This document shows, piece after piece, positions 1-64,000 of a stretch of 64,000 nucleotides of DNA. Positions within the stretch are counted from its first letter, which is position 1; each line of letters opens with the position of its first letter. Source of the stretch: an uncultured Poribacteria bacterium (GTDB taxonomy: Bacteria; Poribacteria; WGA-4E; WGA-3G); the NCBI GenBank assembly GCA_951813565.1, contig OX638351.1, positions 224,001 through 288,000 of the forward strand, in the 5' to 3' direction. Under the pieces are notes generated by a model. The model saw only the letters and a list, made by a program, of their open reading frames with translations. It did no database searches and was not told the DNA's origin. Both the position numbers and the translations under genes were made by a program.

Positions 1-447
1 ATCGTTGGTATGGAGGAAGGTTTTCTACCACATAAAAATTCGGTGAATTCAGAAGCGGAATTAGAGGAGGAACGTAGAGTCTGTTATGTTGGAATTACGC
101 GTGCGATGGAGCATCTTTACTTGGTGCATGCCCAGGCGCGTAGAACGTGGAGTGGTGCGGAATACAGAGTGCCCTCTCGTTTCATTGAAGAAATTTCGCC
201 GCATCTTATTCAGCACGTTGACCGTTATAACTCCCCGTTTTCTCAACCAGAAATTAGTTACGTTGAAGAGGAACAAGTTGATTTATACGCAATTGGTCAG
301 ATTGTCCACCACCCGAAATTTGGACGAGGAAAGGTAACGAAACTCAGCGAATCAGACTCGAGTACTTATGTAACAGTCCGATTTGACCGCCCTGGCGCTG
401 GATCAAAGCAATTTGATGCTGCGTTGGCGCAGCTGCAAGCAGTTTAA
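1..447 (+). CDS. pcrA: ATP-dependent DNA helicase PcrA/UvrD, C-terminal part (truncated by window)
   Basis: GMEEG.LPH, EEERR.CYVGITRA (motif VI), SRFIEEI, C-terminal Tudor-like HPKFGRG. Confidence 0.9.
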   Translation: MVGMEEGFLPHKNSVNSEAELEEERRVCYVGITRAMEHLYLVHAQARRTWSGAEYRVPSRFIEEISPHLIQHVDRYNSPFSQPEISYVEEEQVDLYAIGQIVHHPKFGRGKVTKLSESDSSTYVTVRFDRPGAGSKQFDAALAQLQAV

Positions 448-506
448 CAGTTTTAGTTTGAGGGCTTTATAAGCCCGATAGGAAAATAGAAAGGGTCTAA
501 AACTAT

Positions 507-803
507 ATGGCAACAATCACCACAGAAGGCGTTAGCCACGTCGCAAACTTGGCACGTCTTGAATTCAACGAGGAAGAAACAAAGAATTTCACTGAGCAAC
601 TTGCCAGAATCTTGGACTATATCGGCAAGTTGAATGAGTTAGACACGGATGATGTTCCACCGACATCACATATCCATCCGTTGCACAACATAACCAAAGC
701 AGATGTCGTCAAAACCTCGTTACCTCGCGATGCAGTTCTTGCAAACGCGCCGGAGCCTGAAGAAGGATATTTCGGCGTTCCCAGAGTAATTGATACGGCG
801 TAA
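507..803 (+). CDS. gatC: Asp/Glu-tRNA amidotransferase subunit C
   Basis: HVANLARL...LNELDTDDVPPT...NAPE..GYFGVPRV; upstream of gatA. Confidence 0.95.
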   Translation: MATITTEGVSHVANLARLEFNEEETKNFTEQLARILDYIGKLNELDTDDVPPTSHIHPLHNITKADVVKTSLPRDAVLANAPEPEEGYFGVPRVIDTA

Positions 804-817
804 GGAGCAGAAACTGA

Positions 818-2296
818 ATGTCGCTTTACCAATTGACTGCACACGAACTACACGACAAACTCAAGGCGCGTGAAATTAGTGCTGTAGAATTAACCGAATC
901 CGTTTATGAACGTATTGAGGCGGTTGAACCACAGGTCAAAGGTTATTTGACGTTGACCAAAGAGATTGCGTTGGAACAAGCGGGTGCTGCAGATACAGGA
1001 TTCCAAAATGGAAATGAGATGCCACCTCTCGCTGGAATTCCTATCGCGATTAAAGATGTGATATGCACCAAAGATGTGCGTACAACATGTGCCTCAAAAA
1101 TCCTAAGCAACTTTGTGCCACCTTACGATGCGACTGTCATGACAAAACTTCATCAGCAGGGTGCTGTAATGATCGGCAAAACAAACATGGACGAATTTGC
1201 GATGGGGTCGTCTACCGAAAATTCTGCATATCAGATTACACACAATCCGTGGGATTTGGAGACGATTCCCGGTGGGTCAAGTGGTGGATCAGCGGCGGTT
1301 GTGTCTGCGGGGGCGGCAATCTGCTCATTGGGTTCAGATACTGGTGGTTCTATTCGTCAACCTGCAGCGCTCTGTGGTGTGGTTGGTATGAAGCCGACTT
1401 ATGGACGTGTTTCTCGTTACGGTCTTGTGGCTTTTGCCTCATCGCTTGATCAAATCGGTCCATTTACGAAAGATGTGATGGATTGCGCGTTGGTTCTCAA
1501 CGCCATCTGTGGAAATGACGAAATGGATTCTACCTCCGTTGATGTTCCCGTGCCGGATTTTACACAGTGGCTCATCAACGATGTGAAGGGGTTGAAAATA
1601 GGTGTCCCAAAAGAGTATTTTGCTGAAGGTTTAGACACAGAGGTAGCGGATTGCGTGCATTCGGCTATTGATGCGTTGGAAAAACTTGGTGCATCTATTG
1701 AGGAAATTTCACTGCCGCATACCGAGTACGCCATCGCAACATATTATATTATCGCACCTGCGGAAGCAAGCGCAAACCTTGCGAGATACGACGGTGTCCG
1801 TTACGGATACCGCACTGAAGAACCCGCAGACTTGATCAATATGTATAAGAAAACCCGCAGCGAAGGTTTTGGGGAAGAGGTGAAACGGCGTATTATGCTC
1901 GGTACATTTGCACTGAGTGCCGGATATCAAGATGCGTATTATCGCAAGGCACAGAAGGCGCGGACATTGATAAAGTCCGATTTTGATGCTGCATTTGAAA
2001 AAGTTGATGTAATCGCGACGCCTACCTCACCGACACCCGCTTTTAAGATTGGTGAACGAACATCGGATCCGTTGCAGATGTACCTGTGTGATGTGATGAC
2101 AACACCAGCAAGTCATGCGGGATTACCGGGAATTTCTGTTCCGTGCGGTTTTGTCCAAAGCGGTCTCCCTGTCGGATTACAATTGCTGGCGGCACCTTTT
2201 GATGAGAAAACGCTTTTCCGTGTCAGTTACACTTTTGAACAGAACACCGATCACCATCTGCAAAAACCTGAATTATCAAATGCTAAAGGAAAATGA
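818..2296 (+). CDS. gatA: Asp/Glu-tRNA amidotransferase subunit A
   Basis: Amidase signature [31 protein letters not shown]. Confidence 0.97.
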
Positions 2297-2796
2297 TGAA
2301 GATCATAATTGCTCCTTTAGGTGGACTCATTGGGGCGATATTAGGTGGAGTCCTCTGGGCAAAATATATTCAGTGGACAGGTAATACTGCAGGATTCGTT
2401 GCTATTGGTATCGGTTTATTCAGCGGCGTTGGGATGCTTTTCACTTGTTCGGGCACCATTGAACCTAATGAAAAAAAGCATTCGTTGATGGTTTCCATTG
2501 GTGCTGCTCTGTTTGCTCTAATCGGAATTTTTATTGGAAAGTATCTTGATGTTCAATGGAACGCGGTTTCAGAAATTAAAAAAAATTTAATGGCAAATGA
2601 GCCAGACCTCTCGGATGAGGCAGCCACGTTTATTGCTGAAACTCAGTATTCAGGAAAAACAAAATGGGAACACATGCAAGACCGAATGGACTGGTTTGAC
2701 CTACTCTTTGGTTCGATAGCAGTTGTTGTTGCTTTTTATATTGTCTTAAACCCATGGGTTCGAAGTATATTTTTTAAATTAAAAAGAAGCACGTAA
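2293..2796 (+). CDS. hypothetical membrane protein
   Basis: About 4 hydrophobic segments; overlaps the gatA stop. Confidence 0.75.
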
Positions 2797-2830
2797 ATTT
2801 GTCATGTTATTTATTAAAATGGAGCAAAAA

Positions 2831-4249
2831 ATGAAAAAAAATAGTATTAATATCATGATTTTAACAGTTCTCATATCCGTTTTTCTTCCTTTAAGTTGGA
2901 ATTTTGCTGAGACTGAAAACGCGGAAGCAGGGAATGAAAAGTTATTAGAGAATCTCGCACTTTTTTCTGAAATATTGGCTTTTATTAAACAGGAACATCT
3001 TGATGAACCGGATTCTAAGGAACTGATGGAGGGGGCAATCAGGGGGATGCTCCGTACTTTGGACCCGTATAGCCAATTCATTCCTGACCTTATTGCATTC
3101 AACACACCGAATCGAGGGAATTACGGTGGCCTCGGTATGTATGTTGAGATGCAGGAAGGTATGATCACAGTACTTAGACCGTTCAAGGATAACCCAGCTG
3201 CACGTGCTGGGGTGCTAAACGGCGATATTATCATTGAGGTTGATGGAGAATCTACTGCAGCCATGACCTTGAGCGAAGTTGTTGATCTGCTGAAAGGTGA
3301 ACCCGGAACCTCTGTATCAATTACGCTTAAGCGCCCAAACGTGCGCCTTCCAATAGAAGTCACCATCACGCGGGAAGTTATTCGTGTCCCAAGCGTCAAA
3401 AAAGAAGTAATTGGCGATAACATTGGGTATATCAAAATCAATCAATTCCTTGAGACAACAGCAAACGACGTTGATAACGCTTTGGCAGAATTCAATGAGA
3501 ATAACGTCAACGGTATCATCCTTGATTTGCGCTCAAACCCAGGTGGACTTCTCGGTTCTGCTGTTGATATTGCGAGTGATTTTTTGGAACCTGATCAACT
3601 CGTTGTTTACAGCCAAGGGATTGAAGAGCGTAAAAACTTCCCTGCACAAGGAGAAGCAAGAGAAAAGCTTCCGCTGGTCGTTTTGGTTGACGGCGGAAGT
3701 GCGAGTGCTTCCGAGATTGTAGCAGGCGCGATAAAAGACCATAAAAGAGGGCTTATCATGGGTAGTAATACCTTTGGAAAAGCATCAGTACAAAAGGTAT
3801 TTCCACTCAGCGATTCAAAAGCTGGGGTAAAATTAACAATTGCTCGCTATTATACACCAAAAGGTGTAGATATTGACAAAATTGGTATTATTCCCGATGT
3901 AGAAACGTCATGGTTTAGCCGTTCTGAACAGCAGATGCAGTTAAAACTCCGCGATCACCAAAAACTAAAATCATTTGTTGAAGAGCACGGTGATGATGTC
4001 TTAGAAAAGTTATCGGCAGCTGAACATGCCTCGAGCGATGATCGGCAAGCTTCCAAACTTCTGCAATCCTATAGACGATTAAGTGATGCGCTGACCGAGG
4101 AGGAGCAGATTGTTCTCAGCGATATTGGGGTAAAGTATGCTATCGCTCGGCTTACCGAAAACATTAAGGATGAAATTGAGCATGACCCACAGGTTGTCAC
4201 TGCAGTTGAACAACTGAAGGTAATTAGGTTATTAACTGAAGGCAATTAG
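2831..4249 (+). CDS. ctpA: S41 family carboxyl-terminal processing protease (PDZ domain)
   Basis: LDPYS, DLRSNPGGLL, SASASEIVAGA, TFGKASVQ; signal peptide; GGAG at 2821 favours the 2831 start. Confidence 0.92.
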   Translation: MKKNSINIMILTVLISVFLPLSWNFAETENAEAGNEKLLENLALFSEILAFIKQEHLDEPDSKELMEGAIRGMLRTLDPYSQFIPDLIAFNTPNRGNYGGLGMYVEMQEGMITVLRPFKDNPAARAGVLNGDIIIEVDGESTAAMTLSEVVDLLKGEPGTSVSITLKRPNVRLPIEVTITREVIRVPSVKKEVIGDNIGYIKINQFLETTANDVDNALAEFNENNVNGIILDLRSNPGGLLGSAVDIASDFLEPDQLVVYSQGIEERKNFPAQGEAREKLPLVVLVDGGSASASEIVAGAIKDHKRGLIMGSNTFGKASVQKVFPLSDSKAGVKLTIARYYTPKGVDIDKIGIIPDVETSWFSRSEQQMQLKLRDHQKLKSFVEEHGDDVLEKLSAAEHASSDDRQASKLLQSYRRLSDALTEEEQIVLSDIGVKYAIARLTENIKDEIEHDPQVVTAVEQLKVIRLLTEGN

Positions 4250-4326
4250 GTTATTAGCACTCCCCGTCAAACCCCCTGCCTTTAGGTAGGGGATGTAGAC
4301 GGCTAAAAACTTGATAAAAAATATAT

Positions 4327-4355
4327 TTGACAATCTAATCAAAATATGGTATAAT
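4327..4355 (+). promoter_or_regulatory. sigma70 promoter of tnpA-tnpB
   Basis: TTGACA-17 bp-TATAAT with extended TG; perfect consensus. Confidence 0.75.
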
Positions 4356-4388
4356 ATATCATATACTGTAATGAAAAGGTAAGATATT

Positions 4389-4808
4389 ATGCCACTAAAA
4401 ATCGCTAATAAGAAACGTAATTACAAAACAAGCAACAGGACAGTCTATAGTTGCCAATATCACGTTATCTGGTGTACGAAGTATAGGCGTAAGGTTTTGG
4501 AGACACAAATACAAGGTAGACTGAAACAACTCATAGAAGAAAAACAAGACGAGTATGAGTATCAAATCCGTGAGGTTGAAACACAACCTGAACATGTCCA
4601 TTTGCTCATAGAAATCCCGCCAATGCATTCTATTGATAAAATCGTTGGAAAAATCAAAGGCTATACGGCTAAAGTTTTACGTGAAGAATACCCAAGTTTG
4701 AAAAGTCGTTTGCCCTCTCTTTGGACACGGAGCAAGTTTGTGAGTTCCTGTGGTGGTGTAACACTTCAAGTGATAAAAGACTATATTGAAGGTCAAAGTG
4801 GACAATGA
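4389..4808 (+). CDS. tnpA: IS200/IS605 Y1 HUH transposase TnpA
   Basis: YHVIWCTKYRRKVL, HVH (HUH), LWTRS, YIEGQ catalytic Tyr. Confidence 0.96.
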   Translation: MPLKIANKKRNYKTSNRTVYSCQYHVIWCTKYRRKVLETQIQGRLKQLIEEKQDEYEYQIREVETQPEHVHLLIEIPPMHSIDKIVGKIKGYTAKVLREEYPSLKSRLPSLWTRSKFVSSCGGVTLQVIKDYIEGQSGQ

Positions 4809-5917
4809 GAAAAGCTCACAAGTTCAAACTTCAACACCAATCTAACACAATCAAACTTGGTAATATGCTTGATGATATGTGGCAAATCCATGTGCATATC
4901 ATGCGTTTGGCACGTAGGTATTATCGCATGTTCGGCAAAAATTTGTCTGCGTATCGTCTGAAGGCACATGTTGCGAAACTCAAAAAGCGGACAAAACCGC
5001 ATTGGGCAGACTTGCCGAGTCAAGTTGTGCAAGACGTTGTCCTACGTTATGGTAAATCACAAGACGCATTTTTCCAAAATATAGCAAGCCGCAAATCAGG
5101 TAAAACAACGCGTAAAGTGGGTAGACCGAAAATCAAACCGAGACACAAATACAACTCCATGACCTTCACACAAGCGGGCTACAAACTTGAAGGGAACCGT
5201 ATCAAAATCAACTGTATAGATACATGGTTTTCCTACCACAAACACCGTGATTTCAAAGGAACTATCAAGACAATCACAATCAAACGTGACAGGTGCGGTG
5301 ACTATTGGATATGCTTTTCGTGCGAGAATGTTGACGATCCCGAACCCAAACCCAAGACAGGTAAGAGCGCAGGATTTGATTACGGAAACAAAACATTCCT
5401 CACAAGCGACGAAGGGGACACAATAGAATCCCCGCAGTTTTTCAAACAATCACTCAACACGTTGCGATCTCTCAACAAAGCACTCAGTCGTAAAGTCAAA
5501 GGTTCTAACAACTATTATCGTGCGTGCCGTGCTTTAGCAAGACAACACAGAAAAGTTGCCAGACAAAGAGAAGATTGGCAGTGGAAACTGACTGACCAAC
5601 TTTGCACGGAGTTTGATACACTCTACTTTGAAACTTTGAACCTTGATGGTATGAAACGGCTTTGGGGACGTAAAGTTTCTGACCATTCTTTCTACCAGTT
5701 TCTTCAGATATTGGAACAGAAGTGTGCGAAGCACGGCAAAAAACTTGTGCAAATCTCGCAATGGATAGCAACAACAAAACCTTGTAGTGATTGTGGATAC
5801 CATAACAAAGAACTCTCTCTTTCTGATAGGCAGTGGACCTGTTCCGAATGTGGTTCACACCACGACAGAGACACCAACGCTGCTATCAATATCAAACGGG
5901 CAGGCTTGGCTGCCTAA
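4805..5917 (+). CDS. tnpB: RNA-guided endonuclease TnpB
   Basis: RuvC GFDYG / FETL / DRDTNAA; Zn finger CSDC..CSEC; all catalytic acidic residues present. Confidence 0.95.
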   Translation: MRKAHKFKLQHQSNTIKLGNMLDDMWQIHVHIMRLARRYYRMFGKNLSAYRLKAHVAKLKKRTKPHWADLPSQVVQDVVLRYGKSQDAFFQNIASRKSGKTTRKVGRPKIKPRHKYNSMTFTQAGYKLEGNRIKINCIDTWFSYHKHRDFKGTIKTITIKRDRCGDYWICFSCENVDDPEPKPKTGKSAGFDYGNKTFLTSDEGDTIESPQFFKQSLNTLRSLNKALSRKVKGSNNYYRACRALARQHRKVARQREDWQWKLTDQLCTEFDTLYFETLNLDGMKRLWGRKVSDHSFYQFLQILEQKCAKHGKKLVQISQWIATTKPCSDCGYHNKELSLSDRQWTCSECGSHHDRDTNAAINIKRAGLAA

Positions 5918-6029
5918 AGTGGAGCGACAATAAGACGGTGGACGCTAAGCGAAAACCGCAGTCGCAAGGAAGCACAAGCCCCTACCTTTAGGTAGTGGGT
6001 ACCTATGACGTGGGCAGAACTAATCGATT
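5894..6029 (+). ncRNA. predicted TnpB omegaRNA (scaffold to 6009, guide from the 3' flank)
   Basis: Position over the tnpB 3' end and right end matches known TnpB reRNA layout; 5894-6009 is the block retained in the mini-element. Confidence 0.7.
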
Positions 6030-6133
6030 AACTAATGGTTAAGGAATGTATTTACTGACAAATTAAAATCGACAAGAGGATGACTCAAGACTGATAGATA
6101 TAGTTGCTGTCCTCTGGCTCCTAAATCGGGAAT

Positions 6134-7594
6134 TTGATGAACCAACAAAAGCCAATCCTGAATTATATTAACAATGCATGGCACGAATCTGCGGCAGTCA
6201 ATCTACTTGATGTTACAAATCCAGCTACTGGTGAGGTTTTGACACAAGTCCCGTTGTCACCAGCTGATGAAGTGCATCAAGCTGCAGCTGTTGCCGCATC
6301 TGCCCTTGACGACTGGCGCCGCACCCCACCTGTCCAGCGTATTCAATACCTATTTAAATTAAAAAACCTTTTAGAAGAAAACATAGACGACATCGCACAA
6401 ACTATTACGATGGAGTGTGGGAAGACACTTGCCGAAGCGAAAGGCGAAATGCGGCGCGCTATAGAAAACGTTGAGGTCGCATGCGGCATTCCTACGTTGA
6501 TGCAAGGCACAAATTTGGAAGACATCGCTACCGGTATTGATGAATTTATGGTCCGTCAACCTGTCGGTGTCTGTGCGGTAATTGCCCCGTTCAATTTTCC
6601 TGGAATGATAACTTTCTGGTTTCTTCCGTATGCCATCGCTTGTGGGAATACCTACATTGTCAAACCATCTGAAAAAGTGCCGCTTACCATGCAGAAGATA
6701 TTCCAACTCCTTGAACAGACAGGACTTCCGCAAGGTGTTGTCAATCTCGTTAACGGTGGGCAGGAGACTGTGAATGCAATCTTGGAACACCCTGAGATCC
6801 GTGCTATCAGTTTTGTTGGGTCGACTGCTACTGCGAAAGCGATCTATGCTAAAGCTGCCGCGAATGGAAAGCGTGTTCAGTGTCAAGGTGGCGCGAAAAA
6901 TCCGTTGATTGTCTTACCAGATGCTGATCCGCAGTTTACTGTCAATGCTACTGCTGATAGTGCGTTTGGATGTGCTGGGCAGCGATGCCTCGCAGCATCC
7001 CTTGCTTTTGCTGTTGGAGGCGCACGGGATTGGTTTCCAAAAGCTATTAGCGACATTGCCACGGACAGAGTTGTAGGAAACGGATTAGAAGAAGGTGTGC
7101 AGATGGGACCCGTTATTACAGATGAAAGCAGGAAGCGAATTGAAGGAGTAATTCAGACAGGCATAGATGCCGGAGCAAGGGTTCTCGTTGATGGCAGATA
7201 TCCTAATATCCATGGTGGTGAAAACGGCAATTTCATTCGCCCGACCGTTCTTGGTAATATTGACCCGGATGGTGAGATTGCACAGACCGAAATCTTCGGT
7301 CCTGTTTTGGGACTTATCCATGTTGAAACGATTGACGATGCGATTGCACTTATCAACAGTGGCAGTTATGGTAATATGGCGTGTCTTTTTACAAGCAGCG
7401 GTGCATCTGCGCGCAAGTTTCGTTATGAAGCACAGATAGGGAACATCGGTATTAACATCGGTGTCGCTGCACCAATGGCGTTCTTCCCATTTAGCGGTTG
7501 GAAAGACAGCTTCTTTGGAGATTTGCACGGGCAGAGCTGGGATGCTGTTGATTTCTTCACGCAGAAAAAGGTTGTTGTAGAGAGATGGAATTAG
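6134..7594 (+). CDS. mmsA: CoA-acylating methylmalonate-semialdehyde dehydrogenase (MmsA/IolA)
   Basis: [48 protein letters not shown]. Confidence 0.92.
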
Positions 7595-7650
7595 CACACA
7601 ATAGAATGGTCAGCATTTACGTTTTGCATCATAACTTTGGAACCAACTAA

Positions 7651-7814
7651 TACCATTTCTGAATGATGACTTTTCATTAACAAAAACGTGTTTGTAGTCG
7701 CGCAATTCATTGCCAAATCAACGCCAAATACGCGTATGGTATTTGTCGCCTCGGACATTCAACATACGGCAAATTCAAATCTCTATAGTGCTATTTTATT
7801 TATCAGAATTGGTA
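7651..7814. mobile_element. MITE (TA-flanked, TACCATTTCTG...CAGAATTGGTA) containing a REP and a micro-hairpin insertion
   Basis: Terminal inverted repeats; related copy at 30760-30872. Confidence 0.7.
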
Positions 7815-7819
7815 TAAAA

Positions 7820-8788
7820 ATGAAAGCAAGATCAAGCACATCACTACTCATCTCATTTGCTTTACATCTCATCGTTGGCGTAATTGGCTTCTTTTTTTGG
7901 TTTAACGTAGCGCCGAGTCGACATGCAGACAATATTGATGCGATTTTCACTACTGTGGAAGAACCGAAAACGAAGCGGATAACACCACCAAAACGCCAGC
8001 AAATTCGTAAACAAACAGAGCAGAGTACGAATCAACCGAACATGAAGATATTAACAAGCAACCAGCCTGTAACACACCGAGGTGTTGTGTCTGCTGCTGA
8101 ACCGACTGCGTTTGAACCTTTTGAAAAAGTCCATTTAGGTGAAGGTATCGCCCCTGGTCCCACTTCTATCAAACTCAAAGGTGTGCCCCGTATACAGAGA
8201 GGTGTTGAACGTCCTGTTAAGAAACAGCAGAAGGCTCCTGAACGTATTAAGAGTCGGTTGGTTAAGTTTATTGAGGCACAAGAGGGACCGCAACGAATTG
8301 TCTATTGTGTTGACCTGTCTGCCAGCATGCAGAACTTGGCAGATCGGAAACTTAAAAGGATTGTGGACACTATGCGAGATTCGCTGACGTTCCTTGAACC
8401 GCACGATAGTTTTAACATCGTTGCTTTTAGTACCGAATTAGTTGTCTATCAAGATAAGTTTGTGCCTGTGGCGGAAGATACAGTTGAAGTTTCCTCAGCG
8501 TATTTAGCAGACATTAAATCACATATTCGGACAAAAGGCACCGACCATGACATGCTTACAGTATTGACAGAGACTGCCAAATCAGCACCGACAATTGTTG
8601 TTCTTTTTAGCGATGGAATTCCGACGAGTATTACGACACCAGACCTTACGTTGGTAGGTGAACACGCAAAAGGTAACGGAAAGATTTTCGCGATGGGCAT
8701 CGGCATGGCACCAAATTTTCCCGGTGCGGTGATGCTAAAGCAGCTAAGTATTGTTAGTAAGGGAGATTTTTGGCTTGTTGATAGATAA
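7820..8788 (+). CDS. membrane-anchored VWA-domain protein
   Basis: N-terminal TM SFALH; MIDAS DLSASM; VLFSDG; the ORF-track upstream extension lies in the MITE. Confidence 0.8.
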   Translation: MKARSSTSLLISFALHLIVGVIGFFFWFNVAPSRHADNIDAIFTTVEEPKTKRITPPKRQQIRKQTEQSTNQPNMKILTSNQPVTHRGVVSAAEPTAFEPFEKVHLGEGIAPGPTSIKLKGVPRIQRGVERPVKKQQKAPERIKSRLVKFIEAQEGPQRIVYCVDLSASMQNLADRKLKRIVDTMRDSLTFLEPHDSFNIVAFSTELVVYQDKFVPVAEDTVEVSSAYLADIKSHIRTKGTDHDMLTVLTETAKSAPTIVVLFSDGIPTSITTPDLTLVGEHAKGNGKIFAMGIGMAPNFPGAVMLKQLSIVSKGDFWLVDR

Positions 8789-8828
8789 AGTGTCAAGTTA
8801 GAAATGTTCAGCCAAAAAGGAAAACTGC

Positions 8829-10652
8829 ATGCAGGAAACCCGTTTTAAGCGTGCCGAAGAAATTTCTAAAGGTTTATTTCCACATCAAGTAGAAGGTATT
8901 GCATTTCTTTTGGGTCGCCGTCGTGCCCTTCTTGCCGATGATATGGGGTTAGGCAAAACTCGCCAGTCCATCATCGCAATGGTTGAGGCGGAACCGAAAG
9001 GCCCCTATCTTGTCATCTGTCCTGCCTCTATCAAACGTAATTGGGCACGCGAAATCGAAATCGTATTTCCAGATGCTGAACCAGCCATCGTTGGTCCTGC
9101 TCCACTCCCCTCCACAGATTATAGCGGTTGGGTTATCATCAATTATGAAATCCTCGGTAAAAATCTTGACAAACTGCTTGAATTTGACTGGAAGGGTGTT
9201 GTTTTTGACGAAGCTCACTACCTGAAAAATTATCAGAGTCAGCGGAGTCGTAACGGTGCTAAACTTGTTGAATCAATTGAGAATGATCCAGTAGTTCATG
9301 CCTTAACTGGCACCCCGATGACAAGTCGTCCCCGCGATCTTTTCCCCTTGTTGCAAATTCTGAACCATCCGCTTGGAAAGAGTTTTCTCAGTTTTGCTAA
9401 ACGTTATTGTGAAGCATATCAGGGAGATTTCGGGTTAGTGGCAGATGGTGCCAGTAATCTTGAGGAGTTAACCGTACAACTACACGGTGTTATGCTGCGC
9501 CGTACAAAAGATGAGGTGTTAGACCTTCCACCTAAAGTACGAACATGGATGGACGTTGAAATGCACCCTTTTGCAATCCAGCACTACAATCGATTAGTAC
9601 AAGAATTCTTATCTAAATTTGAGACTCCAGAAGCCATTGGTGGATTACCAGAATCTCTTGGTCTATCAGCAGAATCCCGCGAAGAATTAGATGAATCAAT
9701 AGATACTACGGATTTAGGAACTGGCATGGGTAGGATAACCCAAGTGCGCCGAGCAATCGCGTTTGTTAAGTGCCGCCACACTATTAAATTTGTGGAAAAT
9801 GCTTTGGAACAGGGTGAAAAGGTAATTATCTTCACATCGTTCCTCAATACGATGCAACGTTTCCGACAGCATTTCAAGGATAGAGCGGTTTATGTATCTG
9901 GTGAAGTGCCAGCGAACCAAAGACAGGACAGAGTTGATCGGTTTCAAAACGATGATAACATCAGATTATTTGTAGCCAACATGCACATCGCAGGAGTCGG
10001 TATAAATCTGACTGCTGCACGGCAGGTTGTGTTCAACGACTTGGATTGGGTTCCTGCTAACCATTGGCAAGCGGAGGATCGCGCTTACCGCATCGGGCAA
10101 ACCGGGACTGTCAACGTTACCTATATGATTGCGAATGGCACGGTAGATTCGTTTGTTAAGACAGTGTTAGAAACAAAAGCGGCATTGATGGACGCTATCG
10201 TTGAAGGCTCAATTATGGTGCCGGGTGGAGAGGCTGCGCTTCAGTTGGATGTTCTTAGTGAACTCAAACGAATGATGAATGCGTTGTCTGTTCAACCCAA
10301 TAAAATTGAGGAATCCAATATCCATGACGTGCTTCAAAAAGCAGGTGATGTATATCTTGAAGAGAACACCTCACATTTACAAGAAGCAACCCGTAAGCAA
10401 CTCCGTCCGTATTCTGAAGAAGCCATCCGTGTTTTAGCGCAAGTGCTCTCCGGTCCACAACGAACCGTATATCATGCCGAAAGTTCATCACAAAAGGGTA
10501 AGTTTTACACGTTGGAGGTAGTCGGAGCAGATATAACATGCGATTGTCCAGGATTTACCCATCGTGGTAGCTGCCGACATGTCCGCCCACTTAAATCTGC
10601 GCTTGTTGCTGGAAAACCTTTGCCTAAAGGTTATAAGGAAGTTTCATCTTAG
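8829..10652 (+). CDS. SNF2-family helicase with C-terminal SWIM zinc finger
   Basis: LADDMGLGKT, DEAH, LTGTP, QAEDRAYRIGQ, CDCPGFTHRGSCRH. Confidence 0.9.
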   Translation: MQETRFKRAEEISKGLFPHQVEGIAFLLGRRRALLADDMGLGKTRQSIIAMVEAEPKGPYLVICPASIKRNWAREIEIVFPDAEPAIVGPAPLPSTDYSGWVIINYEILGKNLDKLLEFDWKGVVFDEAHYLKNYQSQRSRNGAKLVESIENDPVVHALTGTPMTSRPRDLFPLLQILNHPLGKSFLSFAKRYCEAYQGDFGLVADGASNLEELTVQLHGVMLRRTKDEVLDLPPKVRTWMDVEMHPFAIQHYNRLVQEFLSKFETPEAIGGLPESLGLSAESREELDESIDTTDLGTGMGRITQVRRAIAFVKCRHTIKFVENALEQGEKVIIFTSFLNTMQRFRQHFKDRAVYVSGEVPANQRQDRVDRFQNDDNIRLFVANMHIAGVGINLTAARQVVFNDLDWVPANHWQAEDRAYRIGQTGTVNVTYMIANGTVDSFVKTVLETKAALMDAIVEGSIMVPGGEAALQLDVLSELKRMMNALSVQPNKIEESNIHDVLQKAGDVYLEENTSHLQEATRKQLRPYSEEAIRVLAQVLSGPQRTVYHAESSSQKGKFYTLEVVGADITCDCPGFTHRGSCRHVRPLKSALVAGKPLPKGYKEVSS

Positions 10653-10782
10653 TGCCTCGTCAAGTGATAATTGATGGGTCTTGAAAGTAGTCGGGCATCG
10701 GAGTTCCCTCCTACCATAAGCGTTCCATCGGTAGGAACGATCTCCGAATCGTGACGGACAATAATATGTTGACAAAGCATTA
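10650..10782. mobile_element. MITE-like element (TAGTGCCTCGTCAA...TTGACAAAGCATTA) with an internal REP pair
   Basis: Imperfect terminal inverted repeats. Confidence 0.5.
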
Positions 10783-11346
10783 GATGGATTTATGAATGTT
10801 TTTCAGTCGTTACGAGTTTTTGTCTGAATCTTGGATTTACATTGATAATGTGGATTAGGTAGTGTCGCGAGCTGGAGCTCGCTCCTACAGAATGTCCGAG
10901 GCGACAAATACCATAAGCGTATTTGGCAATGAATTGCGGGCCTACGAACATGTTTGTTCTTAGGAGTCAGTCTGGTGCGGTAATGAAACCGTACCATAGG
11001 CGTCAATTTAGGGGATAATTCCCGTCAAACCTTGTAGGGCCAAATCAACACCAAATGCGCTTTTTGGTATTTGGCGGGGTCTCTGTGTCCCGCCATTGCT
11101 GATGTATTCAAACAACAAGCGGGCACCAAATCAAGAAATCAACGGTATGAACGACATTTAGTCATTCACCGGGTCCGAATGCCTTTTGGCATTCCCCGGA
11201 CCCCGCCCTACAGTGGAAAACGCCGCGTAATCATTGCAAATTGAACCTTTGTAGCCAAATATTTACACACCCCTCATGTGAACACAATTTGTAATTTTGA
11301 TGTATTTATGCTACAATAGCATTATCATAAATCAAGGAGGCTAAAA

Positions 11347-11979
11347 ATGGCAAAGATTAATACACTTGTTTTTGCAGGTGGCGCAATTCATAATTGGAAA
11401 GGCTGCAGCGAAGAAATTGTGAAATCACTCTCACAGCGAGATGAATTTGAAATTACTACAGTTGAGGACGATCTCGACGCTCTGGTATCGCCGAACTTAG
11501 ATCCGTACGATCTCATCGTTTTCTATTATACGGTCGGTGAAATTTCGGATGCCCAGAAAAATGGGTTGCTAAACTATGTCGCTTCAGGAAAAGGTTATGT
11601 CGGCATACATTCAGCTGCCGATTCTTTCCGCGGATGCCCAGAATATCGTTCAATGGTCGGTGGATACTTTACAACACATCCACGTTATCGTGACTATCAG
11701 GTCAGTATTGTGGATAATGAACACGAAATCACGCAGGGTCTTGACGAATTCGTCGTGACAGATGAACAGTATATTCTCGATTATGACCCGCGTAATCATG
11801 TGCTTGCTTCAGCATTGTGGAAAGGCGAAGCGATGCCTGTTGCTTGGACTAAGAATTGGGGTGAAGGTAAAGTTTTCTATCTTGCACTCGGACACGACCC
11901 AGCAGCATGTCAGCATGAGAAGTTCAGTACTCTTCTTCAGCGTGGTGCGCTTTGGGCAGGTGCTAACGGTGGAGAATAA
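11347..11979 (+). CDS. ThuA-like domain protein (class I glutamine amidotransferase-like fold)
   Basis: GKGYVGIHSA, GGYF..HP, DEQY, WTKNWGEGKVFYLALGH; AAGGAGG RBS. Confidence 0.85.
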   Translation: MAKINTLVFAGGAIHNWKGCSEEIVKSLSQRDEFEITTVEDDLDALVSPNLDPYDLIVFYYTVGEISDAQKNGLLNYVASGKGYVGIHSAADSFRGCPEYRSMVGGYFTTHPRYRDYQVSIVDNEHEITQGLDEFVVTDEQYILDYDPRNHVLASALWKGEAMPVAWTKNWGEGKVFYLALGHDPAACQHEKFSTLLQRGALWAGANGGE

Positions 11980-12349
11980 ATATTGTTATCTCCACAAGTC
12001 TCAGTCTATCTAATTAAAAACCTGTTAGCAAAATAGATGTATAGGCGGTTCATATCCGTCTATACATTATGCAAATACCAGCGAAAACTCAGCAGTGCTT
12101 CCTAATATGAACGTGAGTTTGATAATATAATTCAATAATCACTGTAGGTTGGGTAGAACGGGATATACAATAAAATCCGACATAAAAGCGTGATTTATTT
12201 TCCATTTAATGCCGAAATTCCAGAGAAGTGAGTGAAACCCAACTCTTAATTACTTCCAAGACGGTTGCCTTGTTGGGTTTCGCTTCGCTCTACCCAACGG
12301 ACATCTACACATAATATCACAAATACCCAGCAGTGCTTCCAAATACAAG

Positions 12350-12973
12350 ATGAAGCAGAAAATCACCGATATTCAGTCACATAGTCAATTTCCTTCACAC
12401 TACCAACTCTTTTTAGACAACAAACCTTTTGTCATAATACCCACTAATCTTGTTGAAAAATTAGGTCTGCGGATCGGTTTAGAAATTGAATCGCAGACTA
12501 TTGAAAAGCTTATCGCAGCAGACGAAGCGATGCGTGCTAAAAATTATGCACTCGGTTTACTACGTGAGAACATTTACAGCAAAACCCAAATGACGCAGCA
12601 GCTTGAACGAGAAGGGTTTAGAGAACAAACAATAAATATAATCATCACGGAATTGATTAATTCAGGGCATATTCGAGACCGGCTATTCGCTGAGAAATGG
12701 ATACAACGGCGGCAGAAGTCAAATCCCCGCGGACGAACGGTGCTAAAACAGGAACTCATTGACAAAGGGGTTGACCCACAGACAGCGGAACAGGTTTTAA
12801 CTGAAGTTAAGACTGAGGACGAGGCAAGGTCAGCACTGCAAATTGCCCAAAAACGTGTGAAACATTATAAACGTTTGCCAATTCATGTGGCAAAACGGAG
12901 ATTACACGGTTTTCTGGCACGCCGTGGGTTTGAATCAGAAATTATCTTACAAGTGATTGAAAATGTTTTATAA
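12350..12973 (+). CDS. recX: regulatory protein RecX
   Basis: DRLFAEKWI, RG..LKQEL..KGV, FLARRGF; upstream of alaS. Confidence 0.85.
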   Translation: MKQKITDIQSHSQFPSHYQLFLDNKPFVIIPTNLVEKLGLRIGLEIESQTIEKLIAADEAMRAKNYALGLLRENIYSKTQMTQQLEREGFREQTINIIITELINSGHIRDRLFAEKWIQRRQKSNPRGRTVLKQELIDKGVDPQTAEQVLTEVKTEDEARSALQIAQKRVKHYKRLPIHVAKRRLHGFLARRGFESEIILQVIENVL

Positions 12974-13005
12974 TTCGCAATTGAACAATATGCAATTATT
13001 TTGCC

Positions 13006-13035
13006 TTGACTTCTTGCGTAAAAATAAACTATAAT
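13006..13035 (+). promoter_or_regulatory. sigma70-like promoter of alaS
   Basis: TTGACT-18 bp-TATAAT. Confidence 0.55.
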
Positions 13036-13062
13036 TGGGTTTATACGGGAGCGGGTTAAAAT

Positions 13063-15723
13063 ATGACATCAGATGAAATCAGAGCAAGTTTTTTAGAATA
13101 TTTCCAAAAAAAAGGACACACAGTTGTCCCGAGTGCTTCGTTAATTCCTGTTGATGATCCAACGTTGTTGTTTACAAATGCGGGTATGAATCAATTCAAG
13201 GATGTCTTCCTTGGAATTGGACAACGGGAATATACAAGAGCGGTAGACACACAGAAATGTCTGCGAGTCAGTGGGAAACACAACGACCTGGAAGAGGTAG
13301 GACATTCACCGAGTCACCACACGTTCTTTGAGATGCTCGGAAATTGGTCATTCGGAGATTACTATAAACAGGAAGCTATTGCATTCGCATGGGAATTAGC
13401 AACGGAGTTGTGGAAAATTCCGGCAGAGCTGCTCTGGGCAACGGTGTACATTGAAGACGATGATGCAGAAAAACTTTGGCTTCAAGAGACTAACCTGCCG
13501 CTTGACCGTATTCGCCGTTGTGATAAAGACAACTTTTGGGAAATGGGTGAGACCGGTCCCTGTGGTCCGTGTAGTGAACTTTTTATTGATTTAGGGGTTG
13601 AAGCATTTCCTGAAACTGCAAACGACCCCGACGCTGGTCCTAACACAAGTGATAGATTCTTAGAATTTTGGAATCTGGTTTTTATTCAATACAATCGGGA
13701 CCAGGATGGGACACTTGAACCTCTTCCTGCTACTCACGTAGATACGGGCATGGGGTTTGAGAGAATCGCCTCAATACTACAAGGAGTTGATTCAAACTAC
13801 AAGACAGACTTGTTTACGCCGCTTCTGGATACGATTTCGGATATGACTGAGACTGCCTACTCACACGACATCAGTGGGCTACCACACCGCGTAATCGCTG
13901 ACCATATCCGATGTTTAACGTTCGCCATTGGAGATGGCGTAATGCCGTCTAACGATGGACGGGGATATGTCATCCGTCGAATTCTGCGGCGTGCTGTGTT
14001 ATATGGCAAAAAATTGGAGATGGACGAACCGTTCATTTATCGCCTTGTTGATAAAGTCGTTGCGTTGCTTGGTGATGTTTTTCCAGATGTTTTGCCACGA
14101 CAGGAGTTTATCACACGCACTATTCAGGCTGAGGAGAATCGTTTTCATCAAACACTTGCACGCGGGTTAGAGATGCTTGGACAGTCAATTGACACACTCA
14201 AAGCGGAAGGTGAAACCCAACTTGATGGCAAACGTGCATTTGAGTTATATGATACATTCGGATTTCCACTTGATCTAACACAACTTTTGACGCGCGAAGA
14301 AGGTTTCACTGTTGATGAAGTCGGTTTTGAAGGCAGCATGGCGGAACAACGCGCACGCGGGCGCGCTGCATGGCAAGCAACAGGTAGTGGTGCGAAAGAC
14401 GATGAAATCGCTGTTTACGCAGAAGTGCTTAAAGAGACTGGTAGCACAGGATTCGTTGGGTATACTGAACACACCGTTGATGCAGAAATTGTAGCACTGA
14501 TTGCAGGAACAGAATCTGTTGCAAGAGCAAAGCAAGATGATGAGGTATCAGTCTTACTCAATCGTACACCATTTTACGGCGAATCAGGGGGACAGATTGG
14601 CGATGTGGGGACACTTGAAAGCGATGGAGCGAAACTTGCTGTGCTTGACACGATAAAACCTTCTCCTGATCTGTTCGTGCATAAGTGCAAAGTCATTGAA
14701 GGTGAGATTACGCCTTTTACCAAAGTTAAGGCACAAATTGACAGCGCACGTCGTAGTTCTATAGCAGTGAGCCACACCGCAACCCATCTGCTTCATAGTG
14801 GATTGCGAAACATTCTCGGAACGCATGTTGCACAAGCAGGATCACTCGTTCAAGCAGGAAGATTACGATTTGATTTTAACCATTATGAAGCCGTTTCATC
14901 GGCGCAACTGCGTGAAATTGAAACATACATCAACGAGAAGATTCGTCAAAATGACACGCTTGACATTAGCGAAATGCCGTTGGATCAAGCAAAAGAAAAG
15001 GGTGCTTTAGCCTTCTTCGGTGATAAATATGGTGATATTGTGCGTGTAGTGAAAGCAGGTGAATATAGCGTAGAATTATGTGGCGGCACACACGTTGAAG
15101 CAACGGGAGAATTAGGTTACGTCAAATTGATGAGTGAAAGTAGTATCGCCGCAGGTGTGCGTCGTGTTGAAGCGCTCACTGGCAGTGCTGCTGTTACAAC
15201 TATTCAGGATGACGAGGAACTGCTTGCAGATGTTGCCAATTTGCTGAAAACGCCAAAAACCGGTTTGTCTGAAAGAATTGAACAACTGCTTCAGGAACAA
15301 CGAGAATTGGAACAGCAAATTCAAAAACTGAAAAGCCAGAACGCACTCTCGAACATTGATACATTAGTTGATGGTGCTACGCTTGTTGAAGGTGTGAAGG
15401 TTGTCGCTTCACGGATAGACAAAACTGAGAGAGATAGTTTGCGGCAGATGGTGGACGCGCTTAAAAATCAACTGAAATCTGGTGTTGTTGCCCTCGCTTC
15501 AGTTACAGGAAATGACGCAGCCTTTATTGTTGGTGTAACATCTGATCTTGTAACAGATAGCGGTTTGCATGCTGGCAAACTCATACAAGCGATAACCGAA
15601 ATTGCTGATGGGCGCGGCGGTGGTCGTCCGGAATTGGCACAAGGCGGCGGTCGAAACCTTGGTAAAGTAGACGCAGCGATTGCTGCGACTACTCAAATTA
15701 TTGAAAACCAACTACAACAGTAA
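13063..15723 (+). CDS. alaS: alanine--tRNA ligase
   Basis: DPTLLFTNAGMNQFK, HHTFFEMLGNWSFGDY, DTGMGFER, HTATHLLH, ELCGGTH. Confidence 0.98.
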   Translation: MTSDEIRASFLEYFQKKGHTVVPSASLIPVDDPTLLFTNAGMNQFKDVFLGIGQREYTRAVDTQKCLRVSGKHNDLEEVGHSPSHHTFFEMLGNWSFGDYYKQEAIAFAWELATELWKIPAELLWATVYIEDDDAEKLWLQETNLPLDRIRRCDKDNFWEMGETGPCGPCSELFIDLGVEAFPETANDPDAGPNTSDRFLEFWNLVFIQYNRDQDGTLEPLPATHVDTGMGFERIASILQGVDSNYKTDLFTPLLDTISDMTETAYSHDISGLPHRVIADHIRCLTFAIGDGVMPSNDGRGYVIRRILRRAVLYGKKLEMDEPFIYRLVDKVVALLGDVFPDVLPRQEFITRTIQAEENRFHQTLARGLEMLGQSIDTLKAEGETQLDGKRAFELYDTFGFPLDLTQLLTREEGFTVDEVGFEGSMAEQRARGRAAWQATGSGAKDDEIAVYAEVLKETGSTGFVGYTEHTVDAEIVALIAGTESVARAKQDDEVSVLLNRTPFYGESGGQIGDVGTLESDGAKLAVLDTIKPSPDLFVHKCKVIEGEITPFTKVKAQIDSARRSSIAVSHTATHLLHSGLRNILGTHVAQAGSLVQAGRLRFDFNHYEAVSSAQLREIETYINEKIRQNDTLDISEMPLDQAKEKGALAFFGDKYGDIVRVVKAGEYSVELCGGTHVEATGELGYVKLMSESSIAAGVRRVEALTGSAAVTTIQDDEELLADVANLLKTPKTGLSERIEQLLQEQRELEQQIQKLKSQNALSNIDTLVDGATLVEGVKVVASRIDKTERDSLRQMVDALKNQLKSGVVALASVTGNDAAFIVGVTSDLVTDSGLHAGKLIQAITEIADGRGGGRPELAQGGGRNLGKVDAAIAATTQIIENQLQQ

Positions 15724-15798
15724 TATGAACTTGCGTTTGAAATTGGTTCATCTTTGTAACCATTTTGCGAACGCGTAAGAATAGGGAAGATAAAACAC

Positions 15799-16431
15799 AT
15801 GGAATGGAGTTTTATTGTTTCAATTTTTTGGAAATGCAGTCTTGGTGTAGCGCTAATTGCTTTAACTATTTTAATTGGCTATTTATGTGCAACACTCGGT
15901 AGTTTAAGAAATTCTCTAAGTAGTATTCAGAACACGCTTAATTCTACAGAAAACCTCGTCAATCAAGAAGTTGGAATACTCATAACAGACGTTAGTCAAA
16001 CTGTGAAAGAGATCAACAAAGAGTTGCCTCAACTGCTACAAAATATCAACGGTGTTACAGCATCAATACAGCAGATTAGCGAAAATGAGGTGCAACCTAC
16101 TTTACATAACGTGCAAGAATTGACGGAAACGTTGAATCAAAGTGTGCAGGAACTTGAGTTACTTGTAGAAAAAGTATCTACTTTTTCAGGTCAAACCATT
16201 GAACAAGCAGCGTATTTCCGTAATCAAGTCGCGGTCTCACTTGCAGATATTGTGAGCATGTGGCATGGGTTAAAAGCAGGCTGGGACAGACTTTATAAAT
16301 CATCTCATTCAAATGGCGCAACTCAACCTAATGCTGAAAACAATGAATCTCAACCGACTGTAGAATCTGTACAAAATGACGAAGCGGAAACGGAAACTCC
16401 GATGGATCAATCTGAAGTCGTTGTTGAGTAG
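15799..16431 (+). CDS. YoxC/DUF948-like membrane-anchored coiled-coil protein
   Basis: N-terminal TM followed by heptad-rich helix; upstream of a YtxH-like gene. Confidence 0.6.
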   Translation: MEWSFIVSIFWKCSLGVALIALTILIGYLCATLGSLRNSLSSIQNTLNSTENLVNQEVGILITDVSQTVKEINKELPQLLQNINGVTASIQQISENEVQPTLHNVQELTETLNQSVQELELLVEKVSTFSGQTIEQAAYFRNQVAVSLADIVSMWHGLKAGWDRLYKSSHSNGATQPNAENNESQPTVESVQNDEAETETPMDQSEVVVE

Positions 16432-16647
16432 TAAATTTGGGGCACTTTTGGAAATTAACTGTTTCATTAGAATGTTGCTCAACATGCATGTCGGTAAAAA
16501 ATTGAAAAAAGATTGACGAATATCCACTTAATTGAAAAGAAATATCTGAAATAAACGTATATACTAAAGGAATGAACAATTTCATCCTAACGTGGTAAGT
16601 CAACATTATATTAACGACTTACACTTATATATAGAAAGGATAAACTC

Positions 16648-17058
16648 ATGAGTAACGATGGACGTAACAATGGATTGACAATGATTTTTGCTTTTTGCAC
16701 CGGTTTTTTGACAGGTGCGGTAATTAGTCTACTCTATGCGCCAGCACCTGGTAAAGAGACTCGACAGAAAATCCGAGATACTTCTGCTCAGGCAAAAGAT
16801 AAGACACTGGAATTCGCTCAACATGCTGGTGATGCAGCAAAAGAAAATGTGCAGCACATAGTGGATCAAGGGAAGGAAAGTGTACAAGGACTCGTTGAAG
16901 TCGGCAAAGAACGTGTTAAAGATGCAACGAGTCAGGTAAAATCCGCAGTTGAAACTGGAAAAAAAGTTTCTTCCGAAGTGCGAAGTAAAATCACTGATAC
17001 GATTCCTGGACTTAACAATGATAAGAAATCTGGTAAGAAATCAACTGAAGAAGCATAA
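16648..17058 (+). CDS. YtxH-domain protein
   Basis: GAVISLLYAPAPGKETR motif. Confidence 0.85.
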   Translation: MSNDGRNNGLTMIFAFCTGFLTGAVISLLYAPAPGKETRQKIRDTSAQAKDKTLEFAQHAGDAAKENVQHIVDQGKESVQGLVEVGKERVKDATSQVKSAVETGKKVSSEVRSKITDTIPGLNNDKKSGKKSTEEA

Positions 17059-17142
17059 TATGCACATTTCTGAAGTTGTAGATACCACTTTTACTTGTCT
17101 GTAGCGGAATTTCTAACACACTATTACATTCATTTCAACGGT

Positions 17143-17889
17143 ATGGAAGTTGAAAAATTAAGAACTCTCCTTGAGAAGGTCAAAAGTGGGGAGATTGAGG
17201 TCAGTGATGCACTTCAATCTCTCCGCACCCTCCCTTTTGAAGACCTCGGTTTTTCTAAAATTGACCACCATAGACAACTTCGGACCGGTTTTCCTGAAGT
17301 CATCTTCTGCGAAGGGAAAACTGATGCCCAAGTTGCGAAAATCAGCGAACATATCCTCAATGCTGGACACCCACTTCTGGCAACGCGCGCTACACCCTCA
17401 ATGTCCGAAGCAGTCAAAGCACTCCATCCCGAAGCACGTTATAACGAACTCGGACGAACAATTTCAGTTTTGCAATCTGATGTAGAAGGTAAGACGGGAG
17501 TTTTGATTATTTCTGCTGGCACTTCTGATTTACCTGTAGCTGAAGAAGCTGCTGAAACCGCATATATGATGGGCAATTCACCTGAACGTCTTTATGACGT
17601 TGGGGTCGCCGGATTACATAGACTAATAAGTAATCACGAAAAACTTCTGAATGCGCGTGTTATTGTCGTAGTTGCAGGTATGGAAGGGGCATTACCGAGC
17701 GTTGTTGGTGGTTTAGTTAATTGTCCTGTCATCGCTGTGCCAACAAGCGTTGGATACGGTGCCAGTTTCGGCGGACTCGCGGCGCTGCTTGGTATGCTAA
17801 ACAGTTGTGCCTCTGGTGTTACTGTTGTCAACATTGATAACGGGTTTGGTGCTGGCTATAGTGCTGCGCTTATTAATCGGTTGTCATAA
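17143..17889 (+). CDS. larB: nickel pincer cofactor biosynthesis protein LarB (AIR carboxylase-like)
   Basis: [52 protein letters not shown]. Confidence 0.92.
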
Positions 17890-18022
17890 TCCAATGCTTT
17901 CTTCCTGTGAATCAACGCTGAATGCGCTTATGGCATTCAGCGGGAGCGAGCTCCAGCCCGCGACTTTTATTTATTAACGCACTGTACATGATGTTTCACA
18001 TCAATTAGTGAATGGGAACACA

Positions 18023-18496
18023 ATGAAACAAATCCCAAACAGAGGACATCGTCAATTACGAAAAGGCAGATACTCATTACCCGGGGCTTACTATTTCCTG
18101 ACTTTATCCATTATTAACAAAGAACCTATTCTTGCAAATGCCGAGATTGCGGATACTATTTTTGAATCTTTTGAATGGTTAGAATCTAATGAGCGTCTCA
18201 GATGTTTTTGTGTTATTGTGATGCCTAACCATATCCATGCTGTCATCCAATTAAGAAGCGAACAAACCTTATCCAGACTCATGCAATCGTTCAAAAGTTT
18301 CACAGCGAAGCAGATTAACACACAATTAGGACGAAGCGGATCTGTCTGGCAAGAGACTTATTATGAACATGGAATAAGACGAAATGGATCGTTGAATGAA
18401 ACCATTCGATATTGTTATGAAAATCCTGTGAGGAAGGGATTAGTAAAGGAAGCACAGGAGTATCCGTATTGGAGATGTAAGTTCAGGATGGAATGA
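18023..18496 (+). CDS. rayT: REP-associated tyrosine transposase (RAYT)
   Basis: LRKGRYS.PG..YFLT, MPNHIH (HUH), FKSFTA, WQ..YYEH.IR, Y..ENPV.KGL; flanked by inverted REPs. Confidence 0.92.
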   Translation: MKQIPNRGHRQLRKGRYSLPGAYYFLTLSIINKEPILANAEIADTIFESFEWLESNERLRCFCVIVMPNHIHAVIQLRSEQTLSRLMQSFKSFTAKQINTQLGRSGSVWQETYYEHGIRRNGSLNETIRYCYENPVRKGLVKEAQEYPYWRCKFRME

Positions 18497-18501
18497 TGGG
18501 A

Positions 18502-18830
18502 GTCGCGAGCTGGAGCTCGCTCCTACAGGAAGACGGAAAGAGGTCGCGAGCTGGAGGTTGTTCTTACAAGAAAAAGACGGAAGAGGTCGCGAGCTGGAGG
18601 TTGTTCCTACAAGAAAAAGACGGAAGAGGTCGCGAGCTGGAGGTTGTTCCTACAAGAAAAAGACGGAAAGAGGTCGCGAGCTGGAGGTTGTTCTTACAAG
18701 AAAAAGACGGAAGAGTCGCGAGCTGGAGCTCGCTCCTACAGGAAGACGGAAAGAGGTCGCGAGCTGGAGGTTGTTCCTACAAGAAAAAGACGGAAGAGGT
18801 CGCGAGCTGGAGCTCGCTCCTACAGGAAGA
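18502..18830 (-). repeat. tandem array of 8 REP units (41-44 bp)
   Basis: Units start at 18502, 18543, 18586, 18629, 18673, 18715, 18756, 18799; minus strand GTAGGAGCGAGCTCCAGCTCGCGAC (type A) or GTA(G/A)GAACAACCTCCAGCTCGCGAC (type B). Confidence 0.95.
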
Positions 18831-18845
18831 GCATATAAACAAAAC

Positions 18846-18874
18846 TTGACCAAAAACTGAATATTTGATATAAT
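18846..18874 (+). promoter_or_regulatory. sigma70-like promoter of the ABC genes
   Basis: TTGACC-17 bp-TATAAT with extended TG. Confidence 0.6.
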
Positions 18875-18906
18875 ACACCTATAAGCAAAAACTCAGGAGA
18901 TAAGAA

Positions 18907-19584
18907 TTGAATCAGCAAGCACCTATTGAAGAACAGATAGATCTCCCATTTTTAGAATCGCTACGGATAAGTTTCCAAAGCCTAAAAATCCGTTTTGGTC
19001 GTTCTGTTATTACGACAGCCGGTATCACGCTTGGCATCGCTTTTCTCGTTTCCGTTTGGACAAATAACGAAATAGAATTTGCACTTCAGGAGAGCGGGCG
19101 AAGTTCAGCGATTACTAATCTGGATGAGGTATCTGACCAGGGGATTTCAACTAAAGATGTCTGGCTTATTATTATGTCTTTAATTGTCTGTGTAGTTGGA
19201 ATTGCCAACTCTATGCTGATGGCAGTGACAGAGCGGTTCCGTGAAATCGGCACGATGAAATGTCTCGGCGCGCTGGACGGGTTTGTCGTACGGCTATTTT
19301 TATTGGAGTCGGGTTTCCAAGGATTTGCTGGCGCACTCATTGGTGCACTGATTGGCATGCTGGGTGCTGTCATTTTAGGCTTGAAAAACTACGGGCTTGA
19401 TCTGTTCTTTTATTTCCCATTGTTGCCTGCGCGTCCAGAAAACGGACCATTCCAACTTGGCGTGTTGTTGCTGATTCTATTTGGATGTGTGCTTGGAATG
19501 ATTTTGGCTGTTATCGGGTCATCGTTTCCTGCATGGCGTGCAGCGAAATTGCCACCTGCTGAAGCAATGCGGACTGAGGTTTAA
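18907..19584 (+). CDS. FtsX-like ABC permease
   Basis: NSMLMAVTERFREIGTMKCLGA; PAWRAAKLPPAEAMR. Confidence 0.88.
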   Translation: MNQQAPIEEQIDLPFLESLRISFQSLKIRFGRSVITTAGITLGIAFLVSVWTNNEIEFALQESGRSSAITNLDEVSDQGISTKDVWLIIMSLIVCVVGIANSMLMAVTERFREIGTMKCLGALDGFVVRLFLLESGFQGFAGALIGALIGMLGAVILGLKNYGLDLFFYFPLLPARPENGPFQLGVLLLILFGCVLGMILAVIGSSFPAWRAAKLPPAEAMRTEV

Positions 19585-19766
19585 TCTCATCAAAAACATT
19601 CAGTATCGGGCTATAAAGCCCTCCTACAGGAAGAAGGAAGAGGAGCTGAATGTAAGAGGCGCAATGAATTGCGCGACTACAAACGCTGTAAATAGAAGAA
19701 ATATAGATATTCTAAATTTATTACATAATCGCAATTGTAGTTTGGGAACAGACAGAAGGAATTACT

Positions 19767-20498
19767 ATGCCGGATATTGTTGTAAAAACTGAGGATGTCG
19801 TAAAAGAATACCGAATGGGTTCAAATGTTCTTCGTGCTTTGGACGGTATCAATATTGAAATTCAACGCGGAGAATATATCTCATTGATGGGACCTTCTGG
19901 TTCCGGTAAATCAACCTTGTTTAACATGATCGGTGCGCTTGACCGACCAACTGAGGGACAAGTGTACATTGATGGACAGAATATGTCGCACCTTTCACAA
20001 CGGCAGATCGCAGCATTTCGGTGTCACCGTGTTGGCTATATCTTTCAGAGTTACAACTTATTGAACGTTCGCACCGCACACGGCAATGTAACGTTGCCAA
20101 TGATTTTTGCTGGTATCCCCGATAAACAACGGAATGAAAAAGCTGAAAAACTGTTAGATAAGGTTGGTTTAGGCGATAGGATGTATCACCTTCCCGATGA
20201 ACTCTCTGGCGGTCAGCGTCAACGTGTTGCCATTGCCAGAGCACTTGCAAATGACCCCAGCATTATCCTTGCTGACGAACCCACGGCAAACCTTGATACG
20301 ATTACGGGACGCGAGATTATTGACCTTATCAAGCAATTGAATACAGAACAGGGTGTGACCGTGATTTCAGCAACACACGACTTGAAAATGCTTGATGTCT
20401 CTGACCGCATTGTGGATATACGCGACGGACTTGTGGAACGGATTCGGAACCGTGATGAGATTGAAATTGAAGTTGGAGAAGTTGGTGGTCACGAATAA
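19767..20498 (+). CDS. ABC transporter ATP-binding protein (LolD/MacB-like)
   Basis: GPSGSGKS, LSGGQRQR, DEPT, THD. Confidence 0.93.
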   Translation: MPDIVVKTEDVVKEYRMGSNVLRALDGINIEIQRGEYISLMGPSGSGKSTLFNMIGALDRPTEGQVYIDGQNMSHLSQRQIAAFRCHRVGYIFQSYNLLNVRTAHGNVTLPMIFAGIPDKQRNEKAEKLLDKVGLGDRMYHLPDELSGGQRQRVAIARALANDPSIILADEPTANLDTITGREIIDLIKQLNTEQGVTVISATHDLKMLDVSDRIVDIRDGLVERIRNRDEIEIEVGEVGGHE

Positions 20499-20510
20499 AC
20501 CTTCTGTGTA

Positions 20511-21536
20511 TTACTTCAAAATTTCAGACAACTGAACAGGACGATTTTCACGGAGCGATTTTAAAGCGGCATAACCCATCACAATAGGGGCGCGACCATC
20601 AATACCTGTAACTGGTGGTTGTGTGTTTTCCTTAATACATCTTATAAACGCATGCAACTCCGATAGATACGCTTCCTTATAGCGTTCAACAAAAAAATAT
20701 AGTGGCGATGCAGCGCTACTCCCTTCACTCCCGCTGAAAGTTACTGTATTTGTCAGCGGATTTCCAGCTACAACCATTCCCTTTGAGCCGAAAACTTCTA
20801 CACGCTGGTCATAGCCATAGATAGCCTCTCTGCTGTTATCAATTGTCGCGAGCACTCCGTTTTGGAAGCGCAGCGTAATTACTGCGGTATCAATGTCTCC
20901 TGCCTCACCGATCTTTGGATCAACACGTACGTCTCCTACGGCATAAACTTCAACCACTTCGTCATCAATGAGATACCGCGCCATATCAAAATCGTGGATC
21001 GTCATGTCAAGGAAAATCCCACCCGAAAGCTTGACATATTCTATCGGCGGAGGGGCTGGGTCACGGCTTGTGATGCGCAAAATGTGCGGTTCACCTATCT
21101 CACCAGAGGTGACTGCCTCGCGCACCCGCATGAAGTTCGTATCAAACCTGCGATTAAAACCGACCTGAAATTTTACCTCTGCTTTTTCAACAATCGCTAA
21201 CGTTTCGTCAATCTGTTTCAAATCTAAGGCAATCGGTTTTTCGCAAAAGATATGTTTTCCTGCCTCGGCTGCAGCTTGGCATATTTCAACGTGTGTATCC
21301 GTTGAAGAGGCAACAATAACCGCATCAATCTGTGAATTGCTTAAAAGGGTTGGATAATCGGAAGTTATCTGAGGAATGTTGAACTGTTCAGTAAGGGTTT
21401 GTGCCGTTTCGGTGTCTAAACTGCAAATCGCTATGAGTTCTGCATCGGGTATATTTTGGGAGAGGTGTTGAATGTGGAGTTTGCCGATGCGTCCCGTGCC
21501 GATTACACCGACACCGATTTTTGGAGGTTTGTTCAT
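20511..21536 (-). CDS. iolG: inositol 2-dehydrogenase (Gfo/Idh/MocA family)
   Basis: GTGRIG, CEKP, GFNRRFD, SRDP, DMTIHDFD, YGYDQRVE. Confidence 0.88.
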   Translation of the reverse strand: MNKPPKIGVGVIGTGRIGKLHIQHLSQNIPDAELIAICSLDTETAQTLTEQFNIPQITSDYPTLLSNSQIDAVIVASSTDTHVEICQAAAEAGKHIFCEKPIALDLKQIDETLAIVEKAEVKFQVGFNRRFDTNFMRVREAVTSGEIGEPHILRITSRDPAPPPIEYVKLSGGIFLDMTIHDFDMARYLIDDEVVEVYAVGDVRVDPKIGEAGDIDTAVITLRFQNGVLATIDNSREAIYGYDQRVEVFGSKGMVVAGNPLTNTVTFSGSEGSSAASPLYFFVERYKEAYLSELHAFIRCIKENTQPPVTGIDGRAPIVMGYAALKSLRENRPVQLSEILK

Positions 21537-21663
21537 GGGAATTTGTCTGAACCAGGATTTACAGGATTACAAGATTTTCAGGATTAGAAATGTGAATCTT
21601 TATACCATTTCTATACGTTTTGATTGCATAATTTTGTAGGTCGGGTAGAGCGAACGCGAAACC

Positions 21664-21841
21664 CATAAGCGTCAACTTAAGAAAAAAATGTTGGGTTTTC
21701 TCTTGTGGGAGGGCTTTCTAAGCCCGATTTTGTGAGACCCAAGCCGTTAAATCGGGGTTGAAAACCCGACAAATGCCAAAAAGCGCATTTGGCGTTGATT
21801 CACTCCCACAAGAAAGATTGGACGCTAAATTGACACCTATG
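21664..21841. mobile_element. IS4-derived MITE inserted in a REP with a 20-bp direct repeat
   Basis: CATAAGCGTCAACTTAAG...AATTGACACCTATG; GGTAGAGCGAACGCGAAACC on both sides. Confidence 0.82.
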
Positions 21842-21923
21842 GGTAGAGCGAACGCGAAACCCAACGGACAATACTATCTAAATCATTAACGCATGTGATA
21901 AAAAAACCAGAAAAACCGAAAAC

Positions 21924-22083
21924 TATAGTGAACTTTGAAATTATTGGGACACTTTGATAAACTTATCTTGGAAAGATAATGGACAATAGAAGTTGTAGCA
22001 CAACCTTTTAGTTTGTGCCTTATGAGACGCAAACTAAAAGGTTGCGCTACAGAAGTGTCCCATTAATTATAGGTTTTACTATA
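21924..22083. mobile_element. MITE-like element with an internal inverted REP pair
   Basis: TATAGT...ACTATA ends and TGGGACACTT/AAGTGTCCCA subterminal inverted repeats. Confidence 0.55.
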
Positions 22084-22109
22084 AATTCTATTTCAATATC
22101 ATACTGAAC

Positions 22110-22928
22110 TTAACGCGTTGTTTTGAGATGACCCCATGTCGTTGTTGCTTTTCCAGCAGGTTCAACGGGGGTAGCTACATCAGTCTGTTGTGAGATAAAG
22201 TCAATCATCTCAATGAGTATTTGACCGCGAGGGAGGGTTCCGTTGTTTCCCTCCTGCATACAAATACCAACACGACCACTGCTATTGTTCAACTTGATGA
22301 TACCCGGGTCAAAGAATCCGGCACCGTTATCTCCAAAAGCGGCTTCAACGCTCCAGGGATCAACAATCTGATCACTTTTGAACGGTCGGTTAGAGGTATA
22401 ATCTACCAATGAAGGTGTGTATTTTTTTCCCACGTCAGTCGGTGTAATCTGCGTTCCATCACCCCACATATCAGCATTGATATTGATTATGGTCTTCAAC
22501 CCATTCTCGCCGTTTGCACCACCACCTTCAGTAACATAGAAGATGTAATCACAACAATTCAGAATGATATTGCCGCCGTAGAGGAACCTTTCAGCAATAG
22601 AATCGTCAACTTGCGAATTTCCTGGGGTGTAAAGCGTTGTTGGGAACCATCCAAAAATGATGAGAATGTCTGCCACACCATCGTCAATACGTTCTTCTGC
22701 ATACGGACCGATTTCAGCATCGGTTTTATAAACAACTTCGCCAACAGAAGGTACGTCATTTTTCAGGTTGTCAAAGACAATTTTGCGCTGAATATCACCA
22801 TTCTCTTGTGAAATCCATCCCACGCCTTCGCTAAAAATCGCAACATCACCGAGCGCTGCCCAACTTGATGCCGTAACAGTAAAGGCAAACAAGATAATAA
22901 ATAAGATTAACAATTGTCTCATTTTCAT
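22110..22928 (-). CDS. secreted hypothetical protein (paralog of 23418-24236)
   Basis: Signal peptide; C-terminal PVEPAGKATTTWGHLK; AAGGAG RBS. Confidence 0.85.
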   Translation of the reverse strand: MKMRQLLILFIILFAFTVTASSWAALGDVAIFSEGVGWISQENGDIQRKIVFDNLKNDVPSVGEVVYKTDAEIGPYAEERIDDGVADILIIFGWFPTTLYTPGNSQVDDSIAERFLYGGNIILNCCDYIFYVTEGGGANGENGLKTIININADMWGDGTQITPTDVGKKYTPSLVDYTSNRPFKSDQIVDPWSVEAAFGDNGAGFFDPGIIKLNNSSGRVGICMQEGNNGTLPRGQILIEMIDFISQQTDVATPVEPAGKATTTWGHLKTTR

Positions 22929-23008
22929 TTTTTTCTCCTTTTAGATTTGACTCAATTGATCAATGATCTGTAGGGATGTGCCGTTTGTTACGTCCCTACA
23001 GATACAAG

Positions 23009-23417
23009 GTCATAGGTACCCACTACCTAAAGGTAGGGGCTTGTGCTTCCTCGCGACTGCGGTTTTCGCTTAGCGTCCACCGTCTTAGTGTCGCTCCACT
23101 TTAGGCAGCCAAGCCTGCCCGTTTTATTTATTTTTCGCAATGTCGTGGGTTGGCTCTGTTTCCACCCATTTTATAGCTGCCCTTTCTACCAGGCACGCCA
23201 CGCGACAAGTCCTTAGACTTCGGGAGGGGTTGCCTCCGCTCACGCATTCCAGTCTGCAGTGCTGCAGTGGCTTGATATGGACGCTATCCACCAACTTTAT
23301 AGATTTCGTTATAGCGATGGGTTTTATTCCGCTTTCGCTGGACATTTTGTGATGTCCATCACATTGTTAGCCGTCTACATTCCACAAGCTAAAGCATGGG
23401 GATTTGACGGGGGAGTG
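23009..23417 (-). mobile_element. non-autonomous IS605 derivative (both ends, omegaRNA region and structured cargo)
   Basis: 23009-23124 is the reverse complement of 5894-6009 with 2 mismatches; left end resembles 4258-4306. Confidence 0.9.
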
Positions 23418-24236
23418 TTAAAAATCAGATTTGATATGTGCCCACGTGGTAGTAACTTTTTCATTGGGATCGACTGCTGCTGCACCGAGAGCGTCAGCCA
23501 AATAATTATCAATCATTTCGGCGAAGACCTCACCCCGTGGAAGTCCGTCATTACCAGATATTTGATAAGCGATGCCGATTCGCCCATCGGTTTTTGTGTC
23601 GTGAACAATGACTGGATCCAGGAGTCCGGCACCATTATCCCCGAAAACAACCTCAACTTCCCATGGATCAACAATCTGAGCTGCCTTGAATGTACGTGCT
23701 GAGGTAAAAGCAGCAAGACTGGGTGTATATTTCTTACCGTCGTCTGTTGGTTTGATGGCGGTACCATCTGCCCACATGTCGGCATTGATGTCCATCATAT
23801 TTTTCAAGCCTTGTTCGCCGTTGGTACCAGCACCATGCACCACGTAAAAGATATAATCCGCCGTGTTCAGGAAGATATTTCCGCCTTCAAGGAATGTCTC
23901 GGCCACAGAATCGTCAGGTTTCCCATTACCGGGTGGATAGAGTGTCGCTGGAAAGTCACCAAAGGTAACGATAATATCCGCTTGACCGTTGTCGGTGTGG
24001 TCTTCTGCCCATGACTCAATTTCTTTTTCGGTTAATGTGACAACCTTTTTGGGCTTCTTGAGAAGTTCAGCCAATTCTTCTCCTTCTCTTACTGCGGCGG
24101 GTTGTCCCATCCAGCCGGCTCGTTCAGTATAGATTGCAACTTCTCCGAGGGGCGCGGCTACGCTTATAGTCGGGGTTATGGCTATCGCAACAAAATACCC
24201 GACGGCGAATGCCGTAAAAATAATCAATTTTTTCAT
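23418..24236 (-). CDS. secreted hypothetical protein (paralog of 22110-22928)
   Basis: Signal peptide; shared blocks GGNI.LN..DYIFYV, INADMW.DGT, GKKYTPSL; C-terminal AVDPNEKVTTTWAHIK. Confidence 0.85.
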   Translation of the reverse strand: MKKLIIFTAFAVGYFVAIAITPTISVAAPLGEVAIYTERAGWMGQPAAVREGEELAELLKKPKKVVTLTEKEIESWAEDHTDNGQADIIVTFGDFPATLYPPGNGKPDDSVAETFLEGGNIFLNTADYIFYVVHGAGTNGEQGLKNMMDINADMWADGTAIKPTDDGKKYTPSLAAFTSARTFKAAQIVDPWEVEVVFGDNGAGLLDPVIVHDTKTDGRIGIAYQISGNDGLPRGEVFAEMIDNYLADALGAAAVDPNEKVTTTWAHIKSDF

Positions 24237-24648
24237 GAAAATCTCCTTTATGAAAGTTTACGGTAAAGTTCCTAAAACTACATTAGGAATCCTCACGCGT
24301 TGTGTTACTAAATATTAGGTGAGAGTATCCCACCTTCTTCAAATAAAATAGCCCACACATTCTCCATGTTAGATGGAGAGCGTACGGGCGCGATGAAATA
24401 TTGAGGGTTACTACCGATTTTTACTTGTTCGTTAACCTGTATATTATTACAAGTGTTAATGTGTTGAGGGGGGGGGGGTACTAACTTAAAGTTAATAGGG
24501 CGCATAGTAGACGAGGACATAGAAAGGATAGAGACAAACCAACTGTAGAGTTGACTTATTCTAATTGAGGTCGGTTTTTCAACATTGGGGTTGATATTAG
24601 TATTTTGCATTTTTGTAATGTTTGAGAATCTGTCTTATAGTAAATTAT

Positions 24649-24894
24649 ACGACTTGTGCCAGTTAAGTGAAAGTTTTGTTGTTTTTCACAATTGTTCATG
24701 TTTTGGAATCAACGCCAAATACGCTTTTGGCATTTGGCCGGAGCGATCTCCGAATCGCGACACGTTTGCAGTCGGGAATCGGAGTTCCCTCCTACCTTGA
24801 GGACAGCAGCTATCGGAAAAGTTGCGAAACGCAAACCCAAACAAGGGGAACATGTGAAATATAAATATACCAAATGTTAACTGGCACAACGCGT
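24649..24894. mobile_element. MITE (ACGACTTGTGCCAGTTAA ends) with a 7-bp TSD
   Basis: Terminal inverted repeats; AAATTAT on both flanks; related copy at 36073-36398. Confidence 0.75.
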
Positions 24895-25219
24895 AAATTA
24901 TGTAAATAAATTCACATATATTCTGTAGGAGCGATCTCCGAATCGCGACGAAACCACTAATAGTCGGGAATCGGAGTTCCTTCGGACAGCTCAGATGTCC
25001 AGTTAATTGTAGAATCCGCTATAATACCGATCAGACATCAATTACCCTTCTGGTTGCCTATAGTGAATAAAACCTTATTTAAAATTTCTCATCACGCTAA
25101 TTTCGTGAACTTGTTGCGATTATACAAAACTTTAAAAAAAATGTCAAGAAAATATTTGCCATCTTAAAAAAATTGGAAATTTTGCAAAAAAAAAAAGAGG
25201 ACATTCAGCAGAGGTGGAT

Positions 25220-26485
25220 TTAGGGCAGATCAGGTTTTCTTAACAGGTATTCAAGCGGTGATTGACCTGTCAGAGTCAGTAGAAATTCAACTAAATCATT
25301 TGCTTCTTGTTCAGTGAGGTTGAGCGGTTCAAGTGTGCCTTCACGCATGCCGACAAATCCTGATGGAACGCCACCTGCATTGTTAAAGTCAATGATAGAA
25401 TTTAATGTTGGAAACTCACCTGTATGGAAGTACGGGGCAGTGAGCGCGACATTTCGGAGTGTTGGTGTTTTAAACTGTCCTTGATGTTGTTGTGTCGGTT
25501 CCAAGAAATTCAGTATTCTTTGGGGAATTTCTGGCGCATCGCTATAGGGACCACCACCATTAAACGGGTTGTCTAAGAGTTGCTTAATGCCATCATACCT
25601 TCCCGTGTCTTCTGGAAGTTTGCCTTGTGGAACACCAAGATTATGAAATTCGTTGTCTGTGAAGTTAGGGTTATCGTGGCAGAGAATACAAACCCCTTTT
25701 CCGATAAAGATCTTTAAGCCACGTTTAGCTTCAATTCCGATCACATCCAAATCACCTGCTACATATTGATCGAACGGCGCATTACGACTAATCAAGAGTC
25801 GTTCGTAAGCCTCTATTGCCTTACCAATATTTGCAAAAACAGTATTAACTGCTATCTTGTCCTTTTCGGTCATATTGTCAAACTGAACATCACCCGGTTT
25901 GCCCTCAAGTGGAAAGCGGGTAGTATCTGCCAAATTAGGTAATGGATCAAATACCGCTTCATAATCGTCTTGATACAGACGTTTAATGAGGTGTGCATAC
26001 TGAAGACGCGTGCCTGCTTGTTCTGTCTCACCTTCAAGAGCAAATAGTGCTTGCGACCAAAGTGTATCCGCTCTGCCATCCCAAAACTGCCATTTGTTGT
26101 AGGCAACATTAAGCAGTGTTGGTGCGTTTCTCGTGCCTCTCCCGACCCCTAATGAAGTCGCTTCAACGTCTGCGAATCCGTAAAAAGGTGAGTGACAAGT
26201 TGCACATGCAACGGTGCCATCTTTTGAAAAACGTTCATCAAAGAAAAACATCTGTCCTAATCGTGCGGCATCAGGATTGTCGGCAACACGATTTGTAGGA
26301 TTTGGTGGAGGTGTGGCGGGTAGAGGAGATAAACGTTGAATTACTGCCCATTCACGTTCTGTAAAGATATCTACTTCTTTTTTAATATCTTCATTGATTG
26401 GCAGAGAACTTTCATCTCCGCAACCGATAAAGAATATTGTGATGCAGCAGATAATCCAAAGAGTGATTGAGCGGGTAAGTTTCAT
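25220..26485 (-). CDS. di-heme cytochrome c peroxidase/MauG-family lipoprotein
   Basis: CATCH and CILCH heme motifs, RNAPT, FWDGRA, FKTPTLRN, PYFH.G; lipobox IGC. Confidence 0.9.
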   Translation of the reverse strand: MKLTRSITLWIICCITIFFIGCGDESSLPINEDIKKEVDIFTEREWAVIQRLSPLPATPPPNPTNRVADNPDAARLGQMFFFDERFSKDGTVACATCHSPFYGFADVEATSLGVGRGTRNAPTLLNVAYNKWQFWDGRADTLWSQALFALEGETEQAGTRLQYAHLIKRLYQDDYEAVFDPLPNLADTTRFPLEGKPGDVQFDNMTEKDKIAVNTVFANIGKAIEAYERLLISRNAPFDQYVAGDLDVIGIEAKRGLKIFIGKGVCILCHDNPNFTDNEFHNLGVPQGKLPEDTGRYDGIKQLLDNPFNGGGPYSDAPEIPQRILNFLEPTQQHQGQFKTPTLRNVALTAPYFHTGEFPTLNSIIDFNNAGGVPSGFVGMREGTLEPLNLTEQEANDLVEFLLTLTGQSPLEYLLRKPDLP

Positions 26486-26594
26486 TCTTTCTTACTTCAG
26501 ATGTAGGGCGAGGTCTCTGTGCCTCGCCCATTCTTGGTAGGCAAACAACGGACGGGCACAGAGACCCGCCCTACGACTTTAAAGTGATTTGACA

Positions 26595-27500
26595 TTACTC
26601 CACTTTAGGAGCATCCATCGCACATCGAAATCCGATTATCTGTCCACTGGCGACAATATCGTCATATTCTCGAAAAGCGCACCGCATGTGATCTAAACCG
26701 GCAAACCAACTGGCGCCTCGCCAAGACTTTTTCCCCATTCCGCTTGTTTTTGGTCCTTTTGGGTTTTCCTTTGGACTCACCGAATAGTAATCCGTGTCAA
26801 ACCAGTCTGACACCCATTCTGCGACGTTTCCAACCATGTTGACAGCGCCGTAAGGGCTTGCACCTTGATGAAAACTATCCACAGGCGCGGCCATTGCAAA
26901 TCCATCCAGATGTCCATCAAACTTTCCTTCGTCATCAAAGTTGCATTTTGTTGGATCGAATTCATTACCCCAGGGCCAGATACGTCCGTCTGTGCCGCGT
27001 GCTGCCTTTTCCCATTCCGCTTCAGTCGGCAATCGTTTTCCAACCCATTCTGCATAGGCTGCAGCGTCGCCCCATGTTACACCGACAACCGGTTGATCTG
27101 GATGATTGAATTTTGGATTATCCCAAAATATAGAATTCCGATGACCTGTCGCTGCAACAAATTTGGAATAGTCAGCATTAGAGACTTCAAATTTATCAAT
27201 AAAAAAAGCATCTAAATATACCTTATGTTGCGGGAGTTCATCAAGCGGGTCTGCCATCGGGTCTTTATCTGGATCGCTTCCCATAAGAAAATCGCCAGCA
27301 GGGACAAACACCATTCCTTCGGGAATGTCTATTGTATTTTCCTCTTCTTTTGGAAGTTCCTCCAAAATTTCCATTTCATCGGTTGGTTCTAAAACTTCTT
27401 CTTCTACAGGGATTTTTTCGTCGCCGCCACAACCGGATAGCACAAACATCAATAGTATCAAGAGACATATCAATGATTTCAATTTATTTTGTATTTTCAT
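26595..27500 (-). CDS. FGE/SUMF1-domain lipoprotein
   Basis: F.MGS, RLPTEAEWEKAARG, NMVGNVAEW, GFRC; lipobox LSGC; the ORF-track extension runs into the MITE. Confidence 0.88.
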   Translation of the reverse strand: MKIQNKLKSLICLLILLMFVLSGCGGDEKIPVEEEVLEPTDEMEILEELPKEEENTIDIPEGMVFVPAGDFLMGSDPDKDPMADPLDELPQHKVYLDAFFIDKFEVSNADYSKFVAATGHRNSIFWDNPKFNHPDQPVVGVTWGDAAAYAEWVGKRLPTEAEWEKAARGTDGRIWPWGNEFDPTKCNFDDEGKFDGHLDGFAMAAPVDSFHQGASPYGAVNMVGNVAEWVSDWFDTDYYSVSPKENPKGPKTSGMGKKSWRGASWFAGLDHMRCAFREYDDIVASGQIIGFRCAMDAPKVE

Positions 27501-27517
27501 AGTTAGATGAGTTAATT

Positions 27518-27706
27518 GAGAGGTGTGCATAAATAATTCCGATGTTAAATATGCGCTTAAAGGTAGTAGGCACGCTCCGCGTGCCGTAACCAAATTCAAA
27601 GAGGCGCAATGAATTGCGCGACTACAAACGCATTTCTATAAATCAAGCGGCACCTGGCGTTTGTCCCTGTCTGTGTTGATGCGCCAAATATTTATGCACA
27701 CCCCTC
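27518..27706. mobile_element. MITE with an 8-bp TSD containing two REPs
   Basis: GAGAGGTGTGCATAAATA...TATTTATGCACACCCCTC flanked by AGTTAATT. Confidence 0.8.
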
Positions 27707-27756
27707 AGTTAATTAAGAGAAATTCTGAAAGAAACGCTTTTGTTGCTGAAGAAATA

Positions 27757-28620
27757 TTAAGGTGTTTTTGCACAACGAAATCCAACGGAACTACTGTGAT
27801 CGCTGCATTGGGCAGGATAGATATAAAAAACTGTAGCCCGTGTATCACCCGGACCATTTGTCCACGAACCACCGCGAATTGTGTAGACTTTTTCGTTAGT
27901 CAGATCGGATTTGCCGTTTACGAGGACCCCTTCTACTTGATTTTCAGCGAGCGTACTTGTTACCCATTCCCAAACATTACCTGACATGTCATGCAGCCCG
28001 TACGGGCTAATCCCTTTCCCGAAACTCCCTACCGGAGCAGTTTGCATTCCGTATCCATCCAAATTGCCGTTCATCTGTCCATTGTCATCAAAATTCCCCA
28101 GCGATGCTTCATAACCATTACCCCAAGGATAGAGGCGACCATCTATACTACGTGCTGCTTTTTCCCACTCAATATCAGTAGGTAATCTTTTTCCAGCCCA
28201 TTTGGCATAAATCTCTGCGTCTTCCCAATTAACACCAACAACGGGTTGGTCAGGTGCATTGAGCGATGGGTTACCCCAAAATTTCGGTTTCCGATGTCCT
28301 GTTTCCGACAAGAATTTTGCGTATTGTCCGTTTGTAACCTCATACTTATCAATGTAAAACGTTTCCACAAAAACAACATGCGAATCAACTTCATTACCAA
28401 AAGTTAGATCAGTTTTTTCATCTGTGCCGATGCTCACTTCGCCTGCAGGAATCAAAACCATCTCTTCAACATCAATAACCGCATGATTATCTTGTGCATC
28501 GGGTTGGATAAGATGCTCTGGTTTCTCTTCATTGCTGCAGGCTAATAAACCGATGTTCAATACGATAAAGAAAAATAAGAAGTGGTATAATTTCACATTA
28601 TTTTTCATGTCAGGAACCAA
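27757..28620 (-). CDS. FGE/SUMF1-domain lipoprotein
   Basis: EVTN, RLPTDIEWEKAAR, DMSGNVWEW, RGGSW, GFRC; lipobox LAC. Confidence 0.88.
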   Translation of the reverse strand: MVPDMKNNVKLYHFLFFFIVLNIGLLACSNEEKPEHLIQPDAQDNHAVIDVEEMVLIPAGEVSIGTDEKTDLTFGNEVDSHVVFVETFYIDKYEVTNGQYAKFLSETGHRKPKFWGNPSLNAPDQPVVGVNWEDAEIYAKWAGKRLPTDIEWEKAARSIDGRLYPWGNGYEASLGNFDDNGQMNGNLDGYGMQTAPVGSFGKGISPYGLHDMSGNVWEWVTSTLAENQVEGVLVNGKSDLTNEKVYTIRGGSWTNGPGDTRATVFYIYPAQCSDHSSSVGFRCAKTP

Positions 28621-28648
28621 AATAATGTTAGCGTCGTCTGGGGCTTTT

Positions 28649-29623
28649 CTATTCAGTAGTTTCGGAGGTTAAAGATAGGAACAATTCCTCTAAACTCATC
28701 TCATCGGTACGCATTTCAAGCAGATTCCATCCATTACTGACAATCGATTTTGATACCTCTGCACGGATATCGTCTGTGAAAGCATACTGAATGTGGAATG
28801 TTAACATATCATCCACCTCTATGTGAGACTGGTCCACAGAAATAACGTCAGTGATATTTTTGAGTGCTTCTATGATGTTATTCGGTTGTCCACCAGTCAC
28901 CGCAAGCGTGAGCGTCTTTGTAGCAGTTTCGTTTTCTGTTTTAATCGGGGTTTGGTTTGAAACAGCCCGACCGTTTGACAATTGAACATCACCTGTAATT
29001 TTGCCTTTACTGAGAATCAGCAGACGTTCACACGTTTGACTTGCTTCGGGGAGAATGTGGGTGCTAAAAAGAATAGTGCGTTCTTTGCCAAGTTTCTTGA
29101 TTAATTCTCGTATTTCAACGATTTGGCGAGGGTCTAAACCGGAGGTCGGTTCATCAAGAATTAGGACTTCGGGGTCATGAATCAAAGCTTGTGCTAAACC
29201 GACGCGTTGCCGAAAACCACGGGATAGTTGTCCAATAATTTGATTACGTCTTTCGGTTAATCCGCAAGATTCAATAGCAATATCTAACCGTTCTTTGATG
29301 TGTTTACGCGAAACACCTCGGATTTTTGCCATGTAGGAAAGATACTTTGTGACGGTCATTTCAGTATAAAGCGGTATGTTTTCGGGGAGATATCCGATTC
29401 GTTCGCGTACCTCACGCGATTCTTTGAACACATCGTATCCTGCAACAGTGACCTTTCCACTACTTGCAGGCATAAAGCAGGTCAGAATCCGCATCGTTGT
29501 TGTTTTACCGGCTCCGTTGGGTCCAAGAAAACCAACAATTTGCCCTTTGTCTACGCTAAAGGATATATCCTTGAGTGCCTGAAATGGACCGTAGTTTTTT
29601 GAAAGATTTTGAACTTCAATCAT
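28649..29623 (-). CDS. ABC-2 type transporter ATP-binding protein
   Basis: GPNGAGKTT, LSRGFRQR, DEPTSGLDP. Confidence 0.92.
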   Translation of the reverse strand: MIEVQNLSKNYGPFQALKDISFSVDKGQIVGFLGPNGAGKTTTMRILTCFMPASSGKVTVAGYDVFKESREVRERIGYLPENIPLYTEMTVTKYLSYMAKIRGVSRKHIKERLDIAIESCGLTERRNQIIGQLSRGFRQRVGLAQALIHDPEVLILDEPTSGLDPRQIVEIRELIKKLGKERTILFSTHILPEASQTCERLLILSKGKITGDVQLSNGRAVSNQTPIKTENETATKTLTLAVTGGQPNNIIEALKNITDVISVDQSHIEVDDMLTFHIQYAFTDDIRAEVSKSIVSNGWNLLEMRTDEMSLEELFLSLTSETTE

Positions 29624-29916
29624 TTTTGGCTATTTCTTACTTTAATTTACCTGTTTGAGAGTTCTGCCAATATTCATCTTCTTACGGTAAGGTTGGCGGT
29701 TCAGGATTGTGAGTTTTTCTCCGTGTCGGACTTTTATTTTCTACGTTGTGTTTACATTTCATCAAAATTGTCGGAAAGTCAGTGCCTATTGGAATTTGCG
29801 TCTATAGATCGAATGAATCCTGCAGAACTATGAAAACCTTGCCAGGACTGGATCCGGAGCCAAAATGTAAACACTACCTACATATTTCTATAATTCACCA
29901 TAAATGTCAGTGTGTG

Positions 29917-30639
29917 TCAAAGTTCACCGATGCAGAACACGGTATTCTTTGCTTCTAAACTCCGAATTTCGGAATAGTGGTAAACTTGGGTAACTTCCAC
30001 CCCATTTTTAATGATGGCAGTGGGGCGTTCGATAACGAAGTCAGCGAAGTGCGATGCATTGAAAGCAACGTAGGCGAGGCTGAACGTCTCAATCTGCCGA
30101 TCATATCGCTTTGACAGATCTGGAAATAGAACAATTCCTGTATCAACTTGGTAGATGCCTACGTTTTCATCTATGTTCATCGTTTTAACCGGACACTCAA
30201 TAATTGCCCGCTGATGTGTATTGGTATCCCATATTTCTGTGTGCGTTACGATGGGTAGACATTTTTGTGTCGCCTCAAAAATAGCTGCGTTGCTATCAAG
30301 TACCCGGACCTGCGATGCCTCTTGAACATCAAACAGGGGACCACCCCAATAATCCTGCGCCGATCTATACTCAACGTAGTTATCGTTACAATAAGCATGC
30401 CTTCTGAATACCGCTATATGTTCTTCGCCAAAAACAGGGAGGAAGTCATAGTTTGGATTTGTGAAGAGATTTTTCTCCGCAAAGGTGTGTTCACTCTTAC
30501 ACGAACCACATTGGTAATAATCGCTGAAACTTCCATCTGTGTTATCTATGATGCGGCATCGAGATTCGACCCAAAAGCGAGGGGAATTTCCGTTGCCAAC
30601 AGAGTTGATAAAAGAAAGTCCGTAATCAAGGCAATTCAT
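29917..30639 (-). CDS. hypothetical protein
   Basis: 240-aa ORF with protein-like composition and a CGSCKSEH motif. Confidence 0.7.
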   Translation of the reverse strand: MNCLDYGLSFINSVGNGNSPRFWVESRCRIIDNTDGSFSDYYQCGSCKSEHTFAEKNLFTNPNYDFLPVFGEEHIAVFRRHAYCNDNYVEYRSAQDYWGGPLFDVQEASQVRVLDSNAAIFEATQKCLPIVTHTEIWDTNTHQRAIIECPVKTMNIDENVGIYQVDTGIVLFPDLSKRYDRQIETFSLAYVAFNASHFADFVIERPTAIIKNGVEVTQVYHYSEIRSLEAKNTVFCIGEL

Positions 30640-30759
30640 TGATTTTCCCTTAGGTGTGGTATATGATTTATTAAACTCATTCTATCCCAACAGTGTTCAC
30701 CTGTCAATCGGCATCTCTTGTTTCATCTACCCCACTGTCCCTTTCTTTTTTATATCTTA

Positions 30760-30872
30760 TACCATTTCTGAAAAATAACTTCTCATTAACAAAAACGTGT
30801 TCGTAGTCGCGCAATTCATTGCGCCTCTTACATATTTCTTTTCAAAAGAGAAAATAATTCATAGAATTGGTA
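30760..30872. mobile_element. MITE (same family as 7651-7814) with an uninterrupted REP
   Basis: TACCATTTCTG...AGAATTGGTA. Confidence 0.7.
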
Positions 30873-30875
30873 TTA

Positions 30876-30964
30876 TACTAAATTAACGAGAATTGTATTG
30901 TTTTCACTGCCGATGGTAAGGGCGGGCACAGAGACCCGCCCCTACGATTTTGGGTAATTTGGTA
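30876..30964. mobile_element. 89-bp MITE with a REP; inverted copy at 43645-43733
   Basis: TACTAAATT...AATTTGGTA ends; near-identical second copy. Confidence 0.75.
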
Positions 30965-31069
30965 TTACACATTGCGGAAGCCTTATTGAATTGAAGCAAA
31001 TAGATTAATAAATTCCGATGCCTAAAACGAGCCAGATAGCACCTAACCTACATAAGATTCAGAAACAAC

Positions 31070-31234
31070 TAGAGCGTATCTCATAAATCTTATGTAGGGC
31101 GAGGTCCCTGTGCCTCGCCATCTCTCAAAAGTGCAAACAACGGGCGGGCACAGGGACCCGCCCCTACAATAGAAGTGCGTGTTAGAAAAAACAGAGCGAA
31201 ATCTAACAAAATTATATTTATGAGATACGCTCTA
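31070..31234. mobile_element. MITE with a perfect 19-bp TIR containing an inverted REP pair
   Basis: TAGAGCGTATCTCATAAAT...ATTTATGAGATACGCTCTA. Confidence 0.82.
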
Positions 31235-31261
31235 CATAGATTTTCAATACATCAAAACATT

Positions 31262-32155
31262 TTAACCATTGACTCCATTACTTTTTCGATGGATAGTAAA
31301 TTCCTGATCTCTGGGTCGACCAGACAGATATAAATTGTTATCAGGATTGACTGCTTCGGATTCGGCAAGCACCTCTGGCAAGTCAACAGGCACAGAATTC
31401 ACTTCAACTCTATCTGGATAGACATGAACTTGTCGCCACATCATCGGATAGCATATAATACCGGATGTTACAATACATAATAAACCTTGTTCTCTAAAGA
31501 CACGGTTGAGGTGTTGGTGTCCACAAAAGAAACCTAAAATATGTTTTTCAAAAGGGGCGACGATTTCGAGTATTTCAGCCGAATTTGCAATTCTTGAACC
31601 AACTCCCTGAAATTCTACACTTGGAAAAGGTAGTTGGTGAGAAAAAATGAAGATTTCTTCACCGTAATCAACGGCTTTTTTCATTTCACGTTCAACCCAT
31701 GCGAGCTGATTTGTACTGACGTATCCGTGCGTTAGGTCTTCGGGAACTTCTTGTGCATCAAGCAGAATAAATCGGATGTTTTCTTTTACGAAACTGGTAG
31801 ACCCCATGCCGTTTATGCCGAACCGCTCTATATACGAGGTTTTAGAACCGGTCTCAGGGTCGAGATCGTGATTACCGGGGATATAGTAGCACGGTGCATT
31901 TAAAAGTTCCCCCAGCTGTTGAGCAGTATTTAAAGCAACAATATATTCCTCCGCGGACATATCAAAACTTTGTCCGCCGCAAACAATATCCCCGCCATGA
32001 ACTACAAATGCAGGATCAAAAGCGTTGAGTTGTTCAATCATCTTTTCATAAAGTGCTACACTGTTTTTTTGCTGTTGTAGTCCACCCGCAAAGTTCTGGG
32101 TAGCATTAGGATAAAGATGTGTGTCTGTAATAAAAGCAAATTTAAAAGGTGTCAT
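31262..32155 (-). CDS. calcineurin-like metallophosphoesterase
   Basis: DTH, GGD, GNHD, SHQ, GHQH. Confidence 0.9.
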   Translation of the reverse strand: MTPFKFAFITDTHLYPNATQNFAGGLQQQKNSVALYEKMIEQLNAFDPAFVVHGGDIVCGGQSFDMSAEEYIVALNTAQQLGELLNAPCYYIPGNHDLDPETGSKTSYIERFGINGMGSTSFVKENIRFILLDAQEVPEDLTHGYVSTNQLAWVEREMKKAVDYGEEIFIFSHQLPFPSVEFQGVGSRIANSAEILEIVAPFEKHILGFFCGHQHLNRVFREQGLLCIVTSGIICYPMMWRQVHVYPDRVEVNSVPVDLPEVLAESEAVNPDNNLYLSGRPRDQEFTIHRKSNGVNG

Positions 32156-32892
32156 GATGAAACTCGTTTATTCAAAATTGCAACATAAGTTGGTTTGTCG
32201 GAATCAATATAGCGTTCAATTGTCCAACTTGTCCCAACGAGAATATTTTCCAGTTCTGATTTTGAAACGAATAGGTAGTCGAACCAAGGGGTGGCGTATT
32301 GTTTGTAGCGTATCCGTAGCCTTAGTTGTCCACTCATTCTACCGCGCTCTCGGTTAGATTGATGGTAAGCGAGATGGGCAGGATTTTCCGTCTGGTATGG
32401 GTCCATCGTTTCAGCGATGATTTTTCCATCATCTGTTGTCATACTCGCGAATCGCTTCAATAACCACTTTGCCCTCTTAATACTACCAAAAAGTCCGAAA
32501 TTGTGTCCCATCATAAGAATTGTATTGAATACACCAGCTTTTGCATTGAGTTGTGTTATCGGTGCTACCAAAGCGTCTTTGAGTCCTCGTTGTTGACAAA
32601 GTTTTATGGCTAAAGGGGAGATATCAGTAGCTAAGACATCATGTCCTTTTTCTTGAAGATAGAGGGAGTGTCGTCCTGCACCACACCCGATATCTAAAAC
32701 ACGTCCAGTAACATGTTCTATAGCGAGTTTTTGATGGTCTGTCCACTCTGAATACTCAGCGAAATAAGCGAGTGGTCCCAAGCGACTTATGTCAATATAA
32801 CCATCTTCTCGCTCCACGATTTCAACGCTCTGTTCTCCATTGTGATAATCGGTAAGCAGGTGTCCAAAAGCATCTTGTTTATCGGTTAACAC
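32152..32892 (-). CDS. class I SAM-dependent methyltransferase
   Basis: VLDIGCGAGRH, DISP. Confidence 0.9.
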   Translation of the reverse strand: MLTDKQDAFGHLLTDYHNGEQSVEIVEREDGYIDISRLGPLAYFAEYSEWTDHQKLAIEHVTGRVLDIGCGAGRHSLYLQEKGHDVLATDISPLAIKLCQQRGLKDALVAPITQLNAKAGVFNTILMMGHNFGLFGSIKRAKWLLKRFASMTTDDGKIIAETMDPYQTENPAHLAYHQSNRERGRMSGQLRLRIRYKQYATPWFDYLFVSKSELENILVGTSWTIERYIDSDKPTYVAILNKRVSS

Positions 32893-32912
32893 AATACTGC
32901 CTCAAATAACCG

Positions 32913-33056
32913 TAACTGTCAACTTAAGCAAAAAATTGATGGATTTCTCTTGTGGGAGGGAGACCTTGTCCGCCCGATATTACGAGATCCAATCAGTTAA
33001 ATCGGGGTTGAAAACCCCTCCTACAAGAGAGAATATACGCTCAATTGACACCTATG
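32913..33056. mobile_element. IS4-derived MITE with an internal REP pair
   Basis: TGTCAACTTAAG...AATTGACACCTATG. Confidence 0.65.
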
Positions 33057-33058
33057 CC

Positions 33059-34417
33059 CTACTGCCTCACATACCCAGTCGTACCGTTCCGCTCTGCCTT
33101 ATGTGCTTCCCAATGCTCTTCAATACCTTGTCGCCACGTTTGTGCTGCTTCTGTCAACTCAGCAGTAAGTTCTGGATGTTCGTCTTTCAAATTGGTCGTT
33201 TCCCCCATATCAGTTTCAAGGTCAGCAAGGTGCACATCATCTTCAGGAGGCGCGCCCTCTATCAATTGACCATTCAGGACTAATTTCCACTTGTCCCGAC
33301 GTACTGCAGTCTGTTTCCCCATTTCCCAAAAGATATCGGTATGAGGTGAAAACCCTCCATCAGTCACCACCCCTATTTGGCTTAATCCGTCAAGTTGATA
33401 TTTTGATAAATCTCCATCAGCAGCAGATAGAAAAGTCGGGAAAACATCCATTGCTGCACCACATAGATTAGGGTGATTTAGGACGTTGCCAGGTGGAATT
33501 TCTTTAGGCCATTTCATAATCCCTGGTGAACGGATACCGCCTTCATATAGACTAAACTTGTGTCCTTTAAGTTTACCTGCACTGCCGCCATAATATGGGT
33601 CTTGTGTGCCATCTAACCAATTTCGGGTTTCACGCGATGGTCCGTTGTCACTCTGAAAATATGAGAAGGTATTTTCAGCGATACCTTGACGCTCCAATTC
33701 AGCAAAAATTTCTCCAACACTATCGTCAACAGCACTTAGCATCGCAGCCATAATCTGTCTATCCCAAGGTAGCTCAGGAAACCTGTCTACATATTCTTGT
33801 GGGGCATGCATCGGATAATGTGGGGCATTGTAAGGCACATAAAGGAAAAAGGGTTTGTCAAGCGCAACTGCTTTTCGGATATATTTGACTGCGTATTCCG
33901 TAATCAACTCTGTAAAGTATTCACCATTTCGGTATATTTCCTCACCGTTTTCCCAAAGGTCATGGGTTTGGTCAAAATCTGGTCGTCCCAATGCCCAATA
34001 GAAGATGTGTGAATAGAAATCAATGCATCCCGCCATAAATCCGAACCAATCATCAAACCCGTGATCTTCAGGTCTTGAACCCTCTGCAAGCCCAAGATGC
34101 CACTTCCCAGACATTGCTGAGTAATAACCGAGTTCCTTCAGCGCAGTCGCAAGCGTAGGAACAGAGGGAGGCAATCCTGTTGCAGTGCGATGCCCAGCTA
34201 AGATTGATCGCACACCTGCATGGCAGGGATACCGTCCTGTCAATAACGCAGCACGAGATGGTGAACAGACAGGTGAGTTGGAGTACCAATCTTTAAAAAG
34301 GATACCTTCAGCTGCCATTCTATCCAGATGCGGTGTTTTGAAATCTGTAGCACCCATGCATGAAAGGTCACCGTAGCCTTGATCATCAGTTAAAAAGATA
34401 ATAAAATTGGGTTGCAT
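33059..34417 (-). CDS. arylsulfatase-family sulfatase
   Basis: PNF...DDQG, CSPSRAALLTGRY (CxPxR), GKWHLG, SDNG, YEGGIR. Confidence 0.93.
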   Translation of the reverse strand: MQPNFIIFLTDDQGYGDLSCMGATDFKTPHLDRMAAEGILFKDWYSNSPVCSPSRAALLTGRYPCHAGVRSILAGHRTATGLPPSVPTLATALKELGYYSAMSGKWHLGLAEGSRPEDHGFDDWFGFMAGCIDFYSHIFYWALGRPDFDQTHDLWENGEEIYRNGEYFTELITEYAVKYIRKAVALDKPFFLYVPYNAPHYPMHAPQEYVDRFPELPWDRQIMAAMLSAVDDSVGEIFAELERQGIAENTFSYFQSDNGPSRETRNWLDGTQDPYYGGSAGKLKGHKFSLYEGGIRSPGIMKWPKEIPPGNVLNHPNLCGAAMDVFPTFLSAADGDLSKYQLDGLSQIGVVTDGGFSPHTDIFWEMGKQTAVRRDKWKLVLNGQLIEGAPPEDDVHLADLETDMGETTNLKDEHPELTAELTEAAQTWRQGIEEHWEAHKAERNGTTGYVRQ

Positions 34418-34498
34418 TATTTCTCCTTCGTTCTTGAATTTGCTGTCTCTTTGAACCTGTTTACGGCACGCGGAGCGTGCCTACTACCTTTAAGTGCT

Positions 34499-36040
34499 TT
34501 AATTTTTCCAAAAACTTCTATCTAAACTCCGATATTGTATAGCCTCAGAGACGTGTACCGTTTCTATATTTGGATTTTCATCCAGATCGGCTATGGTGCG
34601 CGATACTTTCAAAATGCGGTCATAGGCTCTTGCACTCAATCCTAACTGATTGATGGCGACGCGAAGTAGGTCCTGTGCTTGCGATTCAATTGGACAATAC
34701 TCTCGGATCTGCTTGGATTCCATATTGGCGTTCGCGTGTATTGTCGTGCCATCAAAACGTTGATGCTGAATTTGGCGTGCTGCTTCCACCCGCTCACGCA
34801 CTGTTGCTGACGGTTCACCTGTGACCTCCGCCGAAAGTTCGGCATATTTCACTGCAGGCACCTCAACTTGGATATCTATCCTATCTAACAGTGGTCCAGA
34901 AATCCGAGAGACGTATGTCTGTATCTGTTTGTGCGTACATTTACACTCGCGATTTGGGTCGCTGAAAAAACCACATGGACACGGGTTCATCGCTGCAACA
35001 AGCATAAAATTGGCAGGATAGGTAAGCGATGCAGCAGCACGCGAGATCGTCACGTGCCCATCTTCCAAAGGTTGTCGCATGACTTCAAGTACGTTCCTGC
35101 GGAATTCGGGCAGTTCGTCAAGGAAAAGCACACCATTATGAGAGAGACTTACCTCACCGGGACGTGGTACATTCCCACCGCCGATTAGTCCAGCGTCAGA
35201 AATGGTGTGGTGTGGAGAACGAAACGGACGCGTCATTACCAGTGGCGTATCGCTCGGTAGAATGCCGACAATACTCTGTATTTTTGTCGTTTCTAAAGAT
35301 TCATCCATCGACAACATTGGCATAATCGAAGGAATTCGCTTAGCGATCATGGTTTTGCCGGAACCAGGTGGTCCAATCATAATAAGATTGTGTCCGCCAG
35401 CTGCAGATACCTCAACCGCACGTTTTACATGTTCCTGTCCTTTAACATCAACTAAATCGAGGAGGGATTCTGCGCCTACTTTTTCGTCGACCGTTGTGCT
35501 AAGTGTCGGAGGTTCTGGCAGTATATCTTTGGCAGAATTTAGGAATGCGGCAGCTTCCGATAGACTTTCAACGGGATAAACTTTCAACGCATCAACAATT
35601 GCTGCTTCTTTTGCGTTTTCAGCAGGTAGGATGAGATTTTGCACGCCATTCTCTTTTGCTGCAATGGCTATAGGAAGTCCGCCTTGTATGCTTCGAATGT
35701 TGCCATCAAGTGCAAGTTCACCCAATACCATCGTGTTTTCAAGGCTGCTTAAATCTACTTGTTTCGTGGCAGCCATCACACCGATGGCGATAGGCAGATC
35801 GAAAGCGGATCCAGCTTTTCGGATATCGGCAGGTGCTAAATTAGCGGTAATTCGGCTTGGCGGAAAATAAAAACCAGAATTTTTTATGGCTGCTGTGACC
35901 CTTTCCCTGCTCTCTTTAATGGCACTGTCCGGTAAACCGACGGTACTGAATGCAGGGAGACCGTCCGCCACATCTACCTCTACTTTGACAATATAAGCAT
36001 CAATTCCAAGCACTGCACTGCTGAGGACCGTTGCGAGCAT
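34499..36040 (-). CDS. comM: YifB/ComM Mg-chelatase-like AAA+ ATPase
   Basis: [45 protein letters not shown]. Confidence 0.93.
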
Positions 36041-36072
36041 ACGGTTGCTTCCTTTTCAAATTATTTATAATA

Positions 36073-36398
36073 ACGACTTGTGCCAGTTAACATTTTGTTT
36101 TGTTGGTTTTCACATATATTTGCATTTGTGCTATAAACATATCGTCCCTACCAAATCAACGCCAAATGCGCTAAATCAACGGTATGAATGCCTTTTGGCA
36201 TTCCCCGTATGGCATTTGTCGGGACTAAAGAGTGCTCGTCCAATCATTTTCTATAAACATATCGTCCCTACCAAATCAACGTCAAATGCGCTTATGGCAT
36301 TTGTCGGGACTGAAGAACATATAAATATATGATAATGGCTTACAAACATTTTCTTTTGTGAAATAAAGTTCTACAAACGGTTATTTAGCACAACTCGT
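36073..36398. mobile_element. MITE containing two REP-like palindromes, each with a micro-hairpin insertion
   Basis: ACGACTTGTGCCAGTT...TTAGCACAACTCGT. Confidence 0.65.
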
Positions 36399-36414
36399 AG
36401 TGTTAACTTATTCT

Positions 36415-36640
36415 TCTACTTTCTTATCAACATTTTTTCGTAGCAGTGAAATCCCCTGCTATTAGTGTATAAAAATAGATTCCACTTGCTACAAGTTCAC
36501 CCGTACTGTTCCTACCATCCCAATACGCTGCACGACCGCGACTCTGATAGATACCAGCTGCCTGATATCCCAACATTAAAGTTTTAACTATTTTACCATT
36601 TGCAGCATAAATTGTCAAACTCACTTCAGCAGGTGGGTGT
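36415..36640 (-). pseudogene. orphan C-terminal FlgD-Ig-like domain remnant
   Basis: AAYWDGRN..GE.VASGIYFYTL.AGDFTAT; no 5' part; frameshift before M-L-I-R-K. Confidence 0.75.
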
Positions 36641-36711
36641 GTAAAGTTTTTGTAGCAACTCTGATGTCCAGAGTTGTTGCGAGTTACAATAAAAATGGGT
36701 ATCCTATCCTA

Positions 36712-36868
36712 ACGTGAGTTTGATAATTAACTGGACAGGCAAAAATTGAACAGAGAACGGGCATATTTGCTGAAAAAATCGTTATTTTGGTGTTTTTAAC
36801 CCCTAAATCCCCTTATCAGAGAACTTTAAGAGGAAATGTAGAATCCTAACTATTTATCAAACTCACGT
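36712..36868. mobile_element. IS982-derived MITE
   Basis: ACGTGAGTTTGATAA...TTATCAAACTCACGT, same as the IS982 ends. Confidence 0.8.
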
Positions 36869-36918
36869 TACATTAGAAAAACAAGATGGACTCTTCGCAA
36901 ATTGAACCGATGTAACAA

Positions 36919-38638
36919 CCTACACTCCGCAGTTGTTTAATCAGATTTTGAGTATTTATGTTATACTCTTTATATCTTGCATATAAGGAGGTAATATCAT
37001 TACTCAACCTACTTTTACAACTCAGCGTTTAGATCACCTCGGCATAGTTGCCGGTGTGTGTGATCGTATTGGCTTGATAGACACGATTGATACTTTTATT
37101 GGTCCAACGAAACGGAAAGTTTCAGTGGGTGAAGCTGTGTCCGCAATGATCTTGAATGCTTTAGGTTTTGTTTCACGCCCTCTCTACTTGACACCAGAGT
37201 TTTTTGAAAATAAACCTGTAGACCTGTTGATCCGTCCTCACCTCTGTGCTGCCGATTTTACGGACGATAGTCTGGGGCGTGCCTTAGATACACTTTATGA
37301 AAATGGGGTCACTGAACTTTTTGCGACGATTGCGTCCAAGGCGTTATCAACATTTGACATAGACCATCGTTTTGTTCATCTGGATAGCACTACTTTTAGT
37401 TTTCATGGGAACTATGATACCGAAACAGATGATGAACACGCGATCCAAATCACTCACGGGTATAGTCGTGATCAGCGCCCTGATCTCAAACAAGTGGTTG
37501 TTCAACTTCTATGTTCTTATCGGTCTCAGTTCCCTGTATGGTTCAAAGCACTTGATGGAAATCAGGCTGATAAAACAAGTTTTCCTGACACGATCCGAGC
37601 GTATCTGGCTCAAATGCGTGGCAGTGATGCGCCCTATTTTGTAGCGGATAGTGCGCTTTATACTGCCCGTAACATTGCTGTGCTCAGTGATGTGCGTTTC
37701 ATTACGCGTGTTCCTGAAACACTCAAAGCTGTCAAAGAACTTTATCAAACTATCTCTACTGAAGATATGCAGCCAGCACCGCTTGAGGGGTATCGTTATC
37801 TTTCGGTGGATAGCAGCTATGGAGATATCCCGCAAAGATGGCTAATTGTTTATTCCGAAGCAGCGTATCATCGTGAAGTGGCGACTTTAGAAAAAAAGAT
37901 TGCCAAAGCACAGACTGTTGCTGAAACATCTCTCAAACGCTTGCGAAATAAATCGTTTGATACCAACTCAGCGGCTGAAGCTGCCGTGTCAGAAATATCC
38001 AAGTCTTGGAAGTATCATAAACCTTGCGTCTCCATTATCTCTGTTCCACATTACACAACATCGGGACGACCGAAAAAAACAGATAACCCCACACACTTTC
38101 GTTATCGTATTGAGGGCGAAGCTGTTGCGAATATAGAAGCGATTGAAAAACTCAAACGCAGCAAAGGCAGATTTGTGTTAGCTACCAATGAGTTAGATAC
38201 AACTTTACTTGACGATGCCACTATTCTTGAAGCCTATAAAGCACAGAACATCTCTGTGGAACGCGGTTTTCGGTTTTTGAAAGACCCTTTATTCTTTGCC
38301 AATAGTCTATATTTAGAAAAACCCCAACGGATCATGGCATTACTGATGGTGATGGGACTTTCGCTACTTGTTTATGCGCTTGCGGAACAATGGGTTCGGT
38401 TGGAATTAGAAAAACAGAAACAAACAATACCCAACCAAGTCGGTAAACCCACGCAAACCCCAACGCTCCGACGCATCTTTCAAATGTTTGAAAATATTGA
38501 CGTATTATTGATAGAACAAAACGATCATATACAACGCACTATCGTAAACCTAAATGTAATACAGTCTAAGATTATCAACATATTAGGAATAGAAGTCAAA
38601 AATGTTTATTTTCCAGATCCATAACTGCGGAGTGTAGG
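36919..38638 (+). mobile_element. IS1634-family insertion sequence
   Basis: 16-bp TIR CCTACACTCCGCAGTT; 6-bp TSD TAACAA. Confidence 0.92.
36999..38624 (+). CDS. IS1634 DDE transposase (start appears to be ATT)
   Basis: LDHLGIVAG, HLDSTTF, GYSRDQRPDLKQ, VADSALY, VERGFRFLK; AAGGAGG 7 nt before ATT. Confidence 0.88.
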   Translation: MTQPTFTTQRLDHLGIVAGVCDRIGLIDTIDTFIGPTKRKVSVGEAVSAMILNALGFVSRPLYLTPEFFENKPVDLLIRPHLCAADFTDDSLGRALDTLYENGVTELFATIASKALSTFDIDHRFVHLDSTTFSFHGNYDTETDDEHAIQITHGYSRDQRPDLKQVVVQLLCSYRSQFPVWFKALDGNQADKTSFPDTIRAYLAQMRGSDAPYFVADSALYTARNIAVLSDVRFITRVPETLKAVKELYQTISTEDMQPAPLEGYRYLSVDSSYGDIPQRWLIVYSEAAYHREVATLEKKIAKAQTVAETSLKRLRNKSFDTNSAAEAAVSEISKSWKYHKPCVSIISVPHYTTSGRPKKTDNPTHFRYRIEGEAVANIEAIEKLKRSKGRFVLATNELDTTLLDDATILEAYKAQNISVERGFRFLKDPLFFANSLYLEKPQRIMALLMVMGLSLLVYALAEQWVRLELEKQKQTIPNQVGKPTQTPTLRRIFQMFENIDVLLIEQNDHIQRTIVNLNVIQSKIINILGIEVKNVYFPDP

Positions 38639-38846
38639 TAACAAGATTTGTACACACCTATTCTTTCTTTGCTACTTGACGAAGGAAGGTTGAACGATGT
38701 GCACTGAACGAAGACGAATACGGGTGGCGACTCACGGGTGCAGAGTTTCAGAGACGACATGAGAAAAACAAAGATACGGAGTATCAAGATGAAAATCCAA
38801 AGCGGTAGTGGAAAAGATATGAGATATTGCTATAATCTTAATAGGA

Positions 38847-39857
38847 ACGTGAGTTTGATAATTAAAAACTGGTAAATAGAGAACCCCTTTGTTATTATGA
38901 AGTATACCAAATACTCACAAAGGAGTTCTCTGATGGATATCATAACACTTTTCTGTAAAATTGACGACTTTTTTCTTTTGTATGAACAATATCAAGCACA
39001 ACACCAGTTGCCAGAAATATCCGGAACAAGCAATACCCGTGGCAGACTTAGGTGTCTTCATCCGAGCGAAGTTATGACAATACTTATTTATTTTCATCAA
39101 CATAAGTGTAAAAACTTCAAAAGCTATTATCAAGAGCATGTCTGTGGCAACCTCCGTTGGGCGTTTCCAAACCTTGTCAGCTATAGTCGGTTTGTGCAGC
39201 TTGCCCAAGAGGTTTTGATGCCGTTGTCTATTCTTCTAAACACCCGTTTCGGTGAATGTAATGGGACTTCCTTCATTGGCTCAACGCCACTTCCAGTTTG
39301 CCATAATCGTCGGATTTCAGCGCATCGTGTCTTCGCTGATGGGGCAGAACGATCCAAAACCTCTATGGGATGGTTCTACGGGTTCAAACTGCATCTCGTC
39401 ATCAACGATCAAGGTGAGTTGTTGTCTGCTATGGTGACACCCGGAAACACAGATGACCGGAAACCTTTGCCACAGTTGACCAAAGGGCTATTTGGCAAAC
39501 TTTATGCCGATAAAGGGTATATCAACAAAAAGCTGCGGGATAAACTGCGGGAAGGGGGTGTGTCACTTGTTTACAAAGTGCGCAAGAACATGAAACCTGA
39601 ACCTTTGTCTCAGGCTGATGCAGCACTTTTACGAAAACGGATGCTCATTGAGTCGGTGAATAAAGAACTCAAAAGTCAGACAGAAGGACAACACACACGG
39701 CATAGAAGTCCTGTTAACTTTCAAGTGAACACAGTTGCTGCCTTGATCGCTTGGACCTGTCTGACGAAGAAACCTTCACTCAAACACAAAGAACTCCAGG
39801 AAAATGACTATCAGTTGCCAATGATATGTAACTTCTAATTATTTATCAAACTCACGT
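38847..39857 (+). mobile_element. IS982-family insertion sequence
   Basis: TIR ACGTGAGTTTGATAA; 8-bp TSD TAATAGGA. Confidence 0.93.
38933..39838 (+). CDS. IS982 transposase, probably inactive
   Basis: SEVMTI, SYSRF, GWFYGFKLH, ADKGY, IES; SFIGST in place of SFIDST. Confidence 0.88.
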   Translation: MDIITLFCKIDDFFLLYEQYQAQHQLPEISGTSNTRGRLRCLHPSEVMTILIYFHQHKCKNFKSYYQEHVCGNLRWAFPNLVSYSRFVQLAQEVLMPLSILLNTRFGECNGTSFIGSTPLPVCHNRRISAHRVFADGAERSKTSMGWFYGFKLHLVINDQGELLSAMVTPGNTDDRKPLPQLTKGLFGKLYADKGYINKKLRDKLREGGVSLVYKVRKNMKPEPLSQADAALLRKRMLIESVNKELKSQTEGQHTRHRSPVNFQVNTVAALIAWTCLTKKPSLKHKELQENDYQLPMICNF

Positions 39858-39876
39858 TAATAGGAGGTATATTTGA

Positions 39877-42800
39877 ATGGAACGCTCAAAATTGTATTTC
39901 TTTTCACTCATTTTCATGTTAATCACAGCGGGTGCTTTGATGACAGGACCTGAGGCACAACAAACCGATGAGGCCACTGAACAAAAGCGCATGATGGCAC
40001 AAGAATTCGTAAAAAAGGCACAAGAATTCGTAAAACAAAACCGAATAGAGAAAGCAATAGAAATCTACGAAAGAATTGCCAAAGCGGTACCTGAAAATCT
40101 TGAATCACGCGCGGAACTTGCAAAACTCTATGCCCGCACAAATCAACACGATAAAGCTGCTCAAATCTGGAGCGAACTGCTTGACACTGCCCCAGAAAAC
40201 TTAGCGTATCAAGATGCGCTTTTTAATAGTCTACAAGCTGCTGGCAAACTGGACGAGGCAATTGAACTCGCGGAGGCATATATCCAAACGCAACCGGAGG
40301 TTGGTGTCCATTACGCACGGCTTGCCAAACTTTATGAAGACGAGGGAAACTTAGATGCAGCCATCACCAACTATGAAAAAGCGATTGAATTAGCATACGC
40401 TGATAAACAAACTTATGTCAAACTCGCAAGACTTAATTTTCTCAATGAGGACATAGACGCTGCCGAAATAGCGTTGAGGAATGCCATTCTATCTTCCACA
40501 TCAGTCCGAGAACAGAGAGATTTGGAACGACAATTGCTTAATCTCTATCGTTTTTATGGGAATTTAGAAGAGAAGCTACAAAAGGCTGAAAATGATGGAA
40601 CAACCACTTATGAGATGCAGAAAGTACGAGCAGAATACTTTTACAAAAATGACGAATTAGAAAAATCAGTAAATGCTTATAAGAAAGCATACAACATGAC
40701 AATCAGTTCCAATGAGAAAGAAAGAATATCTGCGGACTTACTCAAGGTATATGTACAACTCGGTGAAATGGACTCTGCAATAAAACCCTATGAAACAGAG
40801 GCGAATTCGAATACAAACAGCAATACACGATCCTTTACTTCGGCAAGAATTACAGTGACTTCGGCAAGAATTGCAGCGACATATAAATTGGAGACTGAAC
40901 GCGATTCATTGATTAGTGCTTTCAAGAACCAAGATAAACTTGAAATGTTAAAAACACATTATGAGGGTAAACTTGGAAAAAATAAAGATAATCCTGTGGC
41001 ACTCATAATATTGGCAAGAATATATTGGAATGAAAAGAATTATCAAAAATCTGCTGAAATGTATGAAGCACTTGGCAAAGCAGAATCAAACGATGTCCGT
41101 TATTTTTATTATGCTGCGGCTGCATTGAAAAAAAACAATCAGCCTGAATTAGCCAAAGAGATGCTCAATCAAGCTAAACAGGCACTTGCATCCTGCAGTG
41201 AAAAAGATGATGTGTATTTTCTTGGTGCGCTCGCAACAATTTGCAGTGAAAATAGGATGTTTGAACCGGCAATTGAACTGTCTAAATCCGCGATTGATAA
41301 GAGTAATAGCGATACAGATAGTAGGATTCAAGATACTTTGCGCAATATACTTGCAAAAAGTTACCGTGAAACAAAACGTTATATTGAAGCTGTTGATATG
41401 TATCAGGAAATTGCAAACAAATCCAGAAGTGCCAGCACACGAAATATAGCAAAAAGAGCGATCCGTGAAATCTCCGGAGAACGAAAACCCAATGAAAAAT
41501 TGATCCTGCAACAACTGAATGAGGTTGAAAAGAACCCTAACGATCCCAACCTCATCTTGGAACTTGCCAAAAGTTATGAAGCTACAGATAAAATTAAACA
41601 AGCAATTGAGCAGTATCAAAAACTTACTAAACTGCAACCTGAAAATGTCCGGTGGTACATAAAGTTGGGGGATATGTTTCAAAGAGTGGATCGTCCGATA
41701 GACAAAGTAATAGAAAGCAATGCACTTAGCTTAGATGGAAATGGGAGTTATGTCGAAATCGTGGACAGCGAGACCATTAACAATATTTCCGAGCAAGTTA
41801 CGATCTCTGCATGGATCAAACCCACAGATTTTCTAAACATCTATACGACTGTGTTATTCAAAGGAGACAGACGGATTCCGGACATTTCGCATCGTCAATT
41901 CACACTTTGGTTGTTTGATGAAGGCAAAATTCTCTTTAATGTATCACCGGACGGACATCCACAGAAATTTATCTGGTCTCCGCCAGATACGATTGAAAAA
42001 AATAAATGGTACCATGTTGCGGGAACAATTGATGCTAAAAATGACATCATGAAGTTATATCTCAACGGTGCTGAAGTTGGAAGAAATGACTTTAAACAGG
42101 CGTTACATTTACGTAAAACCACACTTCCATTCCGTATCGGTTGTTCTCATGAAGAAGAAAGGTGGGATCATGCTTCTTTTATCGGACAAATTGATGAGGT
42201 GCGTGTGTGGAACATTGCACGTACTGAAAATGAAATTCGTTCCGATATGAACAAGCAGTTGAAGGGAGATGAATCCGGTTTAGTCGGATATTGGAAATTT
42301 GACGCTGAAACGCAGGGACGCACTTCCGATAGTTCACCGAATAAAAATGATGGTAAACTTATCGGAAATGCTAAACTTGAACCTTACACCCGTCCAATTT
42401 TTGGAAATGTAAAGAATGAGGACTTGAGAAAAGCAGTAGTCTATTATGAAAAAGCGATAGAACTTAATCCAAAAATATACCAATCCCGCAATCTGTTAGC
42501 AAATTTATATATAAAACTGAACCAGATATCAGATGCTGAAGCGGTATATCTCCGAGCATTAGACGCACCTTTGACACAAGCGAGGCATGATTCCTTAATT
42601 CGCGCTATCTCCAAGCTTTACGTTGACGAAGGACAAGAGCACAAACTCGTTGCTATCCTTGAAGAAATAGAACCTAAAATGCAGGAGAGTGTAGTCTTGT
42701 ACGAACTTTTAGGAGACCTCTACAATAAAATAGGTGAATCCGATAAAGCTGAACTTGCCTACGTCGAGTGGTTGCAAATGAGAGAGAAGGAAGGAAATCT

Positions 42801-43161
42801 ACAGAGCGCAAAATATCAACGTTGGTTTGCTGAAGAACTTCTTGAAAAGGGAGTTCTTCCAGAAACAACACTAAAATATGCGAAACGTGCGTTACAAGAG
42901 GATACGGGGACGAGTTATTACTACCCCATGACACTTGGACATGCATGCATTGCGAATGATCTCTATGATGATGCGCTTCGATACTATAAATACGCTTTCA
43001 GTATGTTATCTGCCAATTCTTCATCGGACTATATCTGGAAACAGATCGCTGACGCAAGCAAGAATGCTAACGACAAAGAACGTTACATTCAAATGTTAAA
43101 TGCGTTGAAAAATTCCCTCCCACCGGAGTATTCAGGTTCTGTGTCAATGATTACTGATTAA
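39877..43161 (+). CDS. secreted TPR-repeat protein with a LamG-like jellyroll domain
   Basis: Signal peptide, many TPRs, TISAWIKP...WYHVAGT...FIGQIDEVRVWN. Confidence 0.88.
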   Translation: MERSKLYFFSLIFMLITAGALMTGPEAQQTDEATEQKRMMAQEFVKKAQEFVKQNRIEKAIEIYERIAKAVPENLESRAELAKLYARTNQHDKAAQIWSELLDTAPENLAYQDALFNSLQAAGKLDEAIELAEAYIQTQPEVGVHYARLAKLYEDEGNLDAAITNYEKAIELAYADKQTYVKLARLNFLNEDIDAAEIALRNAILSSTSVREQRDLERQLLNLYRFYGNLEEKLQKAENDGTTTYEMQKVRAEYFYKNDELEKSVNAYKKAYNMTISSNEKERISADLLKVYVQLGEMDSAIKPYETEANSNTNSNTRSFTSARITVTSARIAATYKLETERDSLISAFKNQDKLEMLKTHYEGKLGKNKDNPVALIILARIYWNEKNYQKSAEMYEALGKAESNDVRYFYYAAAALKKNNQPELAKEMLNQAKQALASCSEKDDVYFLGALATICSENRMFEPAIELSKSAIDKSNSDTDSRIQDTLRNILAKSYRETKRYIEAVDMYQEIANKSRSASTRNIAKRAIREISGERKPNEKLILQQLNEVEKNPNDPNLILELAKSYEATDKIKQAIEQYQKLTKLQPENVRWYIKLGDMFQRVDRPIDKVIESNALSLDGNGSYVEIVDSETINNISEQVTISAWIKPTDFLNIYTTVLFKGDRRIPDISHRQFTLWLFDEGKILFNVSPDGHPQKFIWSPPDTIEKNKWYHVAGTIDAKNDIMKLYLNGAEVGRNDFKQALHLRKTTLPFRIGCSHEEERWDHASFIGQIDEVRVWNIARTENEIRSDMNKQLKGDESGLVGYWKFDAETQGRTSDSSPNKNDGKLIGNAKLEPYTRPIFGNVKNEDLRKAVVYYEKAIELNPKIYQSRNLLANLYIKLNQISDAEAVYLRALDAPLTQARHDSLIRAISKLYVDEGQEHKLVAILEEIEPKMQESVVLYELLGDLYNKIGESDKAELAYVEWLQMREKEGNLQSAKYQRWFAEELLEKGVLPETTLKYAKRALQEDTGTSYYYPMTLGHACIANDLYDDALRYYKYAFSMLSANSSSDYIWKQIADASKNANDKERYIQMLNALKNSLPPEYSGSVSMITD

Positions 43162-43341
43162 ATTTTAAAACATTATTCTGGTTACGCTCAAAGCAGGTAT
43201 AAACACAATTCTTGTCAAAGTTTGTAATGAGGAAAAGGATTGGGGATTCTATCTGCGGATTACGGATGCTGACGGAAAACCTTTTGAAGATTTCAATATT
43301 TCGGAATAAATTCGTAGGTTGGGTAGAGCGAAAGCGACACC

Positions 43342-43577
43342 CATAGCCGTCAATTTAAGGATAGATTTTCTTGTAGGAGTGAATCAACGCAGCATGCGCG
43401 TGTGGCATGCTGCGGGTTTGTAACCCCGATTTAATTAGTTTAGGTTCACAAAATCGGGGGTTACAAACCCGACAAATCATGTAGAATGCCATGCGCGCAT
43501 TCTACCAAGCGCATTTGGCGTTGATTCACTCCCACAAGAGACAATCCGGTAATTATGTGCTTAAGTTGACGCCTATG
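43342..43577. mobile_element. IS4-derived MITE with a REP pair carrying micro-hairpins
   Basis: CATAGCCGTCAATTTAAG...CTTAAGTTGACGCCTATG. Confidence 0.8.
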
Positions 43578-43597
43578 GGTTTCGCGTTCGCTCTACC

Positions 43598-45141
43598 CAT
43601 AGGTGTCAACTTAAGGATTTTCAGCATTCTTTAGTTGCCTGTAATACCAAATTACCCTAAATCGTAGGGGCGGGTCTCTGTGCCCGCCCTTACCATCGGC
43701 AATGAAAACAATGCAATTCTCGTTAATTTGGTATAAGTTGTCCGCTTTCCTGCTCTATGTTTTCCATAGTCGCTGTATCGTCCACCCTGTTTTATGTATC
43801 TAAGTGTTCTATAAAAAGCTGTTTTAGATTTGTGAAAACTCATTGTGAGTGTGCGTGCGTGCCTCCCAATAAGTTTTGCTGTTTTGATGAGATCGTGTCG
43901 CATACATTTCCATCCAGTTGCTAACATAATCCAGTGTCTTATAAGTTGTGCGATGAGTTTGGCGGACACCTCACATAAGGGACGCTCAGGTTTGGTGCTG
44001 CGGGATGTATTCACCTTACCAACGCTTTTGAAGGATTTAAACTCAACTCAACTTGCCATCGTATCCGGGCGATAGTGGCAACCTGTTCGGCGGTAAGTCG
44101 TGTCGTCCCAATATTTGTAATGTAGATGTCCCAACCGGCAAGTTGTAAGCTTGTTTTGAGGGTGTTGTCCATCTCCGTTTAGCATCGCGTCTGATGTTTC
44201 GGCGACGCTTGTTTGCTTCTGGTTCGGAACATCGCAGCGCAACAAGCCGTGCTGACAGACGCTTCTTTGCGCCAACGAAGCAGTTCTGGTCTATAGTGTC
44301 TAAGTTTGTTGCTTTGAGGTGCTTATACAAGCAGAAAGGTTCTCCTTGTTCATCAAAGAGTTTACAGTTTACTTTCAATCTTGTGATCCAAAAGGCACCT
44401 GTTTGTGTCAGTTTTCCAAACGCGTCAAGTGAGAAATAGCTGAGGTCTGCTAAACGTAAACTTCCAGCGGAGAGCGGTTCAAACTCCTTTTCTGCTGTGC
44501 TATCGGCAATGATACCATCAGTGAGTTGGAAGTGTACAAAAGCACCCGTGAGCACATCAAAACGGAGGTGAAGTTTTATGGGAGCTTTTTTATGTTCGGT
44601 TCTACAACCGGTTTCCTTCCAAACGGATCGGAGTTCATCGGGGAGCGCAATCCAAGTGCTGTCCTGCAAATAGACACCTGTGAACTGTTTTAGCAAAGGG
44701 AGTGTCTGCGGTTGTGCCGAAATAACTTGTGTTGCGGCTACTTCAAGCGTTGATTTTAGGGTTTGTGCAGCCTCATAAGTCATCCGTTTTTCAATCGCTT
44801 GACGGGTGACATGCACATCTAAGCGCGTGCTGTTTGTGCCAAATCTGTATAACTTGCATCGGGAGTTTCAAGCCACCCGAATACGAGCATCTGGACGAAA
44901 GCACTTCCGGAAAGTTTGCGTATTCTTTGGACGAACCCGCAACTCAAAGCTGATGCGTTAGCGGTGGTTTGTAGTATCTCTTGCATTTTATCGGAAACCT
45001 ATGTTAGAATAGACATCGGAACACCTCTTTTGTAGGAATAAGTAGAAGTTATTTTCTCCATTATGCAAGAGGTGTCTCCATTTTGCAACGCTTTTCTAAT
45101 ACCTAAAAAGACACATATCTGTTCTTAAGTTGACACCTATG
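43598..45141 (-). mobile_element. IS4-family insertion sequence (decayed)
   Basis: Perfect 18-bp TIR CATAGGTGTCAACTTAAG; REP hairpin 20-mers on both flanks. Confidence 0.88.
43735..45016 (-). pseudogene. IS4 transposase pseudogene
   Basis: LQDST.IALP, KLHLRFD, LADLSYF fragments; in-frame TAG at codon 6, frameshifts, MITE in the 3' end. Confidence 0.85.
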
Positions 45142-45321
45142 GGTAGAGCGATAGCGAAACCCATCCTAAAATATTATAATAAAATATTAAAGGGTGTGAT
45201 AAAATGCGTCAAAAATATAGAAAACTAAATAACCCTGCCTGAAACAAATTTGCATTGCCAATAAAAAAATGGTATTATAAAGTGACCGATTTTAGCCTTC
45301 GGTCTGGGACCAAAGTGAGAA

Positions 45322-45663
45322 TTGAAAATGCGTCCTTTTTTTGTATCGTTATCAATCTTAACAAGTATTATAGGTCTCATCTTTATCATGCGTGGTTGTG
45401 TACATCCTGCAAAATATCAGAAGGAGTTATCTAAGGAAACACCAACTGCAGTTAGAGTAACCCAAATTTACACTGAGGCCACTCATCTTGTTGTAGTCGG
45501 TATCGGGGTTGTTAGTTTAGGGATACTGATAGTTTTTATCGGGACACTTACCCGCATTGATGAATGGAAAAATCTGTATTCACGCTTAATAGGTAAAACT
45601 ACGAAGAATTCAATAGTTGCGGATGAACCTGAAACTTCACAGCGTGAGGAGAACGAAAATTGA
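45322..45663 (+). CDS. hypothetical membrane protein
   Basis: Two TM segments; overlaps the yggS start. Confidence 0.65.
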   Translation: MKMRPFFVSLSILTSIIGLIFIMRGCVHPAKYQKELSKETPTAVRVTQIYTEATHLVVVGIGVVSLGILIVFIGTLTRIDEWKNLYSRLIGKTTKNSIVADEPETSQREENEN

Positions 45664-46376
45664 ATCGGATTGTTGAAAACCTTGCGAATGTCAAGGAACG
45701 TATGGCGGCATCTGCAGAACGAAGTGGTCGCGCACCGGATTCAATTAAGCTTGTTACGGTTACAAAAGGACGTTCAATAACAAATATTCAAACAGTCCTT
45801 GCTGCTGGGGCGACAGATATTGGTGAAAACCGTGTGCAGGAAGCACAGCAAAAATTCGACCTAATTCAATCGTTTTGTGAAACAGTACCAAACATTCAAG
45901 CATGTGAATGGCACCTTGTAGGACACCTTCAAAGAAATAAAGTTAAGTCTGCCTTAGATATGTTTACGCTAATCCACTCAGTGGATAGTTTGAGACTTTT
46001 AGCAGAGATAGCACGGCGGGCAGAAGCACGTAAGCAACAAACAGAAATACTAATTCAAATAAATACAACTGGCGAAGCAAGCAAGTTTGGTATAGATTCG
46101 GAGGATGTGCGGGATTTTATAGAAAAGTCGCTTACCTATTCAGGCGCACGTATTGTTGGGTTAATGACAATGGGAGTATTAAGTTCTTCCCCAGAAATAA
46201 ATCGCCCAGCTTTTGCTCTGCTGAGAACACTTTCGGAAAAGGTAAAGGCTGAGAAGTTTCCCGGAATAACAATGGAGTACCTCTCCATGGGGATGACAAA
46301 CGATTTTGAGGTAGCAATCGAAGAAGGAGCGAACCTTGTTAGGATAGGTAGGGCAATTTTCGGAAACGCAGGTTAA
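45660..46376 (+). CDS. yggS: PLP homeostasis protein YggS
   Basis: VTK, GENRVQE, WH.VGHLQRNK, LSMGMTNDFE.AIEEG...RIG. Confidence 0.95.
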   Translation: MNRIVENLANVKERMAASAERSGRAPDSIKLVTVTKGRSITNIQTVLAAGATDIGENRVQEAQQKFDLIQSFCETVPNIQACEWHLVGHLQRNKVKSALDMFTLIHSVDSLRLLAEIARRAEARKQQTEILIQINTTGEASKFGIDSEDVRDFIEKSLTYSGARIVGLMTMGVLSSSPEINRPAFALLRTLSEKVKAEKFPGITMEYLSMGMTNDFEVAIEEGANLVRIGRAIFGNAG

Positions 46377-46514
46377 TAGAATAGTACTTACGCACTTTGC
46401 TTATTTTCGGTTTTATTTATCGTGAGATCCAATTTATTGCGTGATTACTGATGAAGTTAAAACAATTGATATAAATCTGTTCTCATTAACGCTGTGGATA
46501 TTGTGAGGAGTAAA

Positions 46515-47333
46515 ATGGTGGTAGACAACCTAAAATTGGGTGTGATTGGTGTCGGAAAGATGGGCGGTATACTCGTAAGGAGTATCGTTGGACGCTTGTT
46601 TCCAGCGCAACAAATTTGGATTACCGATCTGGACAAAAATCTGGTTAACCAACTCTGTGATGAAAAAGGTGTGAACGCTACGTCAAACATTGAGGAACTT
46701 ATCAAAAAGACAGATATTATCCTCTGTGCCGTTCCACCCGTGGCGGTACCGCACATTCTACCACAGGTATCACACAGTCTCTCATCACCACAATGGATTA
46801 TAAGCATCGCAGCTGGCGTCGCGACTGAAACGCTCGAATCATATTTTAAAACCCCGCCTCCAATTGTTCGCGTGATGCCAAATATAGCAGCTTCGGTTGA
46901 AGCGGCAATCTCTGTGTTGACAGCAGGCAGTGCTGCTGATGAGCAACATCTCGCCATAGCGCAAAAGGTATTCAACACTTGCGGAACTACATTAATATTG
47001 GAGGAACGACACCTAAATGCGGTTACAGGAGTCAGCGGCAGTGGTCCTGCTTATGTTGCGCTTTTTATAGAAGCATTAGCAGATGCCGGTGTCCATGTCG
47101 GTTTGCCACGGCAAGACGCGCAAACTTTGGCGATACACACAGTTTTGGGTGCAGCTTCAATGTTAGCACAATCCCAAGAACATCCTGCTGTCCTGAAAAA
47201 CCGAGTCACAACACCGGGCGGGACAACAGCTGCAGGACTCCACGCACTTGAACGAGGTGGTTTGCGCGCAACACTTGCCGAGGCAATACTTGCTGCAACG
47301 GAACGTGCCAAACAACTTGACACGGTAAAATAG
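46515..47333 (+). CDS. proC: pyrroline-5-carboxylate reductase
   Basis: GVGKMG, RVMPN, SGSGPAY, VTTPGGTT. Confidence 0.95.
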   Translation: MVVDNLKLGVIGVGKMGGILVRSIVGRLFPAQQIWITDLDKNLVNQLCDEKGVNATSNIEELIKKTDIILCAVPPVAVPHILPQVSHSLSSPQWIISIAAGVATETLESYFKTPPPIVRVMPNIAASVEAAISVLTAGSAADEQHLAIAQKVFNTCGTTLILEERHLNAVTGVSGSGPAYVALFIEALADAGVHVGLPRQDAQTLAIHTVLGAASMLAQSQEHPAVLKNRVTTPGGTTAAGLHALERGGLRATLAEAILAATERAKQLDTVK

Positions 47334-47349
47334 GAAGGGAATAACCGTA

Positions 47350-47619
47350 ATGCCTATTCTTGCCAAATTGCTCAGTCACCTTCTTGATATTTACATGGTA
47401 ATTGTTATCGCTAACGTGTTACTTTCATGGATAGTGTTCGGAACGCAAAATTTAGTCGTTCGTCGAATCTATGTGGCCACAGGTCAATTGGTCGATCCGG
47501 TATTACAACCTATTCGAAACCTAATTTATCCGATGACTCGCAATATCGGTATTGACTTTTCGCCAATAGTGTTAATTGTTCTCTTACAAATTCTCAGTTC
47601 ATGGTTGCGTCCTTCGTAA
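47350..47619 (+). CDS. yggT: YggT family membrane protein
   Basis: LLSW...DPVL.PIR...IDFSPIV. Confidence 0.9.
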   Translation: MPILAKLLSHLLDIYMVIVIANVLLSWIVFGTQNLVVRRIYVATGQLVDPVLQPIRNLIYPMTRNIGIDFSPIVLIVLLQILSSWLRPS

Positions 47620-47679
47620 ATTATTTATTGAGTTCGGCATATATCAAACTATTTCACAATTTCATCCTATCTATTAGGA

Positions 47680-50283
47680 ATGACCACTTGCTTTATGAAA
47701 AAGGCAAATTCTTCCCCAAAGGACACTACAGTTAAACGTTCCAGTACTAAATCTAAGAAAAAGAAGTTAAACTCAGTTCAGACTGAGGACGTTTTACATA
47801 GTTCCCACGAAGCAGAAATTCTTAAATTGTGGACAACTCAAAATGTCTACAAGGTTGAAGAAAAAAATGCCGTGTCGCCAACCTATGTGATCAGAGAAAT
47901 GCCAACGCCTGTGGATGCACTAAGCCTTGACACACTTCGAAGAAAAATTTATCAAGATATTTTCCTCAAATGTGAAATGCTCCGGGGACGTAGTGTTGTA
48001 TATTCGCCGTTTTGGGAAACCTTTCCCTTTAGCGTTGAAGCGACCGTAATAAAAGAAAAAATGGCTACAGTTTCAGGAAATATCATCAATTTTCGAAAGC
48101 AGTGTAGACAACTTTACAGTGAACAATTAAAAACGCAAGAACAGAAATTACAGAAACTCGGTATTTTTGCAGATTGGACTTCCGCTGAAAAAACATTGGA
48201 GGCACGTCATGAGACTAAACTCTTTAGCTACTTTGATAGATTACGAGACACTAAATTCTTACGTGATGAATTGAAACTCAGCCATTGGTGTCCAAAATGT
48301 GCTTCACCGTTGGAAACAGGAAAAACAGTTACACCGGTTTCCAATAGCGTTTTAGATACCTATGTAAAGTTTCCACTCAACAGCGGTTTTGAAGAATTTG
48401 GAAAAGATGTCTTTTTCGTTGCGCGTTTTCCACTGTCTCAATTGTGGCGGATTGCAGGAATGATCGCAATGGGAATTTTTGAAAATGCCACCTTTTTACT
48501 CACCGAATTTGAAAACCAATATCTAATTTTTTCTGAACAGCAATTGAAAAAATTTGTTGATCCAAACACTAAACGTAAGAAATATCCTGTACCTATTGGG
48601 AAATTAAAAGCAACACAGTTTAACAATTGTACTGTCTCACACCCGCTATTCTCACTAACTGATCTACCTTTTTATTCATTACCAGAAAAAATAGTTGGAA
48701 CCATTTCTGATTCATCACAAAAAAAGGAATTGATGGAGGGCATCATACCTCTAAACCCTGCACATCATTTGCTTAGTTATAGTATTTCCAATGTGTTAGC
48801 AAGCATTGATAACTCTGCCAAAGCAAAATTTATATCATCTACTCCAACAACACCCATTTTTGATGAAACTGGCAGGTTTACAGAAGATGCGGATGCCTTA
48901 TGCGGATTAAAATTGTCTAACGCGATTCAACTTATTACTGATGAATTAGAGAATCGTGGGGGCTTAATTAAAGGAAGAAAACATAAAATAAAACAACTTG
49001 AATGTCAACACTGTAATGGTTTGTCAGTTTCGCGTCCTTACAGGCACTGGGTATTTTCCATTACCTCCAGCAATATTCAAGAAGATGTCTCAAATTTACC
49101 AGAATATTGGGCGCATTACGACGACGAAATACGGGGGGACATTCAAAGTGAAATGATGAATGCCTCCGATATGCCAATTTCTTCGCAACGCCAATGGGGA
49201 ATACCGCTCCCAATTCTGATGTGTGATAGTTGCAACAATATTATTACAGATAAAAAAACGCTTCGGGCAGTTCGTAGTTCTATCCGACGCGGTTCGGAAC
49301 ACTGGTTCCGTCTGAGCGTAGAAGAACTATTACCCGCAGATACGGTCTGCATACATTGCCATTCAAAGGACTTCCGAAAAGAGGCTACTTACATTGAAAG
49401 TCATTTTGCTAACCTACTTCAGGCACTTGATACATCAGATTTCAAAAAACCAATTATTGGGTCTTGCACGAATGTTACTTTTGCACCCCGTGCCGCTTTC
49501 TTAAAATGGTTAAGAGAGTTGAGTGTGCTTTCAGCATCACTTCAACTGAGTCGACCTACTAAAGAGAGCCAACCCTTTAAATTCTTAAAACTAAACAGTA
49601 TTGCTGAAGAAGTTTGGGACACCGTGATAGAAGAAAATTTGTATAAAAAATATCCTGCGGATGTTCTACGCCTAATCTCAATAGTGCCAGACTTACATCA
49701 AGTTCAACTTAAAGAAGATGACACTAAACAACTTGAAGAGTTGATAGAGGTGTACAATCAAAAATACGGACAACTTAAAGAGGTATTAAATCAGGCAGTC
49801 CAATTGCTATCTGATCTGCAGAATAGGACTAATTCTAATAAACGTATGACCACCTCTAATAAACCTGACGCGAATGTTTGTGAAATATTATTGAAACATG
49901 ACGCACTTGCCATTTCTTTGACTAATCAACTTCTCAGCAGTGTTGAGGCAGCTTACACAGAAAGAGATTTTTATGGTATGTGGCAATTATTATTAGATTT
50001 CTGTCGTACAGATCTTCAATTTTATATCGAATTTTGTGCTGCGAAAAAAGTAGCTAAAGGGGTAGTCTCTGCACAACTTGCTTTTTCATCAATATTCACA
50101 GCCATTTTACAATATCTTGCTCCGATTACTCCTTTCTTAGCTGAAGAAATTTTTGTTCAGACAAATTCCGCTTTCACCAGCATATTTCAAAGTAAGAGGA
50201 GTCAATTACCAAAAATCTCTCAGCAATTTGATACAAAGGTTGAATGGGAGTCGTTAAAGAATAGCTATCAACCAAAAACCTAA
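47680..50283 (+). CDS. degenerate isoleucyl-tRNA-synthetase-like protein (catalytic motifs lost)
   Basis: LGIFADW, ISSQRQWGIPLP, YPADVLRL, LAPITPFLAEEI and four CxxC pairs retained; HIGH and KMSKS absent; lies between yggT and lspA. Confidence 0.85.
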   Translation: MTTCFMKKANSSPKDTTVKRSSTKSKKKKLNSVQTEDVLHSSHEAEILKLWTTQNVYKVEEKNAVSPTYVIREMPTPVDALSLDTLRRKIYQDIFLKCEMLRGRSVVYSPFWETFPFSVEATVIKEKMATVSGNIINFRKQCRQLYSEQLKTQEQKLQKLGIFADWTSAEKTLEARHETKLFSYFDRLRDTKFLRDELKLSHWCPKCASPLETGKTVTPVSNSVLDTYVKFPLNSGFEEFGKDVFFVARFPLSQLWRIAGMIAMGIFENATFLLTEFENQYLIFSEQQLKKFVDPNTKRKKYPVPIGKLKATQFNNCTVSHPLFSLTDLPFYSLPEKIVGTISDSSQKKELMEGIIPLNPAHHLLSYSISNVLASIDNSAKAKFISSTPTTPIFDETGRFTEDADALCGLKLSNAIQLITDELENRGGLIKGRKHKIKQLECQHCNGLSVSRPYRHWVFSITSSNIQEDVSNLPEYWAHYDDEIRGDIQSEMMNASDMPISSQRQWGIPLPILMCDSCNNIITDKKTLRAVRSSIRRGSEHWFRLSVEELLPADTVCIHCHSKDFRKEATYIESHFANLLQALDTSDFKKPIIGSCTNVTFAPRAAFLKWLRELSVLSASLQLSRPTKESQPFKFLKLNSIAEEVWDTVIEENLYKKYPADVLRLISIVPDLHQVQLKEDDTKQLEELIEVYNQKYGQLKEVLNQAVQLLSDLQNRTNSNKRMTTSNKPDANVCEILLKHDALAISLTNQLLSSVEAAYTERDFYGMWQLLLDFCRTDLQFYIEFCAAKKVAKGVVSAQLAFSSIFTAILQYLAPITPFLAEEIFVQTNSAFTSIFQSKRSQLPKISQQFDTKVEWESLKNSYQPKT

Positions 50284-50305
50284 CATCTAAGGGATAACTC
50301 AGGAA

Positions 50306-50800
50306 GTGATTTCTCCGTTTCAATATTTTAAAAATGTTCTGCCATTAATAGTGGTAGCAATTCCATCATTGTTACTTGATATCGTTACCAAATGGCTGGT
50401 ACGTATGCATATCCCTAAAGGGAGAGGCTATTCAATTATTCAAGGCTTTTTTAATTTAAGGCATGATAGAAACTCTGGTGCTGCTTTCGGAATTTTATCA
50501 GATCAGCGGACGTTGTTAGTTATAATAACGATCGCTGCATTGATCTTTATTTTCGTCTATTCTTTCAGATTCAGACAGAGTCGATGGATGCAAACCGCGT
50601 TAGGTTTTCTCCTTGGTGGAGCAGTAGGAAACTTTATTGACCGTCTTTTTTTAGGTGAAGTTGTCGACTTTCTGCAGTTTGGTATAGAAAGCAAAAATTT
50701 GTATTGGCCCACTTTTAACGTCGCTGATGTGTCTGTATGTATAGGCGCGGGGATGCTCATCGTTTATCTGTTTCGTATTCAGAATCGGAGCACTAATTGA
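50306..50800 (+). CDS. lspA: lipoprotein signal peptidase II
   Basis: NSGAAFG, GGAVGNFIDR, VVDF, FNVAD. Confidence 0.95.
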   Translation: MISPFQYFKNVLPLIVVAIPSLLLDIVTKWLVRMHIPKGRGYSIIQGFFNLRHDRNSGAAFGILSDQRTLLVIITIAALIFIFVYSFRFRQSRWMQTALGFLLGGAVGNFIDRLFLGEVVDFLQFGIESKNLYWPTFNVADVSVCIGAGMLIVYLFRIQNRSTN

Positions 50801-50889
50801 GGTAGTAGATGTAGGTTGGGTAGAGCGTAGCGAAACCCATCTCTTTGTCCTTTTTCGTAGGACTTTCACAAAAAGCAAAAGGGTAAACC

Positions 50890-51474
50890 ATGTTTAAATT
50901 TAGAATTCGTATATATGTGGTCGCGTTAGCAGTAATTTTCGCATTAGTACCGCAATCAGAAGCGCAAAATCGAAGTGTTCCCCCTACAGAGCAAACTCAA
51001 GGAACACAACAAGAGGAATATAGCGAAAGTGCTTTACGTCGATTTGAGATTGTTACGTTAAGCGCACTCCCCTTCACCGCAGTCCATAGTTATTTGGGGG
51101 TTCGCGGTATAAAAATGGCACAAACAAATAAAATAGCACCAGAGTTAACACCACAGAATTACCGTGTAATGGGGATCACTGCTGTTTCGTTATCACTATT
51201 TATCGGTTTTTGGGACTGGCTACATACCCGTAATGTAGACAGGTCAGCTCCGAGTGTGCCAGAACGCAAGCCACCATCATCTCCTACTGAAGAAGGGATT
51301 CCTCCAGATGGGAGTATTGCTCGTATTCCTATTTTCGGTCCACATGCAAACATATACGGTATCTCAACATATTTTCCGCAACAACAACTATACTCAGTAA
51401 ATAACCAGTTGAATATGTGGTCAGCTGAACCATCTGTCGGCTTTGTTATTCCACTCCTTGAAATACGATTCTAA
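50890..51474 (+). CDS. hypothetical exported/membrane protein
   Basis: Signal peptide; LRRFEIV...LPF motif. Confidence 0.7.
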   Translation: MFKFRIRIYVVALAVIFALVPQSEAQNRSVPPTEQTQGTQQEEYSESALRRFEIVTLSALPFTAVHSYLGVRGIKMAQTNKIAPELTPQNYRVMGITAVSLSLFIGFWDWLHTRNVDRSAPSVPERKPPSSPTEEGIPPDGSIARIPIFGPHANIYGISTYFPQQQLYSVNNQLNMWSAEPSVGFVIPLLEIRF

Positions 51475-51523
51475 TAACACTTTATCGGACTCAAAACTGA
51501 CAGAAGATAGGTATTATACAAAA

Positions 51524-52483
51524 ATGCGTGTTCTCTTTATGGGCACCAGTGACTTTGCGATACCAGCACTGAAAGAACTTATTGCCCATCATTTCGAAGT
51601 CATAGGCGTTGTAACGCAACCTGACCGTCCCAGTGGAAGAGGCAAAAAGCTAAGTCCGCCACCGGTAAAACAGATTGCAATAGAAAATAACCTTCAGGTT
51701 TTTCAACCTGAAAAGGTTCGAAAACCAGAATTTGTTGAGACTTTGAAACAACTTACGCCAGACGTTATTATTGTTGCTGCTTTCGGTCAGCTTTTACCCC
51801 AAGCGGTGTTGGATATTCCACCATGTGGTGTCATTAATTTACATCCTTCTCTGTTGCCGAAATATAGAGGTGCAGCGCCAATTCAATGGGCATTAATTAA
51901 TGGGGAGAATGAGACAGGTGTAACGCTTATGCTGTTAGACGTTGGTGAAGATACCGGCGATATAATTTGCATGGAGCGAATACCAATTAGAATTGAAGAT
52001 ACAGCAGAAACATTGCATGAACAATTAGCAGATATTGGAGCGCGACTTCTGGTGGAAGTTTTGGCTAAATTGCCGCAAGGACAACCTCCAGCCGCAACAC
52101 CGCAGAATCATGCTGATGCTACGCATGCACCACGTCTAACGAAAACCGTTGGACATATCAAGTGGAATGAATCTGCCACTACAATTCACAACCTAATTAG
52201 AGGCACAGCTGGCTGGCCTGGTGCCTATACCTTTTTTCGAGAAGGTATGCTTCTTAAGATTATTCAATCTTTGCCGCATGAATATGAGCAGAAAATAAAG
52301 CAAAACATCTCTCAAGAAAAACCTGGTACCATAAAAATCACTTCAGAACGACAGTTGTTTGTGGCTACAGGTAAAGGTGAACTTCAGCTATTGCAAGTCC
52401 AACCAGCGACTAAAAAGATTATGGAAGTTTACGATTTTGTCAACGGGTATCAGTTAAAAACAGGTGAAAGTTTTTCAGTCTAA
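51524..52483 (+). CDS. fmt: methionyl-tRNA formyltransferase
   Basis: FMGT, VTQPDRP.GRG, NLHPSLLPKYRGAAPIQ. Confidence 0.96.
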   Translation: MRVLFMGTSDFAIPALKELIAHHFEVIGVVTQPDRPSGRGKKLSPPPVKQIAIENNLQVFQPEKVRKPEFVETLKQLTPDVIIVAAFGQLLPQAVLDIPPCGVINLHPSLLPKYRGAAPIQWALINGENETGVTLMLLDVGEDTGDIICMERIPIRIEDTAETLHEQLADIGARLLVEVLAKLPQGQPPAATPQNHADATHAPRLTKTVGHIKWNESATTIHNLIRGTAGWPGAYTFFREGMLLKIIQSLPHEYEQKIKQNISQEKPGTIKITSERQLFVATGKGELQLLQVQPATKKIMEVYDFVNGYQLKTGESFSV

Positions 52484-52524
52484 GAATGTAATTCGAGGGA
52501 GTCCGTATAGGGTTCAGCAATGAG

Positions 52525-53493
52525 ATGAACAAGCTTAATAAAACCTTATGGGGAATGGTCAAACTCGCCACCTATTGTCTGATTGTAATCGGGATAATAG
52601 GATTATTGATTGTTTTTATTATTATTCCACAGTGGGTAAAGTCCACGGAGATACTTGTTCCCAACCTTGACGGTAAACACTATTACCAAGCATTACACTC
52701 TCTTTCTGATGTAGGTTTAGCACCAGAAAATACAATTTATCAAGCAAGTAGTAGTGAACCGAAAGGCAATGTAATTGATCAAGACCCACCTGCGAATCAT
52801 AGCATCAAACCGCATCATAAGGTCAAAATCACAGTCAGTACTGGAGCAGATATGACACCTGTTCCGTCAGTAGTTGGTAAATCGCTTGATGCAGCACGTG
52901 AAACGCTTGAAACAGCGGATTTTCGCCCAAATACCATTGCTCGTGTCTATTCAACAAATTATTTATTGGATACCGTCATTGCGCAAAGCCCAGCAGAAGG
53001 GACGCCAAAAAAACGCCGCAGCCCTGTAAACTTGTTGGTAAGTCTTGGAAGAAAACCACAACCCATTCAACTACCAGACCTGAAAAACCAACTTGTTAGC
53101 GAGGTTTTACCTGCACTTGAAGCAGTTGGTCTGAATGTTGAAATTATAAATAGTCCACACCCAACAATTGAACACGGAAGGATCATTAACCACGAAAAAC
53201 TTGTTCATAGCGGTGACTTAATTACACTGGAAGTTAGCGGCAAACGGGATGAAACCGAAAACAGTGGAAGATGGTTGACCCACAAACACACCGTCAGTGG
53301 AGAAGGGAATCAGACAATAGAGGTTAAAATAGTTATTATTGATGACTACGGTGAACGCATTGAAGTCAATAATGTTTTTTATGCTCCAGGAGCAATAATT
53401 GACTTAGAAAAGAGAAGAGTTAAAGTTTTTGGTCCGGCATTGGTAATTGTGTTTGAAGACGGCAAAAAATTATACGAAAGGCGTTATCAATAA
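52525..53493 (+). CDS. membrane-anchored PASTA-domain protein
   Basis: N-terminal TM; VPNL.G / VPSVVG / LPDL repeats with VI.Q.P. Confidence 0.85.
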   Translation: MNKLNKTLWGMVKLATYCLIVIGIIGLLIVFIIIPQWVKSTEILVPNLDGKHYYQALHSLSDVGLAPENTIYQASSSEPKGNVIDQDPPANHSIKPHHKVKITVSTGADMTPVPSVVGKSLDAARETLETADFRPNTIARVYSTNYLLDTVIAQSPAEGTPKKRRSPVNLLVSLGRKPQPIQLPDLKNQLVSEVLPALEAVGLNVEIINSPHPTIEHGRIINHEKLVHSGDLITLEVSGKRDETENSGRWLTHKHTVSGEGNQTIEVKIVIIDDYGERIEVNNVFYAPGAIIDLEKRRVKVFGPALVIVFEDGKKLYERRYQ

Positions 53494-53642
53494 TCTTGCA
53501 AAGAACGTCCGTAATTGAAATTTCGGTAGACACTCCACTAGAAATCTGCTGAAATTACCACTGTTTTAGTTATAATTATTTAATAAATGCTGCAAATTAT
53601 GTAGGTCCTAACTGTTCTATTGAAAATTGGAGGATATGTCAA

Positions 53643-54302
53643 ATTTTAAAACCCCCTAAAATCGCGCCGTCACTTTTAGCAGCAGACTTCAGTCGTTTCG
53701 GTGAGGAAGTCGAACGAGTTGTTGAGTCTGGTGCTGACTTACTCCATTTTGATGTAATGGATGGTGAATTTGTACCAAACTTTGGTATAAGTCCTCTATT
53801 AATTGCTGCAGTTCGTGAAAAAACGGATGTGCTTTTTGATGTCCATATTATGGTGAGACACCCACTCCGATATATTGATGCGTTAGTTGATGCCGGGTCC
53901 GATATGATTACCTTCCATATTGAGAGTGATGATGAACCCAATGCAGTGATTTCCACAATTAAAGACCACAACATAAAAGTCGGATTAGCGTTTTCACCAA
54001 ATATAGAAAATGAGAAAGTTATACCATATCTGTCGGATATTGACCTTGTGTTACCGATGAGCGTTGAGCCAGGATTCGGGGGACAAGCATTTATTCCGAC
54101 TACTTTACAGAAAATTGCGAAATTACATCAAAAGATACAAGAAATTGATAATTCACCCGAAATTTCTGTTGATGGCGGTGTAACAGTAGATATAGGTCCA
54201 GACGCTGTTCGTGAAGGTGCAACAATTCTTGTCGCAGGCACAGCAATTTTTAAGAGCCAACACCCGAAAGCAGTTATAGAAAAATTACGGACTGTAGAAT
54301 AA
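53643..54302 (+). CDS. rpe: ribulose-phosphate 3-epimerase (start uncertain)
   Basis: In-frame KIAPSLLAADF, HFDVMDG.FVPN, DVHIM, MSVEPGFGGQ, VDGG. Confidence 0.92.
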   Translation: MLKPPKIAPSLLAADFSRFGEEVERVVESGADLLHFDVMDGEFVPNFGISPLLIAAVREKTDVLFDVHIMVRHPLRYIDALVDAGSDMITFHIESDDEPNAVISTIKDHNIKVGLAFSPNIENEKVIPYLSDIDLVLPMSVEPGFGGQAFIPTTLQKIAKLHQKIQEIDNSPEISVDGGVTVDIGPDAVREGATILVAGTAIFKSQHPKAVIEKLRTVE

Positions 54303-54337
54303 CTCAAAGTTTCTGGTTGGTTGTGTTAGGATGAAAG

Positions 54338-55057
54338 ATGCATACGTTCTATGCCCCTCCAACTCAGATCAATGAGGAGATAGCCACGATTACCGGTTTA
54401 GAACAACACCATCTCCGAAATGTGCTACGATTGGAACCTGGCGATACAATCCGAATTGTTGATGGAGAAGGAAGTATCTGTATAGGCGAAATATATAAAA
54501 TGAATGCGGAGGCAACAGAAGCAAAGGTATTAAGACGTAACTTTCACGAGAGAAATAGACCAGTCCTAACGCTTTTCCAGGCGTTGCCAAAAAACGATAA
54601 GATGGAGTTGATTTTGCAGAAGACAACCGAACTTGGCGTAACACGTATTGTCCCTATGAACACAGAACGTTCATTACAAAAACCGAGTCAAAATCGTTAT
54701 GAACGTTGGCATCGTGTTGTCCTTTCCGCAACAAAGCAGTGTAAACGCGCGTGGTTACCTGAACTTCATGAGGTACAAGAATTCGGTGAATGTCTGAACA
54801 TGATTCAAAAATATACACGCAGTCTAATTTTCTGGGAAAATGAAAAGCAACAACATATCAAAGCAGTGTTGAGAGAAGCACCAAAGGTAGAATCTATTGC
54901 ATTTTTAGTAGGTCCAGAAGGGAGTTTTACCGATAAGGAGGTCAACGCTGCAATTGAAAACGGATGTATCTCGGTAACGGTTGGTTCAAATACCTTAAGA
55001 ACAGAAACCGCCGCAATAGCGGGAATTACCATCGCCGCTTATGAATACCAACTGTGA
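54338..55057 (+). CDS. rsmE: 16S rRNA m3U1498 methyltransferase
   Basis: HLRNVLR, QKTTELGV, VGPEG.F, LRTETA. Confidence 0.94.
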   Translation: MHTFYAPPTQINEEIATITGLEQHHLRNVLRLEPGDTIRIVDGEGSICIGEIYKMNAEATEAKVLRRNFHERNRPVLTLFQALPKNDKMELILQKTTELGVTRIVPMNTERSLQKPSQNRYERWHRVVLSATKQCKRAWLPELHEVQEFGECLNMIQKYTRSLIFWENEKQQHIKAVLREAPKVESIAFLVGPEGSFTDKEVNAAIENGCISVTVGSNTLRTETAAIAGITIAAYEYQL

Positions 55058-56382
55058 TCCAACATAAAACCATGAAAACAGCAAAACTCATTACAATGGG
55101 CTGCAAGGTAAATCAATACGACACGCAATCAATGCGGGAAGCACTCGTCTGCAACGGATACGCGATTGTTGATGAAACACTACCTGCAGACTTATATCTC
55201 ATTAACACATGCACGGTAACGAACACCGCTGATCAGAAAGCACGTCAAGTTATTCGGCGGGCAATCCGGCAGAATCCGAACGCTGATGTGTTGGTTACAG
55301 GATGTTACGCTGAAAGTGATCGAAAAGCAATTGAGCAGATACCGGGTGTGACGGTTGTCTTCGGAAATCGTGAGAAAGCAGATTTTCAAACCTATCTTGA
55401 TAAGTTGCATGCCGAAACACCTCTACAGATTCAACCCGTTCAACACGATGCAATTCGGGAACACGCGCGTTTTAGCAGTGGTGTTAGCAATGCCGGAAAA
55501 CGCACACGCGCGCTCATCAAAGTGCAAGATGGCTGCAGTGCATTCTGCACTTATTGCATCATTCCTTATGTACGAGGCAGGATGACAAGCCGTCCACTTA
55601 CAGAGATTGTTGATGAAGCGCAACGCATTGCCGACAGCGGCATCAAGGAAATTGTAATTACCGGTGTACATCTTGGTGCGTATGGACAAGACACAGGAAG
55701 GGATAAAGATATCGCAGACATCTTGGAACAGATACATGACGTCGAAGGGATTGAACGTATCCGCTTTAGCTCAATTGAACCGATGTATTTTCCAGATATC
55801 CTCTCGGAACGGATGTCTGCATTACCGAAGTGTATGCCTCACTTCCATATCCCTATTCAATCAGGATCAGATAATGTTTTACGCCAAATGCGCCGCCGTT
55901 ATACGACCACTCAATTCGCACACCTTGTTGATAACCTACGTGCACGCTTTACTGATGATGTTGGTATTACTACAGATATAATGGTTGGATTTCCCGGTGA
56001 AACCGATACAGATTTCAAGGATTCACTTCAGTTCGTTGAAAAAATTGGATTCAGTCAACTACATGTATTTCGGTATTCCCCGCGTAAGGGTACACCGGCA
56101 GCAACTTACTCGGAGCAAGTTGCACCACGCATTTCCGCAGAACGAAGCAGCGCAATGATTGAATTAGGAAATCAACTCAATTCAGCGTTTCGCAAACGGA
56201 TGCTTGGCAAACAAAAAAACGTGTTAGTCGAAGAAAGCAGGGAAGGTCCGAAAAACTTCCTTGCAGGATTCACAGATAATTATCTCCGTGTGCTTTTAGA
56301 TGCCCCAGATACTGCGATAAATCAAATTCTTCGGGTTAAGTTAACAACTTTAGATGATGAATTCGTTTATGGAATGTGTTAA
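55054..56382 (+). CDS. mtaB: tRNA t6A37 methylthiotransferase
   Basis: GCKVNQYD, NTCTVT, QDGCSAFCTYCIIP radical-SAM motif; follows rsmE. Confidence 0.92.
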   Translation: MIQHKTMKTAKLITMGCKVNQYDTQSMREALVCNGYAIVDETLPADLYLINTCTVTNTADQKARQVIRRAIRQNPNADVLVTGCYAESDRKAIEQIPGVTVVFGNREKADFQTYLDKLHAETPLQIQPVQHDAIREHARFSSGVSNAGKRTRALIKVQDGCSAFCTYCIIPYVRGRMTSRPLTEIVDEAQRIADSGIKEIVITGVHLGAYGQDTGRDKDIADILEQIHDVEGIERIRFSSIEPMYFPDILSERMSALPKCMPHFHIPIQSGSDNVLRQMRRRYTTTQFAHLVDNLRARFTDDVGITTDIMVGFPGETDTDFKDSLQFVEKIGFSQLHVFRYSPRKGTPAATYSEQVAPRISAERSSAMIELGNQLNSAFRKRMLGKQKNVLVEESREGPKNFLAGFTDNYLRVLLDAPDTAINQILRVKLTTLDDEFVYGMC

Positions 56383-56461
56383 TGATGCTCTTCACAATAA
56401 GATTGAGGCACGAAGCCTTGTTTTTATCTTCAGGACTTATTATTCCCTTGGAGAAAACATT

Positions 56462-57649
56462 TTGCCTAAAATAAAAATTATTCTGTTATTATTTGTAGTC
56501 CTATTTGCCATGTCAGGATGCGAAAAAATTACGGATAAAGTAATATTACCGCCCGATACGACACCGGCAGATACGCAACCTCTCACAGTGATGACCTATA
56601 ATGTATACGTTGGCAGCAGTGCAGATCCGCTCTTATCCGTAGAGAATCTTGGACAAGTGCCGGGAGAAGTTACCAAGATGTACAACAATGTCATGGCATC
56701 CGACTTTCCAAGTCGTGCAGTTGCAATCGCTAAATCCATAAAAACGCATCAACCACACCTAATCGGACTACAAGAAATTTCTTTAATCCGCCACCAAAGT
56801 CCAGGTGACTTTATTCCGAACAATCCGACTCTTGCTGAAGAGGTCGTCTTGGATTTTCTCCAAATTTTGATGGATGCGCTTCAAGCAGAAGGCTTAAGTT
56901 ATCAAGTCGCTGCGCAAGTTGAAAATTTAGATGTTGAAATGCCAATGTTTACTGCTACCAGTATTGATGATGTTAGGTTGACCGATTATGATGTGATAAT
57001 GGCTCGTAGTGACGTTGAAATATCAAATCCAATGACGGCTAACTACGAAAATGCGCTTAAAATAGAAATGCTTGGGCTGCAAATAAAAAGAGGCTATGTT
57101 GCTGTAGATGCTACTGTGTCTGGTGTAACTTACCGTGTTGTCAATACACATCTTGAGGCATTTGCAGAAGAAAACAGGGTGGAACAAACACAGGAACTTG
57201 TGGATATTCTTAGCAGCGAGACCATGCCGATTATTTTGCTCGGAGATTTCAATACGAGAGCAACCGATGGAGCTGGCTACCAAATTTTATTGTCGGCGGG
57301 TTACGCTGACGTTTGGCTCCTTGATAATTGGTCTTATGCTTGTTGTTTAGATGGTAGTCCTGGATGCATAGCTTGCCAGATGGGAAATCGTAAGGCTAAT
57401 GATATTATACGCAAACTTCATGCAATGAGAGCTGGAAACGAGTCTGGCAATACGTGCTGTCAAGACGATGACATATTAAATGAGGTGAGCGATCTCACGG
57501 TCCGGATTGACCAAATCTTTGTGCGAAATATGGATCTATTCCTGCCTGTCGTGTCATTCACGGTCGGAGATAAACCATCTGACCGACTCCCTTCAGGCTT
57601 ATGGCCATCTGACCATGCGGGTGTTGTTGCACAGTTTACATTTGAGTAA
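56462..57649 (+). CDS. endonuclease/exonuclease/phosphatase-family lipoprotein
   Basis: MTYN, GLQE, NTHLE, GDFN, RIDQIF, SDH; lipobox MSGC. Confidence 0.88.
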   Translation: MPKIKIILLLFVVLFAMSGCEKITDKVILPPDTTPADTQPLTVMTYNVYVGSSADPLLSVENLGQVPGEVTKMYNNVMASDFPSRAVAIAKSIKTHQPHLIGLQEISLIRHQSPGDFIPNNPTLAEEVVLDFLQILMDALQAEGLSYQVAAQVENLDVEMPMFTATSIDDVRLTDYDVIMARSDVEISNPMTANYENALKIEMLGLQIKRGYVAVDATVSGVTYRVVNTHLEAFAEENRVEQTQELVDILSSETMPIILLGDFNTRATDGAGYQILLSAGYADVWLLDNWSYACCLDGSPGCIACQMGNRKANDIIRKLHAMRAGNESGNTCCQDDDILNEVSDLTVRIDQIFVRNMDLFLPVVSFTVGDKPSDRLPSGLWPSDHAGVVAQFTFE

Positions 57650-57670
57650 CGTAAAACTTTGGTAAAAGTA

Positions 57671-57712
57671 AAGCGCGCTGCAATGGAATTGAAAATCCAT
57701 CGCAGCGCGTTT
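57671..57712. terminator. hairpin between convergent genes (likely bidirectional terminator)
   Basis: CGCGCTGCAATGGA...TCCATCGCAGCGCG. Confidence 0.55.
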
Positions 57713-57731
57713 CTATTTGTAGGATAGATCT

Positions 57732-58907
57732 CTAATCAAAGACTTCAAGTTTACCATTTTTTACAATTAAGACAACTGGGTCGTAAATCGCGTCTCCGTT
57801 AGAATCAAAAGAAAACTTACCTAAAATGGTGTCAAAATCCTTAATCTCAGCAAGCGCAGCAGCAATTGCCTCTGAACCTGTTGATTGCGCGTTTCTGATC
57901 GCCTCTGCAAGGATATAGACAGCGGCGTATGGTTTTGCAGCCCAAACGCTCGGTTCAAAACCGTATTTCTCGGTGTATTTCTGAACGAAGGCTTGATTCC
58001 TGGGCGTATCTGCGGTGCTAATCCATGCTGAAAATGTAATTGTCCCCTCGGCGGCAGCTCCGGCACTTTGGATCAGATCTCTGGACAAGATAAGGGAAAT
58101 AAAGGGAATTTCAGTGGGGATCCCAAGCTCGCGTGCCTGTGTGAGAATATGAATCAACTCTATGTCTTGTGCGGAGACAAAGATCGCATCTGGATTCAAC
58201 GTCTTTATCCGGGTTAATTGGTTGGAAAAGTCGGTATCACCGGTCACGAATGTCTCCGTCGTCAGCACCTTAACCCCATTATCAGTGAGTGTTTGCCTAT
58301 ATACTTCGTCGCTCACCTGAGAAGCGAAGTCAACCGTGTCTGCTATCGTAGCTATTCTTTGGTAACCGAGTCTCTCCTGCGTTACCTTGACTCCCTCAAG
58401 AATCAGTACTTCTGTAGAGAGACTGGTTCGGAAGATAAAATCACCGATAGCAGTCAAGCCAGAAGCGAGGACGACCGGACTAAAAGCCACAACCTGGTTT
58501 TCTTGCGCAATAGGAAAAACGGATTTGGCAATGTGTGAGGTCCAGACACCGAGAATGACAGGGACCCTATCTTGATGGATTAGTTTATTAAAAGCTGTAA
58601 CTGCACCTTCTTTAGTGCTCATATCGTCTTCAATAATGAACTTGAGAGTTGCATCCCCGAGCAATTGAGATGTATTGATCTCCTCAAGTGCCATGTTAAA
58701 ACTATTTTCCATCACCAAGGCACCCGGACCGAATTCACCTGGTCCTAAGTGACCTGTCTGAGGTAAAACGACACCAATGGTAATTTCCCCACTGAGACCT
58801 TCAGGCTGAGCGGTAGGTTGCACAACTTGTTCAATTCGTTCACAGCCAATAATGCCACCAACCAACATTATAATTACGAATACATACGCAAAAGTTGTTA
58901 TCTTCAT
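57732..58907 (-). CDS. branched-chain amino-acid-type ABC substrate-binding lipoprotein
   Basis: IGVVLPQTG, EEIN, EDD, TDFS.QLT, GKFSFD.NGD; AGGAGG RBS. Confidence 0.9.
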   Translation of the reverse strand: MKITTFAYVFVIIMLVGGIIGCERIEQVVQPTAQPEGLSGEITIGVVLPQTGHLGPGEFGPGALVMENSFNMALEEINTSQLLGDATLKFIIEDDMSTKEGAVTAFNKLIHQDRVPVILGVWTSHIAKSVFPIAQENQVVAFSPVVLASGLTAIGDFIFRTSLSTEVLILEGVKVTQERLGYQRIATIADTVDFASQVSDEVYRQTLTDNGVKVLTTETFVTGDTDFSNQLTRIKTLNPDAIFVSAQDIELIHILTQARELGIPTEIPFISLILSRDLIQSAGAAAEGTITFSAWISTADTPRNQAFVQKYTEKYGFEPSVWAAKPYAAVYILAEAIRNAQSTGSEAIAAALAEIKDFDTILGKFSFDSNGDAIYDPVVLIVKNGKLEVFD

Positions 58908-58937
58908 CTTAACCTCCTAATTTGCCAAAATATAAAC

Positions 58938-58973
58938 AAGTCCGAGTTCTCAATGATGTGAGAACTCAGACTT
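58938..58973. terminator. hairpin downstream of the SBP pseudogene
   Basis: AAGTCCGAGTTCTCA...TGAGAACTCAGACTT. Confidence 0.45.
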
Positions 58974-59005
58974 ATTTGTATAAGTATTGTCTTTCAGTAT
59001 TATGT

Positions 59006-60155
59006 CTACTCAGGTGCCGCCTCAATTATGTCATCCTGCGGCATACCGTTAAGAATTTGGCGCACGCCGACGCTTTTGATGGGATTTCGGTTTTCATCAA
59101 AACGAAAGATGGTTGTCGCACCTTCGTAGTTTGTGATATTTGCGATGGCATCTCGAATCGCAGCCGGATCATCGGTTGAACCTACTGTCTCAATTGCTAT
59201 TGCCAAAATTTTCATGGCATCATAACCTGCTGCTGCAATGCCATCAACGGAGCCATATTTTGCCGTATAAGCAGAAATAAAACCCACAGCATCCGGATCT
59301 AAGTTGGTACAATAGTAACCATCAACAGGTTCATTATCCTCCAAAGTCGAAGACATTAGCGGATCGTCCCAACCATCGCTACCGATAAAGATAGATTCAA
59401 TTCCCATGTCCAGTGCTTGTGCCATTATCCGTGGTACTGATTTAGGAAAACTGGCGAGAAGAAGCACATCAGGATTTGCCTCTTTAACTGCAGTAAGTTG
59501 GGAATCAAACATCGTTCCGCCGTTCCCTTCATAGGTTTGTTCAACAACTACACTCCCACCAAGTTCTGTAAAACTTGCCTTAAATGATTGCACAAAACCC
59601 TCAGAATATACATCCATATTTTGCCAAATCATAGAGGCAGATATTGCATTGAGTTGCTCTACGGCAACTTTTGCCAAAAGATTTGCCTGCAGGACATTGG
59701 AACCAGCAACGAGAAACATGAAATCGTTTGGGTCTGTTGCATCTGCCGTAACTTCTGCCCTTGTTGCTCACAAAAGCACAGGAACAGTGGCAACCGGACC
59801 AACTTTTACGGCATGGCTTGAAAAGAGGGGGCCTAATATAGCAACAACATTTTCCATTTCAACCAATTCTGTCGCTGACTGAGTAACGGTATCTGTCGTT
59901 TTTTCCTTAAAAATCAACTCAATCTGCATGACAAGGACGCCACCAGCTGCATTGATTTCAGCTTGGGCAAGTTTTGCCCCGTTACCAAAACTGGTGTAAT
60001 TTGGCTGCGGATGAATCAATCCCACTTTAAGTGTAGACACCATTTCGTCATCCGTAGGCGGAACCATATCCATCATTTTTTCACAACCCAGATAGCCAAG
60101 CGACTGAGAATGCAAGTAGGACGCATAGCACAACCCTAAAAATTTTTGTGTTCAT
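59006..60155 (-). pseudogene. ABC substrate-binding protein pseudogene
   Basis: Frameshift near the lipobox and in-frame TGA at 59768-59770. Confidence 0.8.
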
Positions 60156-60339
60156 AAATTGCTCCTATTTTGTAGACTACCTTCACAGTGCAAGGTAGTT
60201 GAGATTTCTTATTTTTTATTTTATAATGTAATTATAACATTAATGTGTGTAAAAAGTTACATTTCTATGAACAAGTTGGCTCAGAGTGAGACTTTGCGTC
60301 CGGCAACGCGAACGCAAAAGTCTCTACAGATAATTTTAC

Positions 60340-60776
60340 CTATTCACTGGCACCGTTACGCAGCAAGTGTGCTCCCAAAGCACCATTCAACAACGGAAGT
60401 AGGGCATCAAAAAAATCCATACAGTTGATCGGGTTTCGTCTCCGACAGCAGTAAAGGTTGTGGCATTGAGAATACCAAACCAATTCCAAAAAAATAAAAT
60501 AGCAGCAAACATGAACCCGTAGAATAACGTGTTAGCCGCTATGAACTCTTGAACGCTTGAATTATCCGCGACTTTGTTCAAGCGAATGTAACTAAATATT
60601 AAACCCAACACTATTGAAATCGCGGAGAGTACGTTAATATAACCCTAAACAGAACTATACGGATTGTCACTGTTGGGATCAGAAGTGTGGTATAATGGTT
60701 CAATAACAGTGTGGATTGCAACTATTGTCGCAATTATGATGAGAACAACGCCTATAACTTTCTTGAGGGCATCCAT
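60340..60776 (-). pseudogene. small membrane protein pseudogene
   Basis: MDALKKVIGV.. with in-frame TAG and a poly-T frameshift near the 3' end; AGGAG RBS. Confidence 0.65.
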
Positions 60777-60951
60777 GATATTTCTCCTGCCCTGATCGGG
60801 TTTATAGAATATATCCCATAAACTAATTTTGTTGGTATCACTGTGTTCAACTAACCTAAAAAATTATAGGTTAATTATTCGGAGATCGCTGACAGGACGC
60901 TTCTAAAGAGCATCACAGTAAAATTGCCACACATTATCGGATTTGTTGATT

Positions 60952-61109
60952 ATAACCCAAGTTGCTACCTATATCGCGAATGCTCTTGTAGGAGGGGTTT
61001 CTAACCCCGATTTAGAAAAGAAAGCATAAGAATTAGCTGGAAATCCTTGTTTTTCAGTAAAAAGCAATGTCTGCAAGCTTGAAATCTTGTCCGTAGCAAC
61101 TTAGGTGAT
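60952..61109. mobile_element. MITE-like element with an internal REP
   Basis: ATAACCCAAGTTGCTAC...GTAGCAACTTAGGTGAT. Confidence 0.6.
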
Positions 61110-61208
61110 TATAGTGAAAAAGCAATTCAATGTCAAGCACAAACAATCGCATTCAGAGTTATTTAGTTTTCTATATTTCTGACGCATTTTATTACACGTG
61201 TTAATCCT

Positions 61209-61490
61209 TTATAACAGTATTGTAACGCGAGTGATAATTAATTTGATGAAAAACACAAGTATCGTCATCACCTCACTTATATGAAGTCTACAAGGACGAT
61301 TGCGCTTGTTAGAGGTATCACTATCCTTGAAGATTGAGAAACCATTGTTTTTGATAATAAGAAAAAAGTCGTGAATTTCACAGAAAAGTTGTATAATACA
61401 CATGGAGTCCTTCTTTGACAGAAAGGATTTAATTTCGTTATACATAGGAGTTTTCTTTTATCAAACCATTTTCTTACACTAAACTCACGT
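61209..61490 (-). pseudogene. IS982 remnant (one end plus the 5' part of the transposase)
   Basis: LFCEIHDFF...RLHISEVMTIL; AAACTCACGT end. Confidence 0.8.
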
Positions 61491-62172
61491 TATTGTGGTA
61501 TTGTAGGTTGGGTAGAGCGGAGCGAAACCCATAAATCAACGCTATGAATGCCCTTATGGCATTCAGCCAAATCAAGGCCAAATTCGCTTTTGGCCCTACA
61601 AGGTTTGACGGGATTTATCCCTTAAATTGACGCCTAATGAGTTTTGACGTTCAAATCGGGCAAACTTTCCTAATGAAGTAAGTTCGACATTAATATTAAA
61701 TATTAAAGGAAACGGAATGATGTTTCACGTCTATTACATTCAATAACAAATGTGTTCTTGCACGCCAGCGGCGTGCTATGAGGGATTGATCACATACCGC
61801 ACCCGCTAAATGCCTTGCGCGCATTTGGCGTTGATTCACGGAGCGGGGGTGCGGTGTGTGATGGTTGCTATAAACATATTGCTCCTACGGAGCAAAGTAT
61901 TTGTTTTGGTTTCTGGATTAGATAGACGTAAGCGAAACATAACATCTAAATTTTATTTCTTTTATCGAACTCACGTTAAATGAAATTACCTCTTTTGATT
62001 GTCAAAGTTCATTAGGGTAGAGTTTACGAAACCCAACGGACAATATAAACTTCGAGTAACACTCATTACTGAAAATCTTTAAAACTAAAATACCCTGAGT
62101 ATATTCAATAATATTGATTTTTTAGTCAATCTGTGATATAAAATCAGAAAAGTCTTTTGAAGAGGAATACCT

Positions 62173-63123
62173 GTGAAACTTGTTACATTCAAAAAGTCAT
62201 CGTTAGACGAACATTCCCGGCTTGGTGCATGGGTTGATGGTGATAAGATTATTGATCTTAACTTAGATGTCTCTGATATGCCTCAGTTTTTTGAACAGAA
62301 TTGCACCGCAGATGCACAAAAACGTATTGATACAGTCCAACAGCAACTCAGTGACGGTTCCAATTTGTCCGATGTTGTTTTCTCGGTTTCCGATGTTCAA
62401 TTGCTTGCGCCATTTCCACGTCCCGCGAGTTTGCGTGATTTCGGTGTGTTCAAAACGCACATGGACGCTGCCTCACGTATCACTGGAAAGGAAATATCTC
62501 CTGAATGGTTTAAATTACCGAACTATTATCGCGGCAGCACAAGTCCTGCTTCCATTGCCGGGCACGAAGCCGTAGTGACCTGGCCCAATTACACAGAAAA
62601 ACTTGATTTTGAACTGGAATGGGGCATCTATATCGGCAAAACAGGTAAGAACATCTCAATTGAAGAAGCCCCTGAGTACATTGCTGGATACACGGTTTAC
62701 AACGACATCAGTGCACGTGATATTCAATTCCGACACATGACACTTTCACTCGGTCCCGCCAAAGGCAAGGATTTTGACAACAGCAACATTATGGGTCCAT
62801 GCCTTGTAACACCAGATGAAATTGGTGATCCATATAATCTGAAAATGACAGCAAGAGTCAACGGAGAAGTTTGGGCAGAAGGTAATACATCAGATATGTA
62901 TTATTCTTTCGCAGAAATGGTCTCATTTGTTTCGCAGTCAGAAACACTATTTCCGGGAGAATTTTTAGGATCTGGTACTGTCGGAAATGGATGCGGTTGG
63001 GAGCTTGACCGATGGATTCAACCCGGGGACGTGATTGAACTTGAGGTTGAAAACGTCGGTGTATTGAGAAATAGAATCGGTGAACCAGAAGAAAACCCAG
63101 CGGCTTGGAAGGAAAAAGTATAA
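62173..63123 (+). CDS. fumarylacetoacetate hydrolase family protein
   Basis: LRDF, LDFELE, NDISARDIQ, KGKDF, GSGTV..GC. Confidence 0.92.
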   Translation: MKLVTFKKSSLDEHSRLGAWVDGDKIIDLNLDVSDMPQFFEQNCTADAQKRIDTVQQQLSDGSNLSDVVFSVSDVQLLAPFPRPASLRDFGVFKTHMDAASRITGKEISPEWFKLPNYYRGSTSPASIAGHEAVVTWPNYTEKLDFELEWGIYIGKTGKNISIEEAPEYIAGYTVYNDISARDIQFRHMTLSLGPAKGKDFDNSNIMGPCLVTPDEIGDPYNLKMTARVNGEVWAEGNTSDMYYSFAEMVSFVSQSETLFPGEFLGSGTVGNGCGWELDRWIQPGDVIELEVENVGVLRNRIGEPEENPAAWKEKV

Positions 63124-63125
63124 CG

Positions 63126-63875
63126 GTGCGACTTAAAGATAAAGTTGCTATCATCACAGGTGCTGCATCTGGAATCGGCAAAGCTACCGCAAAACTTTTT
63201 GCTGAACACGGTGCAAAGGTCGTTATCGCTGATATTGATGAACATGGCGGGAGCCGGACCGTCACCGACATTCAAGACGCAGGTAACGAAGCAATATACG
63301 TAAAAACCGATGTGACAATTAAAAATGATACTGAACAGATGGTAAATCAAACCGTAAAAACTTACGGCAAACTTGATATTCTGTTCAATAATGCTGGCAT
63401 CGCAATGCGCTTGCCGGTTTCAGAACTCCCTGAAGAAGACTGGCACCGTTGTTTAGATGTGAATCTTACGGGTGTTTTCCTTTGCGCTAAAGCAGCAATT
63501 CCAGAAATGCAGAAAAACGGTGGCGGTTCCATCATCAATATGTCCTCCATTTACGGTATTGTTGGTGCAGATGTTCGCGCAGCGTATGTTGCATCCAAAG
63601 GCGCTGTTACAAACTTGACACGCGGCATGGCTCTTGATTACGCGGAAGACAATATCCGTGTAAATTGCATCTGTCCAGGTTTTGTGGAAACGCCTTTAGT
63701 CGCTGGAGTCATCAAAAACCCAGAAGAATATCAGAAACTTGCGAATAAACATCCGATGCGTAGACTTGGCCAACCTGAAGAAATTGCTTATGGTGCATTA
63801 TACCTTGCTTCCGATGAATCTGCGTTCGTTACAGGCATTGCACTGCCCATTGATGGAGGCTATACCGCAGGATAA
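63126..63875 (+). CDS. SDR family oxidoreductase
   Basis: TGAASGIG, NNAG, YVASK, N.ICPG, DGG. Confidence 0.95.
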   Translation: MRLKDKVAIITGAASGIGKATAKLFAEHGAKVVIADIDEHGGSRTVTDIQDAGNEAIYVKTDVTIKNDTEQMVNQTVKTYGKLDILFNNAGIAMRLPVSELPEEDWHRCLDVNLTGVFLCAKAAIPEMQKNGGGSIINMSSIYGIVGADVRAAYVASKGAVTNLTRGMALDYAEDNIRVNCICPGFVETPLVAGVIKNPEEYQKLANKHPMRRLGQPEEIAYGALYLASDESAFVTGIALPIDGGYTAG

Positions 63876-64000
63876 ATATAGTAAAAATATGTAATATGTT
63901 GAGCAACTAAACTGATAAACCTTCAAAGTAAATCTAATAATAGGTTGAGGCAATATGCTTTAGCCTTTTGCAGGTGAATTAATGCGTAAGTTTTCCGTAT

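What the first reader, a model, noticed from the sequence alone, without database searches (positions are those of the whole stretch)
7714..61838. ~34-bp 'AATCAAC-hairpin' micro-element that inserts into REPs without target duplication (candidate new mobile system)
About 15 copies follow NNAATCAAC + ~9-bp stem + ~7-nt loop: 7714-7747, 10903-10925 (-, leaderless), 11041-11075, 11127-11197 (nested), 17908-17941, 21768-21802 (-), 24705-24738, 36152-36220 (nested), 36272-36305, 43380-43413, 43471-43528 (-, nested), 61532-61567, 61568-61594 and 61805-61838 (-). The stems covary: GCCAAATGC/GCATTTG(G/T)C, GCCAAATAC/GTATTTGTC, GCTGAATGC/GCATTCAGC, GCAGCATGC/GCATGCTGC, GTAGAATGC/GCATTCTAC. Every copy is inside or directly abutting a REP-like palindrome (at least 6 families) or another copy. 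Removing it restores the empty host seen elsewhere: CATTGC|GCCTC (7713 vs 30803 REP), AAAACCC|CTCC (21767 vs 33011), GTAGGAG|GGGTTT (43379 vs 60988). There is no TSD, and the 3' neighbour is usually G(G). Inference: a minimal hairpin-recognised parasite of REPs, moved in trans by an HUH enzyme (RAYT/TnpA-like, with the leader acting like the GTAG guide) or another TSD-less recombinase. I know no described family with this leader, but could not search.
Basis: partly seen in the sequence, partly recalled or inferred. Interest (0 to 1): 0.85.

Follow-up and report, generated by a model that had tools for sequence, protein, structure and literature searches.

The report
Tiny mobile hairpin repeat of Poribacteria
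A 33-35-base piece of DNA made of a fixed seven-base leader and a small hairpin has been slotted hundreds of times, without the usual target duplication, next to G-runs at the foot of other hairpin repeats in a sponge-symbiont genome, and what moves it is still unknown.

Summary
All 14 claimed places carry the motif. A covariance model built here finds 13 of them at E<=0.014, and 5 of 9 stem pairs show compensatory changes.

Genome-wide there are at least 460 canonical units, and about 790 leader-plus-hairpin modules.

- **Discrete insertion:** exact excision of the unit restores a 22-mer found elsewhere for 184 of 377 copies. Excisions of any other length do so for at most 22.
- **Target:** the unit sits 5' of G/GG/GGG in 122/100/97 of 131 distinct contexts, often at either foot of a host REP hairpin.
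- **New here:** the two bases before AATCAAC are not inherited with the unit. They follow the last flank base (C->CA, G->TG/CG, never CA). This was replicated in other genomes.
- **Range:** one family of Candidatus Poribacteria only.
- **Enzyme:** still unidentified. A RAYT gene lies in the window beside one unit, but no Y1 class tracks the unit across genomes. No IS110 was found.

This scan has already reported the same family at least four times on other parts of this genome. It is a new variant of the small dispersed repeat / REP kind.

The parts
7714..7747 (+). canonical unit (CA leader, GCCAAATAC stem) inside host palindrome GCGCAATTCATTGC|GC
   Evidence: 54 bits; empty host form occurs 36 times in the genome and at window 30817
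10903..10925 (-). unit lacking CAAATCAACGC, in the same host type
   Evidence: 29.3 bits over 10903-10936
11041..11075 (+). canonical unit in host GTAGGGC|GGGGTCTCTGTGTCCCGCC
   Evidence: 48.3 bits
11127..11197 (+). nested composite: double leader CAAATCAAG+AAATCAAC followed by hairpins of the GGTATGAA/GAATGCC family
   Evidence: model R1 sees it only at E=0.75
17908..17941 (+). canonical unit (TG leader) inside the upstream flanking REP of the RAYT gene
   Evidence: 55.6 bits; the orthologous REP is intact (CTGTAGGAGCGAGC) in G087 and G089, and the same unit is present in G104
18008..18496 (+). REP-associated tyrosine transposase (RAYT) gene, 162 aa; a candidate, not a shown, mobiliser
   Evidence: NF047646, 132.5 bits, cut-off 80
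18500..18832 (-). array of about 7 GTAG-type REPs (GTAGGAGCGAGCTCCAGCTCGCGAC and variants) downstream of the RAYT
   Evidence: read from the sequence
21768..21802 (-). canonical unit at one foot of host REP CTTGTGGGAG|GGGTTTTCAACCCC
   Evidence: 53.9 bits; 26 empty copies of this host form
24705..24738 (+). canonical unit (GG leader) 5' of REP CGGAGCGATCTCCGAATCGCGAC
   Evidence: 51.5 bits; the repeat cluster 24636-25021 is skipped by one contig of run X1
36152..36220 (+). outer unit with a second-family unit (TAAATCAACGGTATGAATGCC..CCCC) inserted in its loop at GC|GTATG
   Evidence: (inner 36172-36204, 20 bits)
36272..36305 (+). canonical unit in host hairpin GTCCCTAC|GGGAC
   Evidence: 56 bits
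43380..43413 (+). canonical unit (GCAGCATGC stem) in host GTAGGAG|GGGTTTGTAACCCC
   Evidence: 53.8 bits; empty form at window 60988
43471..43528 (-). unit carrying a leaderless inner hairpin GTAGAATGC/GCATTCTAC in its loop
   Evidence: 27.7 bits
61532..61567 (+). variant unit (TA leader, GCTATGAATGCC stem) after ACCCA
   Evidence: 33.1 bits
61568..61594 (+). degenerate or truncated unit abutting the previous one
   Evidence: 18.8 bits, E=0.014
61805..61838 (-). canonical unit in host GCTCCG|GGGTGCGGTATG
   Evidence: 46.7 bits

Best explanation
The unit is a non-autonomous mobile DNA of 33-35 nt. It consists of a nearly fixed single-stranded leader (YR)AATCAAC followed by a 9-bp hairpin whose sequence is free as long as it pairs.

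It is copied as a whole and placed immediately 5' of a G-run (N|GGG), typically at the foot of another hairpin: a REP, or a copy of itself. There is no target duplication. Repeated hits at the same foot build tandem arrays, and hits on C|G inside loops build nests.

I infer that a trans-acting enzyme recognises leader plus hairpin in single-stranded DNA, then nicks and transfers strands. The only known class that works this way is the Y1 HUH transposases (RAYT / IS200-type), of which the genome has three classes.

The first two bases of each copy are set during integration by the flank, not carried by the unit.

Shown: discreteness, target rule, absence of TSD, independent insertions, covarying hairpin, context-set dinucleotide, restriction to one Poribacteria family.
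Inferred: single-strand recognition, the enzyme class, the direction of copying.

I put mobility as a discrete unit at about 0.9. The stated confidence is for the trans-acting hairpin-recognising enzyme mechanism. Y1 HUH specifically is about 0.3.
For: **Discrete insertion.** Exact excision restores an existing 22-mer for 184 of 377 copies. Excisions of a different length (off-diagonal cells) do so for at most 22 copies. Same-length excisions in a shifted register do so for 21-157, as expected in tandem arrays and where unit and flank end alike. For comparison, 1278 of 5000 random intergenic 22-mers are repeated.

**Independent events.** One host form (tcttgtgggag|gggttttcaac, 26 empty copies) is filled by at least 4 unit variants. 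Single 32-33-nt haplotypes sit in up to 19 flank contexts.

**Target.** The 3' flank is G in 122, GG in 100 and GGG in 97 of 131 distinct contexts. A stem of at least 4 bp starts within 2 nt of the junction in 50 of 131, against 228 of 2000 random GGG sites. Units sit at both feet of the GGGGTTGAAAACCCC hairpin, each pointing at it.

**Recognition module.**
- The same leader heads at least three unrelated hairpin families.
- 5 of 9 stem pairs covary.
- Of 490 oriented family hairpins, 363 have the full leader and only 19 a partial or mutated one, so there is no truncation series.

**DNA-level parasite.**
- 91 of 377 units lie in crude ORFs, against 85% coding sequence.
- Orientation relative to transcription is 114:128.
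- Unit and host-REP abundances are decoupled across species.

**Candidate enzymes exist.** There are 10 Y1_Tnp matches in three classes. Three are RAYT-type: one lies in the window next to a unit, and a second has a unit about 100 bp upstream.

**Folding strand.** Stem mismatches that are wobble pairs only on the bottom strand (A.C/C.A: 90 copies, 40 distinct) outnumber top-strand wobbles (32 copies, 22 distinct). This is a weak hint that the strand reading hairpin-GTTGATT-YR is the one that folds.
Against: - **No REPtron.** None of the 3 RAYT-type or 2 class-B Y1 genes is flanked on both sides by units. Their flanks are their own REPs. None of the 11 ORFs with units on both sides looks like a transposase by eye; they were not scanned against Pfam.
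- **No Y1 class tracks the unit.**
  - RAYT-C is in 132 of 176 genomes, including f2 9/11 and f3 28/29 where the unit is absent. It is missing or only distant in unit-rich G088, G110 and G096.
  - Class B is in 102 of 176 and absent from G106, G107, G087 and G089.
  - IS605 TnpA is in 16 of 40 genomes of the genus. It is absent from G104, G107 and G087, but has 20 matches in G101, which has 3 units.
  - G093 (single contig, 22 units) shows none of the three.
- **Ends unrelated.** The ends of the IS605 family do not resemble the unit.
- **Junctions are not those of clean cut-and-paste.** The leading dinucleotide depends on the flank. In two host types the insert is 33 nt, not 34.
- **No replication-strand signal.** No orientation switch along the chromosome was seen, though GC skew is too weak to place the origin.
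- **Guide rule fits only part of the data.** By the RAYT rule read in PMC3479197 (guide base 4 pairs with the base 5' of the cut, base 3 with the base 3' of it), a CAAC guide predicts G|T. That fits only the G|TG junctions (77 copies), not C|CA (209).
Confidence: 0.4

Rival explanations
1. Copy-choice without a dedicated enzyme. A nascent strand stalls at the foot of a hairpin and its CCC end re-anneals to GGG beside a resident unit elsewhere. It copies the unit and returns by 1-4 nt of microhomology.
For: - It explains why the leading dinucleotide goes with the flank base. Donors of type C|CA (array junctions) beget C|CA, and donors of type G|TG beget G|TG. CA after G is 0 of 134 copies in G000 and 0 of 48 contexts elsewhere.
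- It explains the near-universal GGG on the 3' side.
- It explains the +/-1 G ambiguity at that junction.
- It explains the 33-nt inserts in ACCCATA|GGTG and GT(G/A)|GGAGCG hosts.
- Arrays also grow by block duplication, e.g. the alternating 35/34-nt units at genome 57879-58085.
Against: - It gives no reason for a 7-nt leader kept nearly invariant in front of unrelated hairpins.
- It gives no reason for copies that always end at the same leader base with no truncation series.
- Hundreds of ectopic switches on 1-3 nt of homology would be unusual.
- My test for excess 5' microhomology was inconclusive, because the control sites were themselves full of units.
Confidence: 0.2
2. RNA-mediated copying, as was proposed for cyanobacterial SDRs (recalled). 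A short transcript of the unit is reverse-transcribed from a target 3' end annealed to its GGG/CCC end. The variable first bases arise at the run-off end.
For: - One junction is fixed and the other variable.
- The YR step resembles the -1/+1 preference of bacterial transcription starts (recalled, not tested).
- Two reverse transcriptase genes exist.
Against: - The two RTs are a Drt4 defence enzyme (479.5 bits, cut-off 450) and a CRISPR-adjacent group-II-like RT. Neither is linked to units.
- There is no 5'-truncation series.
- There is no orientation bias relative to transcription (114:128).
- Top-strand G.T pairs are rarer than A.C, which does not fit a top-sense RNA hairpin under selection.
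Confidence: 0.1
3. Not mobile in its own right. The motif is just a variable part of REP/REPIN families and spreads only as a passenger when those are amplified.
For: Many copies are passengers. The dimer of a GCAGCATGC unit followed by a GCCAAATGC..GTC unit occurs more than 20 times inside what look like REP doublets with conserved outer flanks. The GG-leader subfamily (23 copies) has no empty form and always the same flanks.
Against: - Empty forms exist for several unrelated hosts.
- One haplotype occurs in up to 19 contexts.
- Units nest in each other's loops.
- Species with hundreds of empty host REPs have few units and vice versa: G091 362 empty / 24 units, G110 1 / 118.
Confidence: 0.05

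Closest known systems
Small dispersed repeats SDR1-8 of Nostocaceae (Elhai et al. 2008, Genome Res 18:1484; recalled, since PMC2527708 is not held)
   Same: - Very short non-coding units with a shared hairpin supported by compensatory changes.
- Found inside other repeats and nested in copies of themselves.
- Confined to one coherent clade.
- Mover unknown.
   Different: - Different phylum.
- 33-35 nt rather than 21-27 nt (recalled).
- A fixed 7-nt leader.
- A defined N|GGG target.
- A flank-set first dinucleotide.

REP / BIME / REPIN elements with RAYT (TnpA-REP)
   Same: - A short conserved single-stranded tag 5' of an imperfect palindrome of 20-40 nt.
- Intergenic, hundreds of copies, arrays.
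- The genome encodes RAYTs.
- Some REP families are reported inserted within small palindromes (PMC3733652, passages read).
   Different: - The tag is AATCAAC, not GTAG or CGTC.
- No RAYT is flanked by units.
- Units form direct tandem arrays rather than inverted doublets. Only 14 sequences have a leader on both sides, and about 10 of those are family hairpins.
- Insertion sites can be read to the base.
IS200/IS605 family and its miniature derivatives (PATEs; the term is recalled)
   Same: - No TSD.
- Hairpin plus short single-stranded guide logic.
- Insertion next to a short fixed word: read on the bottom strand, the unit follows CCC.
   Different: - One hairpin instead of two.
- The ends of the resident IS605 family (about 28 copies) share nothing with the unit.
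- Its TnpA is absent from unit-rich genomes.
- The 3' end of the unit (bottom strand) varies with the flank.
Integron attC sites
   Same: Structure-read hairpins with free stem sequence and a conserved ..AAC / GTT.. box. AATCAAC differs at one position from the inverse core RYYYAAC (consensus recalled).
   Different: - A single box, with no complementary R' box in most copies.
- No cassette.
- Only one tyrosine recombinase gene in the genome.
- The junctions do not fit a G|TT crossover.

Membership tests
REP/REPIN-RAYT system | 20-40-nt imperfect palindrome present in many intergenic copies | tested here: met
   At least 460 units with no more than 2 non-Watson-Crick pairs. 91 of 377 lie in crude ORFs against 85% coding sequence.
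REP/REPIN-RAYT system | conserved GTAG (or CGTC) tetranucleotide at one end | tested here: not met
   The tag is (YR)AATCAAC in all 28 aligned copies. GTAG tags belong to the host REPs.
REP/REPIN-RAYT system | cognate RAYT gene flanked by the repeats (REPtron) | tested here: not met
   0 of 5 RAYT-type or class-B Y1 genes are flanked on both sides by units. One has a unit inside its upstream GTAG REP and one has a unit about 100 bp upstream.
REP/REPIN-RAYT system | repeat and RAYT co-inherited across related genomes | tested here: not met
   The unit is in 84 of 176 genomes, all in family f1. RAYT-C is in 132 of 176, including unit-free families. Class B is in 102 of 176.
Small dispersed repeats (SDR) | unit under 40 nt, common hairpin with compensatory changes, nested self-insertion, clade-restricted (features recalled) | tested here: met
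   covariation; nests; restriction to Candidatus Poribacteria records; 79 of the 80 titles shown.
Small dispersed repeats (SDR) | sequence relatedness to SDR1-8 | not testable with these tools
   Paper and sequences are not held. Rfam has no match in the window.
IS200/IS605-derived miniature element | ends match the subterminal hairpins of a resident IS200/IS605 element | tested here: not met
   The left end TTAGCACTCCCCGTCAAACCCC.. and the right end ..GGTAGTGGGTACCTATGAC of the resident family are unrelated to the unit.
IS110/IS1111 (REP-targeting, no TSD) | DEDD transposase gene present | tested here: not met
   PF01548 gives 0 matches in the 95%-complete single-contig genome, and the control rings in 6 of 14 genomes.
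MITE | terminal inverted repeats and target site duplication | tested here: not met
   No TSD: only excisions of exactly one unit length restore empty sites in number. The unit has one leader, not TIRs.
Integron attC | paired R''/R' and L''/L' boxes plus an IntI integrase | tested here: not met
   Only 14 double-leader forms exist, and a single Phage_integrase match.

The most novel reading that the evidence does not exclude
The units are made and inserted by a mechanism not yet described for bacterial mobile DNA. One junction is fixed by pairing with a G-run at a hairpin foot. The other is finished in a flank-dependent way (C->CA, G->TG/CG). That would point to a polymerase- or ligation-based 'templated patch' system rather than a classical transposase. 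It may be shared with the other tiny repeats noted in Poribacteria and with cyanobacterial SDRs.
Probability: 0.3. Interest if true: 0.85.

Novelty: new variant of a known kind. Interest (0 to 1): 0.6.

Why it matters
Mobile DNA of about 34 nt is at the lower size limit known. How such units move has been open since the cyanobacterial SDRs were described (recalled).

This family is unusually informative:
- It has hundreds of near-identical copies in complete genomes.
- Empty and filled sites can be read to the base.
- It has a simple target (N|GGG).
- One junction rule (a flank-set dinucleotide) gives any proposed enzyme a sharp prediction to meet.

It also shows that REP clusters in these symbionts are layered: one repeat parasitises another. 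This inflates and reshapes intergenic DNA and breaks short-read assemblies exactly at these sites.

Tried and rejected
- **Population reads.** Eight runs from 4 studies hold the stretch. Four were laid. All are short-read contigs that end at the repeats, so no unit-sized presence/absence variant could be seen. The only bridged difference is a 386-bp cluster (24636-25021) skipped in one X1 contig. The 35-nt 'skip' at 21744-21780 has sides under 30 nt and probably comes from other REP copies.
- **Replication-strand bias.** GC skew is too weak to place origin and terminus, and unit orientation shows no two-domain pattern.
- **Orthologous empty/filled sites.** The closest species genomes are only 85-88% identical, and whole repeat clusters differ. 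Only the RAYT-upstream site gave a clean comparison.
- **Autonomous parent.**
  - Multi-copy families were read by eye, not scanned. They look like ordinary IS types, apart from IS605 and three IS607-like copies (Resolvase matches) whose ends are unrelated.
  - No transposase-like ORF lies between units.
  - Y2_Tnp gave no match, but its control rang nowhere, so it says nothing.
- **Microhomology test.** Inconclusive because the control was contaminated.
- **Literature.**
  - Searches for 'small dispersed repeats/SDR/cyanobacteria/nested' and 'Poribacteria + repetitive extragenic palindromic' found nothing on this element.
  - RAYT/REPIN papers were listed. Passages of PMC3733652 and PMC3479197 were read.
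  - Elhai 2008 is not held.
- **Earlier-findings look-ups.** By sequence and by extra words these were blank.
- **IHF site.** An IHF-site reading of the leader (WATCAA core, recalled) was considered. It was dropped because the TTR half is absent in the main subfamilies (read).

Full report
**Setting**

The window is bases 224001-288000 of a single-contig genome of 5,426,982 bp with 43.1% G+C. Earlier notes of this scan call it Candidatus Poribacteria. All but one of the 80 record titles shown by a scan of 185,579 species genomes for the unit carry that name; the other reads 'uncultured bacterium'.

The scan has already reported this same repeat family on other parts of this genome at least four times, and similar tiny repeats in other Poribacteria. 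All of those reports left the mover unknown. I re-tested the claims myself and tried to add constraints on mechanism.

**Is it there?**

Yes. All 14 places read as described.
- AATCAAC is twice as frequent in the window as in shuffles: 34 against 16.45 +/- 4.10, with 0 of 100 shuffles as high.
- AAATCAACG is the most frequent 9-mer of the whole genome, at 817 copies.
- An alignment of 8 window copies and 20 copies from elsewhere gives an invariant leader and a 9-bp helix. In that helix 95.1% of cells pair and 5 of 9 pairs change on both sides. No shuffle out of 500 reaches the covariation score, and slid controls pair in 26-39% of cells.
- The covariance model finds 13 of the 14 claimed places at E<=0.014.

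Genome-wide counts:
- 492 leader-plus-perfect-stem matches.
- 460 units with at most two non-Watson-Crick pairs.
- 790 of 2358 AATCAAC words are followed by some hairpin of at least 6 bp.

The leader also heads other hairpin families: GGTATGAATGCC.. (186 copies) and GGTCCGAATGCC..GGCATTCCCC (58 copies).

**Is it inserted DNA?**

Cutting out exactly one unit and joining 11+11 flanking bases gives a 22-mer that exists elsewhere in the genome for 184 of 377 canonical copies. Excisions of any other length do so for at most 22. Same-length shifts work in arrays and where unit and flank end alike.

Among 168 copies with no other leader motif within 45 nt, 58 have an exact empty counterpart. There is no target duplication.

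The same host form is filled by several unit variants. Conversely, single 32-33-nt haplotypes occur in up to 19 different flank contexts. These are therefore independent insertions, not just amplification of filled hosts.

Many copies are nevertheless passengers. For example, a two-unit block recurs more than 20 times inside what look like REP doublets.

**Target**

In 131 distinct non-array contexts the base after the unit is G in 122, GG in 100 and GGG in 97. The base before it is C in 71 and G in 43.

A stem of at least 4 bp starts within 2 nt of the junction in 50 of 131 contexts, against 228 of 2000 random GGG sites. On the commonest host, CTTGTGGGAG-GGGGTTTTCAACCCC, units sit at both feet of the hairpin, each pointing towards it.

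Arrays are explained if each new unit lands between the previous unit's last C and the same GGG. Nests use C|G inside loops.

**A new rule**

The two bases before AATCAAC are mostly YR, but they are not inherited with the unit. With identical haplotypes they follow the last flank base:
- After C: CA in 209 of 225 copies, and in 46 of 58 host types.
- After G: TG 77, CG 30, GG 24, and never CA (0 of 134).
- After A: TA 5, CG 3 and TG 2 of 12.

The rule holds in other species:
- 18 of 21 after C and 10 of 10 after G in loci of G104, G106, G110 and G087.
- 42 of 45 after C and 0 CA of 48 after G in 104 contexts from other Poribacteria records, where GGG follows in 77 of 104.

In two host types the insert is 33 nt:
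- ACCCATA|GGTG has 5-11 empty copies, and there TA is host sequence.
- At the RAYT-upstream REP, G087 and G089 keep CTGTAGGAGCGAGC where G000 and G104 have CTG[TGAATCAAC..CAGC]GGGAGCGAGC.

So a 32-nt core (leader plus hairpin) is constant, and 0-2 bases on the 5' side and 0-1 G on the 3' side vary with context. No explanation tested here accounts fully for this.

**Other constraints**

- There is no series of truncated leaders: of 490 oriented hairpins, 363 have a full leader, 19 a partial or mutated one, and 108 are leaderless hairpins inside larger composites.
- Units avoid coding sequence: 91 of 377 lie in crude ORFs against 85% coding.
- They have no orientation preference relative to neighbouring genes, 114:128.
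- They show no visible orientation switch along the chromosome.
- Stem mismatches that would be G.T only on the bottom strand outnumber top-strand G.T, 90 to 32 copies and 40 to 22 distinct. This is a weak hint that the strand reading hairpin-GTTGATT-YR is the one that folds. On that strand the unit follows CCC, as IS200/IS605 elements follow their target word.
- As single-stranded DNA the hairpins are moderately stable, -4.1 to -10.7 kcal/mol.

**Distribution**

A strict pattern matches 84 of 176 genomes of the phylum, all in one family (83 of 111 besides G000). Within it, genus g1 has 38/39 and g6 43/65. It matches 0 of 64 genomes in the other ten families. The reversed-pattern control is 0 everywhere.

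Copy numbers range from 0 to 295 and are highest in G000's closest relatives. They are decoupled from the host REP:

| Genome | Empty H1 REPs | Units |
|---|---|---|
| G091 | 362 | 24 |
| G102 | 209 | 16 |
| G104 | 41 | 295 |
| G110 | 1 | 118 |

**The mover**

The genome has 10 Y1_Tnp matches, in three classes:
- Five IS200/IS605 TnpA genes. One, with its TnpB, is in the window at 4389-5917.
- Two class-B genes flanked by their own GCCCCAGCGGGGC-type REPs.
- Three RAYT-type genes.

The window's RAYT (18008-18496; NF047646, 132.5 bits) has a unit about 70 bp upstream. That unit sits inside the RAYT's own GTAG-type REP, and about seven such REPs follow the gene.

None of the Y1 classes tracks the unit across genomes. 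One single-contig genome with 22 units shows none of them.

Other candidates:
- No IS110.
- Three IS607-like copies with unrelated ends.
- One tyrosine recombinase.
- The two reverse transcriptases are Drt4 and a CRISPR-adjacent enzyme.
- The IS605 ends are unrelated to the unit.
- No transposase-like gene lies between units.

**Reading**

Three features argue for recognition by a dedicated factor, and known biology offers the Y1 HUH enzymes as the model:
- A leader conserved in front of unrelated hairpins.
- Stems kept only as structure.
- Exact unit ends.

Passages of PMC3479197 describe how a guide 5' of the hairpin picks the cut site and how any 3'-OH may be joined. The junction rule and the lack of any co-varying Y1 gene argue against a simple version of that model. 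They keep copy-choice, an RNA route and an unknown enzyme alive.

My estimates:
- About 0.9 that this is a discrete mobile unit.
- 0.4 that a trans-acting hairpin-recognising strand-transfer enzyme moves it (Y1 HUH about 0.3).
- 0.2 for copy-choice.
- 0.1 for an RNA route.

**Comparison and verdict**

In kind this matches REPs and, most closely, the cyanobacterial small dispersed repeats (recalled; the paper could not be read). REPs inserted in small palindromes are reported in PMC3733652 (passages).

It fails the defining tests for REP-RAYT membership: GTAG tag, REPtron, co-inheritance. It also fails those for IS605-derived, IS110-targeted, MITE and attC classes.

It is a new variant of a known kind and is already known to this scan. 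The additions here are the N|GGG rule with numbers, the context-set dinucleotide replicated across species, the lack of truncation, the strand hint, and the negative profiles for three Y1 classes.

Noticed in passing
window 4254-6009 (genome 228254-230009): A full IS200/IS605 element: TnpA of 139 aa at 4389-4808 and TnpB of 370 aa at 4805-5917. About 28 copies are in the genome, most of them TnpB-only. The right end is ..GGTAGTGGGTACCTATGAC and the left end begins TTAGCACTCCCCGTCAAACCCC.
   Followed up: partly
window 18008-18832: A REPtron: a RAYT gene with one GTAG-type REP upstream and about seven downstream. A 118-aa ORF (18493-18849) runs through the REP array and is probably spurious. At the orthologous place G104 lacks the RAYT, and G087 and G089 keep only its first roughly 25 codons.
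   Followed up: partly
genome-wide, e.g. genome 527474-527545 and 2029741-2029810: The host REP CTTGTGGGAG-GGGGTTTTCAACCCC often comes as an inverted pair with a second REP (CTTGTGGGAGGGCTTTATAAGCCCGAT...ATCGGGGTTGAAAACCCCTCCCACAAG). These are REPIN-like doublets that carry units along as passengers.
   Followed up: no
window 11127-11197 and 36172-36204; genome-wide: Other hairpin families share the AATCAAC leader: GGTATGAATGCC.. (186 copies, usually behind a doubled leader CAAATCAAG-AAATCAAC) and GGTCCGAATGCC..GGCATTCCCC (58 copies). Leaderless hairpins such as GTAGAATAC/GTATTCTAC sit inside larger composites, about 108 in all.
   Followed up: partly
genome 811749-813281 and 3990667-3992061: A Drt4-type defence reverse transcriptase (479.5 bits, cut-off 450). 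Also a 465-aa group-II-like reverse transcriptase next to a CRISPR array with 37-nt repeats.
   Followed up: partly
genome 1648978-1650759, 2156511-2158292, 3269993-3271772: Three copies of a 1.78-kb element with a Resolvase-domain gene, which I read as IS607-like (family name recalled). No target duplication is evident from the flanks shown.
   Followed up: partly
window 24636-25021: One contig of run X1 joins 24635 directly to 25022. A near-identical strain therefore lacks this whole 386-bp repeat cluster, including unit 24705 (table 8).
   Followed up: no
window 10650-11290 against G104, G098 and G087 loci: The 640-bp repeat-filled spacer of G000 is 71, 75 and 183 bp in three relatives, and holds a 1.3-kb gene-bearing insert in G106. 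Intergenic repeat clusters turn over as blocks.
   Followed up: no
genome 57879-58085: Six units alternate between 35 and 34 nt, giving a 69-nt period. Arrays therefore also grow by duplication of two-unit blocks.
   Followed up: no

What the first reader, a model, noticed from the sequence alone, without database searches (positions are those of the whole stretch)
23125..23368. ~240-nt structured cargo in the mini-IS605, fused upstream of the omegaRNA
The cargo is not derived from the tnpA/tnpB in this window. On the minus strand it shows nested complementary segments: CAATGT/ACATTG enclosing it, ACCCAT/ATGGGT, CGCTAT/ATAGCG, GCCAC/GTGGC around TGCAG/CTGCA and AGACT/AGTCT, GGAG/CTCC, TGCC/GGCA, GGGT.G/C.ACCC, plus mutually exclusive TGTGATG/CATCACA vs TGGACAT/ATGTCCA. 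This looks like a multi-domain ncRNA (ribozyme, processing or regulatory module) carried by an RNA-guided element. Pairings were found by eye only.
Basis: inference. Interest (0 to 1): 0.7.

Follow-up and report, generated by a model that had tools for sequence, protein, structure and literature searches.

The report
Folded RNA riding a mini-transposon
A small gene-less jumping element in sponge-symbiont bacteria carries a conserved, intricately folded RNA of no catalogued family directly in front of its guide RNA, where related elements have a promoter and a nuclease gene; what the RNA does is untested.

Summary
The 244-nt cargo is real. It lies in a 409-bp gene-less IS605-type element (23009-23417, minus strand), between the left end and an intact TnpB omegaRNA. 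The genome holds 8 near-identical copies, 1 deleted copy and 4 longer variants.

A covariance model finds it in 27 of 151 Poribacteria genomes, all of one family. Pattern scans found none elsewhere, and Rfam has no match.

A 55-pair structure with pseudoknots is 97.7% paired, with 16 compensated pairs (shuffled 7.7). It holds on 12 new sequences (95.3%, 15 versus 8.1).

The cargo is not coding, not from tnpA/tnpB, and fails tests for group I, group II, known small ribozymes and IsrB omegaRNA. These elements lack the internal promoter (2 of 63 versus 47 of 58) and lie co-oriented with upstream host genes (44 of 56 versus 38 of 79), so they appear to depend on host transcription.

Best guess (0.4): a module that defines and protects the guide RNA inside host transcripts. 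A new ribozyme is possible (0.2). Earlier scan notes describe similar promoter-bearing leader RNAs on other Poribacteria DNA; two sequence look-ups found none for this cargo.

The parts
23418..23421 (-). Transposon-adjacent motif TTAA; it contains the stop codon of the upstream gene
23369..23417 (-). IS605-type left end hairpin; no promoter follows it
23125..23368 (-). Structured cargo RNA, type A, 244 nt
23340..23362 (-). 5' domain: hairpin P2 whose loop CAC can pair with the upstream GUG (pseudoknot; near-invariant, one compensated case)
23314..23338 (-). P3: covarying stem with a GAAAG/CAUC-type internal loop and a variable hairpin
23277..23291 (-). P5 hairpin with a conserved NAGCR loop
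23249..23270 (-). P6, variable hairpin, missing in some members
23236..23245 (-). Conserved core (GYGAGCGG-like) with no settled partner
23207..23236 (-). P8 (insertion-prone; about 70 nt longer in type B) and P9 (UACG loop in 12 of the 26 members parsed)
23135..23205 (-). 3' domain: closing stem P10, hairpin P11 with conserved GGUA loop, and an H-type pseudoknot (23146-23177); present in all types
23009..23124 (-). Last codons of tnpB, omegaRNA scaffold and right end (ends TGAC); 97% identical to that of the tnpA-tnpB element in this window
22989..23008 (-). Flanking DNA that would serve as the guide (inferred)
   Evidence: inference from TnpB biology (PMC10055086 passages)
23418..24236 (-). 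Upstream host gene, 272 aa, no Pfam match; likely source of read-through transcription
22110..22928 (-). Downstream co-oriented paralog, 272 aa, 50% identical
4258..6009 (+). Autonomous tnpA (Y1)-tnpB element with the same ends; candidate helper in trans

Best explanation
The element is a non-autonomous IS605 derivative in which a folded RNA module replaced the promoter, tnpA and all but the last codons of tnpB. Shown: the module is a conserved non-coding structure on the element's sense strand; it sits against the 5' edge of a TnpB omegaRNA in the members read; and its carriers lack an internal promoter and are found in the sense direction of host transcription. Inferred: the element is transcribed as part of a host mRNA, and the compact pseudoknotted module marks and shields the 5' side of the omegaRNA. 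It would stall 5'-to-3' decay (the host encodes RNase J) and stand in for the ribosomes that cover tnpB mRNA, so that a stable guide RNA survives to load TnpB made elsewhere. That guide would let the copy be restored after excision.
For: Covariation: (the last is fitted to the model). G-U cells 78 against A-C cells 12 fix the strand. Cargo identity 0.79 against omegaRNA 0.78 and flank 0.40 in 14 lineages. Internal promoter-like site in 2 of 63 cargo insertions against 47 of 58 tnpB elements. Upstream ORF co-oriented in 44 of 56 against 38 of 79 promoter-bearing elements, p 3.6e-4; antisense to both neighbours in 1 of 45 against 14 of 65, p 0.004. The same bias is reported for IscB, which needs outside transcription, and is absent for TnpB (PMC10055086 passages). 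The cargo is absent from 80 tnpB loci and occurs with several different end types. Contigs from two RNA libraries of one study span the whole element while this locus's neighbouring genes are uncovered. RNase J is encoded, and viral xrRNAs block RNase J1 (PMC5760640 passages).
Against: There is no direct test of function, and no RNA ends or strand, because only contigs were available and DNA may be present. The orientation bias would also arise if only the omegaRNA needed transcription. A passive shield does not need about 240 nt with 72 near-invariant positions. Promoter-bearing minis carry other structured RNAs (types D and E), and one divergent cargo member has its own promoter, so the module is not simply a promoter substitute. 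The 5' domain is replaced in some members. Enrichment just behind a host promoter was not significant (13 of 63 against 5 of 58, p 0.08). The mean folding z is modest.
Confidence: 0.4

Rival explanations
1. The cargo is a ribozyme of a new class that cuts, caps or circularises the transcript to release the omegaRNA from the host mRNA, as HDV-like ribozymes do for promoterless R2 retrotransposons (analogy recalled, from no call).
For: Promoterless and co-transcribed. Invariant unpaired core and loops among variable peripheral hairpins, with two or more pseudoknots. IS605 elements have captured a ribozyme before (IStrons).
Against: No known catalytic motif in 38 members and no HDV-like topology. 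Library contigs span the element uncut (weak). Several copies sit just ahead of the start of genes resembling metK, minD and a ribosomal protein gene (named by eye), where cleavage would cut the host mRNA.
Confidence: 0.2
2. The cargo is an anti-polarity or antitermination RNA that keeps transcription running through an untranslated 400-570 nt insertion, so that insertions in leaders and operons are tolerated.
For: 35 of 45 cargo insertions with both neighbours called lie between two co-oriented genes, and several lie a few codons' length ahead of a start codon.
Against: Minis with their own promoter also carry structured RNAs. No likeness to a known antiterminator in Rfam.
Confidence: 0.15
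3. The cargo is an independent RNA passenger, with its own protein or RNA partner (decoy, antitoxin-like or scaffold), that uses the transposon ends as a vehicle.
For: Homologous cargo occurs with several different left and right ends. The 5' domain occurs alone in two genomes. At least three different RNA cargoes occupy the same slot.
Against: The full cargo was not seen away from the omegaRNA in the loci read, and no partner gene is linked.
Confidence: 0.15
4. The structure acts in the single-stranded DNA circle (for example in priming second-strand synthesis or protecting it), not as RNA.
For: The supported strand is also the strand read from left end to right end; DNA-parameter folding gives a similar mean z (-1.5).
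Against: Many G-U pairs and UACG/GAAA tetraloop exchange are RNA-like (loop preference recalled). A DNA role does not explain the bias to host transcription direction seen only in promoterless elements.
Confidence: 0.05
5. The cargo is a diverged remnant of a known RNA (IsrB omegaRNA or group I intron).
For: Three short collinear motifs resemble Poribacteria IsrB-type omegaRNAs by eye.
Against: A profile of 18 such omegaRNAs scores 0 of 38 cargo sequences above 0 bits. Their covariance model scores best at the transposon end hairpins and gives nothing above about 9 bits that touches a cargo. R1 gives no hit better than E 0.23 in 29 IscB/IsrB-type loci. There is no RF00028 match in the genome.
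Confidence: 0.05

Closest known systems
PATEs / standalone omegaRNA elements of IS200/IS605 (PMC10055086 and PMC10691335, passages read)
   Same: Gene-less, multicopy, conserved left and right ends, intact omegaRNA expected to work in trans with TnpB and TnpA from sister elements.
   Different: Carries a 235-330 nt conserved foreign RNA between the ends, has no promoter, and shows the host-orientation bias reported for IscB rather than TnpB.
IStrons (group I intron IA2 fused to IS605/IS607; PMC4227781 abstract, bioRxiv 2023.11.20.567912 and PMC13565253 passages)
   Same: A large structured RNA inside an IS605 element, 5' of the TnpB/omegaRNA part, in one transcript.
   Different: No group I match or P7-type motifs. 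The ends do not fit splice sites (5' flank TTAA/TTAG in type A; 3' end TGAC or TCAA, not G). Only 3 of 61 insertions clearly break a reading frame.
IsrB/IscB omegaRNA (HEARO, RF02033)
   Same: Pseudoknotted 200-300 nt RNA next to an IS200/IS605 end hairpin, dependent on outside transcription.
   Different: It follows the left end on the top strand, has no linked IsrB/IscB gene and shows no profile similarity.
Viral exoribonuclease-resistant RNAs (xrRNA; PMC5760640 passages)
   Same: Proposed way of working only: a pseudoknotted fold that protects a downstream RNA from 5'-to-3' decay.
   Different: No sequence or model match, a bacterial mobile element, much larger, and resistance untested.

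Membership tests
PATE / standalone omegaRNA element (IS605) | Left-end hairpin after a T-rich motif and right end shared with autonomous elements | tested here: met
PATE / standalone omegaRNA element (IS605) | No protein gene; several copies at unrelated sites | tested here: met
   8 full copies with different flanks; indels between anchors in all three classes mod 3
PATE / standalone omegaRNA element (IS605) | Mobilised by TnpA and loaded on TnpB in trans | not testable with these tools
   helpers present: 5 tnpA matches and 29 tnpB-linked type A right ends in the genome
IStron / group I intron | Match to group I model; P7/P3 core motifs | tested here: not met
   R-like motif in 4 of 38 and S-like motif in 1 of 38 (motifs recalled)
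IStron / group I intron | Splice sites at the element boundaries (U before, G last) | tested here: not met
   type A follows TTAA/TTAG and ends TGAC; type B follows TTAT and ends TCAA; IStron rule from PMC13565253 passage
IStron / group I intron | Silent insertion inside genes | tested here: not met
   4 of 61 sites have open frames of 60 or more codons on both sides and 1 more runs in from upstream; of these 5, 3 are in frame
Group II intron | Domain V/VI | tested here: not met
   no RF00029 match in the genome; 0 of 38 by motif
Known small self-cleaving ribozymes (hammerhead, HDV-like, twister, pistol, glmS) | Family core motifs or model match | tested here: not met
   Rfam to E 10 and E 5; 0 of 38 for each recalled motif and for a relaxed HDV descriptor
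Any ribozyme | Catalysis | not testable with these tools
   needs in vitro assay
IsrB/IscB omegaRNA (HEARO) | Profile match and position upstream of an RRXRR gene | tested here: not met
xrRNA | Blocks a 5'-to-3' exoribonuclease through its fold | not testable with these tools
   only the host's RNase J gene was shown
Protein-coding remnant | Conserved reading frame | tested here: not met
   anchor-to-anchor length mod 3 is 0, 1, 2 in 9, 7, 8 of 24 members, although many single members have one long open antisense frame

The most novel reading that the evidence does not exclude
The cargo is the first member of a new class of large catalytic RNA that a promoterless RNA-guided transposon uses to cut or cap its guide RNA out of host transcripts: a second kind of ribozyme-transposon fusion after IStrons, and one of several interchangeable RNA modules in these elements.
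Probability: 0.2. Interest if true: 0.9.

Novelty: new variant of a known kind. Interest (0 to 1): 0.68.

Why it matters
Standalone omegaRNA elements are known, but a 2023 survey calls their biological role unknown (PMC10691335 passage), and how a gene-less copy makes a usable guide is open. This family offers a concrete, testable answer: a conserved RNA module plus host read-through. It also adds an uncatalogued multi-pseudoknot RNA with a covariation-backed model that is ready for cleavage, SHAPE and cryo-EM work. If it protects or releases guides, it could be a natural part for expressing TnpB guides from ordinary mRNAs. If it is catalytic, it would be a new ribozyme class.

Tried and rejected
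Rfam: no match at gathering scores in the whole window, and only weak partial hits outside the cargo at relaxed E-values.

Outside Poribacteria: fixed-pattern scans of genome, metagenome and viral collections gave Poribacteria records, two unnamed metagenome contigs that are close type A copies, and chance hits that R1 rejected (best outside hit 17 bits, no pairing by eye). BLAST of phage and plasmid collections found nothing. These scans need exact motifs, so distant relatives can be missed. No model search was run outside the phylum.

Structure alternatives: a long-range UYG/CGA helix holds in type A but fails in types B and C. It is among the 55 pairs counted and is uncertain. A core-to-P10 helix and a CC/GG pseudoknot with the P11 loop are compatible with the data but unproven. 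A group I P7 reading of AGACU/AGUCU was rejected because the local P9 hairpin shows double changes.

Splicing: one RNA-library joint skips 317 nt from the left end to the right-end hairpin, but the bases between are unknown and tiny end-only elements exist as DNA, so it is not counted.

IsrB origin was rejected. The HMM output was invalid and was redone. Kinship with RNA types D and E: similar P3-like modules by eye, but no significant score. Enrichment behind host promoters was not significant.

Literature searches that found no description of this RNA: (open-access library only). No supplements were read; supplementary motif tables of RNA-discovery or TnpB surveys could list it.

Full report
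Host and element. Records holding close homologs are labelled Candidatus Poribacteria, so I take the window to be from that group. The stretch lies in a 409-bp element on the minus strand (23009-23417). It begins after TTAA, which contains the stop codon of a 272-aa gene, and it sits 80 bp before a co-oriented paralog. Its ends match the tnpA-tnpB element at 4258-6009, whose TnpB keeps the three acidic RuvC residues by eye. The genome holds 8 full copies at 92-100% identity with unrelated flanks, one copy with a 46-nt core deletion, and 4 longer type B variants with different ends. In types A and B the cargo stops at the last few codons of tnpB, where the omegaRNA's first hairpin starts (read).

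Distribution. BLAST found it in 12 of 36 same-genus genomes and in 0 of 24 from other families of the order. Model R1, built from 23 type A sequences, found it in 27 of 151 phylum genomes: 26 of 99 others in the family (two genera) and 0 of 51 outside it. These genomes are a sample and some are incomplete. Pattern scans of all three collections found no member outside this group. Members fall into type A (about 235-260 nt), type B (about 320 nt, with an insertion in P8) and divergent forms with a replaced 5' or middle domain, carried by several left-end types.

Structure. I fixed a 55-pair model from alignment A1. On that plain alignment it is 97.7% paired with 16 compensated pairs, against 7.7 +/- 1.6 in shuffles (0 of 500); slid controls are 31-40% paired. 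On 12 sequences fetched afterwards plus the reference it is 95.3% paired with 15 compensated pairs against 8.1 (0 of 500). The tool warns that relatedness inflates some measures, but the count of compensated pairs is the one it says is rarely fooled. The fold is: a 5' pseudoknot with P2, then P3, P5 with a conserved loop, an optional P6, an unpaired conserved core, P8, P9, and a closed 3' domain with hairpin P11 and an H-type pseudoknot. The pseudoknot's second stem is well compensated. Its first stem has fewer changes (2 cells in A1, none in A4, and more by eye in types B and C). G-U cells outnumber A-C cells 78 to 12. Against this, single-sequence folding is only modestly better than chance on average, and DNA parameters give a similar value.

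It is not coding. Many members have one long open antisense frame, but lengths between conserved anchors fall in all three classes mod 3. It is as conserved as the omegaRNA (0.79 against 0.78; flank 0.40; 14 lineages).

Dependence on host transcription. A promoter-like site follows the left end in 2 of 63 cargo insertions, in 47 of 58 tnpB elements (58 of the 80 loci could be parsed), in 17 of 20 type D and in 6 of 6 type E minis. The upstream ORF is co-oriented in 44 of 56 cargo insertions with a called ORF (7 had none), against 38 of 79 promoter-bearing elements (5 had none), p 3.6e-4. Only 1 of 45 is antisense to both neighbours, against 14 of 65. ORF calling was crude and the controls come partly from other genomes. 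The same contrast is reported between IscB and TnpB (PMC10055086, passages). Of 61 sites, 3 break a reading frame in frame and several lie just ahead of a start codon. In RNA libraries, single contigs from two runs of one study span the whole element with other flanks, while this locus's genes are uncovered. A third run also covers only the element's 6 of 30 bins, and a fourth covers 26 of 30. Contigs show neither strand nor ends, and DNA may be present.

Known families. Rfam has no match. Group I, group II, small ribozyme and IsrB omegaRNA tests fail. IStrons are the nearest precedent for a large RNA inside an IS605 element (PMC4227781, abstract and outline; PMC13565253 and bioRxiv 2023.11.20.567912, passages), but the boundaries and insertion pattern differ. 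Standalone omegaRNAs are described as of unknown role (PMC10691335, passages). A paper on circular archaeal omegaRNAs was seen only in a listing (PMC12558985). Nine searches found no description of this RNA; subscription journals and supplements were not covered.

A wider pattern. The same slot holds two other conserved RNAs in promoter-bearing minis: type D (matches in 40 of 112 family genomes) and type E (38 of 112). R1 does not score them, though D's 3' module resembles P3 by eye. Earlier notes of this scan describe pseudoknotted leaders on Poribacteria tnpB transcripts and on gene-less minis. I did not test whether they are D or E. R1's failure on 80 tnpB loci argues that this cargo is a different family, and sequence look-ups with types A, B and E returned nothing.

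Mechanism. Shown: a conserved folded non-coding module fused 5' of an omegaRNA in promoterless elements that sit in the direction of host transcription. Inferred: it defines and protects the guide RNA within host transcripts (0.4). RNase J is encoded, and folded viral RNAs can block it (PMC5760640, passages). Rivals are a new ribozyme (0.2), an anti-polarity RNA (0.15), an independent passenger (0.15), a single-stranded DNA role (0.05) and a remnant of a known RNA (0.05).

Verdict: a real and apparently undescribed structured RNA in a known kind of element; interest 0.68.

Noticed in passing
G000:C1:2117805-2118212 (L357) and 4 identical copies; relative at 5295840-5296151 (L359): Gene-less IS605 minis with an internal promoter and a different conserved structured RNA (type D) before the omegaRNA; matches in 40 of 112 family genomes, with both type A and type B ends; no credible Rfam match.
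   Followed up: partly
G000:C1:963518-963958 (L358): A third cargo (type E) with a promoter and a pseudoknotted 5' domain by eye; matches in 38 of 112 family genomes.
   Followed up: partly
L182:9497-14982 (G023): CRISPR array of 73 spacers beside cas genes that look type I-D by eye, with no reverse transcriptase evident; one 40-nt spacer matches the type B cargo core 40 of 40 in the own-genome copy L055. It suggests these elements travel on invading DNA.
   Followed up: partly
L036 and L042: Type A elements inserted inside type D elements; L022 holds a type A and a type B element in tandem.
   Followed up: no
G000:C1:2994597-2996918 (L006, L075): A type A cargo carries a type B left end and the same upstream flank as a type B element 2 kb away, which points to recombination between elements.
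   Followed up: no
L063:1425-1631 and L064: A 207-bp unit, 98% identical in two genomes, holds only the cargo's 5' domain without transposon ends.
   Followed up: partly
L085, L051, L039: Three cargo elements lie in frame inside reading frames; for L085 both halves match one homolog in the own genome. These are sites where splicing could be tested.
   Followed up: partly
L416-L438: RRXRR-domain genes (IsrB-sized and IscB-sized) in 74 of 112 family genomes; the IsrB-sized ones have a compact omegaRNA-like region of about 200 nt upstream.
   Followed up: partly
G000:C1:918764 and 363628: Tiny end-only elements made of a fused left and right end hairpin.
   Followed up: no
window 22971-23004: A short palindromic repeat directly after the right end overlaps the would-be guide.
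   Followed up: no
window 18493-18860: Tandem array of short repeats after a Y1-transposase-like ORF at 18008-18496; possibly a REP/RAYT locus.
   Followed up: no

Follow-up and report, generated by a model that had tools for sequence, protein, structure and literature searches.

The window analysed here, a 64,000-nucleotide stretch of a contig from a sponge-type Poribacteria bacterium, carries on its forward strand an unbroken ORF of 867 amino acids (47680..50283), which we describe below as a dead type-1 isoleucyl-tRNA synthetase (IleRS1), or pseudo-synthetase. Upstream lie two ancestral neighbours, a gene for a yggS-type PLP-binding protein (45660..46376) and proC (46494..47333), and then the immediate 5' neighbour yggT (PF02325; 47350..47619). 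Downstream, lspA for signal peptidase II (PF01252; 50306..50800) begins 22 bases 3' of the dead ileS and is followed by a gene for a 194-aa protein without a Pfam family (50890..51474), which is kept behind lspA in Poribacteria, including those in which the dead ileS is deleted; all of these genes are on the forward strand. In deeper Poribacteria, divIVA sits between the yggT region and the dead ileS. A first-pass annotation, made from the sequence alone, had reported an uninterrupted 867-aa frame between yggT and lspA, and the ORF call, the Pfam families of the two neighbours and independent contigs bear this out: three contigs from independent assemblies span all of it, differing at 0-2 positions and showing no indels, and the two SNPs among them amount to Q149R and one silent change.

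The conserved start is probably Met6 (47695), giving an 862-aa protein, as this methionine is invariant in alignment A1 and locus L010 has a stop four codons 5' of the equivalent codon. The GC3 of the dead ileS falls in the lowest 2% of long ORFs, and its neighbours fmt and PASTA are equally low. Promoter and terminator counts for the operon were at chance level (18 vs 17.6 and 7 vs 6.2), and an Rfam search with E up to 0.1 of nine loci surrounding the dead gene or ileS2 returned no family and no T-box. A pseudogene spot check of 18 ORFs of the window found four transposases, and one ORF (44043-44816) is a partial DDE domain.

Loss of catalytic, editing and tRNA-reading residues

The best PDB matches of the protein, by sequence and by structure, are IleRS1, and the NCBIfam ileS model scores it at 165 bits against a cut-off of 621. 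We compared a family alignment of 38 rows (28 Poribacteria loci and 10 further clade members) with 125 active IleRS1 controls, divided into a first set of 36 and a second set of 89. The catalytic motifs are lost in all 28 Poribacteria loci and all 10 further members. The former GPPY...HIGH loop (47896..47934) now reads EMPTPVDALSLDT, with H82 and G84 of the HIGH columns kept in 0/38 rows; the former EGSDQ.RGWF (49483..49512) reads APRAAFLKWL; and the former KMSKS loop (49585..49629) reads LKLNSIAEEVWDTVI, the motif being missing from all family rows shown. In the isoleucine and ribose pocket, where residue roles (GPPY, GWD, DVWFDSG Trp, EGSDQ) were taken from PMC7191050, the Trp is retained in 1 and the GWD Asp in 11 of the 38 rows. 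The WTTTPWT editing motif (48424..48450) has become RFPLSQLWR and its threonines are lost; in the former GTG.VH.AP.HG..DY motif (48739..48780), the conserved Asp is Ser here and is retained in 22/38 rows. Among 137 columns at least 90% conserved in the 36 active enzymes, the family keeps 36, mostly Trp, Gly and Pro, and has lost 80. The alignment thus confirms the motif replacements and degraded editing motifs noted in the first pass, and supports its proposal of a catalytically dead IleRS: judged by every motif examined, the Poribacteria copy is dead.

The anticodon-domain helical bundle (49750..50199) keeps its fold, as the first pass had noted, and its recognition residues are lost. N701 is retained in 4/38 rows, R700 in 10/38 and K787 in 10/38, compared with 35-36 of 36 active enzymes; equating N701 and K787 with the readers of A35 and U36 is based on the alignment, by which these readers appear mostly lost. 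The C-terminal zinc-binding domain, which reads G34 (PMC11685878), is absent outside the deepest Poribacteria branch, whose members still have the zinc finger. Two of the three CCA-end arginines are gone, with the R495 and R502 equivalents lost or variable; R504, equivalent to the arginine at the A76 phosphate, is retained in 79% of rows.

Predicted fold, termini and zinc sites

In the AlphaFold model (pLDDT 87.8, pTM 0.88), the dead IleRS1 is predicted still to fold as an IleRS, matching 1qu3 with a Z-score of 26.7 over 749 residues. This better model came from an alignment that included 30 active IleRS1; without these, pLDDT was 73.8 and CP1 was partly unresolved. The domain order is that of a type-1 IleRS and the top structure matches are IleRS1, in keeping with the collinearity proposed earlier.

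Both termini differ from the canonical protein. The Lys-rich N-terminal extension of the first-pass annotation is present, although not simply added: a Lys/Ser-rich segment of ~45 residues (47695..47829), predicted to be disordered, replaces the canonical peptide of ~30 residues. Among the genomes examined this segment is confined to the source genome's own genus, and residues 1-40 have a dN/dS of 0.39. At the other end, structural alignment extends only to residue 809-824 of the 917-residue S. aureus IleRS, so that the loss takes in, besides the C-terminal zinc finger whose absence had been noticed, the greater part of the C-terminal junction domain, ~100 residues in all.

All four CxxC pairs noted from the sequence are there. 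The CP-core zinc site is formed by C204/C207 (48289..48300), which is ancestral, and C442/C445 (49003..49014), and the second site by C515/518 and C557/560 in the CP3 subdomain (49171..49434). The CP3 cysteines are present in 38/38 family rows and those of the CP core in 36/38, part of that site being lost in some members of family f4. Of the 89 active enzymes in the second control set, 86-89 have the same cysteines; we therefore rejected zinc retention as a mark of new function, the cysteines being ancestral.

Selection and persistence

The dead gene is under purifying selection. Median dN/dS is 0.19 across 43 orthologue pairs with dS <1 and 0.36-0.50 in the four closest pairs (dS <0.15); the overall value of ~0.2 compares with 0.07 for IleRS2. 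CP3 is the most constrained region (dN/dS 0.09, with lspA at 0.10), whereas the anticodon domain ranks with the least constrained parts (0.26); constraint rests on CP3 and the CP core. All 77 loci are single ORFs, where neutral drift simulated at 0.31 substitutions per site produced stops in 500 of 500 runs. The absence of stops and frameshifts, together with the dN/dS of ~0.2, rules against a decaying pseudogene, and the first-pass expectation of selection without frequent stops holds.

Scoring presence as a best E below 1e-100, we found an orthologue of 2.2-2.9 kb in 134 of the 150 phylum genomes that are at least 90% complete, in both classes. The relatives that bear names are Poribacteria, and the orthologues examined all lack the catalytic motifs. 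The gene has been cleanly deleted in two lineages (families f2 and f3-g3), at whose deletion sites yggT, lspA and the gene for the 194-aa protein remain.

An intact second IleRS

The first pass had predicted a second functional ileS elsewhere, and the same genome does carry an intact GVHH-type IleRS2 (G000:C1:1669137-1672280), preceded by an Ile-rich leader peptide. IleRS2 most likely does the isoleucine charging. Across the phylum, 163 of 176 genomes have an IleRS above the cut-off; among the matches listed, unbroken full-length IleRS measure 992-1192 aa and none is of IleRS1 size.

Three candidate correlates of the dead gene were rejected. IleRS2 subtype does not follow its loss, as genus g6 keeps the dead gene with a divergent IleRS2 and genome G025, without the gene, has the common type. 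TilS is present in 5/5 genomes with and without the dead gene. As for divIVA as an obligatory partner, a PF05103 search was negative in four genomes of the source order, two of which keep the dead ileS, and positive in one deeper genome. CAT-anticodon tRNAs are present.

Surfaces gained by the family

The alignment shows residues gained as well as lost. A CP3 helix (49255..49290) bears a basic stripe of K526, R529, R532, R536 and R537, and the window of residues 526-538 is the protein's largest basic shift, a net +3.3 compared with -0.7 in the 36 and -0.6 in the 89 active enzymes. R176 and K180 (48205..48219) are basic in 35/38 family rows; in the second control set, the R176 position is basic in 8, the K180 position in 44 and the R532 position in 30 of 89. 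No basic residue was gained around the HIGH loop. The editing domain opens with a G-x-E-x-x-G loop (48385..48402) that is present in 38/38 rows, and its E238 is found in 38/38 family rows versus 0/89 active IleRS1. The gained acidic residues are E238, D405, E422, E424, E548, D554, D564 and E568, and because of them the basic stripe may form its contacts internally or with another protein. Since there is no active Poribacteria IleRS1 to serve as control, the CP3 stripe could also predate inactivation; 15 other motif-degraded IleRS1 lack it (net -0.5).

In the ESM Atlas, the whole protein matched class Ia synthetase clusters only, and CP3 alone matched nothing at 0.9 or above. A search for stand-alone CP3 proteins gave eight matches, all pieces of family members at 66-83% identity.

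What the dead IleRS1 may do

Our preferred reading, to which we give a probability of roughly 0.45, is of a pseudo-synthetase that serves as a scaffold, with CP3 as its binding surface for RNA or another polyanion. The ancestral type-1 ileS would have remained at yggS-proC-yggT-(divIVA)-ileS-lspA once isoleucine charging had passed to a type-2 IleRS, an event older than the last common ancestor of the sampled Poribacteria. In the aligned residues, the old tRNA-facing charges of the anticodon helix, the KMSKS loop and the CCA-end arginines have been erased, and a basic stripe has arisen on the zinc-stabilised CP3 helix and at R176. The most likely ligand would be a structured RNA, be it rRNA, the tRNA backbone recognised without specificity for isoleucine, or another RNA; the invariant G-x-E-x-x-G loop could form a second contact. 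Weighing against this reading are the gained acidic residues, the basic residues at the K180 and R532 positions of many active enzymes, the lack of the stripe in other motif-degraded IleRS1, the two deletions, the higher dN/dS of the four closest pairs and the lower quality of the model built without active IleRS1. The first-pass annotation had suggested a non-aminoacylating role in tRNA or RNA binding or scaffolding. RNA binding or scaffolding is still likely, through a new surface; the tRNA-binding part needs revision because the protein has lost its anticodon readers, two CCA-end arginines and ~100 residues at the C terminus, and because its anticodon domain is weakly constrained.

HisZ serves HisG as an adaptor or regulatory subunit, and by this analogy the same pseudoenzyme could instead have fixed surfaces for protein binding, as a subunit of that kind or as a homo-oligomer whose basic CP3 helix contacts acidic residues of the editing domain. 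The joint rise of basic and acidic patches suits this second possibility, as does the invariant loop, which is acidic rather than RNA-like, but no neighbour co-varies with the dead gene: divIVA is missing from genomes that keep it, and yggT, lspA and the 194-aa neighbour outlast its deletion. We consider protein binding distinctly less probable than a polyanion ligand, though ahead of the remaining alternatives. That the gene is a relic without selected function, its frame kept open to spare the essential lspA from polarity and its constraint reflecting anti-misfolding selection, is unlikely. The clean deletions, a dN/dS three times that of IleRS2, the mostly structural nature of the retained ancestral residues and the low GC3 (shared by fmt and PASTA) would agree with a relic; yet deletion is evidently viable and most genomes in both classes retain the gene, polar surface residues such as E238 have become newly invariant, and CP3 is as constrained as lspA.

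Slightly less likely again is canonical tRNA-Ile binding as a chaperone, sensor or trans-editing factor, on the model of LeuRS-I and halobacterial LeuRS2. The entire architecture persists, R504 and the editing Asp survive in many rows, and TilS and CAT-anticodon tRNAs are present. However, the A35/U36 readers, the other CCA-end arginines and the G34-reading domain are mostly lost, the threonine-rich editing motif is lost everywhere, the editing Asp is Ser here, and the Ile-rich leader of ileS2 could already give feedback. A zinc store or thiol-redox sensor built on the two four-cysteine sites seems improbable: near-complete conservation of the cysteines invites the idea, but they are as well conserved in active enzymes and so probably structural, and some f4 members lack part of the CP-core site. 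We give least credence to the idea that the active site has been rewired and the synthetase still works. The IleRS1 fold and locus are kept and non-canonical HIGH motifs are known in IleRS2, yet IleRS1 does not tolerate even a swap from HXGH to GXHH (PMC10485003); here all substrate-contacting motifs are lost jointly and vary freely between orthologues, the HIGH loop vicinity has gained no basic residue, and an intact IleRS2 is at hand.

Other dead IleRS1 lineages

An Armatimonadota-type lineage has also lost the motifs. When the tree held few close relatives, a common origin with Poribacteria was not rejected (p-AU 0.55); once motif-retaining close relatives were added, the union was rejected (p-AU 4e-32), and by these tree tests the Armatimonadota-type lineage lost catalysis independently. 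A metagenome scan with the Armatimonadota protein gave six loci, of which the four distinct translated ones retain the motifs; the dead lineage's own locus was not among them. Perhaps further clades hold dead IleRS1 after an IleRS2 takeover. An old second function of IleRS1, not supplied by IleRS2, might let ileS1 survive such takeovers repeatedly as a pseudoenzyme, in Poribacteria and the Armatimonadota-type lineage alike. We regard this as doubtful. The basic CP3 stripe is missing from the other dead lineages, which argues against one shared function, and coexistence with IleRS2 was examined in Poribacteria. If true, the old function could also help explain the retention of ileS1 in all Bacillaceae, and the Poribacteria protein would isolate it on the CP3 surface.

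Comparison with known systems

The dead IleRS1 is a synthetase pseudoenzyme in the general sense, with the fold kept, catalytic residues lost and purifying selection acting; our literature search found no paper on the dead IleRS1 of Poribacteria. It shares its domain order, two zinc sites and ancestral locus with bacterial type-1 IleRS (P. megaterium 8c9e/8c9f, S. aureus 1ffy/1qu2/1qu3; TIGR00392), but lacks their HIGH, KMSKS, pocket, editing motifs, anticodon readers and ~100 C-terminal residues, and its CP3 helix is newly basic. Dead ileS genes of this kind are prone to annotation as isoleucine--tRNA ligase.

Bacillaceae likewise have both ileS types per genome; both enzymes are active there, IleRS1 is the housekeeping one, and among 278 IleRS such pairs occurred in Bacillaceae alone (Zanki et al., 10.1101/2022.02.09.479832). 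In Poribacteria, by contrast, IleRS2 is the sole intact enzyme, which qualifies the published view of only one ileS type per bacterium outside Bacillaceae.

Reuse of a synthetase fold without catalysis is familiar from HisZ, SLIMP and the polymerase gamma accessory subunit, non-catalytic paralogues with class II folds and known protein partners; here the fold is class Ia. HisZ is listed as such a paralogue in the review PMC9437257. The same review describes SbzA of SB-203207 biosynthesis, an IleRS homologue that is a catalytic isoleucyl transferase with a non-translational role; the dead IleRS1 differs from it, so described, in lying in a housekeeping locus and lacking catalytic motifs. Further parallels are LeuRS-I from Sulfolobaceae and LeuRS2 from Halobacteria. 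Both are full-length duplicates of class Ia synthetases that aminoacylate little or not at all, are kept by selection and retain tRNA binding, and LeuRS-I still forms leucyl-adenylate (PMC9437257). Like them, the dead IleRS1 coexists with an intact cognate synthetase, IleRS2; unlike them, it has neither an adenylation site nor canonical tRNA readers left. Most of the known synthetase descendants without catalysis belong to class II or retain tRNA binding, whereas in Poribacteria a class Ia enzyme has persisted at full size, though dead, throughout the history of a whole phylum, with its former ligand surfaces lost and new ones established, making it a natural separation-of-function mutant for IleRS roles beyond charging.

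An intact gene with a predicted IleRS fold

We examined a type-1 isoleucyl-tRNA synthetase (IleRS1) gene that, with its orthologues, we call dead ileS. It is a single open frame of 867 codons (47680-50283, forward strand) with yggT on one side and lspA on the other. Its translation matches the domains tRNA-synt_1 and Anticodon_1, falls short of the cut-off of the ileS model (165 bits against 621) and has type-1 IleRS as its closest solved structures, bearing out the uninterrupted 867-aa, IleRS-collinear frame of the first-pass annotation. Contigs from three DNA runs, some of which may be the source of the window DNA, cover this region without any indel and differ from it at 0-2 positions. Because Met6 is common to the orthologues, the product probably has 862 aa and starts there.

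The structure prediction that the annotation had suggested returned an IleRS fold. An AlphaFold model built on 26 family sequences had a pLDDT of 73.8, and one built on 68 family and 30 active IleRS1 sequences reached 87.8 (pTM 0.88) and aligned with 1qu3 over 749 residues (Z 26.7, rmsd 7.6). The alignment of this second model stops at S. aureus IleRS residue 809-824, so the C-terminal zinc domain, already noted as missing, and the junction domain would both be largely gone.

Several other features were seen in the window. A 194-aa protein without a Pfam family (50890-51474; conserved ESALRRFEI core) stays right behind lspA across Poribacteria, the other class included, and the gap between lspA and the gene after it contains a short repeat (50805-50846) that matches many other contigs of the same runs. 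Transposases of DDE and IS200 types lie at 37056-39838, 43652-44816 and 18008-18496; the transposase ORF at 44043-44816 has an incomplete DDE domain, with a second short ORF after it. A 113-aa membrane-type ORF (45322-45663) overlaps the start of yggS and is shared with a further genus of this family (L192).

Losses and gains

We set 38 family rows, made up of 28 Poribacteria loci and 10 unnamed proteins assigned by tree, against 36 IleRS1 with complete motifs. The active set has 137 conserved columns; the family keeps 36 of these (mainly Trp, Gly and Pro), retains 21 in part and has lost 80. Its editing site no longer has the threonines, and in the window protein Ser replaces the conserved editing-motif Asp, a residue with a catalytic role. 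The family lacks HIGH, KMSKS, GPPY, the pocket Trp and EGSDQ, all substrate contacts according to the accessible text of PMC7191050; the comparison thus confirms the reported loss of HIGH, KMSKS and EGSDQ and the degraded editing motifs.

Regional dN/dS (11 pairs) is lowest, at 0.09, in CP3, the zinc-bearing subdomain (named after the available parts of PMC7191050 and PMC7955072); the last part of the CP core has 0.14 and the anticodon domain 0.26. Nowhere else in the protein is the basic shift as large as at residues 526-538, a basic stripe on CP3 with a charge of +3.3 in the family versus -0.7 in the 36 active enzymes and -0.6 in a second control set (89 active enzymes picked out of 119 hits). 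R176 is basic in 35/38 family rows versus 8/89 active. E238, part of a G-x-E-x-x-G loop that is invariant in the family where the editing domain begins, is found in 0/89 active enzymes, and K180 and R532 are common in that set; no active Poribacteria IleRS1 exists as a comparison for such gains.

The probable working enzyme and its leader

The annotation had predicted a second functional ileS, and the sequence of the host genome (G000) suggests that it carries one. The only intact IleRS there is of type-2 size (1047 aa counted from ATG; ileS2, G000:C1:1669137-1672280, L002 and L039, outside the window) and has the motifs GVHH, WTTTPWT and KMSKS; there are also candidates for ValRS, LeuRS, MetRS and CysRS. 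According to the accessible text of PMC10485003, IleRS2 with GXHH is the variant hyper-resistant to mupirocin, and the motif is not tolerated by IleRS1. GVHH occurs in every Poribacteria IleRS2 whose motif was read out, and these enzymes form two subtypes, of about 1050 aa and 1120-1190 aa. An IleRS above cut-off is present in 163/176 phylum genomes, and the unbroken full-length IleRS among the matches listed are of IleRS2 size.

A leader ORF of 28-58 codons ending in an Ile-rich run (…RIIIAIRRAVVG) precedes ileS2 in 21/21 same-genus loci examined; in G000 (C1:1668750-1668960, L039, outside the window) a GC-rich hairpin and then a T run come after it. No such ORF was seen at 6 ileS2 loci of other families, and the leader region has no Rfam match. 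The leader is likely an isoleucine-sensing attenuator on the synthetase gene. On the whole G000 genome, ARAGORN also listed a selenocysteine tRNA and a second, permuted tmRNA that overlaps a tRNA-Ala (C1:593527-594166) and is probably spurious.

Distribution and origin

The dead ileS profile detects the gene in 155/176 phylum genomes, and a broader profile finds the gene in 134/150 genomes at least 90% complete (best E below 1e-100; G025, G087 and G043, with weak matches only, were entered as lacking it). The 77 named loci are labelled Poribacteria (73) or 'uncultured bacterium' (4). Family f2 and genus g3 lack the gene; three of their genomes keep yggT and lspA close together with no remnant. 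In deeper families divIVA lies just upstream (L175-L179, L247-L249); it was not found in four genomes of the order of G000 (compare window 47350-47680). In the other Poribacteria class the C-terminal zinc finger is still present, yet the catalytic motifs are lost there too. This shared loss, the phylum-wide spread and the position of the family on one side of a fully supported branch suggest that the gene was inactivated before the sampled members of the phylum diverged.

A profile search returned further motif-degraded IleRS1, one named Armatimonadota and one Bacillota; these lack the basic CP3 stripe. Motif-degraded IleRS1 from outside the Poribacteria clade include P0022, P0042, P0050, P0055, P0056, P0065, P0088, P0090, P0108 and P0148, most retaining the C-terminal zinc finger, and P0162-P0165 show graded erosion of KMSKS with HLGH intact. 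Under sparse sampling the test did not reject a common origin of the Poribacteria family and the Armatimonadota-type group (p-AU 0.55). Once close relatives that retain the motifs were added, the Armatimonadota-type group fell among those relatives, and its union with the family was rejected (p-AU 4e-32; quick tree, LG+G4, 30 rows).

Selection and possible roles

Judged from sequence, the protein is dead, conserved and replaced by IleRS2, and it is predicted to keep its fold. The annotation read divergence without stops as selection, and the data agree. Each of the 77 named loci is one ORF, 822-957 codons long from stop to stop (one truncated by a contig end), while simulated neutral evolution at 0.31 substitutions per site produced stops in 500/500 runs. 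Median Nei-Gojobori dN/dS is 0.19 (range 0.15-0.50; 43/378 pairs with dS below 1, not independent). Pooled over 10 non-overlapping pairs, it is 0.20 for dead ileS, 0.07 for IleRS2, 0.12 for proC and 0.18 for yggT (lspA, 9 pairs, 0.10). The closest dead ileS pairs have higher values, 0.36-0.50. A functionless relic is improbable. An active enzyme is hardly credible. The catalytic motif pattern gave one chance HVGQ as its sole match over the 77 loci, and no gain of a basic residue near the HIGH loop was found in the family, which argues against a rewired active site.

A canonical tRNA-Ile binder or editor is also doubtful, slightly more so than a relic. Three arginines contact the tRNA 3' end (available text of PMC7955072), and R504 is the only one of them that is mostly kept. 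The charge of the anticodon helix falls from +3.0 in active enzymes to +0.1 in the family, columns that we aligned to the A35/U36 readers (accessible part of 10.64898/2026.02.03.703510) are kept in 4/38 and 10/38 rows, and the window protein lacks the C-terminal domain that reads G34 (accessible text of PMC11685878). Canonical tRNA-Ile recognition is unlikely because of these losses. The proposed tRNA/RNA binding or scaffold role accordingly survives in narrower form: we favour, with a probability of about 0.45, a zinc-stabilised scaffold that would bind a polyanion, most likely RNA, through CP3. A protein adaptor or oligomer is a less probable role that deserves weight; acidic residues have also been gained in the family, and the G-x-E-x-x-G loop is invariant. 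A zinc or redox role seems very unlikely.

Comparison with known pseudo-synthetases

We found no description of a dead Poribacteria IleRS in the literature on IleRS paralogues, duplicates and the operon, a search mostly outside subscription papers. The main text of a 2026 preprint on an IleRS database from GTDB (96,219 sequences; 10.64898/2026.02.03.703510) has neither 'Poribacteria' nor 'inactive', and its supplements may list such proteins. In the available text of Zanki et al. (10.1101/2022.02.09.479832), both ileS types occur together in Bacillaceae only, and the accessible part of a review (PMC9437257) lists IleRS2 and SbzA alone for IleRS. By its sequence, the window gene is a real, phylum-wide class Ia pseudo-synthetase, neither an active IleRS nor a decaying pseudogene.
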